From positions 217,642-281,641 of the forward strand of contig CAVVJT010000002.1 of NCBI GenBank assembly GCA_963748625.1: DNA of 64,000 bases. Direction: 5' to 3'. This DNA comes from an uncultured Chloroflexia bacterium. GTDB taxonomy: Bacteria; Chloroflexota; Limnocylindria; Limnocylindrales; CSP1-4. The notes under the pieces are model-generated. The model ran no database searches. It saw nothing but the letters and a program-made list of their open reading frames with translations, and was not told where the DNA came from. Shown here one piece after another: positions 1 through 64,000 of this stretch (positions within the stretch are counted from its first letter, which is position 1; each line of letters opens with the position of its first letter). The translations under genes and the position numbers were made by a program.

Positions 1-11
1 TGCCCGGCGCC

Positions 12-1577
12 GTGGCGGAGGACGTCACCGTCGAGGTGCGCCCGCTCGTCGGCTCCACCGAGTACGGCCCGATCATTGCCGGGGCCGACTTCGCGCCCGC
101 AGGCCTCGAGCTCGCGCTGGCCGGGACGCTCACCGTCGAGCTGCCCGTGGGATCGGCTCCAGCCGGCCTCGTCGCGCTCTCGTATTCGGGTGACGTCGCG
201 TCCACCACGGGCCGCCTCCTGCCCGGCCCCGGCAAGGATGCGGCGAGCGGCACCCTCACGTTCAGCGTGCCGCACTTCTCCGGGTCGATGGCCACCGACC
301 TTGGCACGGGCCAGGCCGGCGTCGAGACGTCGTGGCTCAGCGCCGGGACCGGCGGCACGCCCGCAGCTCGCCAGGCCACCGCCCGGACCCGATACGCCGC
401 CGCGGGCGTTGCCCAGCGCCGGGGCCTGATCACGCCAGCGGAGGCGGACGACATCAGGCGCCGCGCCGTCGAGGAGTGGTGGCACGCCGAAAACGACTGG
501 CTGAAGGGGGACGCGGCGATGCAGCGGCTCACGGGCGACGGCGACGCCGGGGATCTGGGCGCCCTCGCCACAGCCGTCAGCCGCGTGTACGGGTTCGGGA
601 CCAGCCAGCAGGCCGAGGAACCCGCCGCCGACCCGGGGGCCTCCGAAGCGGCCGCAACGGTGATCCAGGAGTATGGGGACCGGCTCGGGCGGGTCGCCGC
701 CAACATCGCGGGCAAGGGCGTCGGCAATGCGGTGGGCTCGGGCCGCATGGAGGACATGCAGGCCGTCCACGGGCAGCTCGTCACGGCGCAGGTGATCGCG
801 CGGCAGCTGGGGTTCTTCGGCGCGGAGTCACGTGGCGTGGGCGACGAGCTCGTCGGCTTGACGTTGCTGATGGCCGACAAGCTGAAGAGCGCGTGCTCGG
901 GCGCGCCGGTCACCGCAGCGGCGGTCGCAGATCTCCAGCAGGGACTGGTGCTGGCGGACGACCCGGCGGCGGCGAGGGAGCTCGCGGCGCCGTTCCCCGG
1001 CTGCGACGACAGCACGCCGGGGCCGTCGTACGACGGCGAGATCACGGCGGACGGCACCATCCGGTATGGAACCACCTACCAGACCGCCGTTGGGACGCAC
1101 AACTACTCAGTGACACTCCAGGTCAAGATCCGCCCGGGCCAGGAAGCCCTCATCTTCGCCAAGGGGAGCCGGTTCTCCGCTTCCTGGACGTTCACGCCTG
1201 GTGACGTGATGGGCGAGGGTGGCGAGCAGGCCGTGAGCGACTGCCCGACCAGCCAGTCGTGGGAGGGGACGCTCGGCACGCTCAACCCCTTGGGAGGGTG
1301 GGACCCCGGCAGCGACCCCTCCCCCCAGGGGAGCGGGTTCGCCATGAAGGGTGGCGGCGATGACCTGATCCTCCCCCTGCTCGTGTCGTACGAGGGCGAT
1401 TGGCCGGACGGCTGCACGGCGCCCAGCGTGGCGATCGACTGCCCCGATGGCGATGCGCTCACGGGCACGCTGACCGGGGATCGGCCGCCGACGTGGTCGT
1501 TCGGGTGCTCCTCGAGCACGAAGGACGGCAACATCAGCGCCAGCGGCACGCTGGTCCAGGTGATCCCGGGCCAGTAG
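12..1577 (+). CDS. Probable secreted/surface protein, 5'-truncated by the window, with ZU5-like N-terminal region
   Basis: Long ORF with high GC3; 'FAPAGLELA..GTLTVELP...LTFSVPHFS' resembles ZU5-like modules; C-terminal Cys pairs. Confidence 0.55.
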   Translation: MAEDVTVEVRPLVGSTEYGPIIAGADFAPAGLELALAGTLTVELPVGSAPAGLVALSYSGDVASTTGRLLPGPGKDAASGTLTFSVPHFSGSMATDLGTGQAGVETSWLSAGTGGTPAARQATARTRYAAAGVAQRRGLITPAEADDIRRRAVEEWWHAENDWLKGDAAMQRLTGDGDAGDLGALATAVSRVYGFGTSQQAEEPAADPGASEAAATVIQEYGDRLGRVAANIAGKGVGNAVGSGRMEDMQAVHGQLVTAQVIARQLGFFGAESRGVGDELVGLTLLMADKLKSACSGAPVTAAAVADLQQGLVLADDPAAARELAAPFPGCDDSTPGPSYDGEITADGTIRYGTTYQTAVGTHNYSVTLQVKIRPGQEALIFAKGSRFSASWTFTPGDVMGEGGEQAVSDCPTSQSWEGTLGTLNPLGGWDPGSDPSPQGSGFAMKGGGDDLILPLLVSYEGDWPDGCTAPSVAIDCPDGDALTGTLTGDRPPTWSFGCSSSTKDGNISASGTLVQVIPGQ

Positions 1578-1594
1578 CCGATCGTGGGCGGAGG

Positions 1595-2204
1595 TCAGCC
1601 GGCGACACCGGGCCCTGGGGCGCGATGGAAGCGGATGCCATCGCGCAGGTCCTCGCACCGGGTGGTCGAGGGCTCCCGGAGCGTGCGCAGAATGGCGAAC
1701 CCGTCGCCCACACAGCCACCGAGGTGGATGGCCAGCGGCACGACCAGGTAGCCGGCCCACGGCCCGAAGCACAGGGCGAACCCGATCGCCGAGATCACGA
1801 CAGCCGGGGCGGCGGCGACCATCAGGTACCCCGGTCGCGTGAACCGGTGGCCGTCGGCCGTCGTGTAGAGCGCCGGGACCACGCGGCCGACGAGCATTGC
1901 GCCGAACCGCGGCCGCGCGCCGAGACCACGCATCACCAAGCCATGGATCCCTTCGTGGACGACCATCAGCAGCACCGTGGTGCCCAGCACCAGGAGGACG
2001 TCGGCCAGGTCGAACTGGATCTCTCCGGAGGCCGACCCGGACTGGAGGATCGCCGGCTGGGCGAAGAGCACGAGGCCGACGACCGTGACCACGACGGCTG
2101 TGATGTTCCAGGTGATCGCCGACGAGGTGCCCGGCCGCCACTCCACGACGTCGGGTTCCGGCTCGCGTCCGCGGTGCCTGGACGGTGTCGAGTTCCTGTG
2201 TCAT
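1595..2204 (-). CDS. DUF3267-like membrane zincin metalloprotease; probable indel near the 5' end
   Basis: HEGIH motif in a TM helix, 'AAAP' and 'GCVGD'; open frame 1595-2146, while the promoter-linked ATG at 2204 is in another frame. Confidence 0.75.
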
Positions 2205-2233
2205 GGGCGCATGGTGGATCCGGTGATCCGCCA

Positions 2234-2252
2234 TGTCATGACCACTGGTCAT
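2234..2252 (-). promoter_or_regulatory. ATGAC-N5-GTCATGACA motif, copy 1
   Basis: Reverse complement ATGACCAGTGGTCATGACA, then 17 nt, CACCAT, 6 nt, ATG. Confidence 0.7.
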
Positions 2253-2353
2253 CCAGCCTGGCGATCGCGACTGGACGCAGGGAGGACAATAGGCGCATCC
2301 ACCCCGACGTGTTCCCCGGCGGCCGCGTCACCACCGACCCCGGAGGCATCCCG

Positions 2354-2563
2354 ATGACCGACACCACACAGGCTCCCGCCCCGGCCCAGCCGGCCCTGAC
2401 CAGCGAGGAGCGCCTGCGAGCGATCGCCGGCGATCACAAGCGCAAGGCCAAGCGCGCGCCATCGCCCGCCCCCGTGGTCGACGGGTCCCGCCAGCCCGGT
2501 GATCTGATCGACCCGGTTCGGGATCGCTCCGGCCGCGACCTCGGGCGCGACCAGCCGCTCTGA
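2354..2563 (+). CDS. Small hypothetical protein (69 aa)
   Basis: GGAGG RBS at 2342 before ATG; coding-like codon bias. Confidence 0.55.
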   Translation: MTDTTQAPAPAQPALTSEERLRAIAGDHKRKAKRAPSPAPVVDGSRQPGDLIDPVRDRSGRDLGRDQPL

Positions 2564-2620
2564 CGCCGGCGCCGGCCCGCCGGCGGGCAGCCCTGGCCGG
2601 CTGGAACGACGCGGGCGGCG

Positions 2621-2639
2621 ATGACGGCCCGTCATGACA
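2621..2639 (+). promoter_or_regulatory. ATGAC-N5-GTCATGACA motif, copy 2
   Basis: ATGACGGCCCGTCATGACA, then 17 nt, CATAGT. Confidence 0.7.
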
Positions 2640-2725
2640 CGCGCTCGCCTGGTCGCCATAGTCCGGGTTGCATCTCTCGCAGGCCATGCGAGCCCGAGGA
2701 CAGCATCAACACGAGGAGCGGCGAC

Positions 2726-2956
2726 ATGACCACCGATGGCGAACCCCGCGGCGACTTCGCGGAGGGTCAGGCCGACATCGAGGAGCCGGCCGGCGCCCTC
2801 GAGGGCGACTTCGCGGCAGGCGAGGAGGAGACGCCGCGGACTGGCACCGTCCAGCCGAGCGGCGGCTTCGCTTCCGGCGAGGCAGCGGATCCGACGGATC
2901 CGACGGCGCTCCACGGTGACTTCGCGCGCGGCCAGGAAGAGGAGCCCCGCAAGTAG
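2726..2956 (+). CDS. Small acidic repeat protein (76 aa)
   Basis: GAGGAG RBS; four G[DG]FAxG[QE] repeats. Confidence 0.65.
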   Translation: MTTDGEPRGDFAEGQADIEEPAGALEGDFAAGEEETPRTGTVQPSGGFASGEAADPTDPTALHGDFARGQEEEPRK

Positions 2957-3046
2957 TCTGGGTCGCCTGGGGCCGACATCCGCGTGGCCCGCAGCTCACG
3001 GAGGCCCGGCTGTCAGCGACCGGTCCTCCGCTTCTGCATCCCCCGA

Positions 3047-3829
3047 TCAGGCCTGCGGCCGGTGGCCCACGTCCCCCTCGCCCGCCCATCCCGTGTTCGA
3101 GAAGGTGGGGATGAACCGGTAGCCACGACCTGACACGGTCGCGATGAAGCGCGGATGCCGGTAGTCGTTCTGGAGCTTGACCCGCAGGCTGCGGATGTGC
3201 CGGTCCACGATGTTGCTCTCCGACACGAAGTCCGTGCCCCAGATCGCGTCGAGGATCTCGTCGCGCGTCACGACCTGGCCGCCACGGCTGGCGAGCAGGT
3301 AGAGCAGGCTCTGCTCGATCCCGGAGAGGTGGATCACCGACGTCCCGGTGCGCACCTCGCGGCTCAGGATGTCGATCTCCATCTCGCCGATCGTGATCGT
3401 GGGGATGAACGGCTGCTCGATCCCCGTTGCGCGGCGGGTGAGGACGATGGCCCGCGCGAGCAGCTCCTCGGGGGCGAACGGCATCGTGAGGATGTCGTCG
3501 ACGCCCAGGTCGAACGCCCGCAACTTCGTCCTGAGGTCGCCCCGGCGGGTCAGCCCCAGGGCCGGCGTCACCTGCTTGGTCAACTGGCCTGTCGACCCGA
3601 GGTGCCCGAGCAGCGCCGTGCTGTCGTCGTGGTCCATGTCGATGACGGCCAGGTGCGGCTGCCAGCTGGCAAGGATCGCCTGTGCCCCGGCGAGGGTGTC
3701 CGCGGCCCGCACCGCGAAGACCCCGTGGTTGAGCGTCAGCTCGATCAGGTCCACCACGAGCGGGCGGTCGTGCAGCACGAGCGCACGGCGCGCGTCGCCT
3801 GTGAGCGGCTCCGTGGGCTCGACTGTCAT
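3047..3829 (-). CDS. Atypical OmpR/PhoB-family response regulator (orphan)
   Basis: Winged HTH 'TRDEILDAIWG..SNIVDRHIRSLRVKL..FIATVSGRGYRF'; degenerate receiver (HD acidic pocket, 'LTMPF' for 'LTKPF'). Confidence 0.9.
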   Translation of the reverse strand: MTVEPTEPLTGDARRALVLHDRPLVVDLIELTLNHGVFAVRAADTLAGAQAILASWQPHLAVIDMDHDDSTALLGHLGSTGQLTKQVTPALGLTRRGDLRTKLRAFDLGVDDILTMPFAPEELLARAIVLTRRATGIEQPFIPTITIGEMEIDILSREVRTGTSVIHLSGIEQSLLYLLASRGGQVVTRDEILDAIWGTDFVSESNIVDRHIRSLRVKLQNDYRHPRFIATVSGRGYRFIPTFSNTGWAGEGDVGHRPQA

Positions 3830-4055
3830 ACGCATCTGTGAACTGCACCCTGGCGGTGGTCCCACGCGGGCCCGGTCTCGGGCGACCACGCTGATTCTAC
3901 CGCGCGGGTGGTCACTTCCGCGTCGGACGGCTGCCTGAACGATCGGCGAGGCCCGACCCGATCAAGGAGTCGAGGACATGTCCTCAGCCTCCTCGTCACG
4001 GGACGGCCCCCGCGGGGCAGTCCTGGCCGGCCGGCCGCGAAGGTTGCGTGCCGTG

Positions 4056-4074
4056 ATGACGCCTCGTCATGACA
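4056..4074 (+). promoter_or_regulatory. ATGAC-N5-GTCATGACA motif, copy 3
   Basis: ATGACGCCTCGTCATGACA, then 17 nt, CAGATT. Confidence 0.7.
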
Positions 4075-4252
4075 CGCTCCCGCCTGGCCGCCAGATTCCG
4101 GTTGCATACATCAGGGGGCTCGGCGTCTCGGGACGCGGGCCCTTCCTCCCTCCAGACCTGCTCCTGGCGTGTCTCCCTCCCTCTGCGCCAGGAGCAGGTC
4201 GCTCCGTTTCCGGCGCATCGACCACCATGGGCGAGGCGCGGAGGTGTCGGAC

Positions 4253-5344
4253 ATGGCGAACGACGACAGAGACCAGCCTACGCACAAGCCGGCGCCACCC
4301 GCCGGATCCAGTGCCGTGGTCAGGAACGCAATGTCAGACGCTCGGAAGGCCTCGAGCGCCGATCAGATCATTGCCGATGCCGATCAGTCGGCGTCCGACG
4401 CGGACCAGGTGTCCTCCGAGTCCGATCGGACGTCATCGGATCGGGACCAGACCGGCGCGGACCGGGATCAGCTGGCCTCGGACCGGGACCAGGCGACGGC
4501 GGACGCGGATCGAGCGAAGCGTCTCGACCTGTCCCCCGCTGAAGTGGACGCCTACGAGACATCTCGGGAGCATCGGATGGATGCGTCGTTCGAGCGTCTC
4601 GGCAATCGGATTCGCCGACAGATGACCGCGCGCGACCGGGATGAGGCGGCGACGGACCGGGATCGGATGGCAGAGATCCGTGACGAGGGAGGCCGGGGGA
4701 GGGACGCCCACGCGACCGACCTCGGACTTCCGTCCAACGAACGTGAGGCGGACCTGCTGCACGAGCTCGAGAAGCTGCGTGCCGAGGCTGCGGCAGACCG
4801 CTCGCGAGCGGCGGAGGATCGCACGCAGGCCGCCACCGACCGGGCCAAGGCCGCCCGTGATCGGGCCCGGCTCGAGGGGGAGCTGCAGGCCTCCCACCTC
4901 GACGAGCTCACCGGCGCCTACCGGCGCGACATGGGTCGCCTGGCAATCACCCACGAGATCGACCGCGTGCGACGATCGGGCGGACCGCTCGTGGTGGCCT
5001 TCGTCGATGTCGACGAGCTCAAGACGGTGAACGATCGGGAGGGCCATGTCGCGGGGGATCGCGTGCTGCAATCCGTGGTGCGAGCGATGCGGTCACGGCT
5101 GCGCTCGTTCGACCCGATCATCCGCTACGGGGGCGACCAGTTCGTGTGCGGACTGGCCGGCACGGACCTTGCCGAGGCGAGACGCCGGTTCGACCTGATC
5201 GGCATTGCGATCGAAGCGAATTCCGGGGTCGGGATCAGCGTCGGGCTCGCGGAGCTCGAGCCGGAGGACACCGCAGACGGGCTGACCGGACGCGCCGATG
5301 CGGCCATGCTCGATGTCAAGGCAGCGCACCACACCCGGCTCTAG
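4253..5344 (+). CDS. GGDEF-domain protein (GGDQF variant) with N-terminal DRD heptad coiled coil
   Basis: 'DELTG..FVDVDELKTVNDREGHVAGD..RYGGDQF..SVG..ADAAM'; GGAGG RBS. Confidence 0.9.
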   Translation: MANDDRDQPTHKPAPPAGSSAVVRNAMSDARKASSADQIIADADQSASDADQVSSESDRTSSDRDQTGADRDQLASDRDQATADADRAKRLDLSPAEVDAYETSREHRMDASFERLGNRIRRQMTARDRDEAATDRDRMAEIRDEGGRGRDAHATDLGLPSNEREADLLHELEKLRAEAAADRSRAAEDRTQAATDRAKAARDRARLEGELQASHLDELTGAYRRDMGRLAITHEIDRVRRSGGPLVVAFVDVDELKTVNDREGHVAGDRVLQSVVRAMRSRLRSFDPIIRYGGDQFVCGLAGTDLAEARRRFDLIGIAIEANSGVGISVGLAELEPEDTADGLTGRADAAMLDVKAAHHTRL

Positions 5345-5378
5345 GCGTCCCACCACCACGCCCGGCGTCACCGGCCGC

Positions 5379-5397
5379 ATGACACGCCGTCATGACA
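5379..5397 (+). promoter_or_regulatory. ATGAC-N5-GTCATGACA motif, copy 4
   Basis: ATGACACGCCGTCATGACA upstream of the YggT/GlsB/CsbD genes. Confidence 0.65.
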
Positions 5398-5504
5398 CCG
5401 GGCCGCGGGGGGCGCCTACTACGGGTACAGCATTGGCCGGAGTCTCACCCGGCGGTGGTCGCCAGGCCCCGCTTCCCCGGATGCCTCGTGCACGGGAGAA
5501 CACC

Positions 5505-5924
5505 TTGGCCATCGACCAGGTCGACCGGACGGTCGTCACCACCCAGGAGTCCACGCCCACGGGCCCGGCGACCGTGCAGACGGACAGCCAACGGACCAGC
5601 AGGTCGGGTCCCGGCGGCGCCGAGATGGCCCGCCGCATCGTCGTCCTCGTCTTCGGGCTCATCCAGATCGTCATCGGGGCGCGCATCGTCCTGCTCCTGC
5701 TCGACGCGCGGGAGGCCAACGCCCTCGTGTCCGGGATCCTCAACGTCAGCCAGGTGTTCGTGGCGCCGTTCGAGGGGATCCTGCGAACGGACTCCCTCAA
5801 CGCGGCGGGCTCCGTCCTCGACATCACCGCCATCGTGGCCCTCGTCGGCTGGACGATCCTCGAGCTGATCGTGCTCTGGGTCATTGGGATCTTCTCCCGC
5901 CGGTCGGCCGTAGCAACCGCCTGA
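5505..5924 (+). CDS. YggT-like membrane protein
   Basis: TTG start after GGAG; 'ARIVLLLLDA..N.LVSGI..VSQVFVAPFEGI..LDITAIVAL'. Confidence 0.7.
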   Translation: MAIDQVDRTVVTTQESTPTGPATVQTDSQRTSRSGPGGAEMARRIVVLVFGLIQIVIGARIVLLLLDAREANALVSGILNVSQVFVAPFEGILRTDSLNAAGSVLDITAIVALVGWTILELIVLWVIGIFSRRSAVATA

Positions 5925-6014
5925 CCGCGTCGCGGTGCCCGCTGCGGACGGGTGATCATCCGCCCCTCCACGCGGCCCGTCACGGACGGGCGCGCCACGA
6001 AAGGACCACCCCGC

Positions 6015-6281
6015 ATGGGAATCATCGCCTGGATCGTGCTCGGCGCAATCGCCGGGTTCATCGCCAACCTCATCATGGGCTCGCGTGACGGCCTGCTCAT
6101 GATGATCGTCCTGGGCATCGTCGGCGCCGTCGTCGGCGGCTTCATCGCCGGCAACCTGCTCGGCATCGCCGATGTCACCGGCTTCAACCTCACCAGCCTC
6201 CTGGTCGCGGTGTTCGGCGCCGTCGTCGTCATCGCCGTCGCCCGGCTCGTCATGGGCCGCGGCACGACGCGGACCGTCTGA
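6015..6281 (+). CDS. GlsB/YeaQ/YmgE (transglycosylase-associated) stress membrane protein
   Basis: 'MGIIAWIVLGAIAGFIA..IVLGIVGAVVGG..SLLVAVFGAVV'. Confidence 0.92.
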   Translation: MGIIAWIVLGAIAGFIANLIMGSRDGLLMMIVLGIVGAVVGGFIAGNLLGIADVTGFNLTSLLVAVFGAVVVIAVARLVMGRGTTRTV

Positions 6282-6344
6282 TCAACCGCCGCTCAGTACG
6301 TCTTCACATCCACTCCACACGCACCTAGCACGAAGGAGTCAGGC

Positions 6345-6548
6345 ATGACTGACGAGCATGTCAAGGGAACCGTCACCGGCATCCAGGGCAAGATCGAGGA
6401 GACCGCCGGCAAGATCACCGGGAACAAGGAGCAGGAGCTCCACGGCAAGGCCAAGCAGGTCCAGGGCGAGGCCCAGAAGGGTCTCGGCGACGTCCAGGAC
6501 GCCGTGGACAACGCCCTTCATCCGCACGGGGATGATGAGACCAAATGA
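6345..6548 (+). CDS. csbD: CsbD family general stress protein
   Basis: 'GKIEETAGKITGNKEQELHGKAKQVQGEAQ'; AAGGAG RBS. Confidence 0.9.
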   Translation: MTDEHVKGTVTGIQGKIEETAGKITGNKEQELHGKAKQVQGEAQKGLGDVQDAVDNALHPHGDDETK

Positions 6549-6973
6549 CCATCACTGAGGCTCGCGCCAAGACCGACGAGACCATCGACGCCGCACTGGA
6601 GGTGGCCGACGGGGTCGTGGATGAGACGCGCTCACGGGCCGACCAGGTCCGAGGTGCGATCGAGGGTGCCGTCGATCATGTCCCCGACGTGATCGAGAGC
6701 GCCAGGTCCAGCGCTGAGCGCGTCGTCGGGAGTCTGCCGGACGCGGCCGAGCGAGCCAGGCTCGGCGTCGAGAAGACCACGACGAGGCTGCAGATCCTGC
6801 CCGACCCCACGCTGCGGCTGGTTGCGGCAGCATCGGTTGGCCTGGCGGCCGGACTCCAGCTCGCTGGCGCTCCCCGCCTCGTGTCCGTGCTGGCCCTCGT
6901 GCCTGCACTCCTCGCCGGCGGAGCCCTTGCCACGCGGCCAGGAGCGATCCCGGCGATGCCAGCGGCACGGTGA
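6545..6973 (+). CDS. Hypothetical tail-anchored helical protein
   Basis: ATGA overlap with csbD; amphipathic helices and hydrophobic C-terminus. Confidence 0.7.
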   Translation: MTITEARAKTDETIDAALEVADGVVDETRSRADQVRGAIEGAVDHVPDVIESARSSAERVVGSLPDAAERARLGVEKTTTRLQILPDPTLRLVAAASVGLAAGLQLAGAPRLVSVLALVPALLAGGALATRPGAIPAMPAAR

Positions 6974-7024
6974 GATCGGCGCCCGTCCCAGCGCCGCCCG
7001 GGGACCACAACCCGTAGACCAGAA

Positions 7025-7067
7025 GCCCGGAGACCCGCGGATGCCCAGGGCCCGCGGGTCTCCGGGC
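7025..7067. terminator. GC-rich hairpin between convergent genes
   Basis: 16-bp inverted repeat GCCCGGAGACCCGCGG / CCGCGGGTCTCCGGGC. Confidence 0.65.
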
Positions 7068-7110
7068 GTCCGCGGCCGCCCTGTGCCTGCTGCCCGCCGC
7101 CCCGGTCCGG

Positions 7111-7270
7111 CTAGACGAGGACCACCTCGAGGCCGGGGACGCGCACGTAGTCGGCATCCTGGGTGATCACGGGCACCCCGAGCGCGAGCGCGGTCGCCGC
7201 GATCCAAGTGTCGTTCACGCCCATGCGCAAGCCCAGATCGCGGAGCACGACCCGCAGGCGGGAGTCTAGT
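7111..7270 (-). pseudogene. C-terminal fragment of a PIN/VapC toxin
   Basis: 'GLRMGVNDTWIAATALALGVPVITQDADY..VPGL' is a PIN C-terminus; N-terminal half absent. Confidence 0.75.
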
Positions 7271-7781
7271 GTCCCGATTCGCCCGTCGCTGGCGGCGTGC
7301 GGACCGCCGCTCCGGGTCCTGGCGCCGTCCGGGTCCTGGCGCTGTCCGGCTGCGCGCCGGACGGCCACACGGTGCGGCCGGAGCGCTCGATGCGCGGCTG
7401 GTGCGCAGGTCGTGCCCTCGGGACCCTGGCGGAGCGCACGGGCGGAGCCCGGGGCGCACATCCCGCGACGTCACCGCTCCGTGTGCGCTCCGTGTGCGCG
7501 CCGGGTGCGCACGGCAGCAGCCGTCGTGGGCGACGCCCGGTGATGCCGCTTCCGATCAGCGGCACGGGCACGCAGGGGTATCCGCCAGGCATTGGCGGCA
7601 CGAGACACCGGGCCGCGGCGACATCGTCGTCTACCGACACGGGTGGTCAGCCGATCCGCGACGCGTAACGGCTAGGACCGGCCCGCGTCAGTCTTCCGAG
7701 TGAGTGCAGGTGTGGCCTGTCGAGCTTCGTCTGCCGGCAGCATCGCCGGACCGCAGGAGCCCAGGAGCCAGGGAGGGTGCC

Positions 7782-8507
7782 ATGAGCAACGTCGGCGGGA
7801 GCCCCCTGCGGGAGCGACTGCGCCCGGCCGTGGTCGTGGGGCTCGTCGCGGGGGCGCTGCTCGGCGGCTGGGGTGGGGCGTACATGCGCGGCAGCGGCAT
7901 GTTCTACTCCGACCTCTTCGTGGGTGCCTTCCTGGTCGTTGTCGTCTTGATCGCAGGCGTCGCCGCAGCCGTGGCGGCCAGGGCTCACTCCGACGAGGCT
8001 GCCCGCGCCCTGGCGGGGTTCGCGGGCATGACCGTGGTCGCCACCGCCGTGATGTTCGCCGTGTCCTCCCCCTACCGGGGTGTCAACCCGGGCGTCTGGT
8101 ACTTCGGCCGCGCCAGCATGCGCGCCGAGGAGTTGCCGCCGTTCACGTGGCGCATGGGGTCGAGATGCCTGATCCGAGACGGGGAGGCCTCCCTCTTCTC
8201 GGCCGAGGTGAACCTCCGTGAGGCCGCGGACCAGGCGGTGGGCGCCACGTTCCAGGTGATCCCGAGCGGCAGCTGGCCGCAGCCCGGCATCTCGATCTCG
8301 CTGATGGACCCGTCCATGACCTTCGTCTTCTACACCGCTGACTTCGGCGAGGACGCGGAGCTGGTCCTGGACACGCCCGACGGCCTTCGCGGCCACGTGA
8401 CCTTCTTGGCGACCAAGGTGCCGGACCAGTCCGCCTCGCCCGGGCCGGAACCTGACCAGCTCACCGGGAGCCTCGAGTGGGACTGCACGGTGCCGCCGTC
8501 GCCCTGA
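7782..8507 (+). CDS. Hypothetical membrane protein
   Basis: GGAGG RBS; three TM helices followed by a soluble beta domain. Confidence 0.65.
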   Translation: MSNVGGSPLRERLRPAVVVGLVAGALLGGWGGAYMRGSGMFYSDLFVGAFLVVVVLIAGVAAAVAARAHSDEAARALAGFAGMTVVATAVMFAVSSPYRGVNPGVWYFGRASMRAEELPPFTWRMGSRCLIRDGEASLFSAEVNLREAADQAVGATFQVIPSGSWPQPGISISLMDPSMTFVFYTADFGEDAELVLDTPDGLRGHVTFLATKVPDQSASPGPEPDQLTGSLEWDCTVPPSP

Positions 8508-8526
8508 GTCACGCGCCCGGAGGGCA

Positions 8527-8950
8527 CCTCGGAATCGAGAGACCCGCCTCGCGCGAGGCGGGTCTCGTGCGCGGGGCTGGCGTCGAGCCGCCAACCCGGT
8601 CGATCAGGCGCGGCTCGCGAACCAGATGGTCGGGGCACCGACGACGCCGGCCGAGTGCATCGCCTCGCGCAGCTCGCTGCTCCCGGCGAAAGCCTGGGCC
8701 GCCTCGAGGGTCGCGAACTCGTGGGTGACGGTGATGTCGCTCGGGTTGTCCACGGCCTGGTAGACGGCGTCCTCCTGGACACCCAGGGCCAGGGCTGTCG
8801 GCTGGAAGCCGTCGTAGACCTGTCGCCAGGCCGCGTAGTCGGATGTCGTGTGCCGAACGAACAGGGTCGCCATGGCTCTCGCCTCCTGCGGTCTCGCCGG
8901 GCTCGGACGAAGCCCGGTGGCCGCTGGCAGGATCCTGCCACAGCAGTATC
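8527..8950. repeat. 424-bp direct repeat, copy 1 (copy 2 at 24660-25083)
   Basis: Manual alignment gives about 6 substitutions. Confidence 0.95.
8604..8873 (-). CDS. Small dimeric alpha/beta-barrel (ABM/cyclase-like) protein, copy 1
   Basis: 'LFVRH..DYAAWR.VYD..VTHEFATLEAAQAF..ELREAM..AGV..P.IWF'; AGGAGG RBS. Confidence 0.8.
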   Translation of the reverse strand: MATLFVRHTTSDYAAWRQVYDGFQPTALALGVQEDAVYQAVDNPSDITVTHEFATLEAAQAFAGSSELREAMHSAGVVGAPTIWFASRA

Positions 8951-8954
8951 TGAC

Positions 8955-8971
8955 ATGTCAACTAGTGACAT
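8955..8971. promoter_or_regulatory. Palindromic operator upstream of marR
   Basis: ATGTCA-ACTAG-TGACAT in an AT-rich patch. Confidence 0.55.
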
Positions 8972-9040
8972 ATGACAAGATGACGAGTGGACAACAGAAC
9001 CACCGGCGCGCTAGGATCCACCCCGACGAGGAGGACCCTG

Positions 9041-9529
9041 ATGGCATCGAATGAGGACCCGAGCAGGCCCGACGCCCTGTGGATCAACGCCTGGCGAGGG
9101 GTGCTGTTCGCGAGCGCCCGTGTCCTCCGGGTTGCCGAGCTCGACCTCATCGCCAGGGAGGGCTTCCCGCTGACCTGGTTCGACGTGCTGGCCCAGCTGT
9201 ACGACGCCGGCGACGACGGGCTGCGCATGCAGGAGCTCCAGCAGCAGTCGTTGTTCACGCGCAGCGGCATGACAAGGCTCGTCGACCGGATGGAGGAGGC
9301 GGGCCTCCTGCGCCGCGAGGCCGTCGCGGGCGACCGCCGGGGGGTCCGCGTGGTGCTGACAGCCGAGGGCCGTCGGCGCCACATGACCTCCTTTGCGGAC
9401 CACCTCACGCTGGTCGAGCGGGAGTTCGGCGGCCGACTCACCCTCGACCAGCAGCAGGCGGTCGCGGACGCCCTCGCCGTGTTCTGGAGAAGTGCCGCGA
9501 CGGGGACCGGATCCCCGGCCGACCAATGA
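9041..9529 (+). CDS. MarR family regulator
   Basis: 'LRMQEL..TRSGMTRLVDRMEEAGLLRR..DRRGVRVVLTAEG'. Confidence 0.92.
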   Translation: MASNEDPSRPDALWINAWRGVLFASARVLRVAELDLIAREGFPLTWFDVLAQLYDAGDDGLRMQELQQQSLFTRSGMTRLVDRMEEAGLLRREAVAGDRRGVRVVLTAEGRRRHMTSFADHLTLVEREFGGRLTLDQQQAVADALAVFWRSAATGTGSPADQ

Positions 9530-10368
9530 CCGGCAGGACGGTGCTCGTCACCGGGGCCAGCAGCGGCATCGGCCGGGCGACGGCCGTCGGGCTGGCAGCG
9601 ATGGGCGCGCACCTCGCCATCACCGGACGGGATCCCGAGCGCACCGAGGCGGCCGCCTCGGAGATCCGCGCGGCGGGCGGCGGCGAGGTTGACACGTTCG
9701 TTGCGGACCTCTCGTCCCTGGCGGAGGTGCGGCGCTTGGCCGACGAGGTGCTCGGGCGCCTTCCTCGGATCGATGTCCTGGTCAACAACGTCGGCGGCTA
9801 TTGGGATACCAGGCATGTCACGGCCGACGGGCTCGAGCGCACCTTCGCGCTCAACCACCTGGCCCCGTACCTGCTGACCCGCCTGCTGCTCGACCGGCTG
9901 CAGGAGAGCGCGCCGGCGCGCGTGGTCACCGTGTCGTCGGGGGCCCACACCATGGGCCGGATCGACTTCGACGACCTGGGCGGCGAGCGGTCCTACTCGG
10001 GCATGCGGGCATACAGCCAGTCCAAGCTCGCCAACCTCCTGTTCACCTACGAGCTGGCGCGTCGGCTGGGCCCGGGCGGCATCAGCGCGAATGCGCTGCA
10101 TCCGGGCATGGTGCGGACCGGCTTCGGCGCCGAGGACGCCGGCACTGTCCAGCGGCTGTTCACCCCGCTCATGCGGCCGTTCATGAAGACCCCGGCCCAG
10201 GGTGCCGCCACGTCGATCTTCCTGGCTGCGTCGCCCGACGTGGACGGTGTGACGGGCGGCTACTTCGCGGGCTGCAAGCCCAAGGCGTCATCGAAGCGCA
10301 GCCACGACGAGGCCGCGGCGGCGCGGCTCTGGCAGGTGAGTGCGGACCTGGTGGGCCTCCCGGCCTGA
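9526..10368 (+). CDS. Short-chain dehydrogenase/reductase (retinol dehydrogenase-like)
   Basis: TGASSGIG, NNVG and YSQSK motifs; ATGA overlap with marR. Confidence 0.93.
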   Translation: MTGRTVLVTGASSGIGRATAVGLAAMGAHLAITGRDPERTEAAASEIRAAGGGEVDTFVADLSSLAEVRRLADEVLGRLPRIDVLVNNVGGYWDTRHVTADGLERTFALNHLAPYLLTRLLLDRLQESAPARVVTVSSGAHTMGRIDFDDLGGERSYSGMRAYSQSKLANLLFTYELARRLGPGGISANALHPGMVRTGFGAEDAGTVQRLFTPLMRPFMKTPAQGAATSIFLAASPDVDGVTGGYFAGCKPKASSKRSHDEAAAARLWQVSADLVGLPA

Positions 10369-10550
10369 TCGCCCACCCGGCTTCCGGCGGCGGTGACGGC
10401 ACTCCCGCCGGTAACGCCCAGACGGGCTCGTGCGTCCACCTCACGGCCGGCCCGATGACAGGTCGAGTCGCCCGTGACACGACGACAACCGGCTGTCGTG
10501 ACCGACACCAGCGCGGAGCAGGATTGACCGCGTCGGCCAGGAGGTGCGCC

Positions 10551-12386
10551 GTGAGGGCCACAGGCTCTGGAGTCACCATCGCCCCAGTGGGGCCGCGGGC
10601 CGGGGTCGTCGGCCTGATCGTGGGATTCCTGCTCCTCGCCGGATGCAGCGGGCCGTCGGCCGGCCCATCCGAGGCCGCCGCACTGACGTGGGAGGCCCGC
10701 GAAGGCCCGGGCCTCGTCACCGATGTGGTCGATGCGGACGGGCGGCTGGTGGCCGTCGGCTCAGCAGAGACCACCGGCGCGGCGAGCACGCCGCAGGCAT
10801 GGACCTCGATGGACGGCCGGACGTGGGACGTGGCGGCCGTCGATGGCGACGGACGGATGGCCGGCGTTGCGCGGGCCGAGGGTGGTTCCCTGGTCGCCGT
10901 GGGCGAGCGGGCGACCGGCAGCGCGGTCCGCGCGGCGGCCTGGTTCTCGCCGGATGGCGCCTCGTGGACGGTCATCGATGACGACGGCGAGTTCGACGCT
11001 GGACCCGGCTGCGCCTCCACCAGCCTCGAGGACGTGGCTGCGGGCCCAGCCGGGTTTGTTGCGGTGGGTACGGAGTGGGGCGAAGGATCCTGCGGTCAGC
11101 ATGCGGCGGCATGGTGGTCGGCCGATGGCGTGAACTGGATGCGGGCGGCGGACCCGGGCGGGCACGCGATGCATGCCGTCGTCCAGACCAGGGACGGGTT
11201 TGCGGCCGCCGGAGCCGGCAAGGCTGACGCGAACGAGGGGGCCCGGGCGGCTGCCTGGTGGTCGGCCGACGGCCAGGCGTGGACGCAGGCCGACGCCATC
11301 GACGACGTGGACGGCTTCCGCGGCGCCGAGATCCAGGCGCTCGCGGTGGACACCCACGGTGTTGCTGCGGTCGGGTACTCGATCAACGCAGACACCGGGG
11401 CGCTTGCCCCGGCGGCCTGGCGCTCGGGGGACGGGCTGACCTGGACGCGGGCCGACGCGGAGGGCCTCGTGGGGTCATCGGCACAGGAGCCCGCCGAACC
11501 ATCCGGCAACGGGACCGGCGCCGTCAGGATGGCCTATGCCGACGGCCTTATCGCCACCGACGCGGGTCTCATCGCCACTGGAGTGGCCACCACGACGGAG
11601 GTTGGGGCGGGCGGCAGCGTGTCGGACCTCGAGCCCTGGCGCTACCAGCTCTGGACCGCCGCGACCGACGAGTCCTGGGCGCGCCTCCCTGACACCGCGG
11701 CGCCCATCGCCGGCGACGGGAACGTGTTCGTCGCGGGCCCGCGGGCGATCGTCTTCGGGAACAGCCTGTTCCTCTTCGGCGCGGTCCCTGACCAGCCTGC
11801 GACAGACCAGCCGCCATCCACGGGCCCGCCGTCCCTGACGTCGGCAGCCTGGGAGATCGACGCCCTCGCGCTGGGCCTGGGTCCGGACGTGATCATGAAC
11901 GCGTGGTGGAAGGACGCGGGCGGCAGCGGCGTGGGCACCGGCCCGGTCATCGATGCGGGCGGCCCGCTGAGCGCGCGCAACTGCCCCACCCTCGACGAGG
12001 TGCACGCCGCGGTGCCGGCGGTCATCAAGGGCCCGGACGCCAACCCCGAGCCGTTCAAGGGCCAGGTCCTGCTGTGCTCGTACACGATCGGGGAGCTGGA
12101 CAACGCTGGATACCCGGCGCTGGTGTCGATCGAGGTCTTCGACGCCTCCGTCGAGGGCGTCGAGGGCTGGGGCAGCGCCAACGAGGACCCGGCGAACCCG
12201 ACCGCGATCCCCGGACTTGGCGACAGCGCCACCGCGAAAGGCGGCCCGGGCCACGAGGTCCTGTGGGTCACGAGCGGGCCGTGGGCCCTGAAGCTGGGCA
12301 ACAGCCGCGATGACGGGATCCCGCTCGATCAGATGATCGCGTTGGCCCGGACGGCGCTCGCGAGCGTTGCGCTGCCGCCGAGGTAG
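10551..12386 (+). CDS. Lipoprotein with Asp-box (WxSxDGxxW) beta-propeller repeats
   Basis: AGGAGG RBS plus GTG; lipobox LLAGC; five W.S.DG..W repeats. Confidence 0.75.
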   Translation: MRATGSGVTIAPVGPRAGVVGLIVGFLLLAGCSGPSAGPSEAAALTWEAREGPGLVTDVVDADGRLVAVGSAETTGAASTPQAWTSMDGRTWDVAAVDGDGRMAGVARAEGGSLVAVGERATGSAVRAAAWFSPDGASWTVIDDDGEFDAGPGCASTSLEDVAAGPAGFVAVGTEWGEGSCGQHAAAWWSADGVNWMRAADPGGHAMHAVVQTRDGFAAAGAGKADANEGARAAAWWSADGQAWTQADAIDDVDGFRGAEIQALAVDTHGVAAVGYSINADTGALAPAAWRSGDGLTWTRADAEGLVGSSAQEPAEPSGNGTGAVRMAYADGLIATDAGLIATGVATTTEVGAGGSVSDLEPWRYQLWTAATDESWARLPDTAAPIAGDGNVFVAGPRAIVFGNSLFLFGAVPDQPATDQPPSTGPPSLTSAAWEIDALALGLGPDVIMNAWWKDAGGSGVGTGPVIDAGGPLSARNCPTLDEVHAAVPAVIKGPDANPEPFKGQVLLCSYTIGELDNAGYPALVSIEVFDASVEGVEGWGSANEDPANPTAIPGLGDSATAKGGPGHEVLWVTSGPWALKLGNSRDDGIPLDQMIALARTALASVALPPR

Positions 12387-12728
12387 CTACGTCCGGACGA
12401 TGTCGACGGAGACCTCGACCGCCGGGACTGCACCCCGGTTCTCGAGCCAGTGCGTCGTGGCCCGGTCCTCCGGCCAGCCCAGGCCGGGTCCGTAGTCGGT
12501 CGTGGTCCCATCGCGGTGGTCGGTGATGGTCCCCTCCAGGACGTAGACCAGGCCCGGTCGGCCGACATGGTCGTGGACCGGTCCGAAGGTGGCGCCTGGC
12601 TCCATGGTCACCAGGCGCATGCGGAGCTGCCGGCCCTCCAGGCCCTCGATCTCGCCGACGAGATCGACCGTCGCGAGCAGTTGCACCACGACGCCCCTCG
12701 TTCCGGGGGTCACGGGCTGATCGTCCAT
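12387..12728 (-). CDS. Cupin domain protein
   Basis: 'PGA..PVHDH..VYVLEG..HWLEN'; GAGGAG RBS. Confidence 0.88.
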
Positions 12729-13338
12729 CGGGCTCTCCTCGTGCATGCGGGTGGGATGGCGGCGCATGACCACGGCAGTGGCGGTCGTGCGGTCCGCATC
12801 GTCCAGTGGTCCGCATCGTCCTGCGGTATCCCGCCGGGCGCAAGGCCTGCTGGCGCCCTCGCGGGCCTGCCGGCGTCCTCCGGCGCCGCCTCGATCACGA
12901 GCGCGCTCAAGCATCCTGCCGCCGAGCGCGTGGCCTCAGCGGTCGAAGTTGCGCCGTACGGCCTTGAGGTCCGCTGACAGACTGTCCATGCGCGCCCAGC
13001 GTGCCAACCGTCGCGTGCCTCGCACTTTCCGCGCGCCCAGCGTGCACGGTTCGCCGGGCACCCGCCCGTTGGCGCGGTCGGCGCCTCCGTGGCCGATGCA
13101 TGCAAAGCGATCGATCCCGCTCGAATTGCCCCAGCGGTGCCTGCCGGGCACTGCGACGACGACCTTCCGGCCGTCGAGGCGCCCGATGGGGCTGTCCGCG
13201 TGCCGGAGAGGCAACGCGACGGCTGACGGGGGGCGAGGTATTGCTGCCCGCGCACGCGGTCGGCAACAACACCGCCTCTGTCCCAGGCTTGTCGACCCGC
13301 CTAGAATCAGGGTGTCACCAGTTGCGCCCGAGGCTCCC

Positions 13339-14310
13339 ATGTGGCGCCCGCCACGCCTCCTCCTGGCCGGTGGGATCCTGGCGCTCGCGGCCGTCTGCTC
13401 CTCCTCGACCACGATCGCCCTGACTCCGGCCAGGGTCATCTACCACGGTCCGCGGACGGCCAGGGTGGTCGCCCTCACGATCGATGACGGATACGGCATC
13501 GCCAACTGCCGCGCCGTCCTGCGCGTCCTGGAGGAGAACCGCGTCCCGGCGACCTTCTTTCCCAACGCCATGTACGTGCGCTGGAACCCCTCGTTCTGGC
13601 GCCGGATCGCGCGGCTGGGGTTCCCGATCGGCAACCACACGACGCATCACGACATCCCGTTCACCTCCGACACGTTCGCGCGGATGGTCTCGGAGCTCCG
13701 GACTGACCGCCGGATCGTCGAGCGGATCACCGGGCGCCCGATGATCCGTGTCGCCCGAACGCCCGGCGGCGCGATCTCGGACCGGACCCGGGCCGCGGCC
13801 GCCGCAGCCGGCTACCCGATCCTCCTCAACTGGGACGTCTCGTTCGCCGACTCGGCCCGGGGGCCCGGGGGCCGGTACCTCTCGGACACCTTCTACTACC
13901 GGAACGCCATCAAGGGGACCAGGGGGTCGGTAATCCTGGCGCACTGCGGCCCGGACGTCGAGCCGCGGATCCTCCTGCGCGTGATCCGCTACTACCGGTC
14001 CCACGGCTACCGGTTCGTGACGGTCAACCGGCTGCTGCGCATCCCGGGGCCTGAGCCGTTCGCGAAACCGACACCCACGCCCACACCCACACCAACGCCC
14101 ACGACCACGCCGACGCCGACACCCACGCCGACGCCGACACCCACGCCGACACCCACGACCACGCCGACGCCCACGACCACGCCGACACCAGGCCCGACGC
14201 TCACGCCGACGCCCGAACCCACCCAGGATCCGACGCCCGCACCTGCCGCGGACCCGACGGCCGCGCCGACACCCAACCCGGACCCGACACCCGCGCAGTC
14301 GAGCCGGTAG
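13339..14310 (+). CDS. NodB polysaccharide deacetylase with Pro/Thr-rich tail
   Basis: [23 protein letters not shown] motifs; signal peptide. Confidence 0.9.
14068..14292 (+). repeat. Coding PT repeat
   Basis: (CCN ACN)n tract. Confidence 0.85.
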
Positions 14311-14411
14311 CGGGAGTCCCCCCGAATGGACGGGTCCGGCGGGCGAACGGCCGTCGCCGGAAGGCCACTCGGCACTTGGGAGGGCCCTTGGCGCTGGCGT
14401 GCTATTGGCAC

Positions 14412-15641
14412 ATGGAGTTCCTGCGCCGCCAGCAGCGCGACTGGGTGGTGACCGTCGTCCGGACCTCGCTGGACCGGCTCGCCTACCAGATGGTCTTCCC
14501 GTACCTCTCCATCTACATCATCGCGCTCGGGGCCACGGCGACGCAGCTGGGCCTCGTCAACAGCCTGGGGATGCTGGTCGCCGGCCTGGCCGGGCCCTAC
14601 ACCGGCTGGCTCATCGACCGGCATGGACCCCGTTCCTTCTACCTGGCCGGGATCGCCCTGCTGGCCGTCGCGTACCTGACGTACGCGCTCGCGCAGAGCT
14701 GGGGCATCACGATCCTGGCGATGGTGGCCTACTGGCTCGGCTTCTCGATCAGCAGCCACAGCTGCGCGACCATCTGCGGCAACTGCCTGGCGAACCCGGA
14801 CCGGGCGACCGGCATGACGATCTGCGAGACGGTCGCGGCGGGGCTGCTCGGCATCGTCGGACCCATCCTCGGCACCGTGATCGTCGTGTCGTCAGGGGGC
14901 GTCGACGTCGACGCGATCCGCCCGCTCTTCGTGCTGGCCTTCGCCATCACCGTTGGCACGTTCGTGTTCATCCTCACGCAGCTCTCGGGGCAGCGCTGGG
15001 GCGCGCGCGGGTCCGGTCGAGCGGTGTTCCGCGATCTCGGCGAGGTCCTGCGCGAGGGCCGCTATCTCAAGCGCTGGCTCGTGATCGCCGCCATCGGTCA
15101 GCTGCCGGTCGGCATGGTGTTCGCGTTCTCGTCGGTCTACGCCTACGAGGTCAAGGGAGCCGACGCCGTCGTGCTGGGCGGCATGGCAGCCGCCGCGGCG
15201 GTGGGTTCCATCGCCCTGGCCATCCCGCTTGGCAGGATCGCGGACCGCGTGGGGCGCAAGCGGGTCCTGTACGTGACGATCCCGCTCTTCTCGCTCTCCT
15301 GCATCGTGCTCATCTGGGCACCGGGGCCCGTCGCCCTGCTGCTCGCCGGGGCGCTCCAGTCGTTCTACTACATCGGCGGCCCGATCGGCGCGGCGATGGA
15401 ACGTGAGCTCGTGCCCGCCGCCCGCATGGGCCGGTGGATCGGGATCGCCCGGGTCGTGAAGATGTTCACCAGCGCGACGCTCGTGCTCGTCGCGGGCGCC
15501 ATCTGGGACCGGCTCGGGCCGGAGTACGTGTTCCTCGCATTCGTCGCGATCGACCTCGGCATCCGGCTCCCGCTGCTCGTGACGATGCCTGAGACACTGG
15601 GCATCCGGTTCGCGCCTCGGCCGGTTCCGGCCGCCGACTGA
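14412..15641 (+). CDS. MFS transporter
   Basis: About 12 TM helices; motif A 'GWLIDRHG' and 'GRIADRVGRK'. Confidence 0.92.
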   Translation: MEFLRRQQRDWVVTVVRTSLDRLAYQMVFPYLSIYIIALGATATQLGLVNSLGMLVAGLAGPYTGWLIDRHGPRSFYLAGIALLAVAYLTYALAQSWGITILAMVAYWLGFSISSHSCATICGNCLANPDRATGMTICETVAAGLLGIVGPILGTVIVVSSGGVDVDAIRPLFVLAFAITVGTFVFILTQLSGQRWGARGSGRAVFRDLGEVLREGRYLKRWLVIAAIGQLPVGMVFAFSSVYAYEVKGADAVVLGGMAAAAAVGSIALAIPLGRIADRVGRKRVLYVTIPLFSLSCIVLIWAPGPVALLLAGALQSFYYIGGPIGAAMERELVPAARMGRWIGIARVVKMFTSATLVLVAGAIWDRLGPEYVFLAFVAIDLGIRLPLLVTMPETLGIRFAPRPVPAAD

Positions 15642-15842
15642 ACGGTCGTACCGAACGGCCGTGATTGAACAACGTGCCATCTCCTTCTGGCGGCTGCGAA
15701 GCATCCTGGGGTGCCACCCGACGGGCGGGCGGGACTGTCGCCATGAGGGCCATGTGGCCCTCAGCCTGCAGATGGCTGCTCGCTAGAGTCTCGGCGGACG
15801 GCTGTGCAGCCCGTCCCATTGCCCGACCTCCTGGGGGGAACC

Positions 15843-17570
15843 ATGACCCGGCGGCTTTCGACGATCGTTGCGCTCCTCGCGGCCCTCCTGCTGCTTCCCA
15901 TCCCGACGATCGCGCCAGCCGCTGCAGTCACCCCCGCAGCGGTGCCCACCACCACACGGCTGCTCAGCGCGACGCCGTCCGGCGAGGTCGGATCGATTGC
16001 GTCGTACTCGGCCAGCGTGGATCCCCCGGATGTCGCGGGCGTGCTCAGCTTCGAGGCATCAACGGACGATGGAGCCTCCTGGGTGTCCATTGCAGGGGGC
16101 ACGCTGGCGCCCGACGGCCTGTGGCACGGGTCGAACATGCTGCCGCCGGAGATCGGCACTCGGCGAGTGCGGGCCCACTTCCTGCCAGCCTCCCCTGACG
16201 TCCTCGAATCATGGTCGGACCCGGTCGCCCAGGTGATCAGTGGCAAGCCGTCAGCGATCACCGCGTTTGTCATCTGGGACGGCAACGAGTGCCAGCGTGC
16301 CTTCGTGCCGGGGACCACCCCGTTGATCCTGACGGCGACGACGACGGCCCCGAACTGGGACGGGAGCACGGATACCAACATCATCTTCGAGACGGCCAAC
16401 GGGGCCGGCTGGGACCTGCTCGGCCAAGGGACCTCGCTTGGGGGGGATTGGCTATCGGGCTGGTCGAGCCGCCTGACGATCCCATCGCTGCCAGAAGGGG
16501 TCCATACCCTGCGCGCCAGGTATCCGGGCACCACGGCATTCGCGCCGTCATCCGCCACCATCCAGGTCACCGTGGCCAGGAGGGCGTCTGTCGTGTCGAT
16601 TGGCGCTGGGTCGCTCGAGGTGCAGGCCCACCACCCGCTCATCCTCTACCCGAATGTTGTTGGAGTGTCCTGCACCCCGCCCACCGGGACCTTGACGCTG
16701 CGGGAAGGGGCGACCGTCCTTGGCGTGGTTGCGGCACCCGGCGGAGAGGTCACCATCGCGTCGCTCAGCCTTGGACCCCACGTCTTGACGGCCGACTACG
16801 AGGGTGATCTCAACAACTTCCCCGGGACGAGCGATCCGTTCACCGTCATCGTCGTTTCGGACGTCGTTGACGCCACCGTCGGAGCCTTGACCTACGCAAA
16901 GTTCTATCCGTACAAGGACGGCTACCGGGACTCGGTGACGGCGCGTGGGACGCGGGCCGAGCGTGTCGCCGTCGCCTTCGCCGTACGGGACTCCACCGGG
17001 AAGGTCGTGCGGACCGGCTCCATTGCCAGCGGCACGGGGGCGTACGCGTGGGCCTGGAACGGCCGCCGGGCCTCCGGGACTCGGGTTGCTGCGGGTACCT
17101 ACACGATCTGGACGACGTTGAAGGACGCGGCCGGCACCACGAAGTCTGTGAGGCAGTCGGTCGCGGTCTCCGCCAAGCGTCTCTACTGGTACACGACGGA
17201 CCTCTACAAGACGTCAACGCAGACCCAGAAATCGACGTCCAACTGGGGGGCGTGGCAGTTCGCCATGCCATCGGGTGTTGCGTACAAGAACCTGCGCCTG
17301 TACGTCTACGGGCACAGCAACATCACGTTCGACCCCTCCGGATTCGGATCGCATGATCGGCGCACGTGCCCGTTCTCGACGATCGACGCAGGGTGCACGC
17401 GCACGACCTACCGGCTCGGCTTCATTGACGGCTGGTCATCGGGAGCCGTCAACGCCACCTACGGGCGCAGCGGGCGGTACGTTCGTGCGTATGTCTGGGC
17501 GGGCGGCGACGGCGGCAAGGTCTGGGTCAGGCGGCTCCGCCTGCACGTGGCCTATGCGCTGCTGAAGTAG
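15843..17570 (+). CDS. Secreted protein with bacterial Ig-like repeats and a FlgD-like Ig domain
   Basis: Signal peptide; 'LPEGVHTLRARYPG', 'LGPHVLTADYEGD', 'WAWNG....VAAGTY'. Confidence 0.8.
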   Translation: MTRRLSTIVALLAALLLLPIPTIAPAAAVTPAAVPTTTRLLSATPSGEVGSIASYSASVDPPDVAGVLSFEASTDDGASWVSIAGGTLAPDGLWHGSNMLPPEIGTRRVRAHFLPASPDVLESWSDPVAQVISGKPSAITAFVIWDGNECQRAFVPGTTPLILTATTTAPNWDGSTDTNIIFETANGAGWDLLGQGTSLGGDWLSGWSSRLTIPSLPEGVHTLRARYPGTTAFAPSSATIQVTVARRASVVSIGAGSLEVQAHHPLILYPNVVGVSCTPPTGTLTLREGATVLGVVAAPGGEVTIASLSLGPHVLTADYEGDLNNFPGTSDPFTVIVVSDVVDATVGALTYAKFYPYKDGYRDSVTARGTRAERVAVAFAVRDSTGKVVRTGSIASGTGAYAWAWNGRRASGTRVAAGTYTIWTTLKDAAGTTKSVRQSVAVSAKRLYWYTTDLYKTSTQTQKSTSNWGAWQFAMPSGVAYKNLRLYVYGHSNITFDPSGFGSHDRRTCPFSTIDAGCTRTTYRLGFIDGWSSGAVNATYGRSGRYVRAYVWAGGDGGKVWVRRLRLHVAYALLK

Positions 17571-17827
17571 GCGCGGACGGCCCCCCCCGCGAGACGAGAT
17601 CGGCGTCCGCTTCTCGCGAGAACCCGGCATCGCCCAACGGCTGCACCGGTCTCGCCTCGCGCGTGACGACCGTACGGGCTGGGCGGTCGCAGGTGTTCGG
17701 TGGCGACCCTGAATCCCGCCCTGATGTTGTTGCTGAACGAGCCCACGGTCCGCGCGGATTCCGGGTATCAATCGATCCCAGCCCTGCGACGTGGCGTGCA
17801 TGATGCGCGAAGGGGCGCACGCCGCCC

Positions 17828-19822
17828 GTGGCCGATGAGGGGGTGCTGGTGCAGACGTTCGGGGAGGCAACCAGGCGCTGGCCGGACCCGCGCATGGCAT
17901 TCGCTCGTTCGGTGGACCGGCCGGGAACGCGTCGGTTCGCGCTGGCCACGACGATCGTCGCCGCGTGGGTGGGGGCCCTCGTCGTGGCGATGGTCCTGTG
18001 GTCGCCGGCGTATCCGGTCGACCCCGCCGACACGACGCTGCGCCTGATCCACCCGTTCGCACAGCCGTCGCTGGCCGCCTCGCTCGGGATCGTGGGTGCG
18101 TGGTTCCTGCGGAGCAGGTCACCGGCGAGCGGCTGGATCCTGCTGCTCCTCTCGCTGCAACTGCTCGCGGGACCTTTCATCGCGCTCTGGGGTAAGCCAG
18201 CGACCTCGTTCCTGATCGCGGGGCTGCCGGCGGCGATGGCGACCGTGGCAGCGCTGTACGCCTCCGACCCGGTCCGCCAGCTCGGGCGTTGGGTCACGCC
18301 GCTGGCGGCGTTCCTCGTCGCGTGGTTCTGGCTGGGCGTGGCCCTCGAGCTCACGCAGCTCCCAGCCGGGCAAGACGTGCTCGACTCGCTGCCGTGGTGG
18401 TGGGATCTCGCGCGGATCCCCGGGGAGGGCTGGATCCCGGGTCTCCTGATCCTGCTCGGGCTGGCTGGCGACGGGCGCCGCATGGCGCCGCGCCTTCAGG
18501 CGTGGGTGCGGCCGAGCGGGTCTGCCCGGCAGTTCACCCGGACGCAGCGGCGCTGGTTCACCGCAGGCGTGACCATCGCCGTGGGACTTGTGGGCGCCGC
18601 AACCGTCGCGATGGCCGCCTACGCGATCGCCGGGGGCAAGGCCCACGGGGACTGGGTTCCGGTCCTGCTCGCAGCCGCCTTCGCCATCGTCGGCGCCGCG
18701 GTCCTCAGGAACCGGCTTCGGTCCATGGCGTGGTTGCTGCTGTGGGGGGCGGGGTACATCGCGATGGTCCTCATCGGCGCATTCGCCTTCGGCCCGGATC
18801 CCGACTGGGCCTCGGCGGACGTGGCGGTGATGAGCAACGTGGACTCCATCGCCTACGGCGCAGTCCTGCTGATCGGGACGCTGTACGCGTCGGAGCCGGG
18901 GCGGCGCCTGGGCAGATGGGTCCTGTGGGCCGGGATCGTGGTGACGGTCTGGGCAGTCGTCGGTCACGCCGCCTGGATCGCCTGGTACCTGGCGTCGCTC
19001 CCGGGCCCCGTGGCCCAGCCGTGGTGGGTCGACGGCCTTCATGCACCCGTCGCTGGTGACCTCGCACTGCCGCTGCTTCTTGCCGGACCGCTGCTCGGTC
19101 TCGCGGGTGACCTGCGGCCATCGTTGAGCCGGGCGAGGAACCGGATCGCGCGCGAGAACGTGTCGCCCGTCGGCTGGCCTGGGATCTTCATCGACGAGGT
19201 CATCCCGGGTCGCGAGACCGGTCGCCGCTCCGCCGCGGAGGCGGAGCGCGTCCGCCTGGCCGGGGACCTCCACGCGCAGATCCTCCCGTCCCTGAACCTC
19301 GTCCTCGCCGAGAGCGCCGCTGGCGCCAGCCCAGAGGTGCTCGCGGACCGCCTCCGGGACCTCGAGCGGGACATGCGCGGGATCGTCGCCGAGCGGCGCC
19401 TCGTCATCCTCGAGGAGTTCGGGATCGTCCAGGCGCTCGAGTGGCTGGCCGAGCGTGCCGAGGACCGGGCTCCCGTGGTCGTCGAGCTGACGGTCCAGCC
19501 TGGGGCGGGGGAGCAGCGGCCGCCCCGCGAGGTCGAACGTGCCGCCTTCCGGGTGGCGCAGCTCGCGCTGGACAACGCCCTGCTCCACGCCGAACCGCAA
19601 CGGGTCACGATCGGCGTGCTCGCGGACGCCTCCCATCTGCAGCTGCGCGTCGAGGACGACGGCCAAGGACTCGCACCCGAGGCACCGGAGCGGGCCGCCC
19701 GGGCGAACCACCAGGGCATGGCCGACATGCGGCTCCAGGCCGATCTCGTGCGCGCGCGGCTCGACGTGACCTCGGCCCGGCCGGGCGGGACCGTCGTGCT
19801 GTTCGACTGGGCCGGCTCGTGA
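17828..19822 (+). CDS. Multi-TM sensor histidine kinase (HisKA_3 type); start uncertain
   Basis: 'ERVRLAGDLHA' H-box, 'LDNALLHA', 'VEDDGQG', 'GGT.V'. Confidence 0.88.
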   Translation: MADEGVLVQTFGEATRRWPDPRMAFARSVDRPGTRRFALATTIVAAWVGALVVAMVLWSPAYPVDPADTTLRLIHPFAQPSLAASLGIVGAWFLRSRSPASGWILLLLSLQLLAGPFIALWGKPATSFLIAGLPAAMATVAALYASDPVRQLGRWVTPLAAFLVAWFWLGVALELTQLPAGQDVLDSLPWWWDLARIPGEGWIPGLLILLGLAGDGRRMAPRLQAWVRPSGSARQFTRTQRRWFTAGVTIAVGLVGAATVAMAAYAIAGGKAHGDWVPVLLAAAFAIVGAAVLRNRLRSMAWLLLWGAGYIAMVLIGAFAFGPDPDWASADVAVMSNVDSIAYGAVLLIGTLYASEPGRRLGRWVLWAGIVVTVWAVVGHAAWIAWYLASLPGPVAQPWWVDGLHAPVAGDLALPLLLAGPLLGLAGDLRPSLSRARNRIARENVSPVGWPGIFIDEVIPGRETGRRSAAEAERVRLAGDLHAQILPSLNLVLAESAAGASPEVLADRLRDLERDMRGIVAERRLVILEEFGIVQALEWLAERAEDRAPVVVELTVQPGAGEQRPPREVERAAFRVAQLALDNALLHAEPQRVTIGVLADASHLQLRVEDDGQGLAPEAPERAARANHQGMADMRLQADLVRARLDVTSARPGGTVVLFDWAGS

Positions 19823-20430
19823 TCCGGGTCTTCCTCGTCGACGACCACCCGGGCATGCTCGACGCCGTAGCCCGGGCGATCGAGGCCGAACCCGACCTCG
19901 TCGTGGTCGGCCAGGCACGCGATCGGGCGGAGGCGGAACGTCAGATCGCTGCGACGCTCCCCGACGTGGTGGTGTGCGACGTGCAGATGGGCGGGGACGC
20001 CGACGGGCTGCGGATCCTGGAGCACTTCGCGGGCGGCAGCGGTCCCGTGTTCCTCATGCTCTCCGCCTTCGACTACCCCAGCCTCTTCCGGGCGGCCTTC
20101 GAGCGCGGCGCCGCGGGCTATGTCCTGAAGACCTCGGAGATGCACGACGTCGTCGCGGCGGTCCGCGTCGTCGCCGGCGGGGGAACGGCCTTCAGTGCCG
20201 CCTCCATGCGCATCATCCGCCAGGCGCTTCGCCGACCCTCGGAGCGCGAGATCGAGGTCCTCGAGCTCGTCGCGGCGGGCGCGTCGAACGAGGACATCGC
20301 CGAGCGCCTGTTCCTGTCGCTCAAAACCATCGAGAGCCACCTGCGCCGGATGTTCGACCGCTACGGCGTGATGAACCGCACTGAGCTTGCGGTCCTCGCG
20401 CTCAAGGAGGGCTGGGTCTCGGCGAGCTGA
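19819..20430 (+). CDS. NarL/LuxR response regulator
   Basis: 'LVDDH..DVQM..GYVLK'; HTH 'SEREIEVL..NEDIAERLFLS.KTIE.H'. Confidence 0.93.
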   Translation: MIRVFLVDDHPGMLDAVARAIEAEPDLVVVGQARDRAEAERQIAATLPDVVVCDVQMGGDADGLRILEHFAGGSGPVFLMLSAFDYPSLFRAAFERGAAGYVLKTSEMHDVVAAVRVVAGGGTAFSAASMRIIRQALRRPSEREIEVLELVAAGASNEDIAERLFLSLKTIESHLRRMFDRYGVMNRTELAVLALKEGWVSAS

Positions 20431-20485
20431 CGGCCCGTTGCGGCCCATGGAGCAGGTCTCCGGAGCAAGGCCTGGCGCGGGGCCG

Positions 20486-21433
20486 TCAGCCCTCGAGGCC
20501 GGCCTGCACCTGCGGTGGTCGCCCCGGGTGGCGCGCGGCGTCCGCCCGGGTGACGCCGACCCCCGCGATCACCACCAGGACTGTGCCCACCAGGCCCAGC
20601 GTCGTCGGGACCTGCCCCAGGAACAGGAAGCCGATCATCGCGCCGGTGGCCGGCTGGAGGGCGGCGATCGTGCCGAAGGTGGACGTGGCGATCCGTCGCA
20701 GCGCCAGCATGTCCAGCGAGAAGGAGACGACAACGACCAGCACGGCGGCGACGGCGGCCGTGGCGAGCACCTCCCACGTGATGTGGCCCGCGGCCTCCGG
20801 GATCCCCACGACGCCCGCGACCACCGCCGCGACCGGCAGCATGACCGAGAGTCCCTTGACCCCCGTGAACCTGCCACCCACGCGGGCGCTCAGGACGATG
20901 TAGAGCGCCCAGCAGACGGCGTTGCCGATGCCCATGGCCACGCCCACCACGTCCACGGAGCCCGTCCAGGGCTCGGTGAGGGCCAGCACGCCCAGGATCG
21001 CCAGCACCGGCCAGAGCAGGTCGCGGACGGACCGCGTGCCCAGGATGCCGAGCGCGAGGGGGCCCATGAACCCCAGCGCGACCGCCGTCCCGAAGGGTAG
21101 CCGTTGGGCAGACGCCAGGAACGTGAGCGTCATCGCCCCGGTGGTGGCGCCGAGCGCGACCGCCGCCCCAAGCTGGTGCCGGTCCATCCCGCGCGGGTTG
21201 GGGCGGTAGATGGCCAGGAGGATGAGCGCGCCGATCGACAGGCGCAGCCACGAGGTTCCGGCAGATCCGATGGCGGGGATGAGGCCCACGGAGATAGCCG
21301 AGCCCGCGTGCCAGACGAGCATCGCCGTCACCGCGAGCGTCCAGGCGGGCACGTGGTCCGTGAGACGGACGACGATCGCGCCGCCCGCCGCGGGCCGCGT
21401 CAACCCGTCAGCCGTGGATCGACTGAGGCGCAT
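20486..21433 (-). CDS. EamA/RhtA-like DMT exporter
   Basis: Ten TM helices; 'RLPFGTAVAL.F.GPL', 'LQPA.GA.IG..FLGQ'. Confidence 0.88.
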   Translation of the reverse strand: MRLSRSTADGLTRPAAGGAIVVRLTDHVPAWTLAVTAMLVWHAGSAISVGLIPAIGSAGTSWLRLSIGALILLAIYRPNPRGMDRHQLGAAVALGATTGAMTLTFLASAQRLPFGTAVALGFMGPLALGILGTRSVRDLLWPVLAILGVLALTEPWTGSVDVVGVAMGIGNAVCWALYIVLSARVGGRFTGVKGLSVMLPVAAVVAGVVGIPEAAGHITWEVLATAAVAAVLVVVVSFSLDMLALRRIATSTFGTIAALQPATGAMIGFLFLGQVPTTLGLVGTVLVVIAGVGVTRADAARHPGRPPQVQAGLEG

Positions 21434-21551
21434 GGTTGATCACCGGCGACAGATACCTGTCGGACCACGCGGCGTCAAGGCTGGACGCGGCCCAGGCAAC
21501 GCGATGCAGCCGGCCCGGCGCGGTGGAGCGCTGCGGCCGGAGCCGCCACGG

Positions 21552-21944
21552 TCACCCGATCCGCTCGATCCCGTCCACCGCGTCGAACCCTCGATCGAAG
21601 CTCATGATCCGCTTGAGGCCGCGCCGGCGCATCACCGCCACGTGGACCGCGTCCCGGGCCGAGAGCGCGGTGACCGCCACGATCCGCCGGGCACGGTCCA
21701 CGTCCTCGCGCTCAATGGGGTAGACCTCGTCCACCACGGCGAGCAGCGCATCGGTTGCGGGTCCGATCGCGTCCCGCCGGTTGATGGCCACGTAGCGGTG
21801 GAGGATCTCCTGGAGCACCTCCGCGTCGGTCACAAGCGGCTCGCCCTCCGCGATCGCAAGCTGGAGCGCCGCGACGGCCCGCTCCTTGTTGGGGTGCTCG
21901 GCCCCCACGAGGTACATGGGGATGTTCGAGTCCACCAGGATCAC
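21552..21944 (-). CDS. vapC: VapC/PIN toxin
   Basis: '[27 protein letters not shown]'. Confidence 0.92.
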
Positions 21945-22198
21945 GATGGCCCCTCGTCGCCGTAGCCGCGCTCGATCTCCGCCAGCATCGGGTCGATGTC
22001 GGCGACCGGATAGGCGAAGGCGCTCGCCTCGCGGACGGCCCGCAGCTTGCGCACGGCTTCCGGGTACACGGTCTCCTCCCGGGCGCGGCGCAGCGCGTCA
22101 CGGACCCAGGCCGCCGTGGTCTGGTGGCGCTTGCGGGCGAGCTCCTGGATCGCCTCGAGCTCGTCGTCGTCCAGCAGGACCTGGAGTCGTTTGGTCAT
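21941..22198 (-). CDS. Ribbon-helix-helix antitoxin (VapB-like)
   Basis: '[20 protein letters not shown]'; overlaps vapC start. Confidence 0.85.
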
Positions 22199-22213
22199 AA
22201 CAATGAGGGTACA

Positions 22214-22233
22214 TGACTCATGCACCTGAGTCA
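22214..22233. promoter_or_regulatory. Probable TA autorepression operator
   Basis: TGACTCA-N6-TGAGTCA immediately upstream of the antitoxin -10 (TACCCT). Confidence 0.6.
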
Positions 22234-22276
22234 CTCGCTGCATTGTGCGGGTGCTCGCCCGGAGGATCAGCCGGCC

Positions 22277-23653
22277 TCAGCGGATGCCGGCATCCTCCAG
22301 CACGATCTGGCCCTCGTCGCGGAGGACCTGCGCCCGTGCCCGCATGGCCTCCAGGATCCGCCGGAGCATGGCCGGGTGCTCCAGGATCGGCCGGAGGTCC
22401 TCGTAGGACTGCGCGAGGCGGTTGAGACGCTGGGCAAGGACCCGTACCCGGACGGCCGCGGCCTCGTACCGGTCGATGGCCTCCCGGCTCTCCAGCACAT
22501 CCAGCGTGGTCCCGGCCACTGCCCCCGCCGCCCCGAGTGCACTACCCGCGCGTGTCAGCCGGGACCCCTGCTGCGCCACCTGCTCGACCGCCGCGCCTGC
22601 CGTCGAGGCACCCCCGGCCCCGAAGTCGAGTGCATCCGGGCCCGTTGGCCCGAGGGCGGCATCGAGCGTGAGGCCGACCACCGCGGACCCCACGGCGATC
22701 GCCAGGCCGGCGGGCGGGAACATCGCGGTGAGGATGATGCCGGCCGCCGTGAGCGCCACGCCGATCCCCGCCTGGGCGAACGCCTCCATCATCTCGTCGC
22801 CGGCGGCGATGCGCTGGAGCGTCTGGAGCTCGGCCTGGCACGCCGCGAGCTCGTCGCGGACGCGTCGCGCCTGCGCGAGCCGTGCCTCGCCGACCCGCGC
22901 GAGCAGCTCGAGGATCCCTGATGCGACCACCGCGCTCCACGCGTCGCACACGTCGGCGAGCGTCGATGCCCGGTCCTCCAACTGCTCGAGTGCGCCCTGC
23001 GGGTCCGCCGTGAGCCCGGGCGCCTCACCACCGGCGCCGAGGCTCGCAACCCCCTCGTCGATAGCGTTGCGGATCGCCACGACCTCCTCGATGAGTGTCT
23101 CCATCCGCTCGCGGTACGGCGACGAGAGGGCGTGCGATTGCTCCTCTGCAGTCACGCATGCCTCGTCGGCATCGGTGATCGCGGCATCGGCCCACTCGTT
23201 GAACCCGGCGAACGTCGCGTCGTCCACGCGCTCCTCCGGGGAGCGGGTGTCGTCCGCTGCGGGCGCCTCGCTGCCCTCGGCCTCCGGCTCGCTACCCTCG
23301 ACTTGGCCCTCGTCGTCTTCGCCCTCGCGCTGCACGGACGGCTGCATCGCGGGTCCGTGCGGCCGGCCACGGCCCGCCTGGGACGGGGCGAGCAGCGCGG
23401 CGACGGCCCGGTTGCCGGCCAGGCCACCGAGCGCCAGCACCTGGCCTGAGCGGAGGGTTGGCGGCGGCGACCCGGCCACAGCAGGGTGCGAGCCCGGTCG
23501 CAGCCAATCGGCGGCTGCCTCGCTCGCCGCTGGCGTGTTCCCGGCCACGACGTCCCGGGGCGCAGCGCGGTCCGGCCGCGCGGGTGCCGGTGCGGTCACG
23601 GTGATGGGTCGGGCGTCGGGCACGGCATCTCCGGAGGGACGCCGAGCCATCAT
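22277..23653 (-). CDS. Hypothetical protein with eCIS-effector-like leader and a helical body containing a hydrophobic hairpin
   Basis: 'VLAL..LAGNRAVAALL..VQRE' leader; coiled coils flanking a ~40-aa hydrophobic segment. Confidence 0.65.
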   Translation of the reverse strand: MMARRPSGDAVPDARPITVTAPAPARPDRAAPRDVVAGNTPAASEAAADWLRPGSHPAVAGSPPPTLRSGQVLALGGLAGNRAVAALLAPSQAGRGRPHGPAMQPSVQREGEDDEGQVEGSEPEAEGSEAPAADDTRSPEERVDDATFAGFNEWADAAITDADEACVTAEEQSHALSSPYRERMETLIEEVVAIRNAIDEGVASLGAGGEAPGLTADPQGALEQLEDRASTLADVCDAWSAVVASGILELLARVGEARLAQARRVRDELAACQAELQTLQRIAAGDEMMEAFAQAGIGVALTAAGIILTAMFPPAGLAIAVGSAVVGLTLDAALGPTGPDALDFGAGGASTAGAAVEQVAQQGSRLTRAGSALGAAGAVAGTTLDVLESREAIDRYEAAAVRVRVLAQRLNRLAQSYEDLRPILEHPAMLRRILEAMRARAQVLRDEGQIVLEDAGIR

Positions 23654-23764
23654 CCGAGCCCGGAGCGTTGGACTCCAGTCCTACCGGTCCTGACGGCAGG
23701 GCAGCTGCGCCTGCCCGAATGGGCACGATCCGGAGACGCGGCCACCGGCGCCGCCGAGTCGGGG

Positions 23765-24610
23765 TCAGGGCTCGCCGATCGTGCCCTCGATGAGGTATGC
23801 CCACATCGCGCGTCGGGCGCGGTCGACGTCGTCCACGGGCGCATGCCCGAACGCGCTCGGCGACGAAACGAGGATCGCGCCCGGGATGCGGGCCGCCACC
23901 CACTCGGCGTGATTCGGCGGGGTGACCGTGTCGCGCGGGTTGGACCAGATCGCGGCCGGAACGCCGATCCCGCCGATGTCGAAACCCCACGGCGCCTCGA
24001 GCGCGATCTCGTCGTCGACCCATCCGCCAACTCCCTGTCGTGTCGGCTCCAGCATCGCCTCGCGCATCGGGTCGTCGTCCGCGATGCCGGCGCAGGACTC
24101 CACGTCGAGCTGCTCGAAATACGGGGTCACGACCTCGACACCGGCGCGCACGACGCCGGTGTACTCGCGCGTCCCGGGATCCTGCAGGCGCTCCCACTCG
24201 TCCAGGCCGACCTCATCGAGCGGTGCCACGACCCCGTCGACGAGGATGCGCGTGACGCGGTCCGCCAGCCGCGCCGCAACGGCGAAGCTGTAGACCGATC
24301 CGGCTGACCCTCCCGTGACCGCGAACCGCCCGATGCCGAGGGCGTCCGCGATGCGGGCCACGTCGCCCACACGGTCGAGGGCGCGGTAGCCAGGCTCCCG
24401 GTCCGATCGCCCGTATCCGGGCCTGTCGTACGTGATGAGCCGCCCGCCGAACTCGCCGACGACGTCCAGCGTCGCCCGTGAGACACCGAGTCTCGATCCT
24501 GGTGCGCCGTGCAGCAGGAACACGGGATGGCCCTCGGTAGGCCCCCAGTCGGCATAGCAGAGCCTGCGACCCGAGGGCAGCTCCAGGAACACGGTGGTGG
24601 GAGTGGTCAT
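23765..24610 (-). CDS. Alpha/beta hydrolase
   Basis: 'HGAPGSR', 'YDRPGYG.S', GGSAG elbow. Confidence 0.9.
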   Translation of the reverse strand: MTTPTTVFLELPSGRRLCYADWGPTEGHPVFLLHGAPGSRLGVSRATLDVVGEFGGRLITYDRPGYGRSDREPGYRALDRVGDVARIADALGIGRFAVTGGSAGSVYSFAVAARLADRVTRILVDGVVAPLDEVGLDEWERLQDPGTREYTGVVRAGVEVVTPYFEQLDVESCAGIADDDPMREAMLEPTRQGVGGWVDDEIALEAPWGFDIGGIGVPAAIWSNPRDTVTPPNHAEWVAARIPGAILVSSPSAFGHAPVDDVDRARRAMWAYLIEGTIGEP

Positions 24611-24659
24611 GGCCCGGGAGTGTGGCACACGGCGCGCGGCTTGCACCGGTCAAGGCGGG

Positions 24660-25083
24660 CCTCGGAATCGAGAGACCCGCCTCGCGCGAGGCGGATCTCG
24701 TGCGCGGGGCTGGCGTCGAGCCGCCAACCCGGTCGATCAGGCGCGGTTCGCGAACCAGATGGTCGGGGCACCGACGACGCCGGCCGAGTGCATCGCCTCG
24801 CGCAGCTCGCTGCTCCCGGCGAAGGCCTGGGCCGCCTCGAGGGTCGCGAACTCGTGGGTGACGGTGATGTCGCTCGGGTTGTCCACGGCCTGGTAGACGG
24901 CGTCCTCCTGGACACCCAGGGCCAGGGCTGTCGGCTGGAAGCCGTCGTAGACCTGTCGCCAGGCCGCGTAGTCGGATGTCGTGTGCCGAACGAACAGGGT
25001 CGCCATGGCTCTCGCCTCCTGCGGTCTTGCCGGGCTCGGACGAAGCCCGGTGGCCGTTGACAGGATCCTGCCACAGCAGTATC
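24660..25083. repeat. 424-bp direct repeat, copy 2
   Basis: Near-identical to 8527-8950. Confidence 0.95.
24737..25006 (-). CDS. Small ABM/cyclase-like protein, copy 2
   Basis: 88 of 89 aa identical to 8604-8873. Confidence 0.8.
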   Translation of the reverse strand: MATLFVRHTTSDYAAWRQVYDGFQPTALALGVQEDAVYQAVDNPSDITVTHEFATLEAAQAFAGSSELREAMHSAGVVGAPTIWFANRA

Positions 25084-25212
25084 AGCGGCCTGCGCTCGAA
25101 CGAGGTGGCGCGCATGGTGGGCTTCGCCGATCCGCTCTACTTCTCGTGGGTCTTCCGCGCGACCTGCGGCGTGCCTCCCAGCCAGTACGCGACGGGCCAG
25201 GTGCGGCCGTAG
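25084..25212 (+). pseudogene. C-terminal fragment of an AraC regulator
   Basis: 'NEVARMVGFADPLYFSWVFRATCGVPPSQY' is the AraC second HTH; truncated at the repeat edge. Confidence 0.8.
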
Positions 25213-25242
25213 CCGGGGCGTCGCGCAGGGACGCCCGTGAAT

Positions 25243-25276
25243 CGGGAAGTCCTCCTCGCCTGAGGAGGACTTCCCG
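25243..25276 (-). terminator. Hairpin of the tRNA-Thr terminator family
   Basis: CGGGAAGTCCTCCTC-GCCT-GAGGAGGACTTCCCG. Confidence 0.75.
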
Positions 25277-25298
25277 CTTGGCGACGTTCGAGCCCGTG

Positions 25299-25691
25299 TC
25301 AGATCGTCGCCGTGGCGCGGCACACCTCGCCCGTCGCCACATTGACGGCCCGCACAACGATGTGGTCGTGCGTGGGGCCGTTGGCGGTCAGGCGGGTCAC
25401 GGCGAAGGAGTCACGCTGCGCCCTGATCGTCGCCTTCCCGTGCGCGAACTTGGAGCCGTCGTTCCTCATCGTCCACGTCCAGGTTGCCCCACTGCGGCTG
25501 TGGTCGACCTCGAACTCGACCTCCACGCGCCCGTCCTCGTGGTAGACCTCGATCTCCCAATCGGAGGCACTGCTGCAGTGGCCCGTACGGACCCCGGCGA
25601 GCGCAGTGGTCGGGGCTGCGAGCATGACGAAGACCATGAGCACGGCGCCGGGAGCGATCATGCGGCGGGGGAGTCTGCGAAGGCTGGTCAT
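25299..25691 (-). CDS. Small secreted beta-rich protein
   Basis: Signal peptide, Cys pair, 'EDGRVEVEFEVD'. Confidence 0.75.
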   Translation of the reverse strand: MTSLRRLPRRMIAPGAVLMVFVMLAAPTTALAGVRTGHCSSASDWEIEVYHEDGRVEVEFEVDHSRSGATWTWTMRNDGSKFAHGKATIRAQRDSFAVTRLTANGPTHDHIVVRAVNVATGEVCRATATI

Positions 25692-25845
25692 CGTTGTTTC
25701 TCCGTTTCGGGGCTGCAATCCGCGTGCCGCTCACGAACTCGGTCGGGGCCGCGGCGAGAGTCCCAACCGGGCATCGCCGCCGCTCAAGGGCCTTGGGGAT
25801 GGCCCCGGAATGCAGCTCGCGATGCCCGGCGTCTGGGTGGTCTGT

Positions 25846-26355
25846 CTAGTCCACGGAGTCCACGGAGTCCACGGAGGCCACCGAGGCCACCGAGGCCACC
25901 GAGGCCACCGATGCCACCGATGCCACCGATGCCACGCTGTCGTCGCAGGTTGCACAGTCATCGGTGTGGGCGGCGGGAGCCGACTTCGGATGTGCGTTCT
26001 TGTCGGCCTTTGAGTGTGCGGTCTTGTCGGCCTTCGGGGTTGCGACAGGGGCCGATTTCGGGCTGGCGGTCGGGGCGGACGTCGGGGTTGCGGTCGGCGC
26101 CTCTGCGGTCGCGGTCGGCATCTCCACCGTGACCACGTCGTGCGACGCCAGGTCGAGGATGTGCGCCGGGGGCGCGGAGGTCCGGCTGGCGACGAAGCTC
26201 ATGCCTGCAGCCGCCGGGGCGGCCTGGCTGTGCGCGAGCTCCACCGTGGTGATGGCGCGGTCGACGCCGGACGCCGAGACGAGCGAGAACCCGCCGACGG
26301 TCATGCCGGCTGCGAGGCCGACGGCGCCGGCGACTCTCCAATCGAGGTGCGGCAT
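25846..26355 (-). CDS. Exported low-complexity protein with (SVA/SVD)n tail
   Basis: AAGGAG RBS, signal-like N-terminus, ten 9-bp tandem units at 25849-25938. Confidence 0.65.
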   Translation of the reverse strand: MPHLDWRVAGAVGLAAGMTVGGFSLVSASGVDRAITTVELAHSQAAPAAAGMSFVASRTSAPPAHILDLASHDVVTVEMPTATAEAPTATPTSAPTASPKSAPVATPKADKTAHSKADKNAHPKSAPAAHTDDCATCDDSVASVASVASVASVASVASVASVDSVDSVD

Positions 26356-26497
26356 GTGCGTCTCCTTCATGTGGGATCGAATGGTGCCCGGCGGGATCAC
26401 CGGGATGGCACCATCGTCTGGCCCCGGGCTGATGGCCGGGTGAACGGACGGTGAGAACCCTCTCAGGATCTCAGCGGACCGGCGCCAGACCTCGCGC

Positions 26498-26974
26498 TCA
26501 GGCGGCGCTCAATCCCGGCTCCTCCGGCTCCTCGGTCTCCTCCGGCTCCTCGGTCTCCTCCGGCTCCTCGGTCTCCTCCGGCTCCTCCGGCTCCTCCGGC
26601 TCCTCGGTCTCCTCGGCGTCCTTGGGTGTCGGGTGGGGCGTGACGCGCGGGGCCGCGGTGTGGCGCTCCAGCACGACCGGTGGCGAGACCACGGTCGGGG
26701 ACAGCGCCGGCGCCGGTGCGGGGTCCTGGGAAGGAAGCTCACCGCCCGTGGCCACGGCCCCTCCCGACGTCAAGGGTTCCGGGTCCCCCGACGTCACGGG
26801 CCCCGGGGCCGTCGGATAGGAGGGTTGGGTCGTGGGGGTGGCCACACGCACGCGGAGCTCGATCTGCTCCACCGGGATGGGGTCGCCCGACGGCGGCAGC
26901 AGGGTCAGGCCGCAGACCGCCAACCCGACGACGAAGCCGGCCAGTGCGGCGACCCCGCCACTCGGGCCATGCAT
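26498..26974 (-). CDS. Membrane-anchored protein with (EEP/EET)n tail
   Basis: N-terminal TM helix; 9-bp tandem repeats at ~26516-26615. Confidence 0.6.
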   Translation of the reverse strand: MHGPSGGVAALAGFVVGLAVCGLTLLPPSGDPIPVEQIELRVRVATPTTQPSYPTAPGPVTSGDPEPLTSGGAVATGGELPSQDPAPAPALSPTVVSPPVVLERHTAAPRVTPHPTPKDAEETEEPEEPEEPEETEEPEETEEPEETEEPEEPGLSAA

Positions 26975-26987
26975 GGCAGCGGCCCCC

Positions 26988-28226
26988 TCAGACGCCGGCC
27001 GCGGTCGCCCAGGCCTCGGCCGACGCGAGCCGTCGGTGGACCTGGCGGCGCCACGCTGGTGCCTGCACCCTGAACGGACCGGTCGCCATGCCCACGAGCG
27101 CGGCGGCCGTCGTACGGCGGAGCTCGGCGGGGTCCACCGCACGCTCGAAGTCGGGCTCGATGCGGGCACGCCAGCGGTCGATCGCTGCCCGCCGCCGCGG
27201 CACGGCGTCGCCGAGCGCCACGAGGTGCCCCAGCATCGTGGCCAGGTCGTGGACGCGTCGGCCCGGACCGGCGCCGTCGACATCGAGCATGCCCAGGACC
27301 CGGCTGCCGTCGACCAGCAGTTGCGCCTCGTGCAGGTCGCCGTGGGTCGTGACGACCGGGCCGGTGCCGCTTGGCTCGCCGATGCGCTCGACGAGCGCCT
27401 CGAGTCGATCTCGCGCCTCTGGCATGACGGCCGTGAGCAGCCCGGCATGTCCGGAGACGCGCGCCAGGGGACCCCGGGAGGCCCGGCCCGCAGCCCCTCC
27501 AATCCCTGTGCCCAGCGGCGGGAGCCGGTCGAGGAGCTCCAGGATGGCCCCGCCGCCCGGGAGATCGTCCATGGCGCCCTGGTCGCCGCTCAGCAGCACG
27601 TCCCGAATCGTATGACCTCTGATCGCCGCCAGGACGACGGTGCCCGCCTCGGGCCACGATTCGACGACCTCCGGGACTGGAACACAGCCGTCGAGGGCGG
27701 CCATCCTCGCGAGCAGAGCACGGAGCTCGCCCGGCGGGACGATCTTGAGATAGCGCTCGAACCCCGCCGCATCTCCGTCGTGCCCTGCGACCCGTACGCG
27801 CACGACGGCACGACGCCCGGGGCGGTACGTCCGGACGTCGAGCCGCACGCACTCGGCTGGAACGCCAAGACGCGCGGCCATGCTCGAGGTTGAGACGGCG
27901 GACCGAAGGCCGGGCAGCGCCGGATCCTCGGGGTAGCGCAGCAAGCCCACGGCGAGGTCGCCGGCGCTGACGACCAGCGTGCCCGCGGCCGGACCATCCA
28001 CATCGACAATGGCGACGAGCGTCTCTGGGACCGGAGGCCCGCCCGCCCACCGCACCGTTGCCGCATAGCGCACCACCGCCCGCCGGCCCGGCTTGTAGAG
28101 GACCTCGCGCCGATGGAGGGTCGCGAGCTCGCCGCCGGCGGCACGGACGCCCGCGCCGACGACGCCCCGCGCACCGCTCCCGAGAAGGACCGCGAGCGCC
28201 GGCAGGAGCTCGTCATGGATGGCCAT
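26988..28226 (-). CDS. APH/choline kinase-like phosphotransferase
   Basis: 'YLKI', 'HGDLHEAQ', 'LDVD', 'DLA'. Confidence 0.85.
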   Translation of the reverse strand: MAIHDELLPALAVLLGSGARGVVGAGVRAAGGELATLHRREVLYKPGRRAVVRYAATVRWAGGPPVPETLVAIVDVDGPAAGTLVVSAGDLAVGLLRYPEDPALPGLRSAVSTSSMAARLGVPAECVRLDVRTYRPGRRAVVRVRVAGHDGDAAGFERYLKIVPPGELRALLARMAALDGCVPVPEVVESWPEAGTVVLAAIRGHTIRDVLLSGDQGAMDDLPGGGAILELLDRLPPLGTGIGGAAGRASRGPLARVSGHAGLLTAVMPEARDRLEALVERIGEPSGTGPVVTTHGDLHEAQLLVDGSRVLGMLDVDGAGPGRRVHDLATMLGHLVALGDAVPRRRAAIDRWRARIEPDFERAVDPAELRRTTAAALVGMATGPFRVQAPAWRRQVHRRLASAEAWATAAGV

Positions 28227-28282
28227 GCTGCCATCTCAACAGGCCGAGGTTAACCGGGGATGAGACGGGGTGGAGAACTCCG

Positions 28283-28954
28283 TCAGGTCTCGTCGAGGGT
28301 GCGGAACCGGTAGCCCATGCCGCGGATCGTCTCGATGGACGCGGCGCCGAGCTTGCGGCGGAGGTAGCGGATGTAGACCTCCACCACGTTCGACTCGGGT
28401 TCGAAGTCGTAGCCCCACACATGGCTGAGGAGCTGCTCCCGACTCAGGACCTGGTCCGGGTGACGCAGGAAGACCTCGGCGAGCGCGAACTCCCGCGCGG
28501 TGAGCTCGACCCACCGTCCTTCGACCTTCGCCCGGCGCGTGCGGAGGTCAAGCGAGACGCCGCCTGCGCGGAGGACGGTCGCCTCGCCTGCGACGTCGTC
28601 GTGCAGCCGCGCCCGGATCCTCGCCAGCAGCTCCTCGAACCGGAATGGCTTCGTCACGTAGTCATCGGCGCCGCCCTCAAACCCGGCCACCGTGTCGGCC
28701 ACACCGTCGCGTGCCGTGAGAATGATGACCGGCAGCCGGTCGCCGCGTGCCCGGACGCGACGAAGGACCTCGCGACCGTCGAGCTCCGGCAGGCCCAGGT
28801 CGAGGATGAGCAGGTCGAAGTCCGCATCGCGCGCCATCTCCGCCGCGGACACCCCGTCGGACACGGCCGTCGTCGAGAAGCCGGCGGCCCGCAGGCCCTT
28901 CTGGAGGAACGTGACGATGTGCGCCTCGTCCTCGGCGATGAGGATGCGGGTCAC
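28283..28954 (-). CDS. OmpR-family response regulator
   Basis: Canonical receiver (EDE, DLGLP, KPF) and winged HTH. Confidence 0.95.
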   Translation of the reverse strand: MTRILIAEDEAHIVTFLQKGLRAAGFSTTAVSDGVSAAEMARDADFDLLILDLGLPELDGREVLRRVRARGDRLPVIILTARDGVADTVAGFEGGADDYVTKPFRFEELLARIRARLHDDVAGEATVLRAGGVSLDLRTRRAKVEGRWVELTAREFALAEVFLRHPDQVLSREQLLSHVWGYDFEPESNVVEVYIRYLRRKLGAASIETIRGMGYRFRTLDET

Positions 28955-28985
28955 GGCAGGGCCTCCGTCGGCTGTTCGGTGCGGG

Positions 28986-30458
28986 TCATTGCAGCATGTT
29001 GTCCGTCAGGGGGTCGATGGGGATCACGAGACTGAACGTGGAGCCCTCGCCGAGGACGCTCTCGAGATCGGTCCTGCCGCCGTGGGCGACGGCCACCGCG
29101 TCGACAATGGCGAGTCCCAGTCCCGTCCCCTCGCTGGCGCTCGTCAGCCGGTCACGGCCACGGGCAAACCGGCCAAAGATCCGTTGCTGCTCCTCGGGCG
29201 CGATCCCGGTTCCTTCGTCGCGGACCCACAGGCGGGCATTCGGGCCCTCGACGACCGCACCGAGCTCGATGACAGCGCCAGGGGGAGTGTGGCGGACGGC
29301 GTTGGTTGCGAGGTTGACGATCGCCTGACCCAAGCGGTCGGCATCGGCGAAGACGACCGCCGGCCGGGTGGGTGCGACCTTCCAGTCGCGATCGCCGAGC
29401 GGACGGACCCGCGCCGCCAGCGTCTCAACGAGCTCGGCCAGCTCGACCGGGCCACGACGGAGGAAGTCGGGCTGCTCGGCGCGGGCGATGAGCAGCAGGT
29501 CCGCAACATAGCGGCTCATGCTGTCCAGCTCGTCGAGCACCAGCGCCACGGTCTGCCGCCGCTCGTCGGGGTCATCGTCCAGCAGCTCGAGGTGGCCGCG
29601 GATGATCGTGAGCGGCGTCCGCAGCTCGTGACCGACGTCGTTGAGGAACTCCCGTTGCTCCGCGAACACCGTCTCGAGGCGCTCGAGCATCGAGTTGAGG
29701 GTCGCGGTCAGCTCGGCGACCTCATCGCTGCCTTCGACCTCGATGCGTGCGCCGAGATCGCGCCCGCCGATCTCGCGGGCGGTCGTGGTCAGGCGGCGGA
29801 GCGGCGCGATCGCGCGGCCGGCAGCACCCCAGGCGAGGGCGGTTGCGAGCAGGATGACGGCCGACGACACCGCCAGCATCACCTGCACCGTCTGGTCGAT
29901 CTGCGCACGGCGCTCGGCTTCGTAGAAGGCCGCCGCGAAGACGCCCGCCCGGCGGTCGCCGGCGTCGAGCGGGACGGCCAGCCAGCGCACCGGTCCGGCA
30001 TCGGAGTCCGCGCGTCCCCACGTGGGGACCGACGCACCCTGCCAGGCAGCGAGCGTGGCCGGGTCGTCGAAGAGGGACACGGGAGCCACGGTCCGCTTGT
30101 ACGGCAGCCCGTCGACGATCGCGTAGAGCGCCTCGTACTCGTTGGGAACGCTCCGCTCGAAGAAGTTGTCGAAGATCGCCGCGGTGTCGTCTCCGAACGG
30201 CTCGCCGGTGGCCGGATCGACGCTGTCGGCGAGGCGCCGGACCTCTTCGACCTCTTGCGCCAGTGCCTTGTCGACGTCCGTGGCCAGCTGCGCGGTGAGG
30301 ATCTGGCGCAGCCCGACGATCGTGAGGGCGATCGAGACCATGAGCAGGACGACGTACCACGCGAGGATGCGGGTCCGGATTCCCCCGGGCAGCGCCGGCC
30401 ATCGCGAATGCTGCGCGCTCACCGTGGCTCCTGGCGACGCGCCGGCGGTGGTCCCCAT
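28986..30458 (-). CDS. HAMP sensor histidine kinase
   Basis: Two TM helices, HELRTP, NAVRH, DEGTG, GTGLGL. Confidence 0.93.
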   Translation of the reverse strand: MGTTAGASPGATVSAQHSRWPALPGGIRTRILAWYVVLLMVSIALTIVGLRQILTAQLATDVDKALAQEVEEVRRLADSVDPATGEPFGDDTAAIFDNFFERSVPNEYEALYAIVDGLPYKRTVAPVSLFDDPATLAAWQGASVPTWGRADSDAGPVRWLAVPLDAGDRRAGVFAAAFYEAERRAQIDQTVQVMLAVSSAVILLATALAWGAAGRAIAPLRRLTTTAREIGGRDLGARIEVEGSDEVAELTATLNSMLERLETVFAEQREFLNDVGHELRTPLTIIRGHLELLDDDPDERRQTVALVLDELDSMSRYVADLLLIARAEQPDFLRRGPVELAELVETLAARVRPLGDRDWKVAPTRPAVVFADADRLGQAIVNLATNAVRHTPPGAVIELGAVVEGPNARLWVRDEGTGIAPEEQQRIFGRFARGRDRLTSASEGTGLGLAIVDAVAVAHGGRTDLESVLGEGSTFSLVIPIDPLTDNMLQ

Positions 30459-30668
30459 GCCTTCGACGATCTCACCGCCCGCCGACGCCAACATGAGACG
30501 GCGATGAGGAAGCGTTCATGTCCATAGCCTGCATTGTGGTCCCCGCGAGCGTCGCCTGCGGTGGCGGCCGGTGGCCGACCAGGCCGCGTGGCACACTCCT
30601 CGCGCGCATCACGAAGGGCTGCGATGCACGCAGCGCCGGGTTGTACGTCGCGACAGGGGTGAGCGCGG

Positions 30669-31064
30669 GTGTCGTTCGAGACGGCGATGGAGTGGGTCGT
30701 CCTCGCGTTCGAGGTGGCCGGGATCACGATCCTGGCGGCCGGCTCCCTGCGCGCGCTGGTGACGGCGGGGGCCGCCTACGCGCGAGGCCAGCGGTCGGGC
30801 GTGTACGAGCGGGCCCGCCTCCAGGTGGGGCAGGCGATCCTCCTCGGCCTCGAGGTCCTGATCATTGCCGACATCGTGATGACGGTTACGATCGATCCGA
30901 CGGTCGAGAGCGCCATCACCCTCGGGATCATCGTGCTGGTCCGGACGTTCCTGAGCTTCTCGCTGGAGATCGAGCTCGAGGGCGTGGTGCCGTGGCGTCG
31001 TCGCCAGGCGCAGCAGGCGAAGCAGGCAGACGCGGACCCGGCGCCGGCGGTCTCGCTCGACTAG
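30669..31064 (+). CDS. DUF1622 membrane protein
   Basis: 'LLGLEVLIIADI..T...PT..LG.IVLVRTFLSFSL..E'. Confidence 0.88.
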   Translation: MSFETAMEWVVLAFEVAGITILAAGSLRALVTAGAAYARGQRSGVYERARLQVGQAILLGLEVLIIADIVMTVTIDPTVESAITLGIIVLVRTFLSFSLEIELEGVVPWRRRQAQQAKQADADPAPAVSLD

Positions 31065-31148
31065 CCCGGCAGCGCCAGCAGACGACCAGGCGGCTGGCGC
31101 CCTCCATCCCACGACGCAGCGTCCAACGCGAAGGAGGTACCGAGGCAC

Positions 31149-32228
31149 ATGTCACTCACCATCAAGCCCGCGGGAGGGATCGACTTCCTCGCGCTCGGCG
31201 GCCTCGTCATCCGGCTCGACACGGGCCTCATCCCGTTTCGCAAGGCCCACTCGGCCGACATCCACGTCTCCGGCGCCGAGTTCAACGTCGCCTACAACCT
31301 CGCCGACTGCTTCGGCTTGCGTACGGCCGTGGCAACGGCCATGGTCGACTACCCGGTGGGCGACCTCGTGCGCGAGCACGTGCGTGCCGCCGGGGTGACC
31401 CCCTTCTACCGGCACTTCGTTCACGATGGCGTGACCGGCCCGAACATCGCGACGGTCTACTCCGATCGCGCGGTCGGCGTCCGGGCACCGGTCGTCTTCT
31501 ACAACCGTGCCAACGAGGCGGCGGCCCAGCTGCAGGCGGGCGACTTCGACTGGGACGCGATCTTCACCGCCAACAGCGTCCGCTGGTTCCACACGGGCGG
31601 GCTGTTCGAGGCGCTCTCGGAGACCACGCCTGACGTCATCGTCGAGGCGATGCAGGCGGCGCGCCGCAACGGCGTCATCGTGAGCTTCGACCTCAACTAC
31701 CGCGCGAAGATGTGGAAGCGGCTCGGTGGCCAGGTGAAGGCCCAGGAGGTCACGCGGCGGATCGTCGAGCAGGTGGACGTCCTCGTTGGCAACGAGGAGG
31801 ACATGCAGCTCTCGCTCGGGATCGCGGGGCCGGAGGCCGCGAGGGCGGGCGCGCTCGACGCATCGGCGTTTGCGGGCATGATCGAGGGTGTGACCGCAGC
31901 GTTCCCGAACGTTCGCCTGGTCGCGACGACGCTCCGCGAGGTGGTCTCGACGTCGCGCCACCGCTGGAGCGCGGTCGTCGCGATGGACGGTGAGGTGCTT
32001 CAGGCGCCCACGCTCGACCTCGAGGTCCATGACCGTGTGGGCGGCGGTGACGGCTTCGCGTCGGGCCTCTTCTACGGCATCCTCGCCGGGCTTCCCCTCG
32101 ATGAGGCGGTCCGCCTCGGCTGGGCGCACGGAGCACTGCTCACGACCTTCCCGGGCGACACCACCATGGCGACGCTCGACCAGGTCAGGGCGCTCGCCGG
32201 CGGTGGCGGGGCGCGCATCCAGCGCTAG
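31149..32228 (+). CDS. kdgK: PfkB sugar kinase (2-keto-3-deoxygluconate kinase-like)
   Basis: 'GAEFNVA', 'SFDLNYR', 'DRVGGGDGF'. Confidence 0.8.
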   Translation: MSLTIKPAGGIDFLALGGLVIRLDTGLIPFRKAHSADIHVSGAEFNVAYNLADCFGLRTAVATAMVDYPVGDLVREHVRAAGVTPFYRHFVHDGVTGPNIATVYSDRAVGVRAPVVFYNRANEAAAQLQAGDFDWDAIFTANSVRWFHTGGLFEALSETTPDVIVEAMQAARRNGVIVSFDLNYRAKMWKRLGGQVKAQEVTRRIVEQVDVLVGNEEDMQLSLGIAGPEAARAGALDASAFAGMIEGVTAAFPNVRLVATTLREVVSTSRHRWSAVVAMDGEVLQAPTLDLEVHDRVGGGDGFASGLFYGILAGLPLDEAVRLGWAHGALLTTFPGDTTMATLDQVRALAGGGGARIQR

Positions 32229-32271
32229 CATCTGGGTGCAGCAACTGCCCACCAAGGACCTGAGGACCGCG

Positions 32272-33723
32272 ATGAACACCGGAACTGAACCGCGCGCTGA
32301 TATCGGCCTCGTCGGCCTCGCCGTGATGGGCCAGAACCTCGTCCTGAACATGGCCGACCACGGCTTCACGGTGGCGGTCTACAACCGCACGACGGCCGTG
32401 ACCGACGAGTTCCTCGCGGGTCCGGCGGCAGGCGCGACCGTCATCGGCTGCGCGACGCTCGACGAACTCGCGGCGAGCCTCAAGACGCCACGCCGCGTGA
32501 TGATGATGGTCAAGGCGGGCGCCGCGGTGGACGCGGTGATCGCCGAGCTCGTGAAGGTCCTGGAGCCCGGCGACATCATCATCGACGGCGGGAACTCGCT
32601 CTTCACCGACTCCATCCGCCGCACCCGCGAGGTGGAGGCGCGCGGCCTGCTGTACATCGGCACCGGCGTCTCGGGCGGCGAGGAGGGCGCGCGGCACGGA
32701 CCCTCGATCATGCCCGGCGGCTCCCCGGCCGCGTGGCCCGCGGTCAAGCCGATCCTCCAGGCGGTGTCTGCCAAGACCGCCGACGGCACGCCGTGCTGCG
32801 ACTGGGTTGGCGCTGACGGTGCGGGCCACTACGTGAAGATGGTCCATAACGGGATCGAGTACGGCGATATGCAGGTGACCGCCGAGGCGTACGCCCTCAT
32901 GCGCGCCGCCGGCATGCGCCACGAGGCGATGTCCGACACCTTCCGGACGTGGAGCGAGGGCGTCCTGGACTCCTATCTCGTCGACATCACCGCCGACATC
33001 CTCGCCTTCAAGGACGAGGACGGGTCGCCGCTCGTGGAGCACATCCTCGACAGCGCCGGCCAGAAGGGCACCGGCAAGTGGACGGTCATGTCGTCCATGG
33101 ACCTCGCGCAGCCGGTCACGCTCGTCGCGGAGGCCGTGTTCGCGCGCATCGTGTCGTCCCTCAAGGACCAGCGCGTCCGCGCGTCGGCCGTCCTGGCCGG
33201 GCCCGCGCCAGAGATCGGGGTCAGCGTCGATGACATCCGCGACGCGCTCTACGCCTCGAAGATCGTCTCGTACGCCCAGGGGTTCATGCTGCTCCGCGCC
33301 GCCGCGGCCGAGCACGGCTGGGAGCTGGACCTCGGGCGGATCGCCTCGCTCTGGCGCGAGGGCTGCATCATCCGCGCCCGGTTCCTCGACGACATCACGG
33401 CGGCGTTCGACCGCGACCCGGGCCTCGAGAACCTCCTGCTCGACCCGTTCTTCGCCGATGCCATGAGCCAGGCGCAGGCCGGCTGGCGCCGGGTCGTGTC
33501 GGCCGCGGTCAACGCCGGCATCCCGGTGCCCGCCTATTCGACGGCGCTCGCCTTCTTCGACGGCTACCGGAGCGCGGTGCTGCCGGCGAACCTGATCCAG
33601 GCCCAGCGCGACTACTTCGGCGCCCACACCTACGAGCGGACGGACCAGCCGCGCGGCCAGGTCTTCCACACGAACTGGACCGGGCACGGCGGGTCCACCA
33701 CGGCGGGGACCTACCAGGCGTAG
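32272..33723 (+). CDS. gnd: NADP-dependent 6-phosphogluconate dehydrogenase
   Basis: 'GLAVMG', 'VKMVHNGIEYGDMQ', 'QKGTG', 'QAQRDYFGAHTYER'. Confidence 0.97.
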   Translation: MNTGTEPRADIGLVGLAVMGQNLVLNMADHGFTVAVYNRTTAVTDEFLAGPAAGATVIGCATLDELAASLKTPRRVMMMVKAGAAVDAVIAELVKVLEPGDIIIDGGNSLFTDSIRRTREVEARGLLYIGTGVSGGEEGARHGPSIMPGGSPAAWPAVKPILQAVSAKTADGTPCCDWVGADGAGHYVKMVHNGIEYGDMQVTAEAYALMRAAGMRHEAMSDTFRTWSEGVLDSYLVDITADILAFKDEDGSPLVEHILDSAGQKGTGKWTVMSSMDLAQPVTLVAEAVFARIVSSLKDQRVRASAVLAGPAPEIGVSVDDIRDALYASKIVSYAQGFMLLRAAAAEHGWELDLGRIASLWREGCIIRARFLDDITAAFDRDPGLENLLLDPFFADAMSQAQAGWRRVVSAAVNAGIPVPAYSTALAFFDGYRSAVLPANLIQAQRDYFGAHTYERTDQPRGQVFHTNWTGHGGSTTAGTYQA

Positions 33724-33930
33724 GAAGGTCTCCGGCCCGGCCTCGTCGGACATCGCCCAGGCGATGAGGCCCGTCCACATCGCGGACCAGATCATCAGCC
33801 CGAGTCCGCCGTTCTCGAAGTCGTCAGGGGCGAGTGGGCCGTGCGGAAGCCCAACGCACGATGTCACTTCACTGACCGTGTGGCACGCATTTCCAACCCG
33901 GGTCTTACCCGGACGCGTCACCATGGCGCC

Positions 33931-34614
33931 ATGCGTGCACAGATCCTCGTTGCCGACGATGACCGGGCGATCCGGGAATCGCTCGAGCGCGCCCTCGGGC
34001 TGGAGGGCTACGAGGTGCTGACCGCCGCCGACGGGGCCGCGGCGCTCGCGGTCATCGACGACGAGAAACCGGACCTCGTCGTGCTCGACGTGATGATGCC
34101 GGGCCTCGACGGCCTGACGGTCTGCCGGGTCCTGCGGGCCCAGCGGAACCGGCTGCCGATCCTGATGCTCACGGCCCGCACCGAGACGTCCGACCGGGTG
34201 GCCGGCCTGGACGCGGGGGCGGACGACTACCTCGCGAAGCCGTTCGAGCTCGACGAGCTGCTGGCCCGGATCCGGGCGCTCCTGCGCCGGGCATCGGCTG
34301 GTGACGCGGGGCCGGGCTCCCTCGTCGTCGCCGACCTGCGTCTCGATCCCGCAACCCGGCGTGCCTGGCGCGGCGAGCGCGAGATCGACCTCACGAAGAC
34401 CGAGTTCGACCTGCTCGAGCTGCTCATGCGCAACGCCGGCATCGTTCTCCAGCACGAAGCGATCTACGAGCGCATCTGGGGCTACGACTTCGGACCCGAC
34501 TCGAAGAACCTCGCGGTCTACATCAGCTACCTGCGTCGCAAGGTTGACGACGAGGGCGCCCCAGGGCTGATCCGCACGGTCCGCGGCGTCGGCTACACCA
34601 TCCGCGCGTCGTGA
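33931..34614 (+). CDS. OmpR-family (MprA-like) response regulator
   Basis: Canonical receiver and winged HTH; CACCAT 6 nt before ATG suggests a leaderless start. Confidence 0.95.
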   Translation: MRAQILVADDDRAIRESLERALGLEGYEVLTAADGAAALAVIDDEKPDLVVLDVMMPGLDGLTVCRVLRAQRNRLPILMLTARTETSDRVAGLDAGADDYLAKPFELDELLARIRALLRRASAGDAGPGSLVVADLRLDPATRRAWRGEREIDLTKTEFDLLELLMRNAGIVLQHEAIYERIWGYDFGPDSKNLAVYISYLRRKVDDEGAPGLIRTVRGVGYTIRAS

Positions 34615-35951
34615 GCCTCCGAACCCGGCTGGTCCTTGCGTTCGTCACCCTCACCACGCTCGCAACGATCGCGGTGGGGGCGTGGAGTTATGTCGCCACC
34701 GTCGACCGGCTCTACGCCGAGATCGACCGGTCGCTCGACGACATCGCGGCGATCGTGATCGACCGCGGTGTCGCAGACCCGCCGGGCGATGCCGGCCCCG
34801 GCGGGGACGCTGGCGGTCCGCCGGCGGGCGGCACCTTCACGACGCAGGTCATCGGCGGCGACGGAACGGTCGTCCGGTCCGAGGCGGGCGTCACCATCCC
34901 GGTCGCGGACGTGGACGTCGCGGTCGCGAGCGGCGCCGATCGGACTGCGCGCGACTATCGAGACCTGACGCTCGACGGTGGACGCTACCGGCTCCTGACC
35001 GCGGCTCTTGGCGCGCCGGGGGCGGTCCAGGTGGTCCGCAGCCTCGACGAGGTGGACCGGCTCTCGGCATCGCTGGCGGTCGGCATCCTCGCCGCCGTCC
35101 TGGTCGTCGCGGCGTTGGCGGCCGTCGCGGGCTGGGTCATTGCGCGCCAGCTCACCCGGCGGCTCGAGCGCCTCGTCAGCGCGACCGACGAGGTCGCCAC
35201 CACCGGGAACCTGGACGTCGAGGTGCCAGTGGCCGGTCATGACGAGATCGCGACGCTTGGAGCGTCGTTCAGCTCCATGCTCGGGTCCCTGCGGCAGTCG
35301 CAGGAAGCCCAGCGGCGCCTTGTCCAGGACGCAGGCCATGAGCTCCGCACCCCGTTGACCAGCCTGCGGACGAACATCGGCGTCCTGCGGCGCCACCCGG
35401 ATCTCCCCGCTGACGCGCGCGCGCGGCTGGTGGACGACCTCGACCTCGAGGCCCGCGAGCTCTCGACACTTGCGAACGAGCTCGTCGATCTGGCGGCAGA
35501 ACGGCGCGACGACGAGCCGCTCGAGGAGGTTGCCCTTGGCCCGCTGGCCGAACGCGCGGCTGCACGGACGCGCCGGCGCACCGGTCGCGAGGTGCCCGTG
35601 GACGCCGATGCCTCCGTCGTTCTCGGGAGGCCGCTCGCGCTGGAGCGCGCCGTGTCCAACCTCCTCGACAACGCCGTCAAGTTCGATCCGAACGGCGGAC
35701 CGATATCGGTCGAAGCCCACGCCGGGAGCATCGCGGTCCTCGACCGGGGGCCGGGGATTGCCGCCGGCGACGTCGATCACGTCTTCGACCGCTTCTTCCG
35801 GAGCGAGGACGCCCGCAGCCGGCCGGGGTCGGGCCTCGGGCTGGCGATCGTCCGCGACGTGGCCGAGTCGCACGGTGGCACGGTCTTCGTCGCGAACCGC
35901 GAGGGCGGTGGCGCACGGGTCGGGTTCTCGATCCCGATGGCCGGAGACTGA
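34611..35951 (+). CDS. HAMP sensor histidine kinase (MprB-like)
   Basis: 'DAGHELRTPLTSLRTN', 'NLLDNAVKF', 'GSGLGL'. Confidence 0.95.
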   Translation: MSLRTRLVLAFVTLTTLATIAVGAWSYVATVDRLYAEIDRSLDDIAAIVIDRGVADPPGDAGPGGDAGGPPAGGTFTTQVIGGDGTVVRSEAGVTIPVADVDVAVASGADRTARDYRDLTLDGGRYRLLTAALGAPGAVQVVRSLDEVDRLSASLAVGILAAVLVVAALAAVAGWVIARQLTRRLERLVSATDEVATTGNLDVEVPVAGHDEIATLGASFSSMLGSLRQSQEAQRRLVQDAGHELRTPLTSLRTNIGVLRRHPDLPADARARLVDDLDLEARELSTLANELVDLAAERRDDEPLEEVALGPLAERAAARTRRRTGREVPVDADASVVLGRPLALERAVSNLLDNAVKFDPNGGPISVEAHAGSIAVLDRGPGIAAGDVDHVFDRFFRSEDARSRPGSGLGLAIVRDVAESHGGTVFVANREGGGARVGFSIPMAGD

Positions 35952-36091
35952 CGAGCTCGACGCCCCGGCGGACCGGTTCTAACCGATCTCCAACCGTTCT
36001 CCAAGGCGGAGGCAACCCCGCGCGTGCAGCGTTGTGGCGAACGAACACGCCGCCGCCGATGCCACGCGGCCGCGCACTATCAGGAGAACGC

Positions 36092-37165
36092 ATGAACCGC
36101 CCAGCCGCTCCCCGATCAGCCCTCCCGGTCGCACTGGGCACCCTTGCCCTCGCTGTGATCGTCGCTGCATGCTCTGGCGCGGCCAGCAGCGCCGCGTCGC
36201 CGGCAGCTTCGCCGGCTGCCCAGGCAACCGCCGCGCCGGCTGCCTCGACCGCCACCGTGGCATCCCCGGTGATGCCCTCGGGCGCCCGGCCGAGCGGACC
36301 AGGGGGCATGACATCCGGTCCCGCCGCGACCTACTCGAACGTCGCCTACGCCTCGACGTCGGCGTCCCAGGTGCTCGACATCTGGATGCCGGAAGGGGCG
36401 ACCGGGCCGGTCCCGCTCGTCATCCTCGTCCACGGCGGCGCCTTCAAGGGTGGCGACAAGGCGATGGAGGGCGGCAACGTCGCATCCGTCCTCGCCGCCG
36501 GCTACGCCGCCGCCAGCCTCAACTACCGCCTGTCCGGCGAGGCGCCCTTCCCGGCGGCCGTCCAGGACGTGAAGGCCGCCGTGCGGTTCCTTCGCGCGAA
36601 CGCGGCGCAGTACGGGCTCGATCCTGACCGGTTCGCTGCGTGGGGCGAGTCCGCCGGCGGCAACCTCGTCGCGATGATCGGGACCACCGGTGACCAGGCC
36701 ACCGTCCTCGACGACCCTGCCCTCGGCAATGCCGACGTGTCGAGCGCCGTCCAGGCGGTGGTCGACCTCTACGGCCCCACCGACTTCCTCCAGATGGACG
36801 CCCAGTTCGCCGCGGCTCCCCCGGCCGCGTGCAACGGCCAGGTCCAGGCGCACGACCCCGCGGACTCGCCCGAGTCGGTCTACGTCGGCGGCGCCATCCA
36901 GACGGTGCCGGATGCGGCCGCTGCCGCCAATCCGATCCCCTACATCGCGACGGCCACCTCGCTCCCCGTCTTCCTGATCGCCCATGGTGACTCCGACTGC
37001 CTGGTCCCGAACCAGCAGTCACAGATCCTCCAGGACGCGCTGCAGGCAGCGGGTGCCACGTCCACCTTCAACCTCGTCGCGGGCGCCGGCCACGGCGACC
37101 AGGCGATCACCACCTCGCAGACGCCCATCGCGCTCGAGATGCTGAAGACGGTCTTCGGAACGTAG
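36092..37165 (+). CDS. Lipoprotein esterase/lipase (HSL-like alpha/beta hydrolase)
   Basis: Lipobox VAAC; HGGA, GESAG, 'HGDSD.LVP', 'GAGH'. Confidence 0.9.
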   Translation: MNRPAAPRSALPVALGTLALAVIVAACSGAASSAASPAASPAAQATAAPAASTATVASPVMPSGARPSGPGGMTSGPAATYSNVAYASTSASQVLDIWMPEGATGPVPLVILVHGGAFKGGDKAMEGGNVASVLAAGYAAASLNYRLSGEAPFPAAVQDVKAAVRFLRANAAQYGLDPDRFAAWGESAGGNLVAMIGTTGDQATVLDDPALGNADVSSAVQAVVDLYGPTDFLQMDAQFAAAPPAACNGQVQAHDPADSPESVYVGGAIQTVPDAAAAANPIPYIATATSLPVFLIAHGDSDCLVPNQQSQILQDALQAAGATSTFNLVAGAGHGDQAITTSQTPIALEMLKTVFGT

Positions 37166-37212
37166 GCGGAGTGCCGGCCGATGGCCACCACGGATGCGGT
37201 CGTCGGTGTGCG

Positions 37213-37935
37213 TCAGGACCCCGGTGTCCCCACGGCTGGTGGGGGCGTCACCTCGGCCATCGTGCGGACTCGTTCGGCCGGCGCAAGCTGCGTCGCGCGC
37301 TCCAGCAGGAGTGCGCCGAGCAGGAATGCGGCCTGGTTCAGCGTGTTCAGCAGCTGCTCCGCCCACTGGAGCGCCTCGGACTGGGCCTCGGCTCGGGCCA
37401 GCCCGTTGAGCACCAGCGTGACGACCATGCTGACGACGAACAGCCACCCCAGGCCCGTCCGCCCGATCGCCCTGGCCCAACGCGCGAGCAGCAGGCTGGC
37501 CACGACGCTGCCGCTGGTCGCCGCGAACAGCCACAGAAGGGGCACGATGCGTCCGCCGGCAGGAGCCATGACCGCCGTGAGCGGCAGCAGCACCGCGAGG
37601 GCGACCGCCGCGGTGGCCCAGGTGGGGGCCCGGGCGACGCGTCCGTTCGCGGCCTGCCAGCCGCGCCACAGCGCCATCACGAGCAGCAGGTAGCCCGTCG
37701 CCAGGAGCAGGTACAGGGCGATGAACAGGGGCACGAGATCAGGTCCGCCGGCAGTCATGACGAGCTTCCAGCTGGCCCGCGACAGGCCACCTGCCACGAC
37801 GAGGACGGCACCCAGCGCGGCCCACGCCCCGGCACCCCGGTCCACCCGCCTGATCATGCGCACGATCAGAAGCAGCCCGAAGGCGGTCAGCAGGACTGGC
37901 ACGAAGTCTTCGATGGCCAGCGCGAGGGACGGCAT
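37213..37935 (-). CDS. Hypothetical 7-TM membrane protein
   Basis: Hydrophobic helices; TACCCT 6 nt before ATG. Confidence 0.7.
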   Translation of the reverse strand: MPSLALAIEDFVPVLLTAFGLLLIVRMIRRVDRGAGAWAALGAVLVVAGGLSRASWKLVMTAGGPDLVPLFIALYLLLATGYLLLVMALWRGWQAANGRVARAPTWATAAVALAVLLPLTAVMAPAGGRIVPLLWLFAATSGSVVASLLLARWARAIGRTGLGWLFVVSMVVTLVLNGLARAEAQSEALQWAEQLLNTLNQAAFLLGALLLERATQLAPAERVRTMAEVTPPPAVGTPGS

Positions 37936-37998
37936 CGGCAGAGGGTAGTGGCCCGGGCGACGCGCGTACAGGCCCCCAGGCGGCCCGGGTGCCAGTCG

Positions 37999-39342
37999 CT
38001 ACATCGCTGTGCGTCGGCGTCCCAGCAATAGGGCGAGCGCGATCAGCCCAGCCACCAGCCCAGCCACCAGCCCAGCCACCAGCCCAACGACCAGCGACCG
38101 GGCCTTGACGATGTCCCGCTGGTAGTTGCGCAAGTAGGGGACCAGTTCGAAGTCCTCGTCGTAGATGCCGAACAGGGTGGGGTGCCGTTTCGTGAGCCCC
38201 AGCCGGTGGGCGAATTCGATGGAGAAGATCTCGAAGTCGATCTTGTCCAGGCTTCGGCGATAGGAGAAGGCGGCGAAGAATCGCAGCACGTCGCCGGCAG
38301 TGGCGTCGTACTCCTCCAGCGCGGCCGGGATGTTCGCATGGCGGCTGAGGATCTCGCGGAGATACCCGGCGGAGGCGAGGCCCAGGTTGATGAGGTCGCC
38401 GGTGCTTTCAAAGCCGTGGGCCGCATCGCCGATCAGCAACACGTGGTCCAGGTGGAAGGTGGGGGCCTGCACCTGGTCGAAACGCCCGGCATATCCCGCC
38501 TGCCAGGCTGCATCCAGCTCTTCCTGTGAGTCAACCAGCGGACCGAAGAAGCTGTCGTTCAGGACCTTCAAACGGGATGGGGTGATCGCCGGGTCGTGCC
38601 TGATCAGGATGCTGATCTCTTCCTCGGGCTGGCGCATCCCCGTGGTGACGATGCGGAGCTTCTCCGAGGGATAGCCGGCGAGGTTGCTGAGAAAGACATT
38701 GGAGGCGTGATGGCGTTCTCCGCCGCCGAACCGTTCACGCATCGCACCGCGGCTGGGGACACGGTAGGCATACCAATGGTCGAGGCCGATGCGCTTGAAC
38801 GAGTCTTCAGGGAAGAGCGGATGGGCGTGCGCGAGCATCCGGCGCGTCTGGCTGTTGCTGCCATCGGCGCCCAGCAGCAGGTCGAAGGGCAGGTCGCCGA
38901 GCCGTGCCTCGCGGCACACGTTGTTCTGAAAGTCGATGGCTTCCACGTGCGCTTCGAAGTGGATCGGGATGCCCGCCGCCCGTACCTGTTCGTACAGCTT
39001 GGCTACGACATGGTTCCGCCAATGGGAGTACACCCCTTCGCGGACGGAGGTGAAGGAGAGCTCGCGGCCCAGGACGCGCTGGTGGATGACCACCCCGAAG
39101 AACTCCGACCGTTCCTCGCGGATGGCATCCCAGATGCCGATCTGTTGCAGGATGCGAATGGAAGCGGGCGAGAAGACGATCGGGAAGGTGAATCCCTGCG
39201 CTTGCAGGAAGTCCTCTTCGGTGCGCCGTTCGAGCAGGGTGACCTGCTCGAAATGCTCCTTGAGCAGCAACGCAGCGACCATGCCCACCGGCCCTGATCC
39301 AACAATGACCAGGTTCTTGTGTCGTGTTGTGCTCGTGTTCAT
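37999..39342 (-). CDS. FAD-dependent monooxygenase (kynurenine 3-monooxygenase-like)
   Basis: GSGPVG, GADG and 'LIGDAAH' motifs; C-terminal TM with LVAG repeats. Confidence 0.85.
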   Translation of the reverse strand: MNTSTTRHKNLVIVGSGPVGMVAALLLKEHFEQVTLLERRTEEDFLQAQGFTFPIVFSPASIRILQQIGIWDAIREERSEFFGVVIHQRVLGRELSFTSVREGVYSHWRNHVVAKLYEQVRAAGIPIHFEAHVEAIDFQNNVCREARLGDLPFDLLLGADGSNSQTRRMLAHAHPLFPEDSFKRIGLDHWYAYRVPSRGAMRERFGGGERHHASNVFLSNLAGYPSEKLRIVTTGMRQPEEEISILIRHDPAITPSRLKVLNDSFFGPLVDSQEELDAAWQAGYAGRFDQVQAPTFHLDHVLLIGDAAHGFESTGDLINLGLASAGYLREILSRHANIPAALEEYDATAGDVLRFFAAFSYRRSLDKIDFEIFSIEFAHRLGLTKRHPTLFGIYDEDFELVPYLRNYQRDIVKARSLVVGLVAGLVAGLVAGLIALALLLGRRRTAM

Positions 39343-39473
39343 CGGATCTCGGTCTTGCAGTCCTTGGCCATCCTGGGCATGCGGCGCTCAATGGAATTCA
39401 CCATCCCGCGAGCATACCGGCCGATCTCCCGTGCGGGTACCGGGCGTCACGGCAGGCTGGACCGCAGCGCCGG

Positions 39474-39974
39474 CTAGGACCAGATGACGGCGAGCACGCC
39501 CGCTGCGACGTACAGGCCGATCCCGTACACCGCGTGCGTGGCCAGGTTCCGGAGCCGCGTCGCGTTCGGCTTGGGCGTGCGGGAACCCGCCACGCCCGCG
39601 CCCATGCCAGGCTGCATGACGAACCACGGAGCGACGATCGTGCCGAGGCCGACGACAAGCGCCGGCCAGAGCGTCGGGTCGCGTGCCCAGTCGAGTCCGA
39701 CCACGAGCAGCAGGAGACCCGCGAAGGCGATGCCGATGCCGTAGTGGGCGATGTACCCGAGCGGGCGCTCGAACGGGACCGGGGCGGCCGCGGCGATCCG
39801 GATGTGGAAGAACCGACCGCGCGCCATGTGGCCGATCCAGCGGCCGAGCATCGCGTAGTCGAGCGTCGGGATGCCGAAGCCGCGGCGCAGGAGGAGCCCC
39901 CAGGCGTCCATGAGGGCGGACCCGGCGATCCCCAGGATCGCGCCGCGGACGGCGATCTCCAGGAGGGTGTTCAT
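39474..39974 (-). CDS. DUF2938 membrane protein
   Basis: 'MD.W..GRW..HY.IGI.FA..PWFVMQPGMGAG..H.VYG.GLY'. Confidence 0.88.
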   Translation of the reverse strand: MNTLLEIAVRGAILGIAGSALMDAWGLLLRRGFGIPTLDYAMLGRWIGHMARGRFFHIRIAAAAPVPFERPLGYIAHYGIGIAFAGLLLLVVGLDWARDPTLWPALVVGLGTIVAPWFVMQPGMGAGVAGSRTPKPNATRLRNLATHAVYGIGLYVAAGVLAVIWS

Positions 39975-40113
39975 CGCGTGGGCTCCGCGGCGAGCAGGTG
40001 GATCTGCGGCGGGACGAAGGCGGCCGCGGCGCGCTGGCGGCCGCGGACGCTGGTCGCGAGGAGGATGCGGTTCGAGCTTGCGATGGTGGGACGCATCGGC
40101 ATTCCTTTCCTGT

Positions 40114-40344
40114 TCAGTCGGGTTCGGCCGGGCTCACCGAGATGAGCGGGAGCCCGGCGTCGCGGATCGTGCGGAGGAGGCCATGGAGGGCGGCCTGGTC
40201 GATCGCGTCCGCCACGATCAGCGTGGTGCCGTCGAGCTGGCCCTCCAGGGTGCAGCCGTCGAACCAGGAGGCCCACCGCGTGTCGAGGCGTCCTCGGACG
40301 CGGATCTCGTAGCGGGTGTCGCCATCGGGACGGGTGTCGGTCAT
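40114..40344 (-). CDS. Small ACT-like protein typical of MalT-type LuxR loci
   Basis: 'YEIRVRGRL...W..WF.G..DQAALHGLL..IRD.GL.LISV'. Confidence 0.8.
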   Translation of the reverse strand: MTDTRPDGDTRYEIRVRGRLDTRWASWFDGCTLEGQLDGTTLIVADAIDQAALHGLLRTIRDAGLPLISVSPAEPD

Positions 40345-40429
40345 TGGGCTCCTTTCGCGGGGCCCGGCCGTTGCGCCGGTCGGGCCGCTGTCGTGGAGCC
40401 CACGTTCGACGGTCGGGTGGTGAGCGGGC

Positions 40430-40447
40430 ATCACCACAGGTGGTGAT
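40430..40447. promoter_or_regulatory. ATCACCAC-AG-GTGGTGAT palindrome, copy 1
   Basis: Identical to 45179-45196. Confidence 0.75.
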
Positions 40448-40486
40448 CGTCGATGGTGATCCGGGGGCCTCGGGGTGCGCCGGGCG

Positions 40487-43198
40487 TCAGCGGCGGGCGA
40501 GGAGCCCCAGCTCGGTCGCGCGTGTGACGGCCGCGCGACGCGAGTTCACGCCGAGCTTCGCGAAGATGGTCTTCGTGTGCGTGCGCATCGTGTTGAGCGA
40601 CACGAAGAGCTGCGCCGCGATCTCGGGGCCGTTCAGGTCCGAGGCGAGCAGTCGGAGGACGTCCATCTCGCGCTCGCTCAGCGGCTCGGGGAGCGGCTGC
40701 CGGGGGTGCGGTGCAGCCGAAGCCGCGACCTGGGACGCGTCGAGGAGCCGGAGCGCGTCGTCGTTGGCGGACGGGCGCGCGGCGGCCCCTCGCAGCAGGG
40801 CGAGCGCCGCCCCGCCGAGGTCGAGGAGCACCCGCGAGAAGCCTTCGGGCCTGGCCAGCCGCACCGCCTCACCCATCGCCGCCGCTGCGGACGCCATGTC
40901 GCCCGCTGCCCGGAACGCCACCGCCCGCACGCCCGTCAGCTCGATGACGATGCGGCCCCGGTCGCCTGCCCGCGCCGCCTCGAGCAGCCGGTCGACGAGC
41001 GCAGCCGCAGGCGCGACGCGCTCCGGGGTGCCCTCGGCGAGCATGGCCTGGGCGAGCGTCGAGAGCTCGTACTCGTGCAGGTAGTCGGGCGACTGCGTCG
41101 GTGACAGCCCCCGCGCCGCGGCCCACCCGAGCGCCTCGGCGGGACGACCGTCCCGTACCCACAGGCGGGCCCGGACGGCCGCGACCGGGCGGACGTCCGG
41201 AAAGAAGTCGGCGTTGTGGACGCGCTCGGCTTCGTCGAGCAGGGCGTGGGCCGCCGGAACGTCACCCTCGGCCGCACGGACGAGCGCCGCGGCGACCCGA
41301 CGCCGGTGGGGGTGCTGTGGCAGGCCGAGCCCCTCGCCCAGCGACTCGGCGGCGTCGAGGTGCGAGCGCGCAGCCGCGAGGTCATTCGCCTCGAGGTGGA
41401 GCTCCGCGAGCGCCACGTGCATGTCGGCCGTGCCCCGGAGCGGCGGCGAGGCCTCGCCACCTGACCGCAGGCCGCGCTCGAGCATCGCCCGCGCCTCGGC
41501 GAGGCGCCCCTGGGCGGTCCGGATGTCGGCCATCGCGAGCGTGCCGCCCAGCGCGTCCGCGTGGTGACCTGCCCGCTCGAGGTCCGCGACCGCCTCCGAC
41601 CACCGCTCGTGGGCTGCCTCGAGATCGCCGCTTGACCAGAGCGCCAGCGCGAGGATTCCGGCCGCGGCGCCGCGCTCGAGGGGCTGCTCCTCGCTGGCGG
41701 ATTCGAGCGCCGCCCTCGCCTGGCGCACCGTCTCGTCGGCGTCGCCCGCCATCGTCGCCAGCGCGCCCCGGTACAGCGCGATCGCGCCCGGCAGGTGCCC
41801 GAGTGCGGTGGCGTGGCGCACCACCATGCCCTGGGCCTCGGCCGCGGCACGCGCGTCTGGACCGGCCGCGGCGCCGACCCAGCGCTCGGCGGCCGCGAGC
41901 CGTTCGGCCACGCCCTTGGACTCGCCCGTCGAGAGCAGGGCCCCGGCGTGCGCGATGGCCAGCACGGGCCGGTGGCTGAAGATGTCGGCCGGCAGGACGT
42001 CGAGCCAGCCGCGGAGCGTCGCCTCCTGGCGCGTCCGGCGCAGGTCGTGTGCGGACAGCTCGATGAGGTCGGCGGCGCGCTCGGCGTCGCCGGCGGCGAG
42101 CGCGTGGCGCACCGCCTCTCGCGGCGCGTCGTTCGCCGCCCACCACGCGCTCGCCCGCTGGTGGAGCGCGCTGCTGCGGTCGCGACCCTGGTCCAGCAGC
42201 CGCGCCCGGAGGAGGTCCGCGAACAGGTGGTGATAGCGATACCAGCGCCGCCGGTCGTCGAGCGGGACCAGGAACAGGTTCGCCCGGTCGAGCGCCTCGA
42301 GCATCCCGGCTCCATCGGTCCTCCCTGTCACCGCGTCGCACAGGGGCCCGGTCAGCCGCTCCAGGATGGAGGTGGCGAGGAGGAACTCGCGGATCTCGTC
42401 GGGCTGGCGCTCCAGCACCTCGTCGGCGAGGTAGTCGACGATGTAGCGGTCGTCGCCGGCGAACTCGGCCACGAATGACGCGAGGTCGTCGCGGCCGCGC
42501 ATCGAGATCGCGGCGAGCTGGAGCGCGGCGATCCAGCCCTCCGTCCGCTCCTCGAGCGTCCCCACCTCGGCCCCGTCGAGCTCGAGGCCCATGGCCTCGT
42601 TGAGGTAGGCCGCCGCCTCCTCCTGCGTGAACCGCAGGTCCGTGGCCCGGATCTCCGCGAGCTCGCCGCGGGCTCGAAGCCGCGCGATCGGCAGCGGCGG
42701 GTCAGCTCGGGTGAGCACCACCAGGTGGGCGCGTGCCGGGAGGCGGTCGACGAGGTAGGCGAGCCCGTCAGCGACCTCCCGGCTCTCGACCTCGTGGAGG
42801 TCGTCGAGCACGATCAGCAGCTCGCGCTCGGCGGCGGCGAGCCCGTTGACGAGTGCATCGACGGCCGCCCGGACGCCGCCGTCGCCGTCCCCGAGGTGCC
42901 CCAGCGCGGCGGCACCCGCGCCCGGAGCCGCGCGCTCGACCGCCGTCGCCACGTAGCGCCAGAAGCGGACGGGGTCGCGGTCCGCAGCGTCCAGCGAGAC
43001 CCAGGCCACGGACACCGGGGTCCGAAGTCCCGCGATCCACTGTGCGGCGAGGGTGCTCTTGCCGAAGCCGGGTGGCGCCGAGAGGAGGACGAGCCGCGGG
43101 ATGGCGTCGCGCCCCAGGCGATCGACGAGGCGTGCCCGTGTGATCGCGCCAGGGCGCAGGTGCAACGGCTGGAGCTTGGTCTCGAGCAGTGTGCTCAC
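40487..43198 (-). CDS. MalT-like ATP-dependent LuxR regulator
   Basis: 'LETKL.P', APPGFGKS, LDDLH, 'RYHHLF', C-terminal LuxR HTH. Confidence 0.94.
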   Translation of the reverse strand: MSTLLETKLQPLHLRPGAITRARLVDRLGRDAIPRLVLLSAPPGFGKSTLAAQWIAGLRTPVSVAWVSLDAADRDPVRFWRYVATAVERAAPGAGAAALGHLGDGDGGVRAAVDALVNGLAAAERELLIVLDDLHEVESREVADGLAYLVDRLPARAHLVVLTRADPPLPIARLRARGELAEIRATDLRFTQEEAAAYLNEAMGLELDGAEVGTLEERTEGWIAALQLAAISMRGRDDLASFVAEFAGDDRYIVDYLADEVLERQPDEIREFLLATSILERLTGPLCDAVTGRTDGAGMLEALDRANLFLVPLDDRRRWYRYHHLFADLLRARLLDQGRDRSSALHQRASAWWAANDAPREAVRHALAAGDAERAADLIELSAHDLRRTRQEATLRGWLDVLPADIFSHRPVLAIAHAGALLSTGESKGVAERLAAAERWVGAAAGPDARAAAEAQGMVVRHATALGHLPGAIALYRGALATMAGDADETVRQARAALESASEEQPLERGAAAGILALALWSSGDLEAAHERWSEAVADLERAGHHADALGGTLAMADIRTAQGRLAEARAMLERGLRSGGEASPPLRGTADMHVALAELHLEANDLAAARSHLDAAESLGEGLGLPQHPHRRRVAAALVRAAEGDVPAAHALLDEAERVHNADFFPDVRPVAAVRARLWVRDGRPAEALGWAAARGLSPTQSPDYLHEYELSTLAQAMLAEGTPERVAPAAALVDRLLEAARAGDRGRIVIELTGVRAVAFRAAGDMASAAAAMGEAVRLARPEGFSRVLLDLGGAALALLRGAAARPSANDDALRLLDASQVAASAAPHPRQPLPEPLSEREMDVLRLLASDLNGPEIAAQLFVSLNTMRTHTKTIFAKLGVNSRRAAVTRATELGLLARR

Positions 43199-43284
43199 GT
43201 CGGCAGGATCATGACCTCCTCAGGCGCCATGCACCAGCCTCCGTCTCGATCCAGGGCGATCAAGGGGCATCGCGAGCCGCCGTC

Positions 43285-43794
43285 TCAGCGCGGCTCGAGC
43301 ACGACGACGGCGGTCTCGCCGGGCCGGCGGGCCGCGAGCGCGCCGAGGTCGTCACCCCAGCCCGGGTAGTTGCGGAACGCTGCCCACAGCCTGTCCCGCT
43401 CCTGCCCGACCGCCGCGCGGGCGCGGACCGCACGCGTCCCATCGGGGAGCCCGACCGACGCGTCCGGGTGCTCCTGGAGGTTCAGCCACCACGCCGGCTC
43501 GGCGTCGCCCCAGCCGTTCATGGCCATCGTGACCAGGTTCTGGCCGTCCTCGTAGTACCCGACGATGGCGACGCGGGTGCGCCCGGTGCGCCGGCCGATG
43601 GTCGCCAGGCGCAGCATCCCGAACTTCGCGCCGGCCTCCGGCCGGGAGAGCCCGAACCGGCCGCCGGTGGCCCGGTGGGCGAAGCGGTGGAGGAGCCAGA
43701 AGGTCCGGATCAGGGGACGCGGGAGCTGGGTCACCGCCCCCGGTCGGCCGTCGGCCGCGGCGCTGGTGGTGGAGGTGGGGTCGTTCGCGGTCAT
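43285..43794 (-). CDS. Deazaflavin (F420)-dependent nitroreductase family protein
   Basis: 'L.TIGRRTG..R..PAWWLNL..HP..V'. Confidence 0.88.
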   Translation of the reverse strand: MTANDPTSTTSAAADGRPGAVTQLPRPLIRTFWLLHRFAHRATGGRFGLSRPEAGAKFGMLRLATIGRRTGRTRVAIVGYYEDGQNLVTMAMNGWGDAEPAWWLNLQEHPDASVGLPDGTRAVRARAAVGQERDRLWAAFRNYPGWGDDLGALAARRPGETAVVVLEPR

Positions 43795-43828
43795 CGGTCG
43801 TCTCCTTGTGCTCGTGATGCGGGTGGTG

Positions 43829-45091
43829 TCAAGCGGGCGAGGCGCCGCGCAGGGCGGGCAGGAAGGTGATCCGCTCGATTCCCGTGCGGACCGAGCCGTC
43901 GGTGCGTCGGAGGCCGTCGCCCAGGCCGAGGGCCACGACGATCGAGCCGAGCCAGACGAGGGCGCCGACCGTCGCCACGGGCGGCAGGGTGCCGACCGCG
44001 CCGAGCGCGAACAAGGCCGCAGGGACGAGCGGCTCGTGCGCTGCGTTGAAAGGGCGCACGACGCGCGCGGCGATCCGCCCGCGGGCCTTCGAGTGCCCGA
44101 TCCCCAGGAGGAGCGGCAGCGACGGGATGAGCGAGAACCCGATCACGGCGGCGATGCCGATCCCGTGCTCCGTGGCCTCCGCGTTGCCGACGATCGCGAG
44201 CCACAGGCCGGCGATGACGAGCAGGTGGCGGCGCTGGGGGCGGAAGCGGAGCCGGGCGAACCGCGCCGGCGTGGCAGCGGCGACCGGCGTGGCAGCGGCG
44301 ACCCGCGTGGCAGCGGCGACCGGCGTCTCTGCCGCGGGACGTGCGGTCCGACGAGCCTCCGTGCCCCGATCGTCCTCCAGCCCCCAGCCGGCGAGGGTGG
44401 CACTGCGGTTGAACCCCTTGAAGGTCATCCACAGGCCGACCGAGAGCTCCCAGACGAAGATCGGCGCGGTCGCGATCGCGGAGTACGCCGAGCCGAGCTG
44501 GTGCAGGCCCAGGACCATGCCCGCGACCGAGCTGATGAGCAGCGGCGCACCGATGAGGCCGAGTGCCGGGATCCAGCGGGGGACGAGCCGCGCCCGGTAG
44601 AGCACGGTCGCGAACATGAGCGCGTTGAAGCCGGGCATCAGCCCCGGGCCGAGGATGAACGTCCAGTTGCGGACGTCCACCAGCCCCTGGCCCACGGCGA
44701 TGAGCGCGGCGTCATCGGTGCCGGCGACCGCACCGGCCTGGCGGATCGACGTCACGGCGAGCAGGGCGCAGATGCCGGGGACGATGATCGCGGCCTCGAG
44801 CAGCCGCGTGGCGACGAACCCGAGGGCGAGGCTCTCCTGGTACCGCCGGAGCACCGTGAACACGGCCACCGCGGAGCCGATGGCGGTCAGCGCGTTGGTC
44901 ATGTCGAGGAGGCAGGCGACGAGGATCTGCGTGTCGCTGCCCGAGCCAACGATGTACTGCGGATCCGTGAGGATCGGAGCCAGCAGGAGCGCCGCGGGGA
45001 TCGAGCTCGCGAAGGTGATGAGGTAGAACACGCCGCTTGCGAACGCCGCCCTCCGGGTCGGGTCCGCCGCGGGCCTGGAGCTTCTTGCCAT
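43829..45091 (-). CDS. DUF4386 membrane protein with a fused extra membrane domain
   Basis: 'RLLEA', 'RLVPRWIP.LGLIG', 'WELSVGLW..KGF'; repeat linker, then more TM helices. Confidence 0.8.
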   Translation of the reverse strand: MARSSRPAADPTRRAAFASGVFYLITFASSIPAALLLAPILTDPQYIVGSGSDTQILVACLLDMTNALTAIGSAVAVFTVLRRYQESLALGFVATRLLEAAIIVPGICALLAVTSIRQAGAVAGTDDAALIAVGQGLVDVRNWTFILGPGLMPGFNALMFATVLYRARLVPRWIPALGLIGAPLLISSVAGMVLGLHQLGSAYSAIATAPIFVWELSVGLWMTFKGFNRSATLAGWGLEDDRGTEARRTARPAAETPVAAATRVAAATPVAAATPARFARLRFRPQRRHLLVIAGLWLAIVGNAEATEHGIGIAAVIGFSLIPSLPLLLGIGHSKARGRIAARVVRPFNAAHEPLVPAALFALGAVGTLPPVATVGALVWLGSIVVALGLGDGLRRTDGSVRTGIERITFLPALRGASPA

Positions 45092-45178
45092 CGTTCCGTC
45101 TCCCTGGTTCGCGTCTCCCGGGGGACGCCCGACGGGAGAGGCTGGCGCCGAGACTGGGCGCCGACGTGGTGAGGCGGC

Positions 45179-45196
45179 ATCACCACAGGTGGTGAT
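45179..45196. promoter_or_regulatory. ATCACCAC-AG-GTGGTGAT palindrome, copy 2
   Basis: Identical to 40430-40447. Confidence 0.75.
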
Positions 45197-45397
45197 CGCG
45201 CTGGTGATTAGCGTGCGTGGCGAGCCCGCCGGGCGGTACCGGGGCGTGCGGAGCGACCACTCGGAGTTGTCCAGCAGCGCCACGAGTGCTGGTGCTCTCC
45301 ACCGGCCACCCGGGCTGCTTCCGGCTCGCGTCGGGGCAGTGCGCATCCCCCGATCCTGATCACACCGCCGAACGCGGTGGAGCGTGGTGGGATGGAC

Positions 45398-45493
45398 CCG
45401 GGAATCAAGAAACCCGCCTCGATTGAGGCGGGTTTCGTGCTTGTCGAGTGGAGCCGACACTCGGATTTGAACCGAGGACCTGCTGTTTACGAA
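45398..45493 (-). repeat. att-like duplicate of the tRNA-Thr 3' half plus terminator
   Basis: 45448-45493 is identical to 63719-63764 and ends in the anticodon loop; hairpin also duplicated. Confidence 0.95.
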
Positions 45494-45761
45494 GTTCCTG
45501 CCCGCTCAAGGGTCCCCTGGAACTGCTGTTTCCCCGTTCAGAACCACGCTGATCGTGGATTTGCGCCGCCGGTTGTCAACCCCGTGAAGTAGCTCAGCAA
45601 CTTCACGGATCTCGTGAAGCGGAGTGGACCGTAGCGTGGACGCGAGTCGACCGTCCAACGGCCCTGCTGCCACGTGCTGAGGCGCTGCGCGTGCCGGCCA
45701 TCCCTAGCGCAAGTCACGGTCGTGACGGGTGCCACCAAAGGGTCCGCTGCAGGCCCGATCC

Positions 45762-47069
45762 TCAGGAGGGTGCCACTGCGCGGGCAGCGTCCATTTCGAG
45801 CGCCGTGAGCTGAAGGATCAGGTGATCCCGCTGCTCCAGCACTCGCGCCGTGAGCCTCTTGAGAGCCTCGGGGCTCAGCCGGTGCTCCCCGTCGAGGAGC
45901 TCCAGCTCGATCGGCTCCCACGCCGCTTGGGCAACGGGAGTCAGCAGAGCGGGATCCCGGTCCGCGACGTACTGCAGCTCGCGCATCGCCCACCAGGCGG
46001 AGTCACGACTTGGCCGTTCCCCGCCTGCCTCGAGGGCCGGTGGCAGTTCCTGGCCCACGGTCACGGGCAGGAACAGTCCGGTGCAGGGGGTCGCCATGCA
46101 GATCCACGCCACCGGCGGAAGGGAGTTGTCGGCGAGCTCCACGACCATGGTCGCCGAGGTGGACGCCGGCTGGAACCCGGGATGGATGCAGACGGTCCGG
46201 CGTGGGACGGCACCCTCGGCGAGTGGGAGGTTCACCAGGCCGCCCTCGAAGTGATCACGCAGGTAGCGCATGAACTGTGGGATCCCATGCTCCGCCCGAT
46301 CCGCGACGACGCGGCAGCCCACCTCGTACCGGTCCTGGGTCCACGAGCGTGCCGCCCGGTCCTCGTATGCATCCCGGAAGTTGAAGCGGCTCCCCTCGGG
46401 CGCCGCCCAGTAGCCCATCTCTCGCGCGTGTTCCTCGATACCCATCGAGCACTCGTCCCAGTCGTCCTCGATGGTCAGCAGGTTCGCGATGGTCGCACCC
46501 GTCGTTGTCCGCCGGGCGACCCAATGGCGCCGGGACGTCTCGATCACCCACGCCTCGTTCGGGTCCGCGACGATGAAGCTGTTGTGATAGCTGGCGTCCG
46601 AGCCGTAGACCGCTGGGCCGCCCTGGCCGTACTGCTCGAGCAGATCGGTGATCACCCGCTTGGCTTCGGCTGCTGTCCGACCGCGCTCGAGACCGAGGCG
46701 CACGAGATCCATGCCCAGCAGGCCGGTCTCCGGCACCGGGTCGTGGGTGTAGATCGCCTCATTGCCGATAGCCACGCCGTGCTCGTTGACGCCCTGCTCG
46801 AACCCCCACAGCCACCAGGGACGCTGGCCGAGGACGGCGTGGGTCCGGGGGACCTGCGGGATCGTCAGGTACTGGCACCTGACGGTCGCTCCCGGCCCGT
46901 GCACGGCTGCGGGAACCTGGGTGAGCGGCTGGCACTCCACGCCGGGGCGGTCGCTGCTCTTCGCGAAGATGGCCCGGCGCCCGTCGCCCGAGCCTGTGAA
47001 GACCACGATCGTGTCGCAGGATGCCTGGTAGCTCCGGTTCGTGTCTGCCACGGGATCGAGCCCTCGCAT
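45762..47069 (-). CDS. C69 dipeptidase/secernin family Ntn hydrolase
   Basis: 'SCDT', 'FAKSSDR', 'WGFEQGVNEHGVAIGNEA', 'GMDLVRLGLER', 'VCIH'. Confidence 0.92.
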   Translation of the reverse strand: MRGLDPVADTNRSYQASCDTIVVFTGSGDGRRAIFAKSSDRPGVECQPLTQVPAAVHGPGATVRCQYLTIPQVPRTHAVLGQRPWWLWGFEQGVNEHGVAIGNEAIYTHDPVPETGLLGMDLVRLGLERGRTAAEAKRVITDLLEQYGQGGPAVYGSDASYHNSFIVADPNEAWVIETSRRHWVARRTTTGATIANLLTIEDDWDECSMGIEEHAREMGYWAAPEGSRFNFRDAYEDRAARSWTQDRYEVGCRVVADRAEHGIPQFMRYLRDHFEGGLVNLPLAEGAVPRRTVCIHPGFQPASTSATMVVELADNSLPPVAWICMATPCTGLFLPVTVGQELPPALEAGGERPSRDSAWWAMRELQYVADRDPALLTPVAQAAWEPIELELLDGEHRLSPEALKRLTARVLEQRDHLILQLTALEMDAARAVAPS

Positions 47070-47077
47070 GTTGCGGG

Positions 47078-47977
47078 TCAGGGGGTTTCAGGTGAGCGGG
47101 ACTTGGGCATAGAGGCGGTCGGCGGGGCACCTACGTGTGGTGAGGTCGACGGCTCGAACACGTCGCTGATGCCAGGGCCACGAGGGGCCGCATCCAGGTA
47201 GAACGCGTTCGAATTGCGGGCAGACCACACGTTCATGCTCAGGACCGGCTCCGTGGCTGAGAGGAGTGTCACCAGGCTTTCCTCCGTCTCGCGCCACAGG
47301 TGCTCGGTCGCTGCCACCGCTCGAGCGGGATCGTTCTCCGCCAGCGCATCAAGCAGGTCGGCGTGGTCATGGGCGAGCATGCGGGCCGGGACGCCGAGGG
47401 CGACCGCGAGATTGCGGAATCGCAGGACCCCCTGGGTGAGCTGGGTCATGACGTCGGCTTGAACGGCGTTGTCCTGGGCGCGTGCCACCGCGAGGTGGAA
47501 CTGCAAGTCCGCGCGGATCCACCCATCCGCGGTGAGGCCGTCACGGTCGGAGGCGAGGCCCTGCTGCACCTGTGCCTCCAGCGCCTCCAGTCGAGCCCCA
47601 CCGCCAGCCGATGCGGTCACCGACTCCACGGCGGCAGCCTCGAGCCTCGCGAGGAGCCCGCACGTGTCGCGCACGTTCTTGAGGGTCACCGGCGCCACCC
47701 GGTACCCGGATCGCGCCTGCACCATCACCAGGCGTTCGAGCTTCAGGCGCAGCAGCGCCTCCCGCACCGGGGTCTTGCCGAACCCAACCTGGCGCACCAG
47801 CTCCTGCTCGGTGAAGGAGCTGCCCGGTGGCATCTGCACGGTGACGATCAGTCGCCGGATGGCCTGGTAGGCGTCCTCAGCGTTCGACCTCGCGACGCGC
47901 TCCGGCTCCACTTCCCGCACGCTCTCCGCTTCATCCAGCCACGACCGTTTCGTTCGGCCAAATCCTAGCACTGACAT
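47078..47977 (-). CDS. GntR/FCD family regulator
   Basis: 'GKTPVREALLRL..E.LV', 'DLQFH.AVA....N'. Confidence 0.9.
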   Translation of the reverse strand: MSVLGFGRTKRSWLDEAESVREVEPERVARSNAEDAYQAIRRLIVTVQMPPGSSFTEQELVRQVGFGKTPVREALLRLKLERLVMVQARSGYRVAPVTLKNVRDTCGLLARLEAAAVESVTASAGGGARLEALEAQVQQGLASDRDGLTADGWIRADLQFHLAVARAQDNAVQADVMTQLTQGVLRFRNLAVALGVPARMLAHDHADLLDALAENDPARAVAATEHLWRETEESLVTLLSATEPVLSMNVWSARNSNAFYLDAAPRGPGISDVFEPSTSPHVGAPPTASMPKSRSPETP

Positions 47978-48062
47978 ACTGCGGAATCTTCGTGACATTT
48001 CCAAACGCCTGTGTAATATATCAGCCACCACGATCTGGTGGATCACTGAGGCACTGGCGAGC

Positions 48063-48896
48063 ATGGCGAGTTCCGACCTGAGCATTCCCACCGTCACGCG
48101 GGTGTCGACCGTGCATGCCGGCGTGGAGTGGGAGGCGCTCGTGCATGTGCCGGTCCGTCCGCCCGTGGCGATCGCCATCGTTTTCCATCCCATGGGACTC
48201 GGACCCGAGGCCGTGCTGGACGGGGAGCCGATCGGGGAGAATCTCATCCGACCCCTCGAGGGGTTGCGACCAGCGGCCGACTGTCACGGCCTCTTGATCA
48301 TTGCGCCTCGCGGGCGGGGGCGCGCCAGCATCGACGGGGTCTCGCTCGCCTGGGAGCCGCACCTCCGCGCCGCGTTCGAGTTCGCGCAGGAGTTGCGCGC
48401 CCGCATCGGGCCCCTCCCGATCGTCGCCGGCGGCCTGTCTCAGGGTGGCCTGGAGGCGCTTGTGCTCGCCGGGCTCGAGCCCTCTGAAGTCCGAGCCGTG
48501 TGGGCGGTGAATGCGCCGGTCGACATCCACCGGTTGCGGATCGACCGCGGGCGGCGTGATCAGCGGCACCGTGCCTCGGCGCTGGATCTGGCCCTGATCA
48601 AGGAACTCGGGACGGATCGACGCCAGTGGGCAGCGAGGACCCCGCTCGCGTATCTCCCCGCCCTTGCACGAGTCGAGCGAATCCAGCTCGTCTGGTCCCC
48701 GGACGACGAGATCGTTCCCGACGGCGATGCCCACTGCGGACGCCTCGCCGGGGAGCTCCGGGCCTTGGGAGGGGTCGTCGACGAACGTCGAGTCACGTTC
48801 GTTCCGCCTAGGGGCGATGTGGATCCGGGGCGATATGCCCACGAGTCCTGCGACGTGTGGAGCGGTGTCGCCTTTCTCGCGGCTGCTGGGAGGTGA
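48063..48896 (+). CDS. Alpha/beta hydrolase-fold protein
   Basis: GLSQGG elbow, 'DEIVP', C-terminal His. Confidence 0.7.
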   Translation: MASSDLSIPTVTRVSTVHAGVEWEALVHVPVRPPVAIAIVFHPMGLGPEAVLDGEPIGENLIRPLEGLRPAADCHGLLIIAPRGRGRASIDGVSLAWEPHLRAAFEFAQELRARIGPLPIVAGGLSQGGLEALVLAGLEPSEVRAVWAVNAPVDIHRLRIDRGRRDQRHRASALDLALIKELGTDRRQWAARTPLAYLPALARVERIQLVWSPDDEIVPDGDAHCGRLAGELRALGGVVDERRVTFVPPRGDVDPGRYAHESCDVWSGVAFLAAAGR

Positions 48897-49023
48897 GCGA
48901 CGACGTCACCGATTGAAGCGCCGGGCAGGAGCACGCATTCAGAGCCGGGAGGAGCACGCCACCGGTGAGAGGGACAGGCAGATGATCCAGAAGCGACGAA
49001 CACAACCGAGAATGGAGCGTGAC

Positions 49024-50376
49024 ATGACGTCCACACAGCACTCGCGCCGGAGGGGGCCGTCCTTCCTCCGCGCGACCACCGTCGTAGGCCTCGGCCTGCT
49101 CGTGGCAGCCTGCTCCTCGGGGGCAACGTCGGGGACAGCGGTCCCCGCTAGCACCGAAGCCCCTGCCTCGGCCTCTGCTGTGACCGCCGTGCCTTCGGCG
49201 GCCGCGGAGGCGACTGAGCTGGTCTTCCTGCCGCACATCACCCCGAACCTCTCGCTCGACTTCTGGCAGTCGGCGGTCGACCGCTGCACCTCCGTCAACC
49301 CCGACCTCAAGGTCACCATGGTGACCGCGCCCGACACGGCCACGGAGAAGTACGCACAGCAGCTCCTGGCCGCGGGGGACCCGCCCGACGTGGCATCGAC
49401 CGTGATCTTCAACTCGGGCCTCTGGCCGGAGTTGCTCCCGTTCGACACGAGCGACCCGGAGGTCCAGCAGATCCAGGGCTTCGAGAATGCCCTGATCGAC
49501 GGGAAGCTCCTGAACCTCGGGATTGTCAAGGAGGCCCGCAGCACGCTCTTCTACAACAAGGACATGTTCGAGAAGGCGGGCATCACGACCCTCCCGACGA
49601 CGTACGCTGAGTTCGAAGATGCGCTCGCCAAGCTCAAGGCTTCGGGTGTCACGCCCATGCTGACTGCCGGCGAGTGGGTGACGGGTGAGGTCCTCAACGA
49701 CTTCAGCGACACGCTCAAGACCAATGCGGCGTGGTACACCGACCGTCACGCCGGCAAGGTGAAGTTCGCCGACCAGGACTGGGTCGACGGTGCCACCCGG
49801 ATCCGCGACTGGGCGGCGAAGGGGTACTTCAACGAGGGAGCCCTCGGCATCGGTTACGCCCAGCTCGAGGAGGAGTTCCTGAGCGGGAACGCGGCCATCT
49901 ACCCGATGGGGACGTGGTTCACGGCGGCCGCCAAAGCCCGCCCGCCCGCCTTTGAGATCGGGGTCATGGCCCCGCCGAGCAGCGACGGCCGGCAGGTCCT
50001 CACGGGCGCGAGTGCCTACGGCGGCTACTCCGTGTTCAAGCAGACCGAGCATCCGGCGGAGGCGGTCCGGCTTGCGAAGTGCCTCGCGTTCGACCAGGAG
50101 GCGCTGACGGCATTCCTCGACGCGGACGGCCAGTTCTCGAGCGTGGACTTGACAAGCGGCCCGCTCGACCGGGAGCTCACGCCGCTCCAGCAGGACGTCG
50201 TGAAGCTGTTCGAGTCCGTCGAGGCGTTCAATCCGAGCTACTTCGGCCAGGGCGACAACTCGCCCAAGCCGGGGATCCAGGACCTGTTCGTCCAGGCAGC
50301 CGCGGCGCTCATCCTCGGCACGGGCGATCCGAAGGCTGAGCTCGAGAAGATCGACGCTGCCTGGGAGGCCAACTAG
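49024..50376 (+). CDS. Carbohydrate ABC transporter substrate-binding lipoprotein
   Basis: Lipobox VAAC; 'FYNKDMFEKAGI..PTT..EF'. Confidence 0.92.
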   Translation: MTSTQHSRRRGPSFLRATTVVGLGLLVAACSSGATSGTAVPASTEAPASASAVTAVPSAAAEATELVFLPHITPNLSLDFWQSAVDRCTSVNPDLKVTMVTAPDTATEKYAQQLLAAGDPPDVASTVIFNSGLWPELLPFDTSDPEVQQIQGFENALIDGKLLNLGIVKEARSTLFYNKDMFEKAGITTLPTTYAEFEDALAKLKASGVTPMLTAGEWVTGEVLNDFSDTLKTNAAWYTDRHAGKVKFADQDWVDGATRIRDWAAKGYFNEGALGIGYAQLEEEFLSGNAAIYPMGTWFTAAAKARPPAFEIGVMAPPSSDGRQVLTGASAYGGYSVFKQTEHPAEAVRLAKCLAFDQEALTAFLDADGQFSSVDLTSGPLDRELTPLQQDVVKLFESVEAFNPSYFGQGDNSPKPGIQDLFVQAAAALILGTGDPKAELEKIDAAWEAN

Positions 50377-50380
50377 TCTC

Positions 50381-51331
50381 ATGGCCGCCGGATCCCGACA
50401 CCTGGGAGACCCGCTGCCGGGATCCGGCGTTGCCCGTGCACATCGCCGCCCGCGGACGGCACGACGGAGGGCAAGGCCCGGCAGCGCGGTGCTTCTGGCC
50501 TTGCCCGCACTGCTTCTCTACGCCGTGTTCGTGCTCGGCCCGATCGGCCTGTGCCTTGCGTACAGCCTCACGAGCTGGAACGGCATCGCACCCGAGATGC
50601 CGTTCGTGGGCCTCGACAACTACGCCGAGGCGATCGGCGATCCGGCGGTCTACTCCGCATTCGCGGTCACGGCCGTGATCGCGGTGACGGCCACCATCGT
50701 CCTCAACGTCCTCGCGATCCCGATGGCTGTCCTGCTCAATCGCACCGACATCGTGACGAGGGTCTACCGCTCGATCGTCTTCTTTCCGATCATCCTGGCG
50801 CCGCTGGTCGTCGGGCTGATCTGGCAGGTGATCCTCAACACGAGCGGGATCCTGAACGCCGGCCTCGCCCAGTTCGGCATCGGCAAGACACATCTGCTCG
50901 CGGATCCGTGGCTCGCGGTCGCCTCGATCACCTTTGTGACCATCTGGCAGACGCTCGGGTTCACGACGGTCCTATACCTGGCAGCCCTCCAGTCGATCCC
51001 GGACGAGCTCTACGAGGCGGCCACGATCGATGGGGCGGGTTCAGCCGCCCGTTTCCGGCATGTCACCGTGCCGATGCTCGCACCCGCAATCACCGTCAAC
51101 GTCGTCCTCCTGCTGATCTTCTTCATGCGCACGTACGACTACGTCGTGTCCATGACGTCGGGAGGCCCGGGCACGGCGACGTATACGGTCGCCTACCTGC
51201 TCATCCAGCGCACCTTCACCGCTCTGCGATACGGGTACGGGTCCGCGATCGCGATCATCTTGCTGGTCGTGGTCTCGGTTCTGTGCGGGGCGGTCATCAC
51301 GGTGCTCCGCCGGCGGGAGGCAGTCCAATGA
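50381..51331 (+). CDS. Carbohydrate ABC permease
   Basis: 'LYEAATIDGA' EAA motif; 'FVGLDNY'. Confidence 0.93.
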   Translation: MAAGSRHLGDPLPGSGVARAHRRPRTARRRARPGSAVLLALPALLLYAVFVLGPIGLCLAYSLTSWNGIAPEMPFVGLDNYAEAIGDPAVYSAFAVTAVIAVTATIVLNVLAIPMAVLLNRTDIVTRVYRSIVFFPIILAPLVVGLIWQVILNTSGILNAGLAQFGIGKTHLLADPWLAVASITFVTIWQTLGFTTVLYLAALQSIPDELYEAATIDGAGSAARFRHVTVPMLAPAITVNVVLLLIFFMRTYDYVVSMTSGGPGTATYTVAYLLIQRTFTALRYGYGSAIAIILLVVVSVLCGAVITVLRRREAVQ

Positions 51332-52152
51332 CCGAGCAATTCGGCCGTCACGGGATCCTCATGCTCACGGCCGTCTGGTTCCTGGTTCCGCTCTACCTGG
51401 TCGTCATCAACGCGTTCAAGACGAAGACCGACATCCTGCGAGACCCGATGGGCATCCCGGTCGACCGGCTGACCACGGCGAACTTCGAAGCCGCAATCAA
51501 CAGCAAGACCTTCGACCTGGCCTACGCCTACGGATTCTCGGCACTGATCGCCCTGAGCGCCGTCGTGATCATCCTCGGCTGTGGGTCGATGATCTCCTAC
51601 TACATTGCGCGACGGTCCGGCGGCTGGGGAAACCGCCTCTACCTCCTCCTGCTCGCGGGCTTGATGGTGCCGCCGCAGGTCGTGTTGATCCCGGTCGTGA
51701 AGGTGCTCGATGCGATCGGCCTGCTCTTCACGCCTTGGGGCCTGATCCTCTACGACTCGGCGCTGTACATGCCCCTGGCCGCGTTCGTGTACGTCGGGTT
51801 CATCCGCAGCCTCCCGATCGAGCTCGACGAGGCGGCCGCGGTGGACGGAGCAGGCCCGATGCGGACGTTCTGGCGGGTCATCTTCCCCCTGCTCACTCCC
51901 GCGACCACGTCCCTGTTCGTCATGCTGATCATCTTCGTCTGGAACGACTTCGTGAACCCCCAGATCCTGCTCGGAGCCAACCAGGGCTACACCGTCACGA
52001 CGGGCATCTTCCGTGCGATCGGCCGGTACCAGACGAACTGGGGCGAGATCTTTGCGTTCATCCTGCTCGCGTCCCTGCCGATGCTGGTCCTGTACCTCAC
52101 GATGCAGCGCTACATCGTGGGCGGCCTGACCAAGGGCGCCGTCAAGGGCTGA
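51328..52152 (+). CDS. Carbohydrate ABC permease
   Basis: 'ELDEAAAVDGA', 'WNDF', 'GAVKG'. Confidence 0.93.
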   Translation: MTEQFGRHGILMLTAVWFLVPLYLVVINAFKTKTDILRDPMGIPVDRLTTANFEAAINSKTFDLAYAYGFSALIALSAVVIILGCGSMISYYIARRSGGWGNRLYLLLLAGLMVPPQVVLIPVVKVLDAIGLLFTPWGLILYDSALYMPLAAFVYVGFIRSLPIELDEAAAVDGAGPMRTFWRVIFPLLTPATTSLFVMLIIFVWNDFVNPQILLGANQGYTVTTGIFRAIGRYQTNWGEIFAFILLASLPMLVLYLTMQRYIVGGLTKGAVKG

Positions 52153-53334
52153 TGCCTGGCGTGCATCCTGGGCTCGCTCCCCTGCGGGTTGTGATTGCTC
52201 CCGACTCGTTCAAGGGGAGCCTCACCAGCGTGCAAGTCGCGGGCGCACTTGCCGCAGGATGGTCCGCGGCACGTCCAGGCGATCTCGTCCAACTCGTGCC
52301 ACTCGCCGATGGCGGGGAGGGAACGCTCTGTGCGCTTGAAGCCGCGGGCGGGTGGCACCGACGATGGACCGTGGCCGGCGATCCGCTCGGCAGGATCATC
52401 GACGCGCCCTGGTTGGTGAGCGCGGATGGCGCCGTCGCCTTCGTCGAGACGGCAGCCGTGTCTGGTCTGTCTCTCGTCGCACATGCAGAACGAGACCCTA
52501 TCGGCGCCTCGACACAAGGAACGGGGGAGGTCGTGCGCGCCGTCCTCGACGTCGGCATCCGGGACATCATCATCGGGCTCGGCGGCAGCGCGACGACTGA
52601 TGGCGGGGCCGGATTCCTGTCTGCACTGGGAGCTGTCGTTCAGCTGGATGGCTTGGGCATGCCTGCGCAAGTCGACCTCGACGACCTAGATCCCCGATTG
52701 GCCGAGACACGGATCCGCGTCGCCTGTGACGTCACGAACACGCTTCTTGGACCGCTACGGCGCCGCGGCGGTGTACGGACCGCAGAAGGGCGCGACAGCA
52801 GCAGCAGCAGCCCTCCTTGAGGCTCGGTTCGCGTCGTTTGCGGACCTGCTCGAGGCGACGACCGGGCGTCTCGAACGGGACTCACCCGGCGCTGGTGCAG
52901 CGGGCGGTCTCGGGTTTTCGCTGCTCTCACTGACCGGACAGCTGAAGCGCTCGAACTCCTGCCCGGAATTGACCTGATCGCTGGGGCCGCTGGCCTTGAT
53001 GCGTCCCTGTCACGATGCGGATGTGGTGATCACGGGCGAGGGCTGCGTCGACGCGCAGACTGCCTTCGGCAAGACCGCATTCGGCGTCGCGCTCCGCGCC
53101 CGCGCCGCAGGCACTTGCTGTCTGGTGGTCGGCGGGCAGGTCACGTACGACGGGCGCGCGGCCCTGGCCGAGGTCGGAGCTGTTGTCATACCCGTGACGG
53201 ACCCTTCCAGCCGCTGGCGGCGATCACGGCCGGTGCCGTGCTGGTCGAGGCCTGCGGGGCCGGGATGGCGCAGGAGATCGACGAGCTCCTCGCTTCGTGC
53301 TCCCGACTTCGCCCGGAGTGATGCTCGGGCCTGA
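52152..53334 (+). pseudogene. Glycerate kinase (GlxK/GarK), frameshifted (decay or read errors)
   Basis: 'APDSFKGSL', 'DGGEGT', 'GGSATTDGG' / 'YGPQKGA', 'GAAGGLG' / 'TGEG..D.QT..GK' lie in different frames. Confidence 0.85.
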
Positions 53335-53416
53335 CCTTGACCGGCAGCTCCGCGTGCGGCGCGACGCGGCGACACGGGGCGGGACGCAGGCGCTTGCCAT
53401 CGCCGACAGCGGCCAT

Positions 53417-53598
53417 TCGCATTTGAACGGTGGACACAGGTCTTACGAAGATCGCTGAGCCCGCTCAGAGGGCCCGATGGAACCGCTGTTTCCCCGTTCA
53501 TGAACGCCGCTGATCCGTGGATTCGGTGGTTCGCCCGTAAGTACAACCCAGTGAAGTTGCTCAGCAACTTCACGGACGTTCGTGAAGCGAAGTCGACG
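53417..53598. repeat. Degenerate att copy plus island-end sequence homologous to ~45461-45630
   Basis: TCGCATTTGAACGGTGGAC..TTACGAAG, GCTGTTTCCCCGTTCA, GTGAAGTTGCTCAGCAACTTCAC. Confidence 0.85.
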
Positions 53599-53851
53599 CT
53601 ACACCGCCGTCAAGGCTCGACGACACCTACTCGATTCTCCGGGCCCGATCTCAGACGGGATCGCCGTTGGTGATGGCGCTGCACGGCCACTTCGGGAGCG
53701 GGGCGCCCGCATTGACCCTGGCCTTCAGCGCTGCGTCCGAGGCACGTGGCGCGTGCGCTGCACTCCCGTGCCGTGGGCTCTCACCTACTCGCGGTGGTCG
53801 CTACAGTGGTGCGATCCGTCGTCCTGCTTCGACACTCACTGGGGGAGCCTG

Positions 53852-55397
53852 ATGCTGACCGGCCAACTCCGGTCCCAAATCGACAAGATCTGGGACGCCT
53901 TCTGGTCGGGCGGCATCTCCAACCCGCTCGAGGTGATCGAGCAGATCACCTACCTGCTCTTCATCCGCCGGCTCGACGACCTCGCAGACGCTCGAGGAGA
54001 ACAAGGCCGCCCGCCTGGGCGAGCCGATGACGCGCCGCTTCTACCCCGCCGGGCAGGACGCGCTCGGGCGGGACTACCAGCGAGCTCCGCTGGTCGCGCT
54101 TCAAGAACGAGGCGCCGGCCGAGATGTTCGAGATCGTCCGCGAGCAGCGTCTTCCCGCTCCTGCGGACCCTGGGCGCCGACGACTCCACGTACGCGCACC
54201 ACATGAAGGACGCGCGCTTCACCATCCCGACGCCGGCGCTCCTCGCCAAGGTCGTCGACCTGCTCGACGACATCCCGATGGACGGACCGCGACACCAAGG
54301 GCGACCTCTACGAGTACATGCTCGGCAAGATCGCCAGCGCCGGGCAGAACGGCCAGTTCCGCACCCCGCGCCACATCATCCAGCTGATGGTCGAGATGAC
54401 GGCCCCCACGCCCACCGACGAGATCTGCGACCCGGCGTGCGGCACCGCGGGCTTCCTGGTGGCCGCGGGCGAGTACCTCCGCGCGCGAGCACCCGAACCT
54501 CCTGCACGACGCGAAGCTGCGCGCGCACTTCCACGACGACCTGTTCCACGGCTACGACTTCGACACCACGATGCTCCGCATCGGCAGCATGAACATGCTG
54601 CTGCACGGCGTCGAGAACCCGGACATCCGCTACCGCGACTCGCTCGCCGAGGAGCACGCGGCGACGCCGAGGCGTACACCCTGGTCCTCGCCAATCCGCC
54701 GTTCGCCGGCAGCCTCGACTACGAGAGCGTCGCGAAGGACCTCCAGGCGATCGTCAAGACCAAGAAGACCGAGCTGCTCTTCCTCGCGCTCTTCCTCCGG
54801 CTGCTCAAGCCCGGCGGCCGAGCGGCGGTGATCGTCCCCGACGGCGTCCTCTTCGGCTCGAGCAACGCGCACAAGGCGCTGCGGCGGATCCTGGTCGAGG
54901 ACCAGAAGCTCGACGCCGTCGTCAAGCTGCCCGAGCGGCGTCTTCCGGCCGTACGCCGGTGTCTCGACCGCGATCCTGCTCTTCACGAAGACCAACTCCG
55001 GCGGCACCGACCACGTCTGGTTCTACGACGTCGCAGGCCGACGGCTGGAGCCTCGACGACAAGCGGACGCCGCTACTGCCCAGCCGACAGCCTCGGGCCC
55101 ACTCCCGGCGGCACTTGGTTGGACCTCGATCATGCGAGGAACAACCTTCCCGACGTGCTTGTGCGGTGGCACCAGCGCGCTTCTACGGAGCGTGAACGCC
55201 CGCGAACAGCGCAGAGCTTCTGCGTCCCAGTCGCGGAAATCGCCGCTCAAGGCTTTGATCTTTCACTCAATCGATACAGGGAAGTCGCGCCAGACGACAC
55301 GTCACACCGTTCGCCGAAGGATCTCATTGCAGAGCTTGCGGATCTGGAGGCTCGCATCGAGCGCGAGCTCAGTGGGCTGGCCGAGACTCTCGGATGA
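53852..55397 (+). CDS. hsdM: Type I R-M methyltransferase (multiple apparent frameshifts)
   Basis: '[16 protein letters not shown]', 'GQFRTPRH', [14 protein letters not shown]. Confidence 0.92.
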
Positions 55398-56438
55398 CGA
55401 GCTGGACCAACGTCGAACTTGGCAGTCTGTGCCGTCCCAGGCAGTGGCCAACCATCGCAAAGTCACAAATGGCGACGTCGGGATTCCCCGTGTATGGCGC
55501 AAACGGTCAGATCGGCTTCTCGCAAACCTACACACACGAGGAGCCGACGATCTTGGTGGGGTGCCGGGGGTCATGCGGAACGGTTCACATCACCGTTCCC
55601 AGATCGTACGCCACCGGGAATGCCATGGCGCTCGACGACTTGGACACGTCCAGGATCACCAAGGCGTTTCTCGCGCACTACCTGCGGTTTCGAGGGTTCC
55701 GCGATGTCACAACCGGCTCGTCTCAGCCGCAGATCATCGCGAGCAACCTCGTTCGCGTCCGAGTGCCGGTTCCTCCGCTCGCTGAGCAAGACCGAATCGC
55801 GGGCCAGCTGGATGCAGCAGTTCAACTGCGCTCCATGCGCCTGCGCGCACTACAACTCACTGACCAGATTGAGGCCGCCACCTTTCGGGCGATGATTGGC
55901 ACTCCAGCCGCCAATCCACACAGACACCCGACCCGGCCGCTTGGTGATCTCATCGAAGCTCTCGTCTGGCAAGTATCTACCCTCGGCGGAGATCGGGACG
56001 TCCGGCATGTACCCAGTGTTTGGTGGCAATGGCGTCTTGGGCCACACGAGCCAGTACCTGTTCGAAGATGCCCGGATCGTCATTGGGCGAGTCGGAGCCC
56101 AATGCGGGTGTGTGCACGTAGCCCCGGCGCGCAGCTGGATCACTGACAACGCAATGCATGTGTCGCGACTCGACGACTCAGTCTCGTTTGCCTACCTCGT
56201 CCACGCACTGAGGATGGCGAACCTGAACCAGTACTCCAGCGCGTCAGGGCAACCACTCGTGTCCGGCTCGAGGATCTACCCTGTCAGGATTCTGGTTCCA
56301 CCCATGGACGTGCAGACAAGGTTCGGCGCCAACATGGCAGCTGTCGCGTCGATCCGAGAGCGACAGCGCGCCTTTCTGTGGGCGCTGACGCCTCTGAACG
56401 CAGCCCTGTACAGCCACGCCTTCGCCGGTCAAACGTGA
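55394..56438 (+). CDS. hsdS: Type I R-M specificity subunit (one apparent frameshift near 55960)
   Basis: Two TRDs, '[11 protein letters not shown]' and 'VPPMDVQ.RF'; ATGA overlap with hsdM. Confidence 0.9.
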
Positions 56439-56439
56439 G

Positions 56440-59400
56440 ATGAGCCAGTTTCGCTTCCTCCGAGATGAGTGGCCGCAGGTCTTCGAGGCTGCGGCTCGCG
56501 TGGAGGTGGCGGCCAACTCGGACCCGCGGGCGGCATGCTTCTACGCCCGGCGTGCCTTGGAGCTCGCGGTATCGTGGGCGTACAAGCACGACGCCGCGCT
56601 CGTGCTCCCGTACCAGGACAACCTGTCGGCGCTCGTCTTCGAGCCGACCTTCCGCCACGTCGCTGGTGACGCGGTCTTCAACAAGGCGCGCGTGATCATC
56701 ACGCTCGGCAACCGGGCGGTCCACAGCAACGCACCGATCCCGGTGTCGGACGCGGTCGTCGCGGCCGGCGAGCTGTTCCACGTCTGCTACTGGCTCGCCC
56801 GCACGTATGCGCGCGACGAGCGCCCGGCGCCGGACCTCCGCTTCGACCCGAGCAGGCTCCCCAAGACCGTCACGATCACCAAGCAGACCGCGGACCAGCT
56901 CAAGGCACTCGCCGCCACCCTGCGCGAGAAGGACGAGAAGCTCACCGAGCTGCTCAGCGGCAGGACGGAGCTCGAGGCCGAGCTCGCCAGGCTGCGCGCC
57001 GAGATCGCCAACGGCGAAGAAGGCCGCCGCCGTCCAGCCAGACACCCACGACTACAGCGAGGCCGCGACCCGCGACTTCTTCATCGACCTCCTGCTCAAG
57101 GAGGCCGGCTGGCCGCTGGCCGACGCGCGCGACCGCGAGTACGAGGTCGCCGGCATGCCCAACGGCGACGGCCGGGGCTTCGTGGACTACGTCCTCTGGG
57201 GCGACGACGGCATCCCGCTCGCCCTGGTCGAGGCCAAGCGGACCCGGCGCGACCCGCGGGCAGGGCAGCAGCAGGCGAAGCTCTACGCGGACTGCCTCGA
57301 GGCGCAGTTCGGCCGCCGCCCGGTCATCTTCTACACGAACGGCTACGAGCACTGGCTCTGGGACGACGCCCACTACCCGCCGCGCCGGGTGTCGGGCTTC
57401 TACAAGAAGGCCGAGCTCGAGCTCCTGGTCCAGCGCCGGACCACCCGCAAGCCGATCGCGACGACGCCGATCAGCCCGGTCATCGTCGAGCGCTACTACC
57501 AGACCCGCGCCATCCGCCGGATCGCCGAGTCGTTCGAGCGCGACCGCCAGCGCAAGGCGCTCCTCGTCATGGCCACGGGCTCCGGCAAGACCCGGACCGT
57601 CATCGCGCTCGCGGACCTGCTGATGCGCGCGAACTGGGCCAAGCGGATCCTGTTCCTCGCCGACCGGGTCGCGCTGGTGCGCCAGGCGTCCAACGCGTTC
57701 AAGGCGTTCCTGCCCGACGCGTCGCCGGTCAACCTGCTCGACGACCCGACGGGCGACGGCCGCGTCTTCGTCTCGACCTACCCCACGATGATGGGCCTGA
57801 TCGACGAGGCGGCCGACGGGCAGCGCCGGTTCGGGCCCGGCCACTTCGACCTCGTCGTCATCGACGAGGCGCACCGCTCGGTCTTCGCCAAGTACCGCGG
57901 CATCTTCGACTACTTCGACTCCCTCCTCGTCGGCCTGACGGCCACGCCCAAGGACGAGATCGACAAGAACACGTACAGCCTGTTCGACCTCGAGACCGGC
58001 GTGCCCACCGACGCCTACTCGCTCGAGGAGGCGGTGCGCGACGGGTTCCTCGTCCCGCCCGAGGCCGTCTCGGTGCCGCTCAAGTTCCAGCGCGAGGGCA
58101 TCAAGTACGACGAGCTCTCCGACGAGGAGAAGGACGCCTACGACGCGCTCGAGTGGGAGGACGACCCGCCCGACGTCGTGGCCGCGGCCGCGGTGAACAG
58201 CTGGCTCTTCAACGTCGACACGGTCGACAAGGTGCTCGCCCACGTCATGGAGCGGGGCATCAAGGTCGCGGGCGGCGACCGGCTCGGCAAGACGATCATC
58301 TTCGCCAAGAACCAGGCGCACGCGGACTTCATCGCCGAGCGGTTCGACGCCAACTACCCGCACTACCGCGGCGAGTTCGCGCGCACCATCACCTACCGGA
58401 CCGAGTACGCCCAGAGCCTGATCGACGCCTTCTCGGCCAAGGACAAGGCGCCGCACCTCGCCATCTCGGTCGACATGCTCGACACCGGGATCGACATCCC
58501 CGAGATCGTGAACCTCGTGTTCTTCAAGCTCGTCCGCTCGAAGACCAAGTTCTGGCAGATGCTGGGCCGCGGGACGCGCCTGTGCCCGGACCTGTTCGGG
58601 CCCGGGGACGACAAGACCAAGTTCCGGCTGTTCGACTACTGCGGGAACCTCGAGTACTTCAGCCAGGACCCGCCGACGACTGAGGGCTCGGTCGACCGAG
58701 TCGCTCGGGAAGCGGCTGTTCGTGCGGCGGATGGAGGTGGTCGCGGCCCTCGAGGAGCGGCTGGGCGGCGAGGTGACGCAGGTCGCCGCACCGGCAGCGC
58801 CCGTCTACGGCGACCCGGTCACCGACGACGAGGTCCGCCGGTCGCTCGTGGCGTCGCTGCACGGCGAGGTCGCGGCGATGAACCTCGACAACTTCCTCGT
58901 CCGGCCGCAGCGGCGGCTGGTGGAGCGGTTCCGACAGCCAGAGGCGTGGGGTCCGCTGTCGGTCGAGGACCGGACGGCGCTCGCAGAGCACGTCGCCGGG
59001 CTGCCGGCCGAGCTCGAACCCCGATGCCGAGGAGGCCAAGCGGTTCGACCTGCTGATGCTGAACCTGGAGCTCTCGCTGCTGTCTGCGCTGCCGGCGTTC
59101 GAGAAGCTGCGCGACCAGGTCCGGGCGATCGCCGGGATCCTGGAGGAGAAGGCGGCCATCCCGATGATCGCGGCCCAGCTCCCGCTGATCGAGGAGATCC
59201 AGTCGGACGACTGGTGGGTCCACGTCACCGTCCCGATGCTGGAGCGGGTCCGCCGACACCTGCGCGACCTCGCGCCGTTGATCGAGCGCGGGCGCCGGAA
59301 GGTCCTGTTCACCGACTTCGAGGACCTCGATGGGCGCCGAGGTCGAGATCGGCCTGCCCGGCCTCGTCGCCGGCATCGACTTCGAGAAGTTCCGGGTGAA

Positions 59401-59860
59401 GGCGCGCGCCTTCCTGCGCGAGAACGAGGACCACGGCGTCGATCCGGAAGCTGCGCACGAACCAGCCGCTCTCGCCGTTCGACCTCGATCGAGCTCGAGC
59501 GGATGCTGCTCGAGAGCGGCGTGGGCGACAAGGGCGCCCTCGAGCGCGCCAAGGCCGAGTCAGAGGGCCTCGGGCTGTTCGTGCGGATGCTGGTCGGCCT
59601 CGACCGAGCCGCCGCCAAGGAGGCGTTCGGCGAGTTCCTCGCCGACCGGGCGCTTGACGGCGAACCAGATCGAGTTCGTCAACCTGATCGTCGACCACCT
59701 GACCGAACACGGCGTGATGAAGGCCGAGCAGCTGTACGAGTCGCCGTTCACGGACATCGCGCCGCACGGACCTGACGCCCTATTCGCAGGAGCGGACGTG
59801 GACCTGCTGATCGCGACGCTCCGGCAGGTGCGCGCGACCGCTGTCGCTTCGATCCAGTAG
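56440..59860 (+). CDS. hsdR: Type I R-M restriction subunit (multiple apparent frameshifts)
   Basis: 'DYVL..VEAK', 'QAKLYAD', 'ATGSGKT', DEAH, 'LTATP', 'QMLGRGTR', C-terminal 'LYESPFTD'. Confidence 0.93.
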
Positions 59861-59907
59861 GTCGGGCGCATGACGGGCTGCTGCTGAACCTGGAGGTCAA
59901 TCGAGGC

Positions 59908-61530
59908 ATGACGCCGATCGACTGGACGAGGATGTCCGATGGCCAGTTCGAGGACATGGTGTCGTGCCTTCTCTCGCACGAGAATCCGTTGGTCCAGCGG
60001 ATCGATGGCAAGGGCGGTGACGGTGGCCGAGACTGCCAGTTTGAGGACGCTGACGGGTTGCGGGTCTACCAGATGAAGCACTTCCCCGGTGGACGCGTCC
60101 GGAAGACCCAGAGACGCCAAGTCGAGCGCTCTTTGGTCACGGCGAGCAAATTGAACCCCGTCGAGTGGTGGCTCATCACGCCAGTCGATCACAACAAGTG
60201 GGAGAAGGACTGGTTCGACACGCTGAAGGCCAAGTATCCGTTCCCCTTGGTTTGGCGCGGACGCACCTGGCTCGATGGCATGTTCGCCGAGCGACAGTTC
60301 ATCTATGACTACTACGTGCGAACGACAGCCGACGAGGTCGTGAAGATCCTGCGCGAGGTTGCACACGAGTCAGCCGCGCTGGCGGGAGGCATCCCCGACG
60401 CTATCGAGCGGACCGAGACCTTGGTTCGGCGAGCGAACACGCTCGATCCGCATTACCGGTTTGAGATCGCCAGCGACGGCCGCTCCTCGCGGGTCACCAT
60501 TCAACCGGCATACGCGGGTGCAGAGCTGGATCGGCCGATCACCATCCAGAGCCAGTTTCGCTTCGACACCAAGACCGAGGAAGGGCGTGCCAAGCTCGAG
60601 GCCTTCGAGAAGGCGCTTGACTTTGGCATCCCGGTCGAACTTAGCGGTGAGTTTGTCCCGACTGTCGAACTTGATGCGCCGGCCGGGCTGGGAGGGACTT
60701 TCGAGCGGCCTTCGATCGAAATCGGACCCGGTCAGCCGGCCATCACCGAGCCGATCACGCTGGTCTTCAACGTGTCTGACCCCCTCGGAGCCGTACTGGC
60801 GGAGTTGTCGGTTACGGGCCAGGCAACATCAACGGGGCGGCGCGGAACGGTGCTCCACGGACAGGACCGGGGCGGCTATCTCAGAGCCGTGGTCGTGATT
60901 GACGTCGGAGATGGGAGGTACCGCATCAACTTCCATGTGCAGTGGAAGCGGTTCATTCCCCAAGACTTCCTACCAGTCGCCCGATTCCTTGCCGCATATC
61001 ACACCCCCAACGCGGTATCCATCGCGCGCGATGATGGCACGATGCAGGGAACGCCTGAGCTCGGACCCGCCGAGCCCCTTCTCGGGCGCGAGATCTGCGA
61101 GTTCGTCGAGAACCTAGCCCTCGTCCAGATGTCCACCGGCCTCCTCCGGGAGGTGGCGGGTGCAATCGAACCCGAGGATTTCTATGCGGCTGCCGCGGGC
61201 CGGGCGCTCCTGACCGGACAGTCAGTCCGGATGCCTTGGACGAGCCTCACCATGACACTGGCGCCAGACGCCTCACTTGAAACCCGTACCAGACTAGTCC
61301 GCGAAGTCGTGAGGTTCGAGACAACCGAGAGGGCTCCCGTTCCCCTGGAGATTTGTGGCACGACGTACCGGGTAGGGACCGCCCACAGGATTGCCGTGAC
61401 GGCCCGGGTAGACCCAACCCGATCTGGCGCACCGGATTCAGAACCGTTTGACGCCACCACTCCCGTCGTGCTCATGCCCGAAACTAACGATCCACTCGCG
61501 CTGGTCACGCTGGTCCAGGGTTCGGGCTGA
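59908..61530 (+). CDS. Uncharacterised protein with N-terminal PD-(D/E)xK-type nuclease domain
   Basis: 'FEDMV..LL..IDGKGGDGGRD..VYQMKHF'; GGAGG RBS. Confidence 0.75.
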   Translation: MTPIDWTRMSDGQFEDMVSCLLSHENPLVQRIDGKGGDGGRDCQFEDADGLRVYQMKHFPGGRVRKTQRRQVERSLVTASKLNPVEWWLITPVDHNKWEKDWFDTLKAKYPFPLVWRGRTWLDGMFAERQFIYDYYVRTTADEVVKILREVAHESAALAGGIPDAIERTETLVRRANTLDPHYRFEIASDGRSSRVTIQPAYAGAELDRPITIQSQFRFDTKTEEGRAKLEAFEKALDFGIPVELSGEFVPTVELDAPAGLGGTFERPSIEIGPGQPAITEPITLVFNVSDPLGAVLAELSVTGQATSTGRRGTVLHGQDRGGYLRAVVVIDVGDGRYRINFHVQWKRFIPQDFLPVARFLAAYHTPNAVSIARDDGTMQGTPELGPAEPLLGREICEFVENLALVQMSTGLLREVAGAIEPEDFYAAAAGRALLTGQSVRMPWTSLTMTLAPDASLETRTRLVREVVRFETTERAPVPLEICGTTYRVGTAHRIAVTARVDPTRSGAPDSEPFDATTPVVLMPETNDPLALVTLVQGSG

Positions 61531-61638
61531 CTCGACCCAAACGGCATCGTCTACCGTCCACCTACCCCTCAGCACCACGGACCCAGGGGCAGAGAGCGGG
61601 TCACGCGTGGCGCACAAGCCCGCTCGCGCCGATGTCGG

Positions 61639-62607
61639 TCACAACAGGTCGCGGTGCTCAGTCACGCGGCGCAGGACGGCGCTGAAGGTGGGCTTCTGCT
61701 CGGCCGGCGAGAGCAGTCCCATCGAGATGGAGTAGGACTCCTCGAGCCACCCGCGCAGCGGCGTGCGTGGCGGCGGCGCGAAGGCCGGCGATGCCGCGAA
61801 CCCCGCCTCGGGTCGCTCGGTGTGCCCAGCGTAGTGTGCGTCGCTCATCATCTCGATCTCAGCGAGCAGGTGGCCGAACCGCACGCGGTCGCGGAGCCGT
61901 GCGAGGGTCGGTTGATGGTCGAGTAGCCGGTAGATGTCGTAGTAGTGGCGGCCGAAACGCTGCTTGTTCGGCGGGGCATCCGCGGTCCAAGTGCTCACCT
62001 GGTGGTGCAGCGCGACGAGCTTCTCGGTGAGGGTCCGCACCGGGTCGAGCACCCGGATGCGGAACGGGTCAAGATCGTCGGCGAACTCCGTCGGATCGAG
62101 CCCCGTCCAGCCGCCGACGAGGGTGCGGATCTCGCACATCTCCGACGGCGTGTCGCCCTCGGCGATCCGGGTTTCGAACAAGATCGCATCGGTGTTGATC
62201 GTCCTGCCAAAGCCACCTGTGTGTGCCCCCGGGTACCGCAGGTAGTCCCCGCGTGACGGGCTCCGGCCGTATCCCGGCTTGCGCGCCGCCTCCCAGCTGA
62301 TCCCGAGTTCCTGTGCCACGTCGGCGGTGAGCGCCTCCAAACGTCTGGCCCCGGCGGCCCCGCTCTCGTTAGCGTGCGGGATGACGACGATGTCGACGTC
62401 CTCGGAGAACCGGTTGATGATCCCGTACCCCTTGGACAGGCTCGTCCCGCCCTTTAGGACGAACCCACCAGCGCACACACGCGTGAGCGCTCGGAGCACC
62501 TGAGTGACCCAGTAGTCCTTCTCGATGAAGGCCGCGGGGTCGGGCAGGTCGCGGGCAGCGATTCCGAACACCTCGGGAAAGCCGTCTGCCTCGCGGAGGA
62601 GCGCCAT
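61639..62607 (-). CDS. AbiEii/AbiGii nucleotidyltransferase toxin
   Basis: 'IEKDYWV', 'LKGGTSLSK..RFSEDVD', 'EK', 'RHYYD'. Confidence 0.92.
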   Translation of the reverse strand: MALLREADGFPEVFGIAARDLPDPAAFIEKDYWVTQVLRALTRVCAGGFVLKGGTSLSKGYGIINRFSEDVDIVVIPHANESGAAGARRLEALTADVAQELGISWEAARKPGYGRSPSRGDYLRYPGAHTGGFGRTINTDAILFETRIAEGDTPSEMCEIRTLVGGWTGLDPTEFADDLDPFRIRVLDPVRTLTEKLVALHHQVSTWTADAPPNKQRFGRHYYDIYRLLDHQPTLARLRDRVRFGHLLAEIEMMSDAHYAGHTERPEAGFAASPAFAPPPRTPLRGWLEESYSISMGLLSPAEQKPTFSAVLRRVTEHRDLL

Positions 62608-63311
62608 CACCCGACCTCGCGGATGACCGCGAGCGCCCGGTCCTGGGCGGACCGGCTGCGGGCACGGGCAATTCGGCCGGCCTCGGCGGTACGTCCCATG
62701 AACTCGAGAACCGCACGAAGGCGCTCGCGGACGGCGGGCGGCTCGGTGGTCGAGGCTGTGATGAGGCGGTCGAGGCGGACGTCGGGCAGTGCGAGGGCCG
62801 CCTCGAAGCGATCGACCGCGGCAAGTGTGGGGAGTTCCACGAAGCGGTCCCAGCCCTCGAGCGCCTCGAGGATGGTCACTTCGGTCACGGAGAGCCGGGC
62901 CTTGCGCCGCCCGGCTCGGCTGGCGCGGTTCACGAGCTTGACGTCGGGCAAGCCAGTCGGGATCCGCCGCGTGACCGAAATCACCGGCACTGGGGCGACC
63001 TGGGTCGAGAGCCCCAGAAGATTCGTTGCGTACCACTCGGCCGCGCCGACGGCCTCAGACTGCCCCACTATCGAACGCACGGCATCGAGGGAGGGTGCCA
63101 CGGTCGTGCCAAAGCGGGTTGGCGTGCCTCGCCAGTAGACGCCACGACGCACGCGTTCGATTTCGCCGTCGGCAACCATCCGGCCGAGCGCGAGTTCGAC
63201 CGCGTGGGGCTCCCCCGTGAAGTCGGATGGCCGCCAGAACCGATTGGGCGTGCGGCGGACGCGGCGACGGATCGCAGCCGCCACCGAGTCGGCAGGTTTG
63301 ACTCTCACCAT
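62607..63311 (-). CDS. AbiEi-type antitoxin (DUF6088-like)
   Basis: wHTH 'LGRM...GEI.RVRRGVY', 'NLLGLSTQV'; abuts the toxin. Confidence 0.85.
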   Translation of the reverse strand: MVRVKPADSVAAAIRRRVRRTPNRFWRPSDFTGEPHAVELALGRMVADGEIERVRRGVYWRGTPTRFGTTVAPSLDAVRSIVGQSEAVGAAEWYATNLLGLSTQVAPVPVISVTRRIPTGLPDVKLVNRASRAGRRKARLSVTEVTILEALEGWDRFVELPTLAAVDRFEAALALPDVRLDRLITASTTEPPAVRERLRAVLEFMGRTAEAGRIARARSRSAQDRALAVIREVG

Positions 63312-63356
63312 GAGCGCATCCCGTGACGAGTACCTCTCATAACGAACGGGGCAACG

Positions 63357-63560
63357 GTGGCAGATCCGATCATCATCGTCAACCGGCGCGAGCGCCCAAC
63401 GACGACGATCCTCCTAGGGATCCTGCTGATCATCTTCTTCATCCTCCACGCCAAGGTCGACAGTTTCGTGATCCACGAGATCAACGTGCTCGTGCTCGTT
63501 GGCGTAGGCGGCTCCATGGGGGCATCGTCACCTCTGGCGGGGTCCGCGACGCCCAGATGA
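63357..63560 (+). CDS. Small hydrophobic protein
   Basis: One clear TM helix; weak RBS. Confidence 0.4.
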   Translation: MADPIIIVNRRERPTTTILLGILLIIFFILHAKVDSFVIHEINVLVLVGVGGSMGASSPLAGSATPR

Positions 63561-63603
63561 GGATGGCGCCTGGCGCGACCGATGCGCCCTCCTACGCCAT
63601 GTC

Positions 63604-63626
63604 CCGTACCACTTTCCGTACCACTT
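63604..63626 (+). repeat. Direct repeat CCGTACCACTT x2, possible integrase arm sites
   Basis: 12-bp period, ~95 bp from the tRNA 3' end. Confidence 0.55.
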
Positions 63627-63679
63627 GCGCGGCGATTCAGGGCGGGTCGCAGCGCTACAGGACACCAGCCGGGAATCAA

Positions 63680-63707
63680 GAAATCCGCCTCGATTGAGGC
63701 GGATTTC
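63680..63707 (-). terminator. tRNA-Thr terminator
   Basis: GAAATCCGCCTC-GATT-GAGGCGGATTTC with a T-rich tail on the minus strand. Confidence 0.8.
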
Positions 63708-63719
63708 GTGTTCGTCAGG

Positions 63720-63794
63720 TGGAGCCGACACTCGGATTTGAACCGAGGACCTGCTGTTTACGAAACAGCTGCTCTACCGCTGAGCTATGTCGGC
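63720..63794 (-). tRNA. tRNA-Thr(CGT)
   Basis: GCCGACATAGCTCAGCGGTAGAGCA GCTGT-TTCGTAA-ACAGC AGGTCCTCGGTTCAAATCCGAGTGTCGGCTCCA. Confidence 0.97.
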
Positions 63795-64000
63795 GCGGAC
63801 CGCATTCTAGCAACCCTTGCCGTGCACGGCGACTCCCCGGTGGATCGGTCTGGGTTGACGGTGGACGGCTACGACTGCGGTAACCGGCCCGTCGACCGTG
63901 CGGCGGAGCTGGCCACGATCCGGGCCGACCTGCCGTCCCTGCGGGCGACGGTGGTGGTGCCGTACCTCCGGCGCGCCGAGGCGGACGCCGTCGCCGGCGG

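Follow-up and report, generated by a model that had tools for sequence, protein, structure and literature searches.

Two tandem islands at a Chloroflexota tRNA-Thr gene carry no recognisable recombinase and share a conserved 150-bp end

Cis-mobilisable elements (CIMEs) and their accretion reportedly go back to the primary papers of Pavlovic 2004 and Bellanger 2011. CIMEs and tandem accretion were first described from ICESt1 and ICESt3 of Streptococcus thermophilus, and the review account used here presents CIMEs as islands flanked by attL and attR that lack integration and transfer genes, lie in tandem at the 3' part of the target gene and are movable only via the integrase of a neighbour (PMC5704250). 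Within the Chloroflexota, 15 Dehalococcoides islands at ssrA without an integration module have been proposed to be cis-mobilisable, in an account of multiple islands arrayed in tandem behind a small RNA gene, with direct repeats of the gene's 3' end as their boundaries and extra conserved bases next to the repeat (PMC3146451). The tRNA-linked tycheposon islands of Prochlorococcus, as outlined in the source used here, are built up by successive integrations, which drive the older elements further in, and contain scattered partial tRNAs, fragmented integrases, and defence and nutrient-uptake cargo (10.1101/2020.12.28.424599).

We analysed a window of 64,000 nucleotides (positions 217,642 to 281,641 of contig CAVVJT010000002.1, here C2) from the 4,626,308-base assembly of an uncultured Limnocylindrales bacterium. 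With somewhat better than even confidence, we regard 45399-63794 as tandemly accreted, CIME-like passenger islands at a tRNA-Thr(CGT) hotspot, in which a conserved end, named Y, would be an attP arm. The locus resembles CIMEs in each of the features given above, mobility being putative here, and differs from them, as reviewed, in its phylum, its tRNA-Thr target, the lack of a resident helper element, units that go down to one gene and the distinctive 150-bp box module that these have in common (PMC5704250). The features given for the Dehalococcoides islands also recur; there, however, a tmRNA is targeted by a CcrB-like serine recombinase (DsiB) and the repeat measures 20 bp, whereas here the site is a tRNA anticodon loop, the repeat 46-96 bp, and the enzymes found in relatives are tyrosine integrases (PMC3146451). 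The features listed for tycheposon islands are shared as well, but tycheposons are defined by integrase and replication modules, both of which the window units lack, and the source as used here describes no Y-like shared arm module (10.1101/2020.12.28.424599). Cis-mobilisable elements and accretion are concepts already in print in these accounts (PMC5704250, PMC3146451), and the locus, in a freshwater Chloroflexota bacterium, would represent a known kind of stranded passenger element in a little-studied group. The boundary features are the following.

45399-45447, minus strand: left T module, immediately past the 3' end of the tRNA, including a hairpin at 45410-45435
45448-45493, minus strand: displaced tRNA-Thr(CGT) 3' half, left att core, 46/46 against 63719-63764
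45494-45645: Y1, box-bearing conserved end
45519-45531: second core-like box of Y1, GGAACTGCTGTTT
45535-45555: Y1 inverted repeat, CGTTCAG-N7-CTGATCG
45554-45559: Y1 CGTGGA
45583-45589 and 45613-45619: Y1 CGTGAAG
45584-45606: Y1 palindrome, GTGAAGT-N9-ACTTCAC
45624-45629 and 45636-45641: Y1 GTGGAC
53405-53449, minus strand: decayed middle tRNA-Thr 3' half, internal att core, 33/46 identity, found with nhmmer
53450-53600: Y2, 81% identical to Y1
53479-53491: Y2 box, GGAACCGCTGTTT
53495-53517: Y2 inverted repeat
53551-53573: Y2 perfect palindrome with an 11-bp stem
53581-53587: Y2 CGTGAAG
63669-63719, minus strand: right T module, with a hairpin at 63681-63706
63720-63794, minus strand: intact tRNA-Thr(CGT), the integration target (ARAGORN; Rfam tRNA 72.6 bits), its 3' half being the right att core
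63795-64000: tRNA upstream flank, an assembly branch point

The intact gene is the sole tRNA called by ARAGORN in the window. Its complete 46-base identity with the left core breaks off within the anticodon loop, after TTTACGAA, as an earlier, sequence-only reading of this DNA had noted, and the outer repeat is longer than that reading gave, with 45399-45493 matching 63669-63764 at 94% over 96 bases. The decayed third copy, which it had placed at about 53417-53449, was picked up along with its flanking sequence by an nhmmer profile (E=8.8e-41). The direct repeats and this internal copy agree with its picture of a tandem pair at a tRNA-Thr integration site with crossover in the anticodon loop. 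With intact repeats on the outside and a decayed one inside, the 18-kb pair most likely took part in the last recombination as a single block. The left T-module hairpin, AAACCCGCCTC-GATT-GAGGCGGGTTT, and the right one are a single compensated pair apart (C-G to T-A), and the compensation suggests that each T copy was still functional as the two drifted apart, i.e. in different lineages. To our eye the hairpin appears terminator-like; a simple terminator scan made no call on it.

Each unit is laid out as Y (the putative arm), cargo and T module, with tRNA 3'-half copies between units. Circular elements whose attP reads T, tRNA 3' half, Y would leave this pattern on recombining with the tRNA at the anticodon loop. 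Integron gene cassettes are likewise small, promoter-poor units with a repeated recombination site between them and the recombinase outside the units. Here, too, an array of small, promoter-poor cargo units is split by a repeated site and the recombinase would lie outside, but no IntI-type integrase or attI lies beside the array, which repeats a tRNA fragment with arms in place of a folded attC. The cargo is as follows.

45762-53334: unit 1 cargo, catabolic or transport (Pfam, as for each unit 1 gene below)
45762-47069, minus strand: C69/AAT-like hydrolase
47078-48247, minus strand: GntR/FCD regulator
48664-50376, plus strand: ABC solute-binding protein
50381-51331 and about 51.4-52.15 kb: two permeases
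51735-52820 and 52996-53334: glycerate kinase, split
53582-63311: unit 2 cargo, type I R-M, Mrr-like nuclease and AbiE (Pfam, PADLOC, ESM Atlas)
53582-55397: hsdM, in at least two frames, with GC3 frame changes inside
55394-56438: hsdS, two overlapping ORFs
from 56440: DUF4145 ORF
56807-59056: hsdR, with an EcoEI_R_C piece in 59330-59860
59908-61530: Mrr-like restriction endonuclease family protein
61639-63036, minus strand: AbiEii
62607-63311, minus strand: AbiEi

The division into a catabolic and a defence unit with unrelated cargo had already been read from the letters, and Pfam, PADLOC and ESM Atlas agree with it. The GC content is 67.5% in unit 1, 66.7% in unit 2 and 74.2% in the left flank (67% for the island against 71-74% in its surroundings). 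The apparently broken state of hsdM, hsdS and the glycerate kinase fits old relics.

Neither unit holds a recognisable recombinase, in keeping with the earlier claim. A Pfam scan of 20 window ORFs (19 in the units, one in the left flank) found none; the phage integrase profile PF00589 has four matches genome-wide and none on C2, and the four matches of the serine recombinase profile PF00239 are confined to contigs C3 and C8. Searches by tblastn with three tRNA-Thr-type integrases as queries (E<=1) gave no match on C2. An integrase of the tRNA-Thr-specific family is absent from this genome and from G141, a complete one-contig congeneric genome; the units are stranded at present.

C2 stops 206 bases past the tRNA. 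Positions 63795-63841 and the tRNA 5' half are repeated at the end of contig C10 (47 identical bases), after which the two diverge, and 63842-64000 is unique and runs to the end of C2. For these reasons more island DNA, and an integrase, may lie unassembled past the contig end. We see a slim chance that the array extends there, on the tRNA 5' side, into a third island or the remainder of unit 2, including an integrase; a tRNA-Pro array in this same genome combines 5'-half repeats with an integrase located on the 5' side, and in genome G290 a copy of the 5' half is found 5.2 kb upstream of tRNA-Thr. Against such a continuation, the 98.3% complete assembly contains no tRNA-Thr-family tyrosine recombinase anywhere, and the complete G141 genome, which has the same type of array, shows an intact integrase on neither side.

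A tyrosine integrase family specific for tRNA-Thr(CGT) is present in sister genera, and an integrase C-terminal remnant is fused to one tRNA half in the G141 array. Among the 11 best loci matching this remnant, four have an intact tRNA-Thr(CGT), and three a 45-46-base 3' half, at about 115 bases beyond the stop codon of the integrase; in G228 and G290 islands of 16-17 kb lie between half and tRNA. The T module of G141 matches that of an integrase-bearing element in G001 (score reached by 1/200 shuffles), and in its right arm the Fic unit of G141 has two AGGGGTCA sites in common with integrase-bearing elements (0/200 shuffles). Near the tRNA end of the latter, the hexamers of which Y is composed, CGTGAA and GTGGAC, number 8 in 800 bases against a background of 1.48 per kb, a count from related loci and hence not an independent test. 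Counting against the arm reading, the right ends of the window units are not significantly similar to the integrase-bearing arms, the score being reached by 4-151 of 200 shuffles for unit 1 and by 149-200 of 200 for unit 2.

The sequence-only reading had held that an integrase or remnant inside the units would make them ordinary decayed islands. No remnant was found within them, but the G141 remnant and the integrase-bearing islands of sister genera at the same tRNA keep a decayed-island origin a live option. We judge it unlikely, though deserving of real weight, that each unit lost its own att-adjacent integrase by deletion, that Y reflects functionless common descent and that nothing moves now. 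Broken cargo genes, the worn middle core, the fused G141 remnant and the want of a helper integrase in this genome and G141 all speak for such an origin, and the review literature, in the account used here, derives CIMEs from exactly such decay (PMC5704250). On the other hand, none of seven aligned Y-type units keeps an integrase remnant (Pfam on main ORFs, tblastn), so that clean loss would have been needed every time; the Y boxes are invariant across units with unrelated cargo, and the outer att cores are free of mismatches, even the left one, which is expected to be the oldest relic. If the units are instead passengers with Y as attP arm, they would have lost or never owned recombination genes and would move, in trans, only with an integrase of the right specificity; the acting enzyme would lie outside them, with the tRNA-Thr-specific family of sister genera the most likely helper or ancestor type.

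Both displaced tRNA halves continue into the homologous, non-coding Y block of about 150 bp, as had been described, with 81% identity between 45487-45630 and 53443-53597 (C2:271084-271238; E=1.6e-26). These are the only Y copies in the assembly, and a genome-wide nhmmer profile matches the two Y sites and the tRNA and nothing more. Over seven copies from five sources with unrelated cargo the mean column identity is 77%, and the invariant bases are those of two palindromes and the CGTGAAG and GTGGAC repeats. This restriction to two junctions and the conservation across unrelated cargo count for Y as an arm. Lambda-type attP sites combine core homology to the target with arm-type sites on both sides of the core, the arms being clusters of short repeats, both direct and inverted, that are helically spaced. 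By analogy, the Y boxes are putative protein sites, invariant and roughly helically spaced, that would bind a tyrosine integrase or an accessory factor, and Y would be neither RNA nor gene. The boxes differ from the AGGGGTCA repeats, which integrase-bearing elements carry in both arms and which Y lacks.

The end had also been called structured, and here the earlier description did not hold beyond the palindromes: Y has no Rfam match, and the RNAalifold covariation term is +1.25, 1/38 pairs being compensatory. We accordingly assign next to no probability to Y encoding a structured small RNA or a short peptide, for all that Y2 contains its perfect palindrome and a minus-strand frame (..LHEIREV..LHGVD..) is open in most copies. 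That frame is not kept in every copy: it is shifted in W2, a shift upstream of the motif separates W1 from G141a, and a stop interrupts it in G016/L047. The invariant Y bases fall at all three codon positions.

The junction of tRNA half and Y recurs with other cargo and without an integrase in G141 (twice), in a Limnocylindrales MAG and in metagenome contigs L058 and L061, and probably in metagenome contig L070. The G141 array comprises four tRNA halves and the intact tRNA, with no intact integrase within it, and its Y-linked cargo is an esterase and a PAS histidine kinase; elsewhere Y is linked to an MTES_1575-type nuclease domain protein and Fic (L021) and a Schlafen/AlbA_2 ATPase (L061). 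The L061 unit is complete at 2.5 kb with a single gene, reading half, Y, gene, T, half. L058 carries the PAS-kinase unit of G141, 91.7% identical along 3796 bases, beside another left neighbour. Across 401 family genomes, a genome-contig scan, a metagenome scan and IMG/VR, no Y was found beside an integrase, which counts against the passenger reading. The proposed family of cargo-swapping elements defined by their ends stands as to its varied cargo, found behind tRNA-Thr halves with no integrase, but the association is not constant: in G016, L047 and L076 the central motif also occurs some 58 bases upstream of an intact tRNA-Thr gene, and in L021/L079 and L057 it adjoins ordinary genes. Such placements are not predicted by a model in which Y is purely an arm.

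They bear on a further explanation, which we hold to be improbable: that Y is a copied tRNA-Thr upstream region or operator, carried with a decayed element-borne tRNA copy, whose box motif regulates the tRNA or neighbouring genes. The palindrome and CGTGAAG repeat do precede intact tRNA-Thr(CGT) genes in the three sources just named (in G016 its only copy of that tRNA), at a nearly equal distance from the anticodon (89 against 88 bases by our own counts); in L059 and L081 the tRNA identity extends through the anticodon stem, and by eye Y contains TTGACA-N16-CACGAT directed at the tRNA half. A promoter scan, however, made no call there, and when the first 88-95 Y bases were compared with the tRNA 5' half and upstream region, 123-491 of 500 shuffles reached the score. 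The motif is found in 3/401 family genomes and is therefore not a general upstream feature of tRNA-Thr(CGT), and in G016/L047 the similarity ends 19 bases past the motif, like an element boundary.

The window forms the final 64 kb of contig C2, part of a 4.63-Mb assembly of 10 contigs with a completeness of 98.3% and a contamination of 7.7%. ARAGORN identified a single tRNA gene in it, tRNA-Thr(CGT), and the contig stops 206 bases beyond this gene. Two tandem islands, unit 1 and unit 2, abut the gene and are bounded by copies of its 3' half. As the sequence-only reading had claimed, 46 bp of this half recur at 45448–45493; this copy is identical to 63719–63764 at 46 of 46 positions, and the match ends within the anticodon loop. 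On the other side the repeat continues into the ~50 bases downstream of the tRNA 3' end, which include a hairpin (the T module), giving 94% identity over 96 bases (45399–45493 and 63669–63764). The decayed third copy, previously put at ~53417–53449, was located at 53405–53449 and retains 33 of 46 bases. The homologous non-coding DNA described beyond both displaced copies corresponds to a conserved ~150-bp end, Y, whose two copies in the window are 81% identical. The main features of the locus are as follows.

Features of the tRNA-Thr(CGT) locus
45410–45435, left T hairpin
45494–45645, first Y block (Y1), after a displaced tRNA half
45.7–53.3 kb, unit 1 cargo: C69/AAT-like hydrolase, GntR/FCD regulator, ABC binding protein, two permeases and a glycerate kinase split in two
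53450–53600, second Y block (Y2), after a displaced tRNA half
53.6–63.3 kb, unit 2 cargo: type I restriction-modification (R-M) genes, DUF4145 ORF, Mrr-like restriction endonuclease family protein, AbiEii and AbiEi
63681–63706, right T hairpin, which differs from the left one in one compensated pair
63720–63794, minus strand, tRNA-Thr(CGT)

The cargo of the two units is indeed unrelated, as had been proposed, with the hydrolase, ABC and kinase genes of a catabolic unit set against the R-M, Mrr-like and AbiE genes of a defence unit. In unit 2, hsdM and hsdS each occupy more than one frame and the C-terminal domain of hsdR is a separate ORF. The splitting of hsdM and hsdS (53582–56438) and of the glycerate kinase (51735–53334) may be real decay or a local assembly error; long genes outside the islands are intact, and one base near 55032–55035 is missing in related contigs of public runs.

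No recombinase was found in either unit by any of the searches made, in agreement with the sequence-only reading. Pfam revealed no integrase, excisionase or transfer gene among the 19 unit ORFs. The phage integrase and serine recombinase profiles PF00589 and PF00239 matched the genome four times each and never on C2, with the PF00239 (Resolvase) matches confined to contigs C3 and C8, and tblastn with three integrases of the tRNA-Thr type gave nothing on C2 at E ≤ 1; these results apply to the assembled sequence, in which C2 ends close to the tRNA. A helper integrase of the tRNA-Thr family was likewise absent from the genome, where the best match is 28% identical and lies on C3 beside a fragment of another tRNA. 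The islands do share with autonomous islands a repeat of the 3' part of the tRNA and a deviant composition (67.5% GC in unit 1 and 66.7% in unit 2, compared with 74.2% in the left flank and 71.3% over window positions 1–38000). However, unlike the islands of two relatives, G228 and G290, they have no integrase beside an attachment site. A separate dip to 63–64% GC, amid surroundings of 71–77%, lies to the left of the islands at 38000–39500.

In their sequence anatomy the units fit the definition of cis-mobilisable elements (CIMEs) in PMC5704250: they lack integrase, excisionase and transfer genes, and the repeats of tRNA half and T module provide attL and attR flanks of the kind left by integration into a target gene. 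A CIME would in addition have att sites that still work, through which a neighboring element's integrase excises or transfers it. The Dehalococcoides ssrA islands that lack an integrase (PMC3146451) are a second match, but islands of that type involve a CcrB-like serine recombinase, DsiB, acting at ssrA, whereas the target here is a tRNA gene and C2 carries no Resolvase match. The array recalls islands built by tycheposons (bioRxiv 10.1101/2020.12.28.424599); however, the Pfam results for the units contain neither a tyrosine or large serine recombinase nor a replication module. An integron array would begin with IntI and attI and contain attC sites, whereas C2 has no tyrosine recombinase and the repeats are tRNA fragments.

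Because of this anatomy, we favor serial site-specific integration, in which the attP of each incoming element would have had the form T–half–Y. In such a series the left half is expected to have persisted longest, but it has no mismatch, against 13 in the middle half. Either the pair of units came, or last recombined, as one piece, or conversion or selection may have kept the outer sites alike. Judging from the compensated pair in the T hairpin, the right T module may have been imported from another lineage. Public reads gave no information on circles or empty sites: each of 11 runs contained no more than 0.13 of the words sampled from 44800–46800, and contigs from four public runs covered 44200–64000 in short pieces only, with joint sides of 20–30 bases (one of 60) and none at an attachment site.

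At the end of another contig (G000:C10:1405553–1405630; L102 14923–15000) we found a stretch identical to window 63764–63841, consisting of the 31-base tRNA-Thr 5' half and 47 upstream bases, after which the sequences diverge. C2 continues for 159 unique bases past the common stretch before it ends. Either a mixture of strains gave rise to this branch, or an island 5' of the tRNA was left unassembled.

Integrase-bearing elements with the same target occur in relatives. Using an integrase fragment from G141, a genome of the same genus, as query, we obtained matches in 93 of 401 family genomes at E ≤ 1e-6, a tally that includes three genomes flagged unpublished, which support no other result given here. 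Among the best 11 loci, four have an intact tRNA-Thr(CGT) ~115 bases downstream, three a 45–46-base half, one a tRNA-Lys and three nothing within the locus. The islands of G228 and G290 (16.8 and 15.6 kb) are each bounded by a half at one end and by the tRNA at the other, and it is at the latter end that the integrase lies, as an ORF of 289–419 aa (419 aa in G228, L121:17235–18491) that stops ~90 bases before the tRNA. Their arms contain two copies of AGGGGTCA on both sides, and GTGGAC and CGTGAAAGGG beside the tRNA end. In alignment tests the right arm of the G141 unit with a Fic gene and the G141 T module matched elements of the G228/G290 type, and the right ends of the window units matched no integrase-bearing element. 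Degenerate AGGGGTCA arm sites at those right ends were an impression by eye that the alignment test did not support.

The G141 genome consists of one contig, and its array has halves at positions 360, 2721, 8600 and 10362 of the extracted locus (L019) and the intact tRNA at 14757–14831. Y follows the first two halves (copies G141a and G141b), and the cargo comprises an esterase, a PAS hybrid kinase, Fic, a ResIII/primase-like fragment and a MarR-like protein with a DUF6036 nucleotidyltransferase. Comparison of its flanks with those of our genome gave no real matches. At 8600 (L019 8600–8785; G141:C1:648599–648784) the half is joined, precisely where the anticodon-loop junction lies, to the final 47 codons of a tyrosine integrase, and the Fic gene comes next. 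This looks like secondary recombination inside an integrase gene. In integrases of the SSV type the attachment site lies within the integrase gene; for the G141 remnant we discarded such an arrangement, as the BLAST alignment to integrase box II starts only near the junction and tRNA-coded residues stand in place of the conserved RH. We read the remnant as a truncated gene, not a split one.

We then asked where else Y occurs. A third copy was absent from the source genome, both by BLAST and by an nhmmer profile built from seven copies. A palindrome pattern was present in three of 401 family genomes (reversed control, 0), and a stricter pattern in two records of genome_contigs. The metagenome scan returned 46 stretches, of which 10 were judged to be of the Y type (L041, L047, L057–L059, L061, L070, L076, L079 and L081); L041 and L079 come from the organism of L021. 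The other 36 were unrelated, and 17 of these (L037, L039, L040 and 14 more) are one identical 35-base sequence on contigs of ~60% GC, some from gut metagenomes, that fits the pattern by chance. Two IMG/VR matches were also unrelated sequences, and 31-base matches in G036, G009 and G096, which have no adjoining tRNA half, were taken as chance.

Sequence context of Y and of its motif
tRNA half followed by Y: W1 and W2 (the window copies), G141a, G141b, L021, L058, L061; L070 begins inside Y
tRNA identity continuing through the anticodon stem: L059, L081
Intact tRNA-Thr, motif ~58 bases upstream: G016, L047, L076
No tRNA piece: L021 at 1380 (also in L079), L057
43-base fragment inside G141: L019:7071–7115

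To the question whether the end motif always follows tRNA-Thr fragments with varied cargo, the answer is no: it does so in the seven cases of half and Y, but it also lies upstream of an intact tRNA-Thr or away from any tRNA piece. L061 holds a whole 2.5-kb unit with a single Schlafen/AlbA_2 ATPase gene between Y and T, and in L058 the PAS-kinase unit of G141 recurs (91.7% identity) beside another left neighbor. Nowhere in the family genomes, genome_contigs, metagenomes or IMG/VR did Y lie beside an integrase, and tblastn of 18 integrase queries against the metagenome loci matched only an N-terminal remnant in L047. This remnant derives from the G016 type of integrase: in G016 (L103, G016:C69, 1335–2472) a fragment of another tRNA and a 372-aa integrase reading away from tRNA-Thr begin 190 bases after that gene, with AGGGGTCA-type repeats between.

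The end had been described as structured, which holds for palindromes among its invariant boxes but not for an RNA fold. Rfam detected only tRNA over 44500–64000, and RNAalifold of seven Y copies gave a positive covariation term (+1.25), with compensatory pairs at 1 of 38; neither an Rfam match nor covariation marks Y as a known structured RNA. A coding origin was rejected. Most copies have an open minus-strand frame, but in W2 it is shifted, in G016 and L047 it is interrupted, and W1 and G141a differ by a further shift on the upstream side of the motif; in addition, none of the three codon positions is free of invariant bases. As a decayed tRNA 5' half plus promoter, Y would have the right spacing, but global alignments were no better than shuffles. 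Promoter and terminator scans gave nothing at 45300–45760, 53300–53700 and 63550–64000, and the labels "promoter-like" and "terminator-like" stem from inspection by eye and did not pass simple scans. The invariant boxes are CGTTCAG-N7-CTGATCG, GTGAAGT-N9-ACTTCAC, CGTGAAG twice ~30 bases apart, and two GTGGAC 12 bases apart, the second of which is inverted in G141b and L058. A further box, GGAACTGCTGTTT, resembles the core and is 43 bases away from the true one. From these boxes we read Y as putative protein-binding DNA.

Limnocylindria are abundant Chloroflexota of freshwater and soil, and we know of no cultured genetics for them; a limited literature search found nothing on their mobile elements. 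A wider proposal, which we consider rather improbable, is that tRNA-Thr(CGT) serves them as the site of a cassette system. Its units, small (1–8 genes, often for defence) and free of integrases, would each carry the tag T–tRNA half–Y, and rare autonomous islands would supply in trans the tRNA-Thr-specific tyrosine integrase that swaps them between genomes; the box module of Y (two palindromes with phased CGTGAAG and GTGGAC repeats) would be a portable recognition tag that makes adjoining DNA mobilisable. Such a system would be functionally integron-like, with a tRNA gene as attachment site. If the units move as passengers, they would show how defence and uptake genes are shuffled in Limnocylindria without a recombinase of each island's own, and the short, well-defined Y would then help to locate such cargo in metagenomes. 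If they are mere relics, the locus is nothing more than a decayed integration hotspot of the ordinary kind.

Insertion on the 5' side of tRNA-Thr is suggested by a 37-base copy of its 5' half in G290 (G290:C1:539453–539489), 5.2 kb upstream of the intact tRNA. The source genome contains further recombinase genes beside tRNA sequences. On C3 (L105 10160–11498) a tyrosine integrase of 415 aa is oriented towards a hairpin and the 3' fragment of another tRNA ~50 bases past its stop, with no intact tRNA within 20 kb, and on C8 (L106 9357–10927) a 519-aa large serine recombinase ORF ends in or beside an opposite-strand tRNA-Arg(CCG). On contig C7 (L104 9369–19628) an array begins with tRNA-Pro(TGG) and contains four copies of its 5' half with upstream bases (11561, 12673, 13978 and 19561), and a 343-aa tyrosine integrase ORF begins 38 bases from the tRNA 5' end. 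This array is a 5'-side integration, the mirror image of the tRNA-Thr array.
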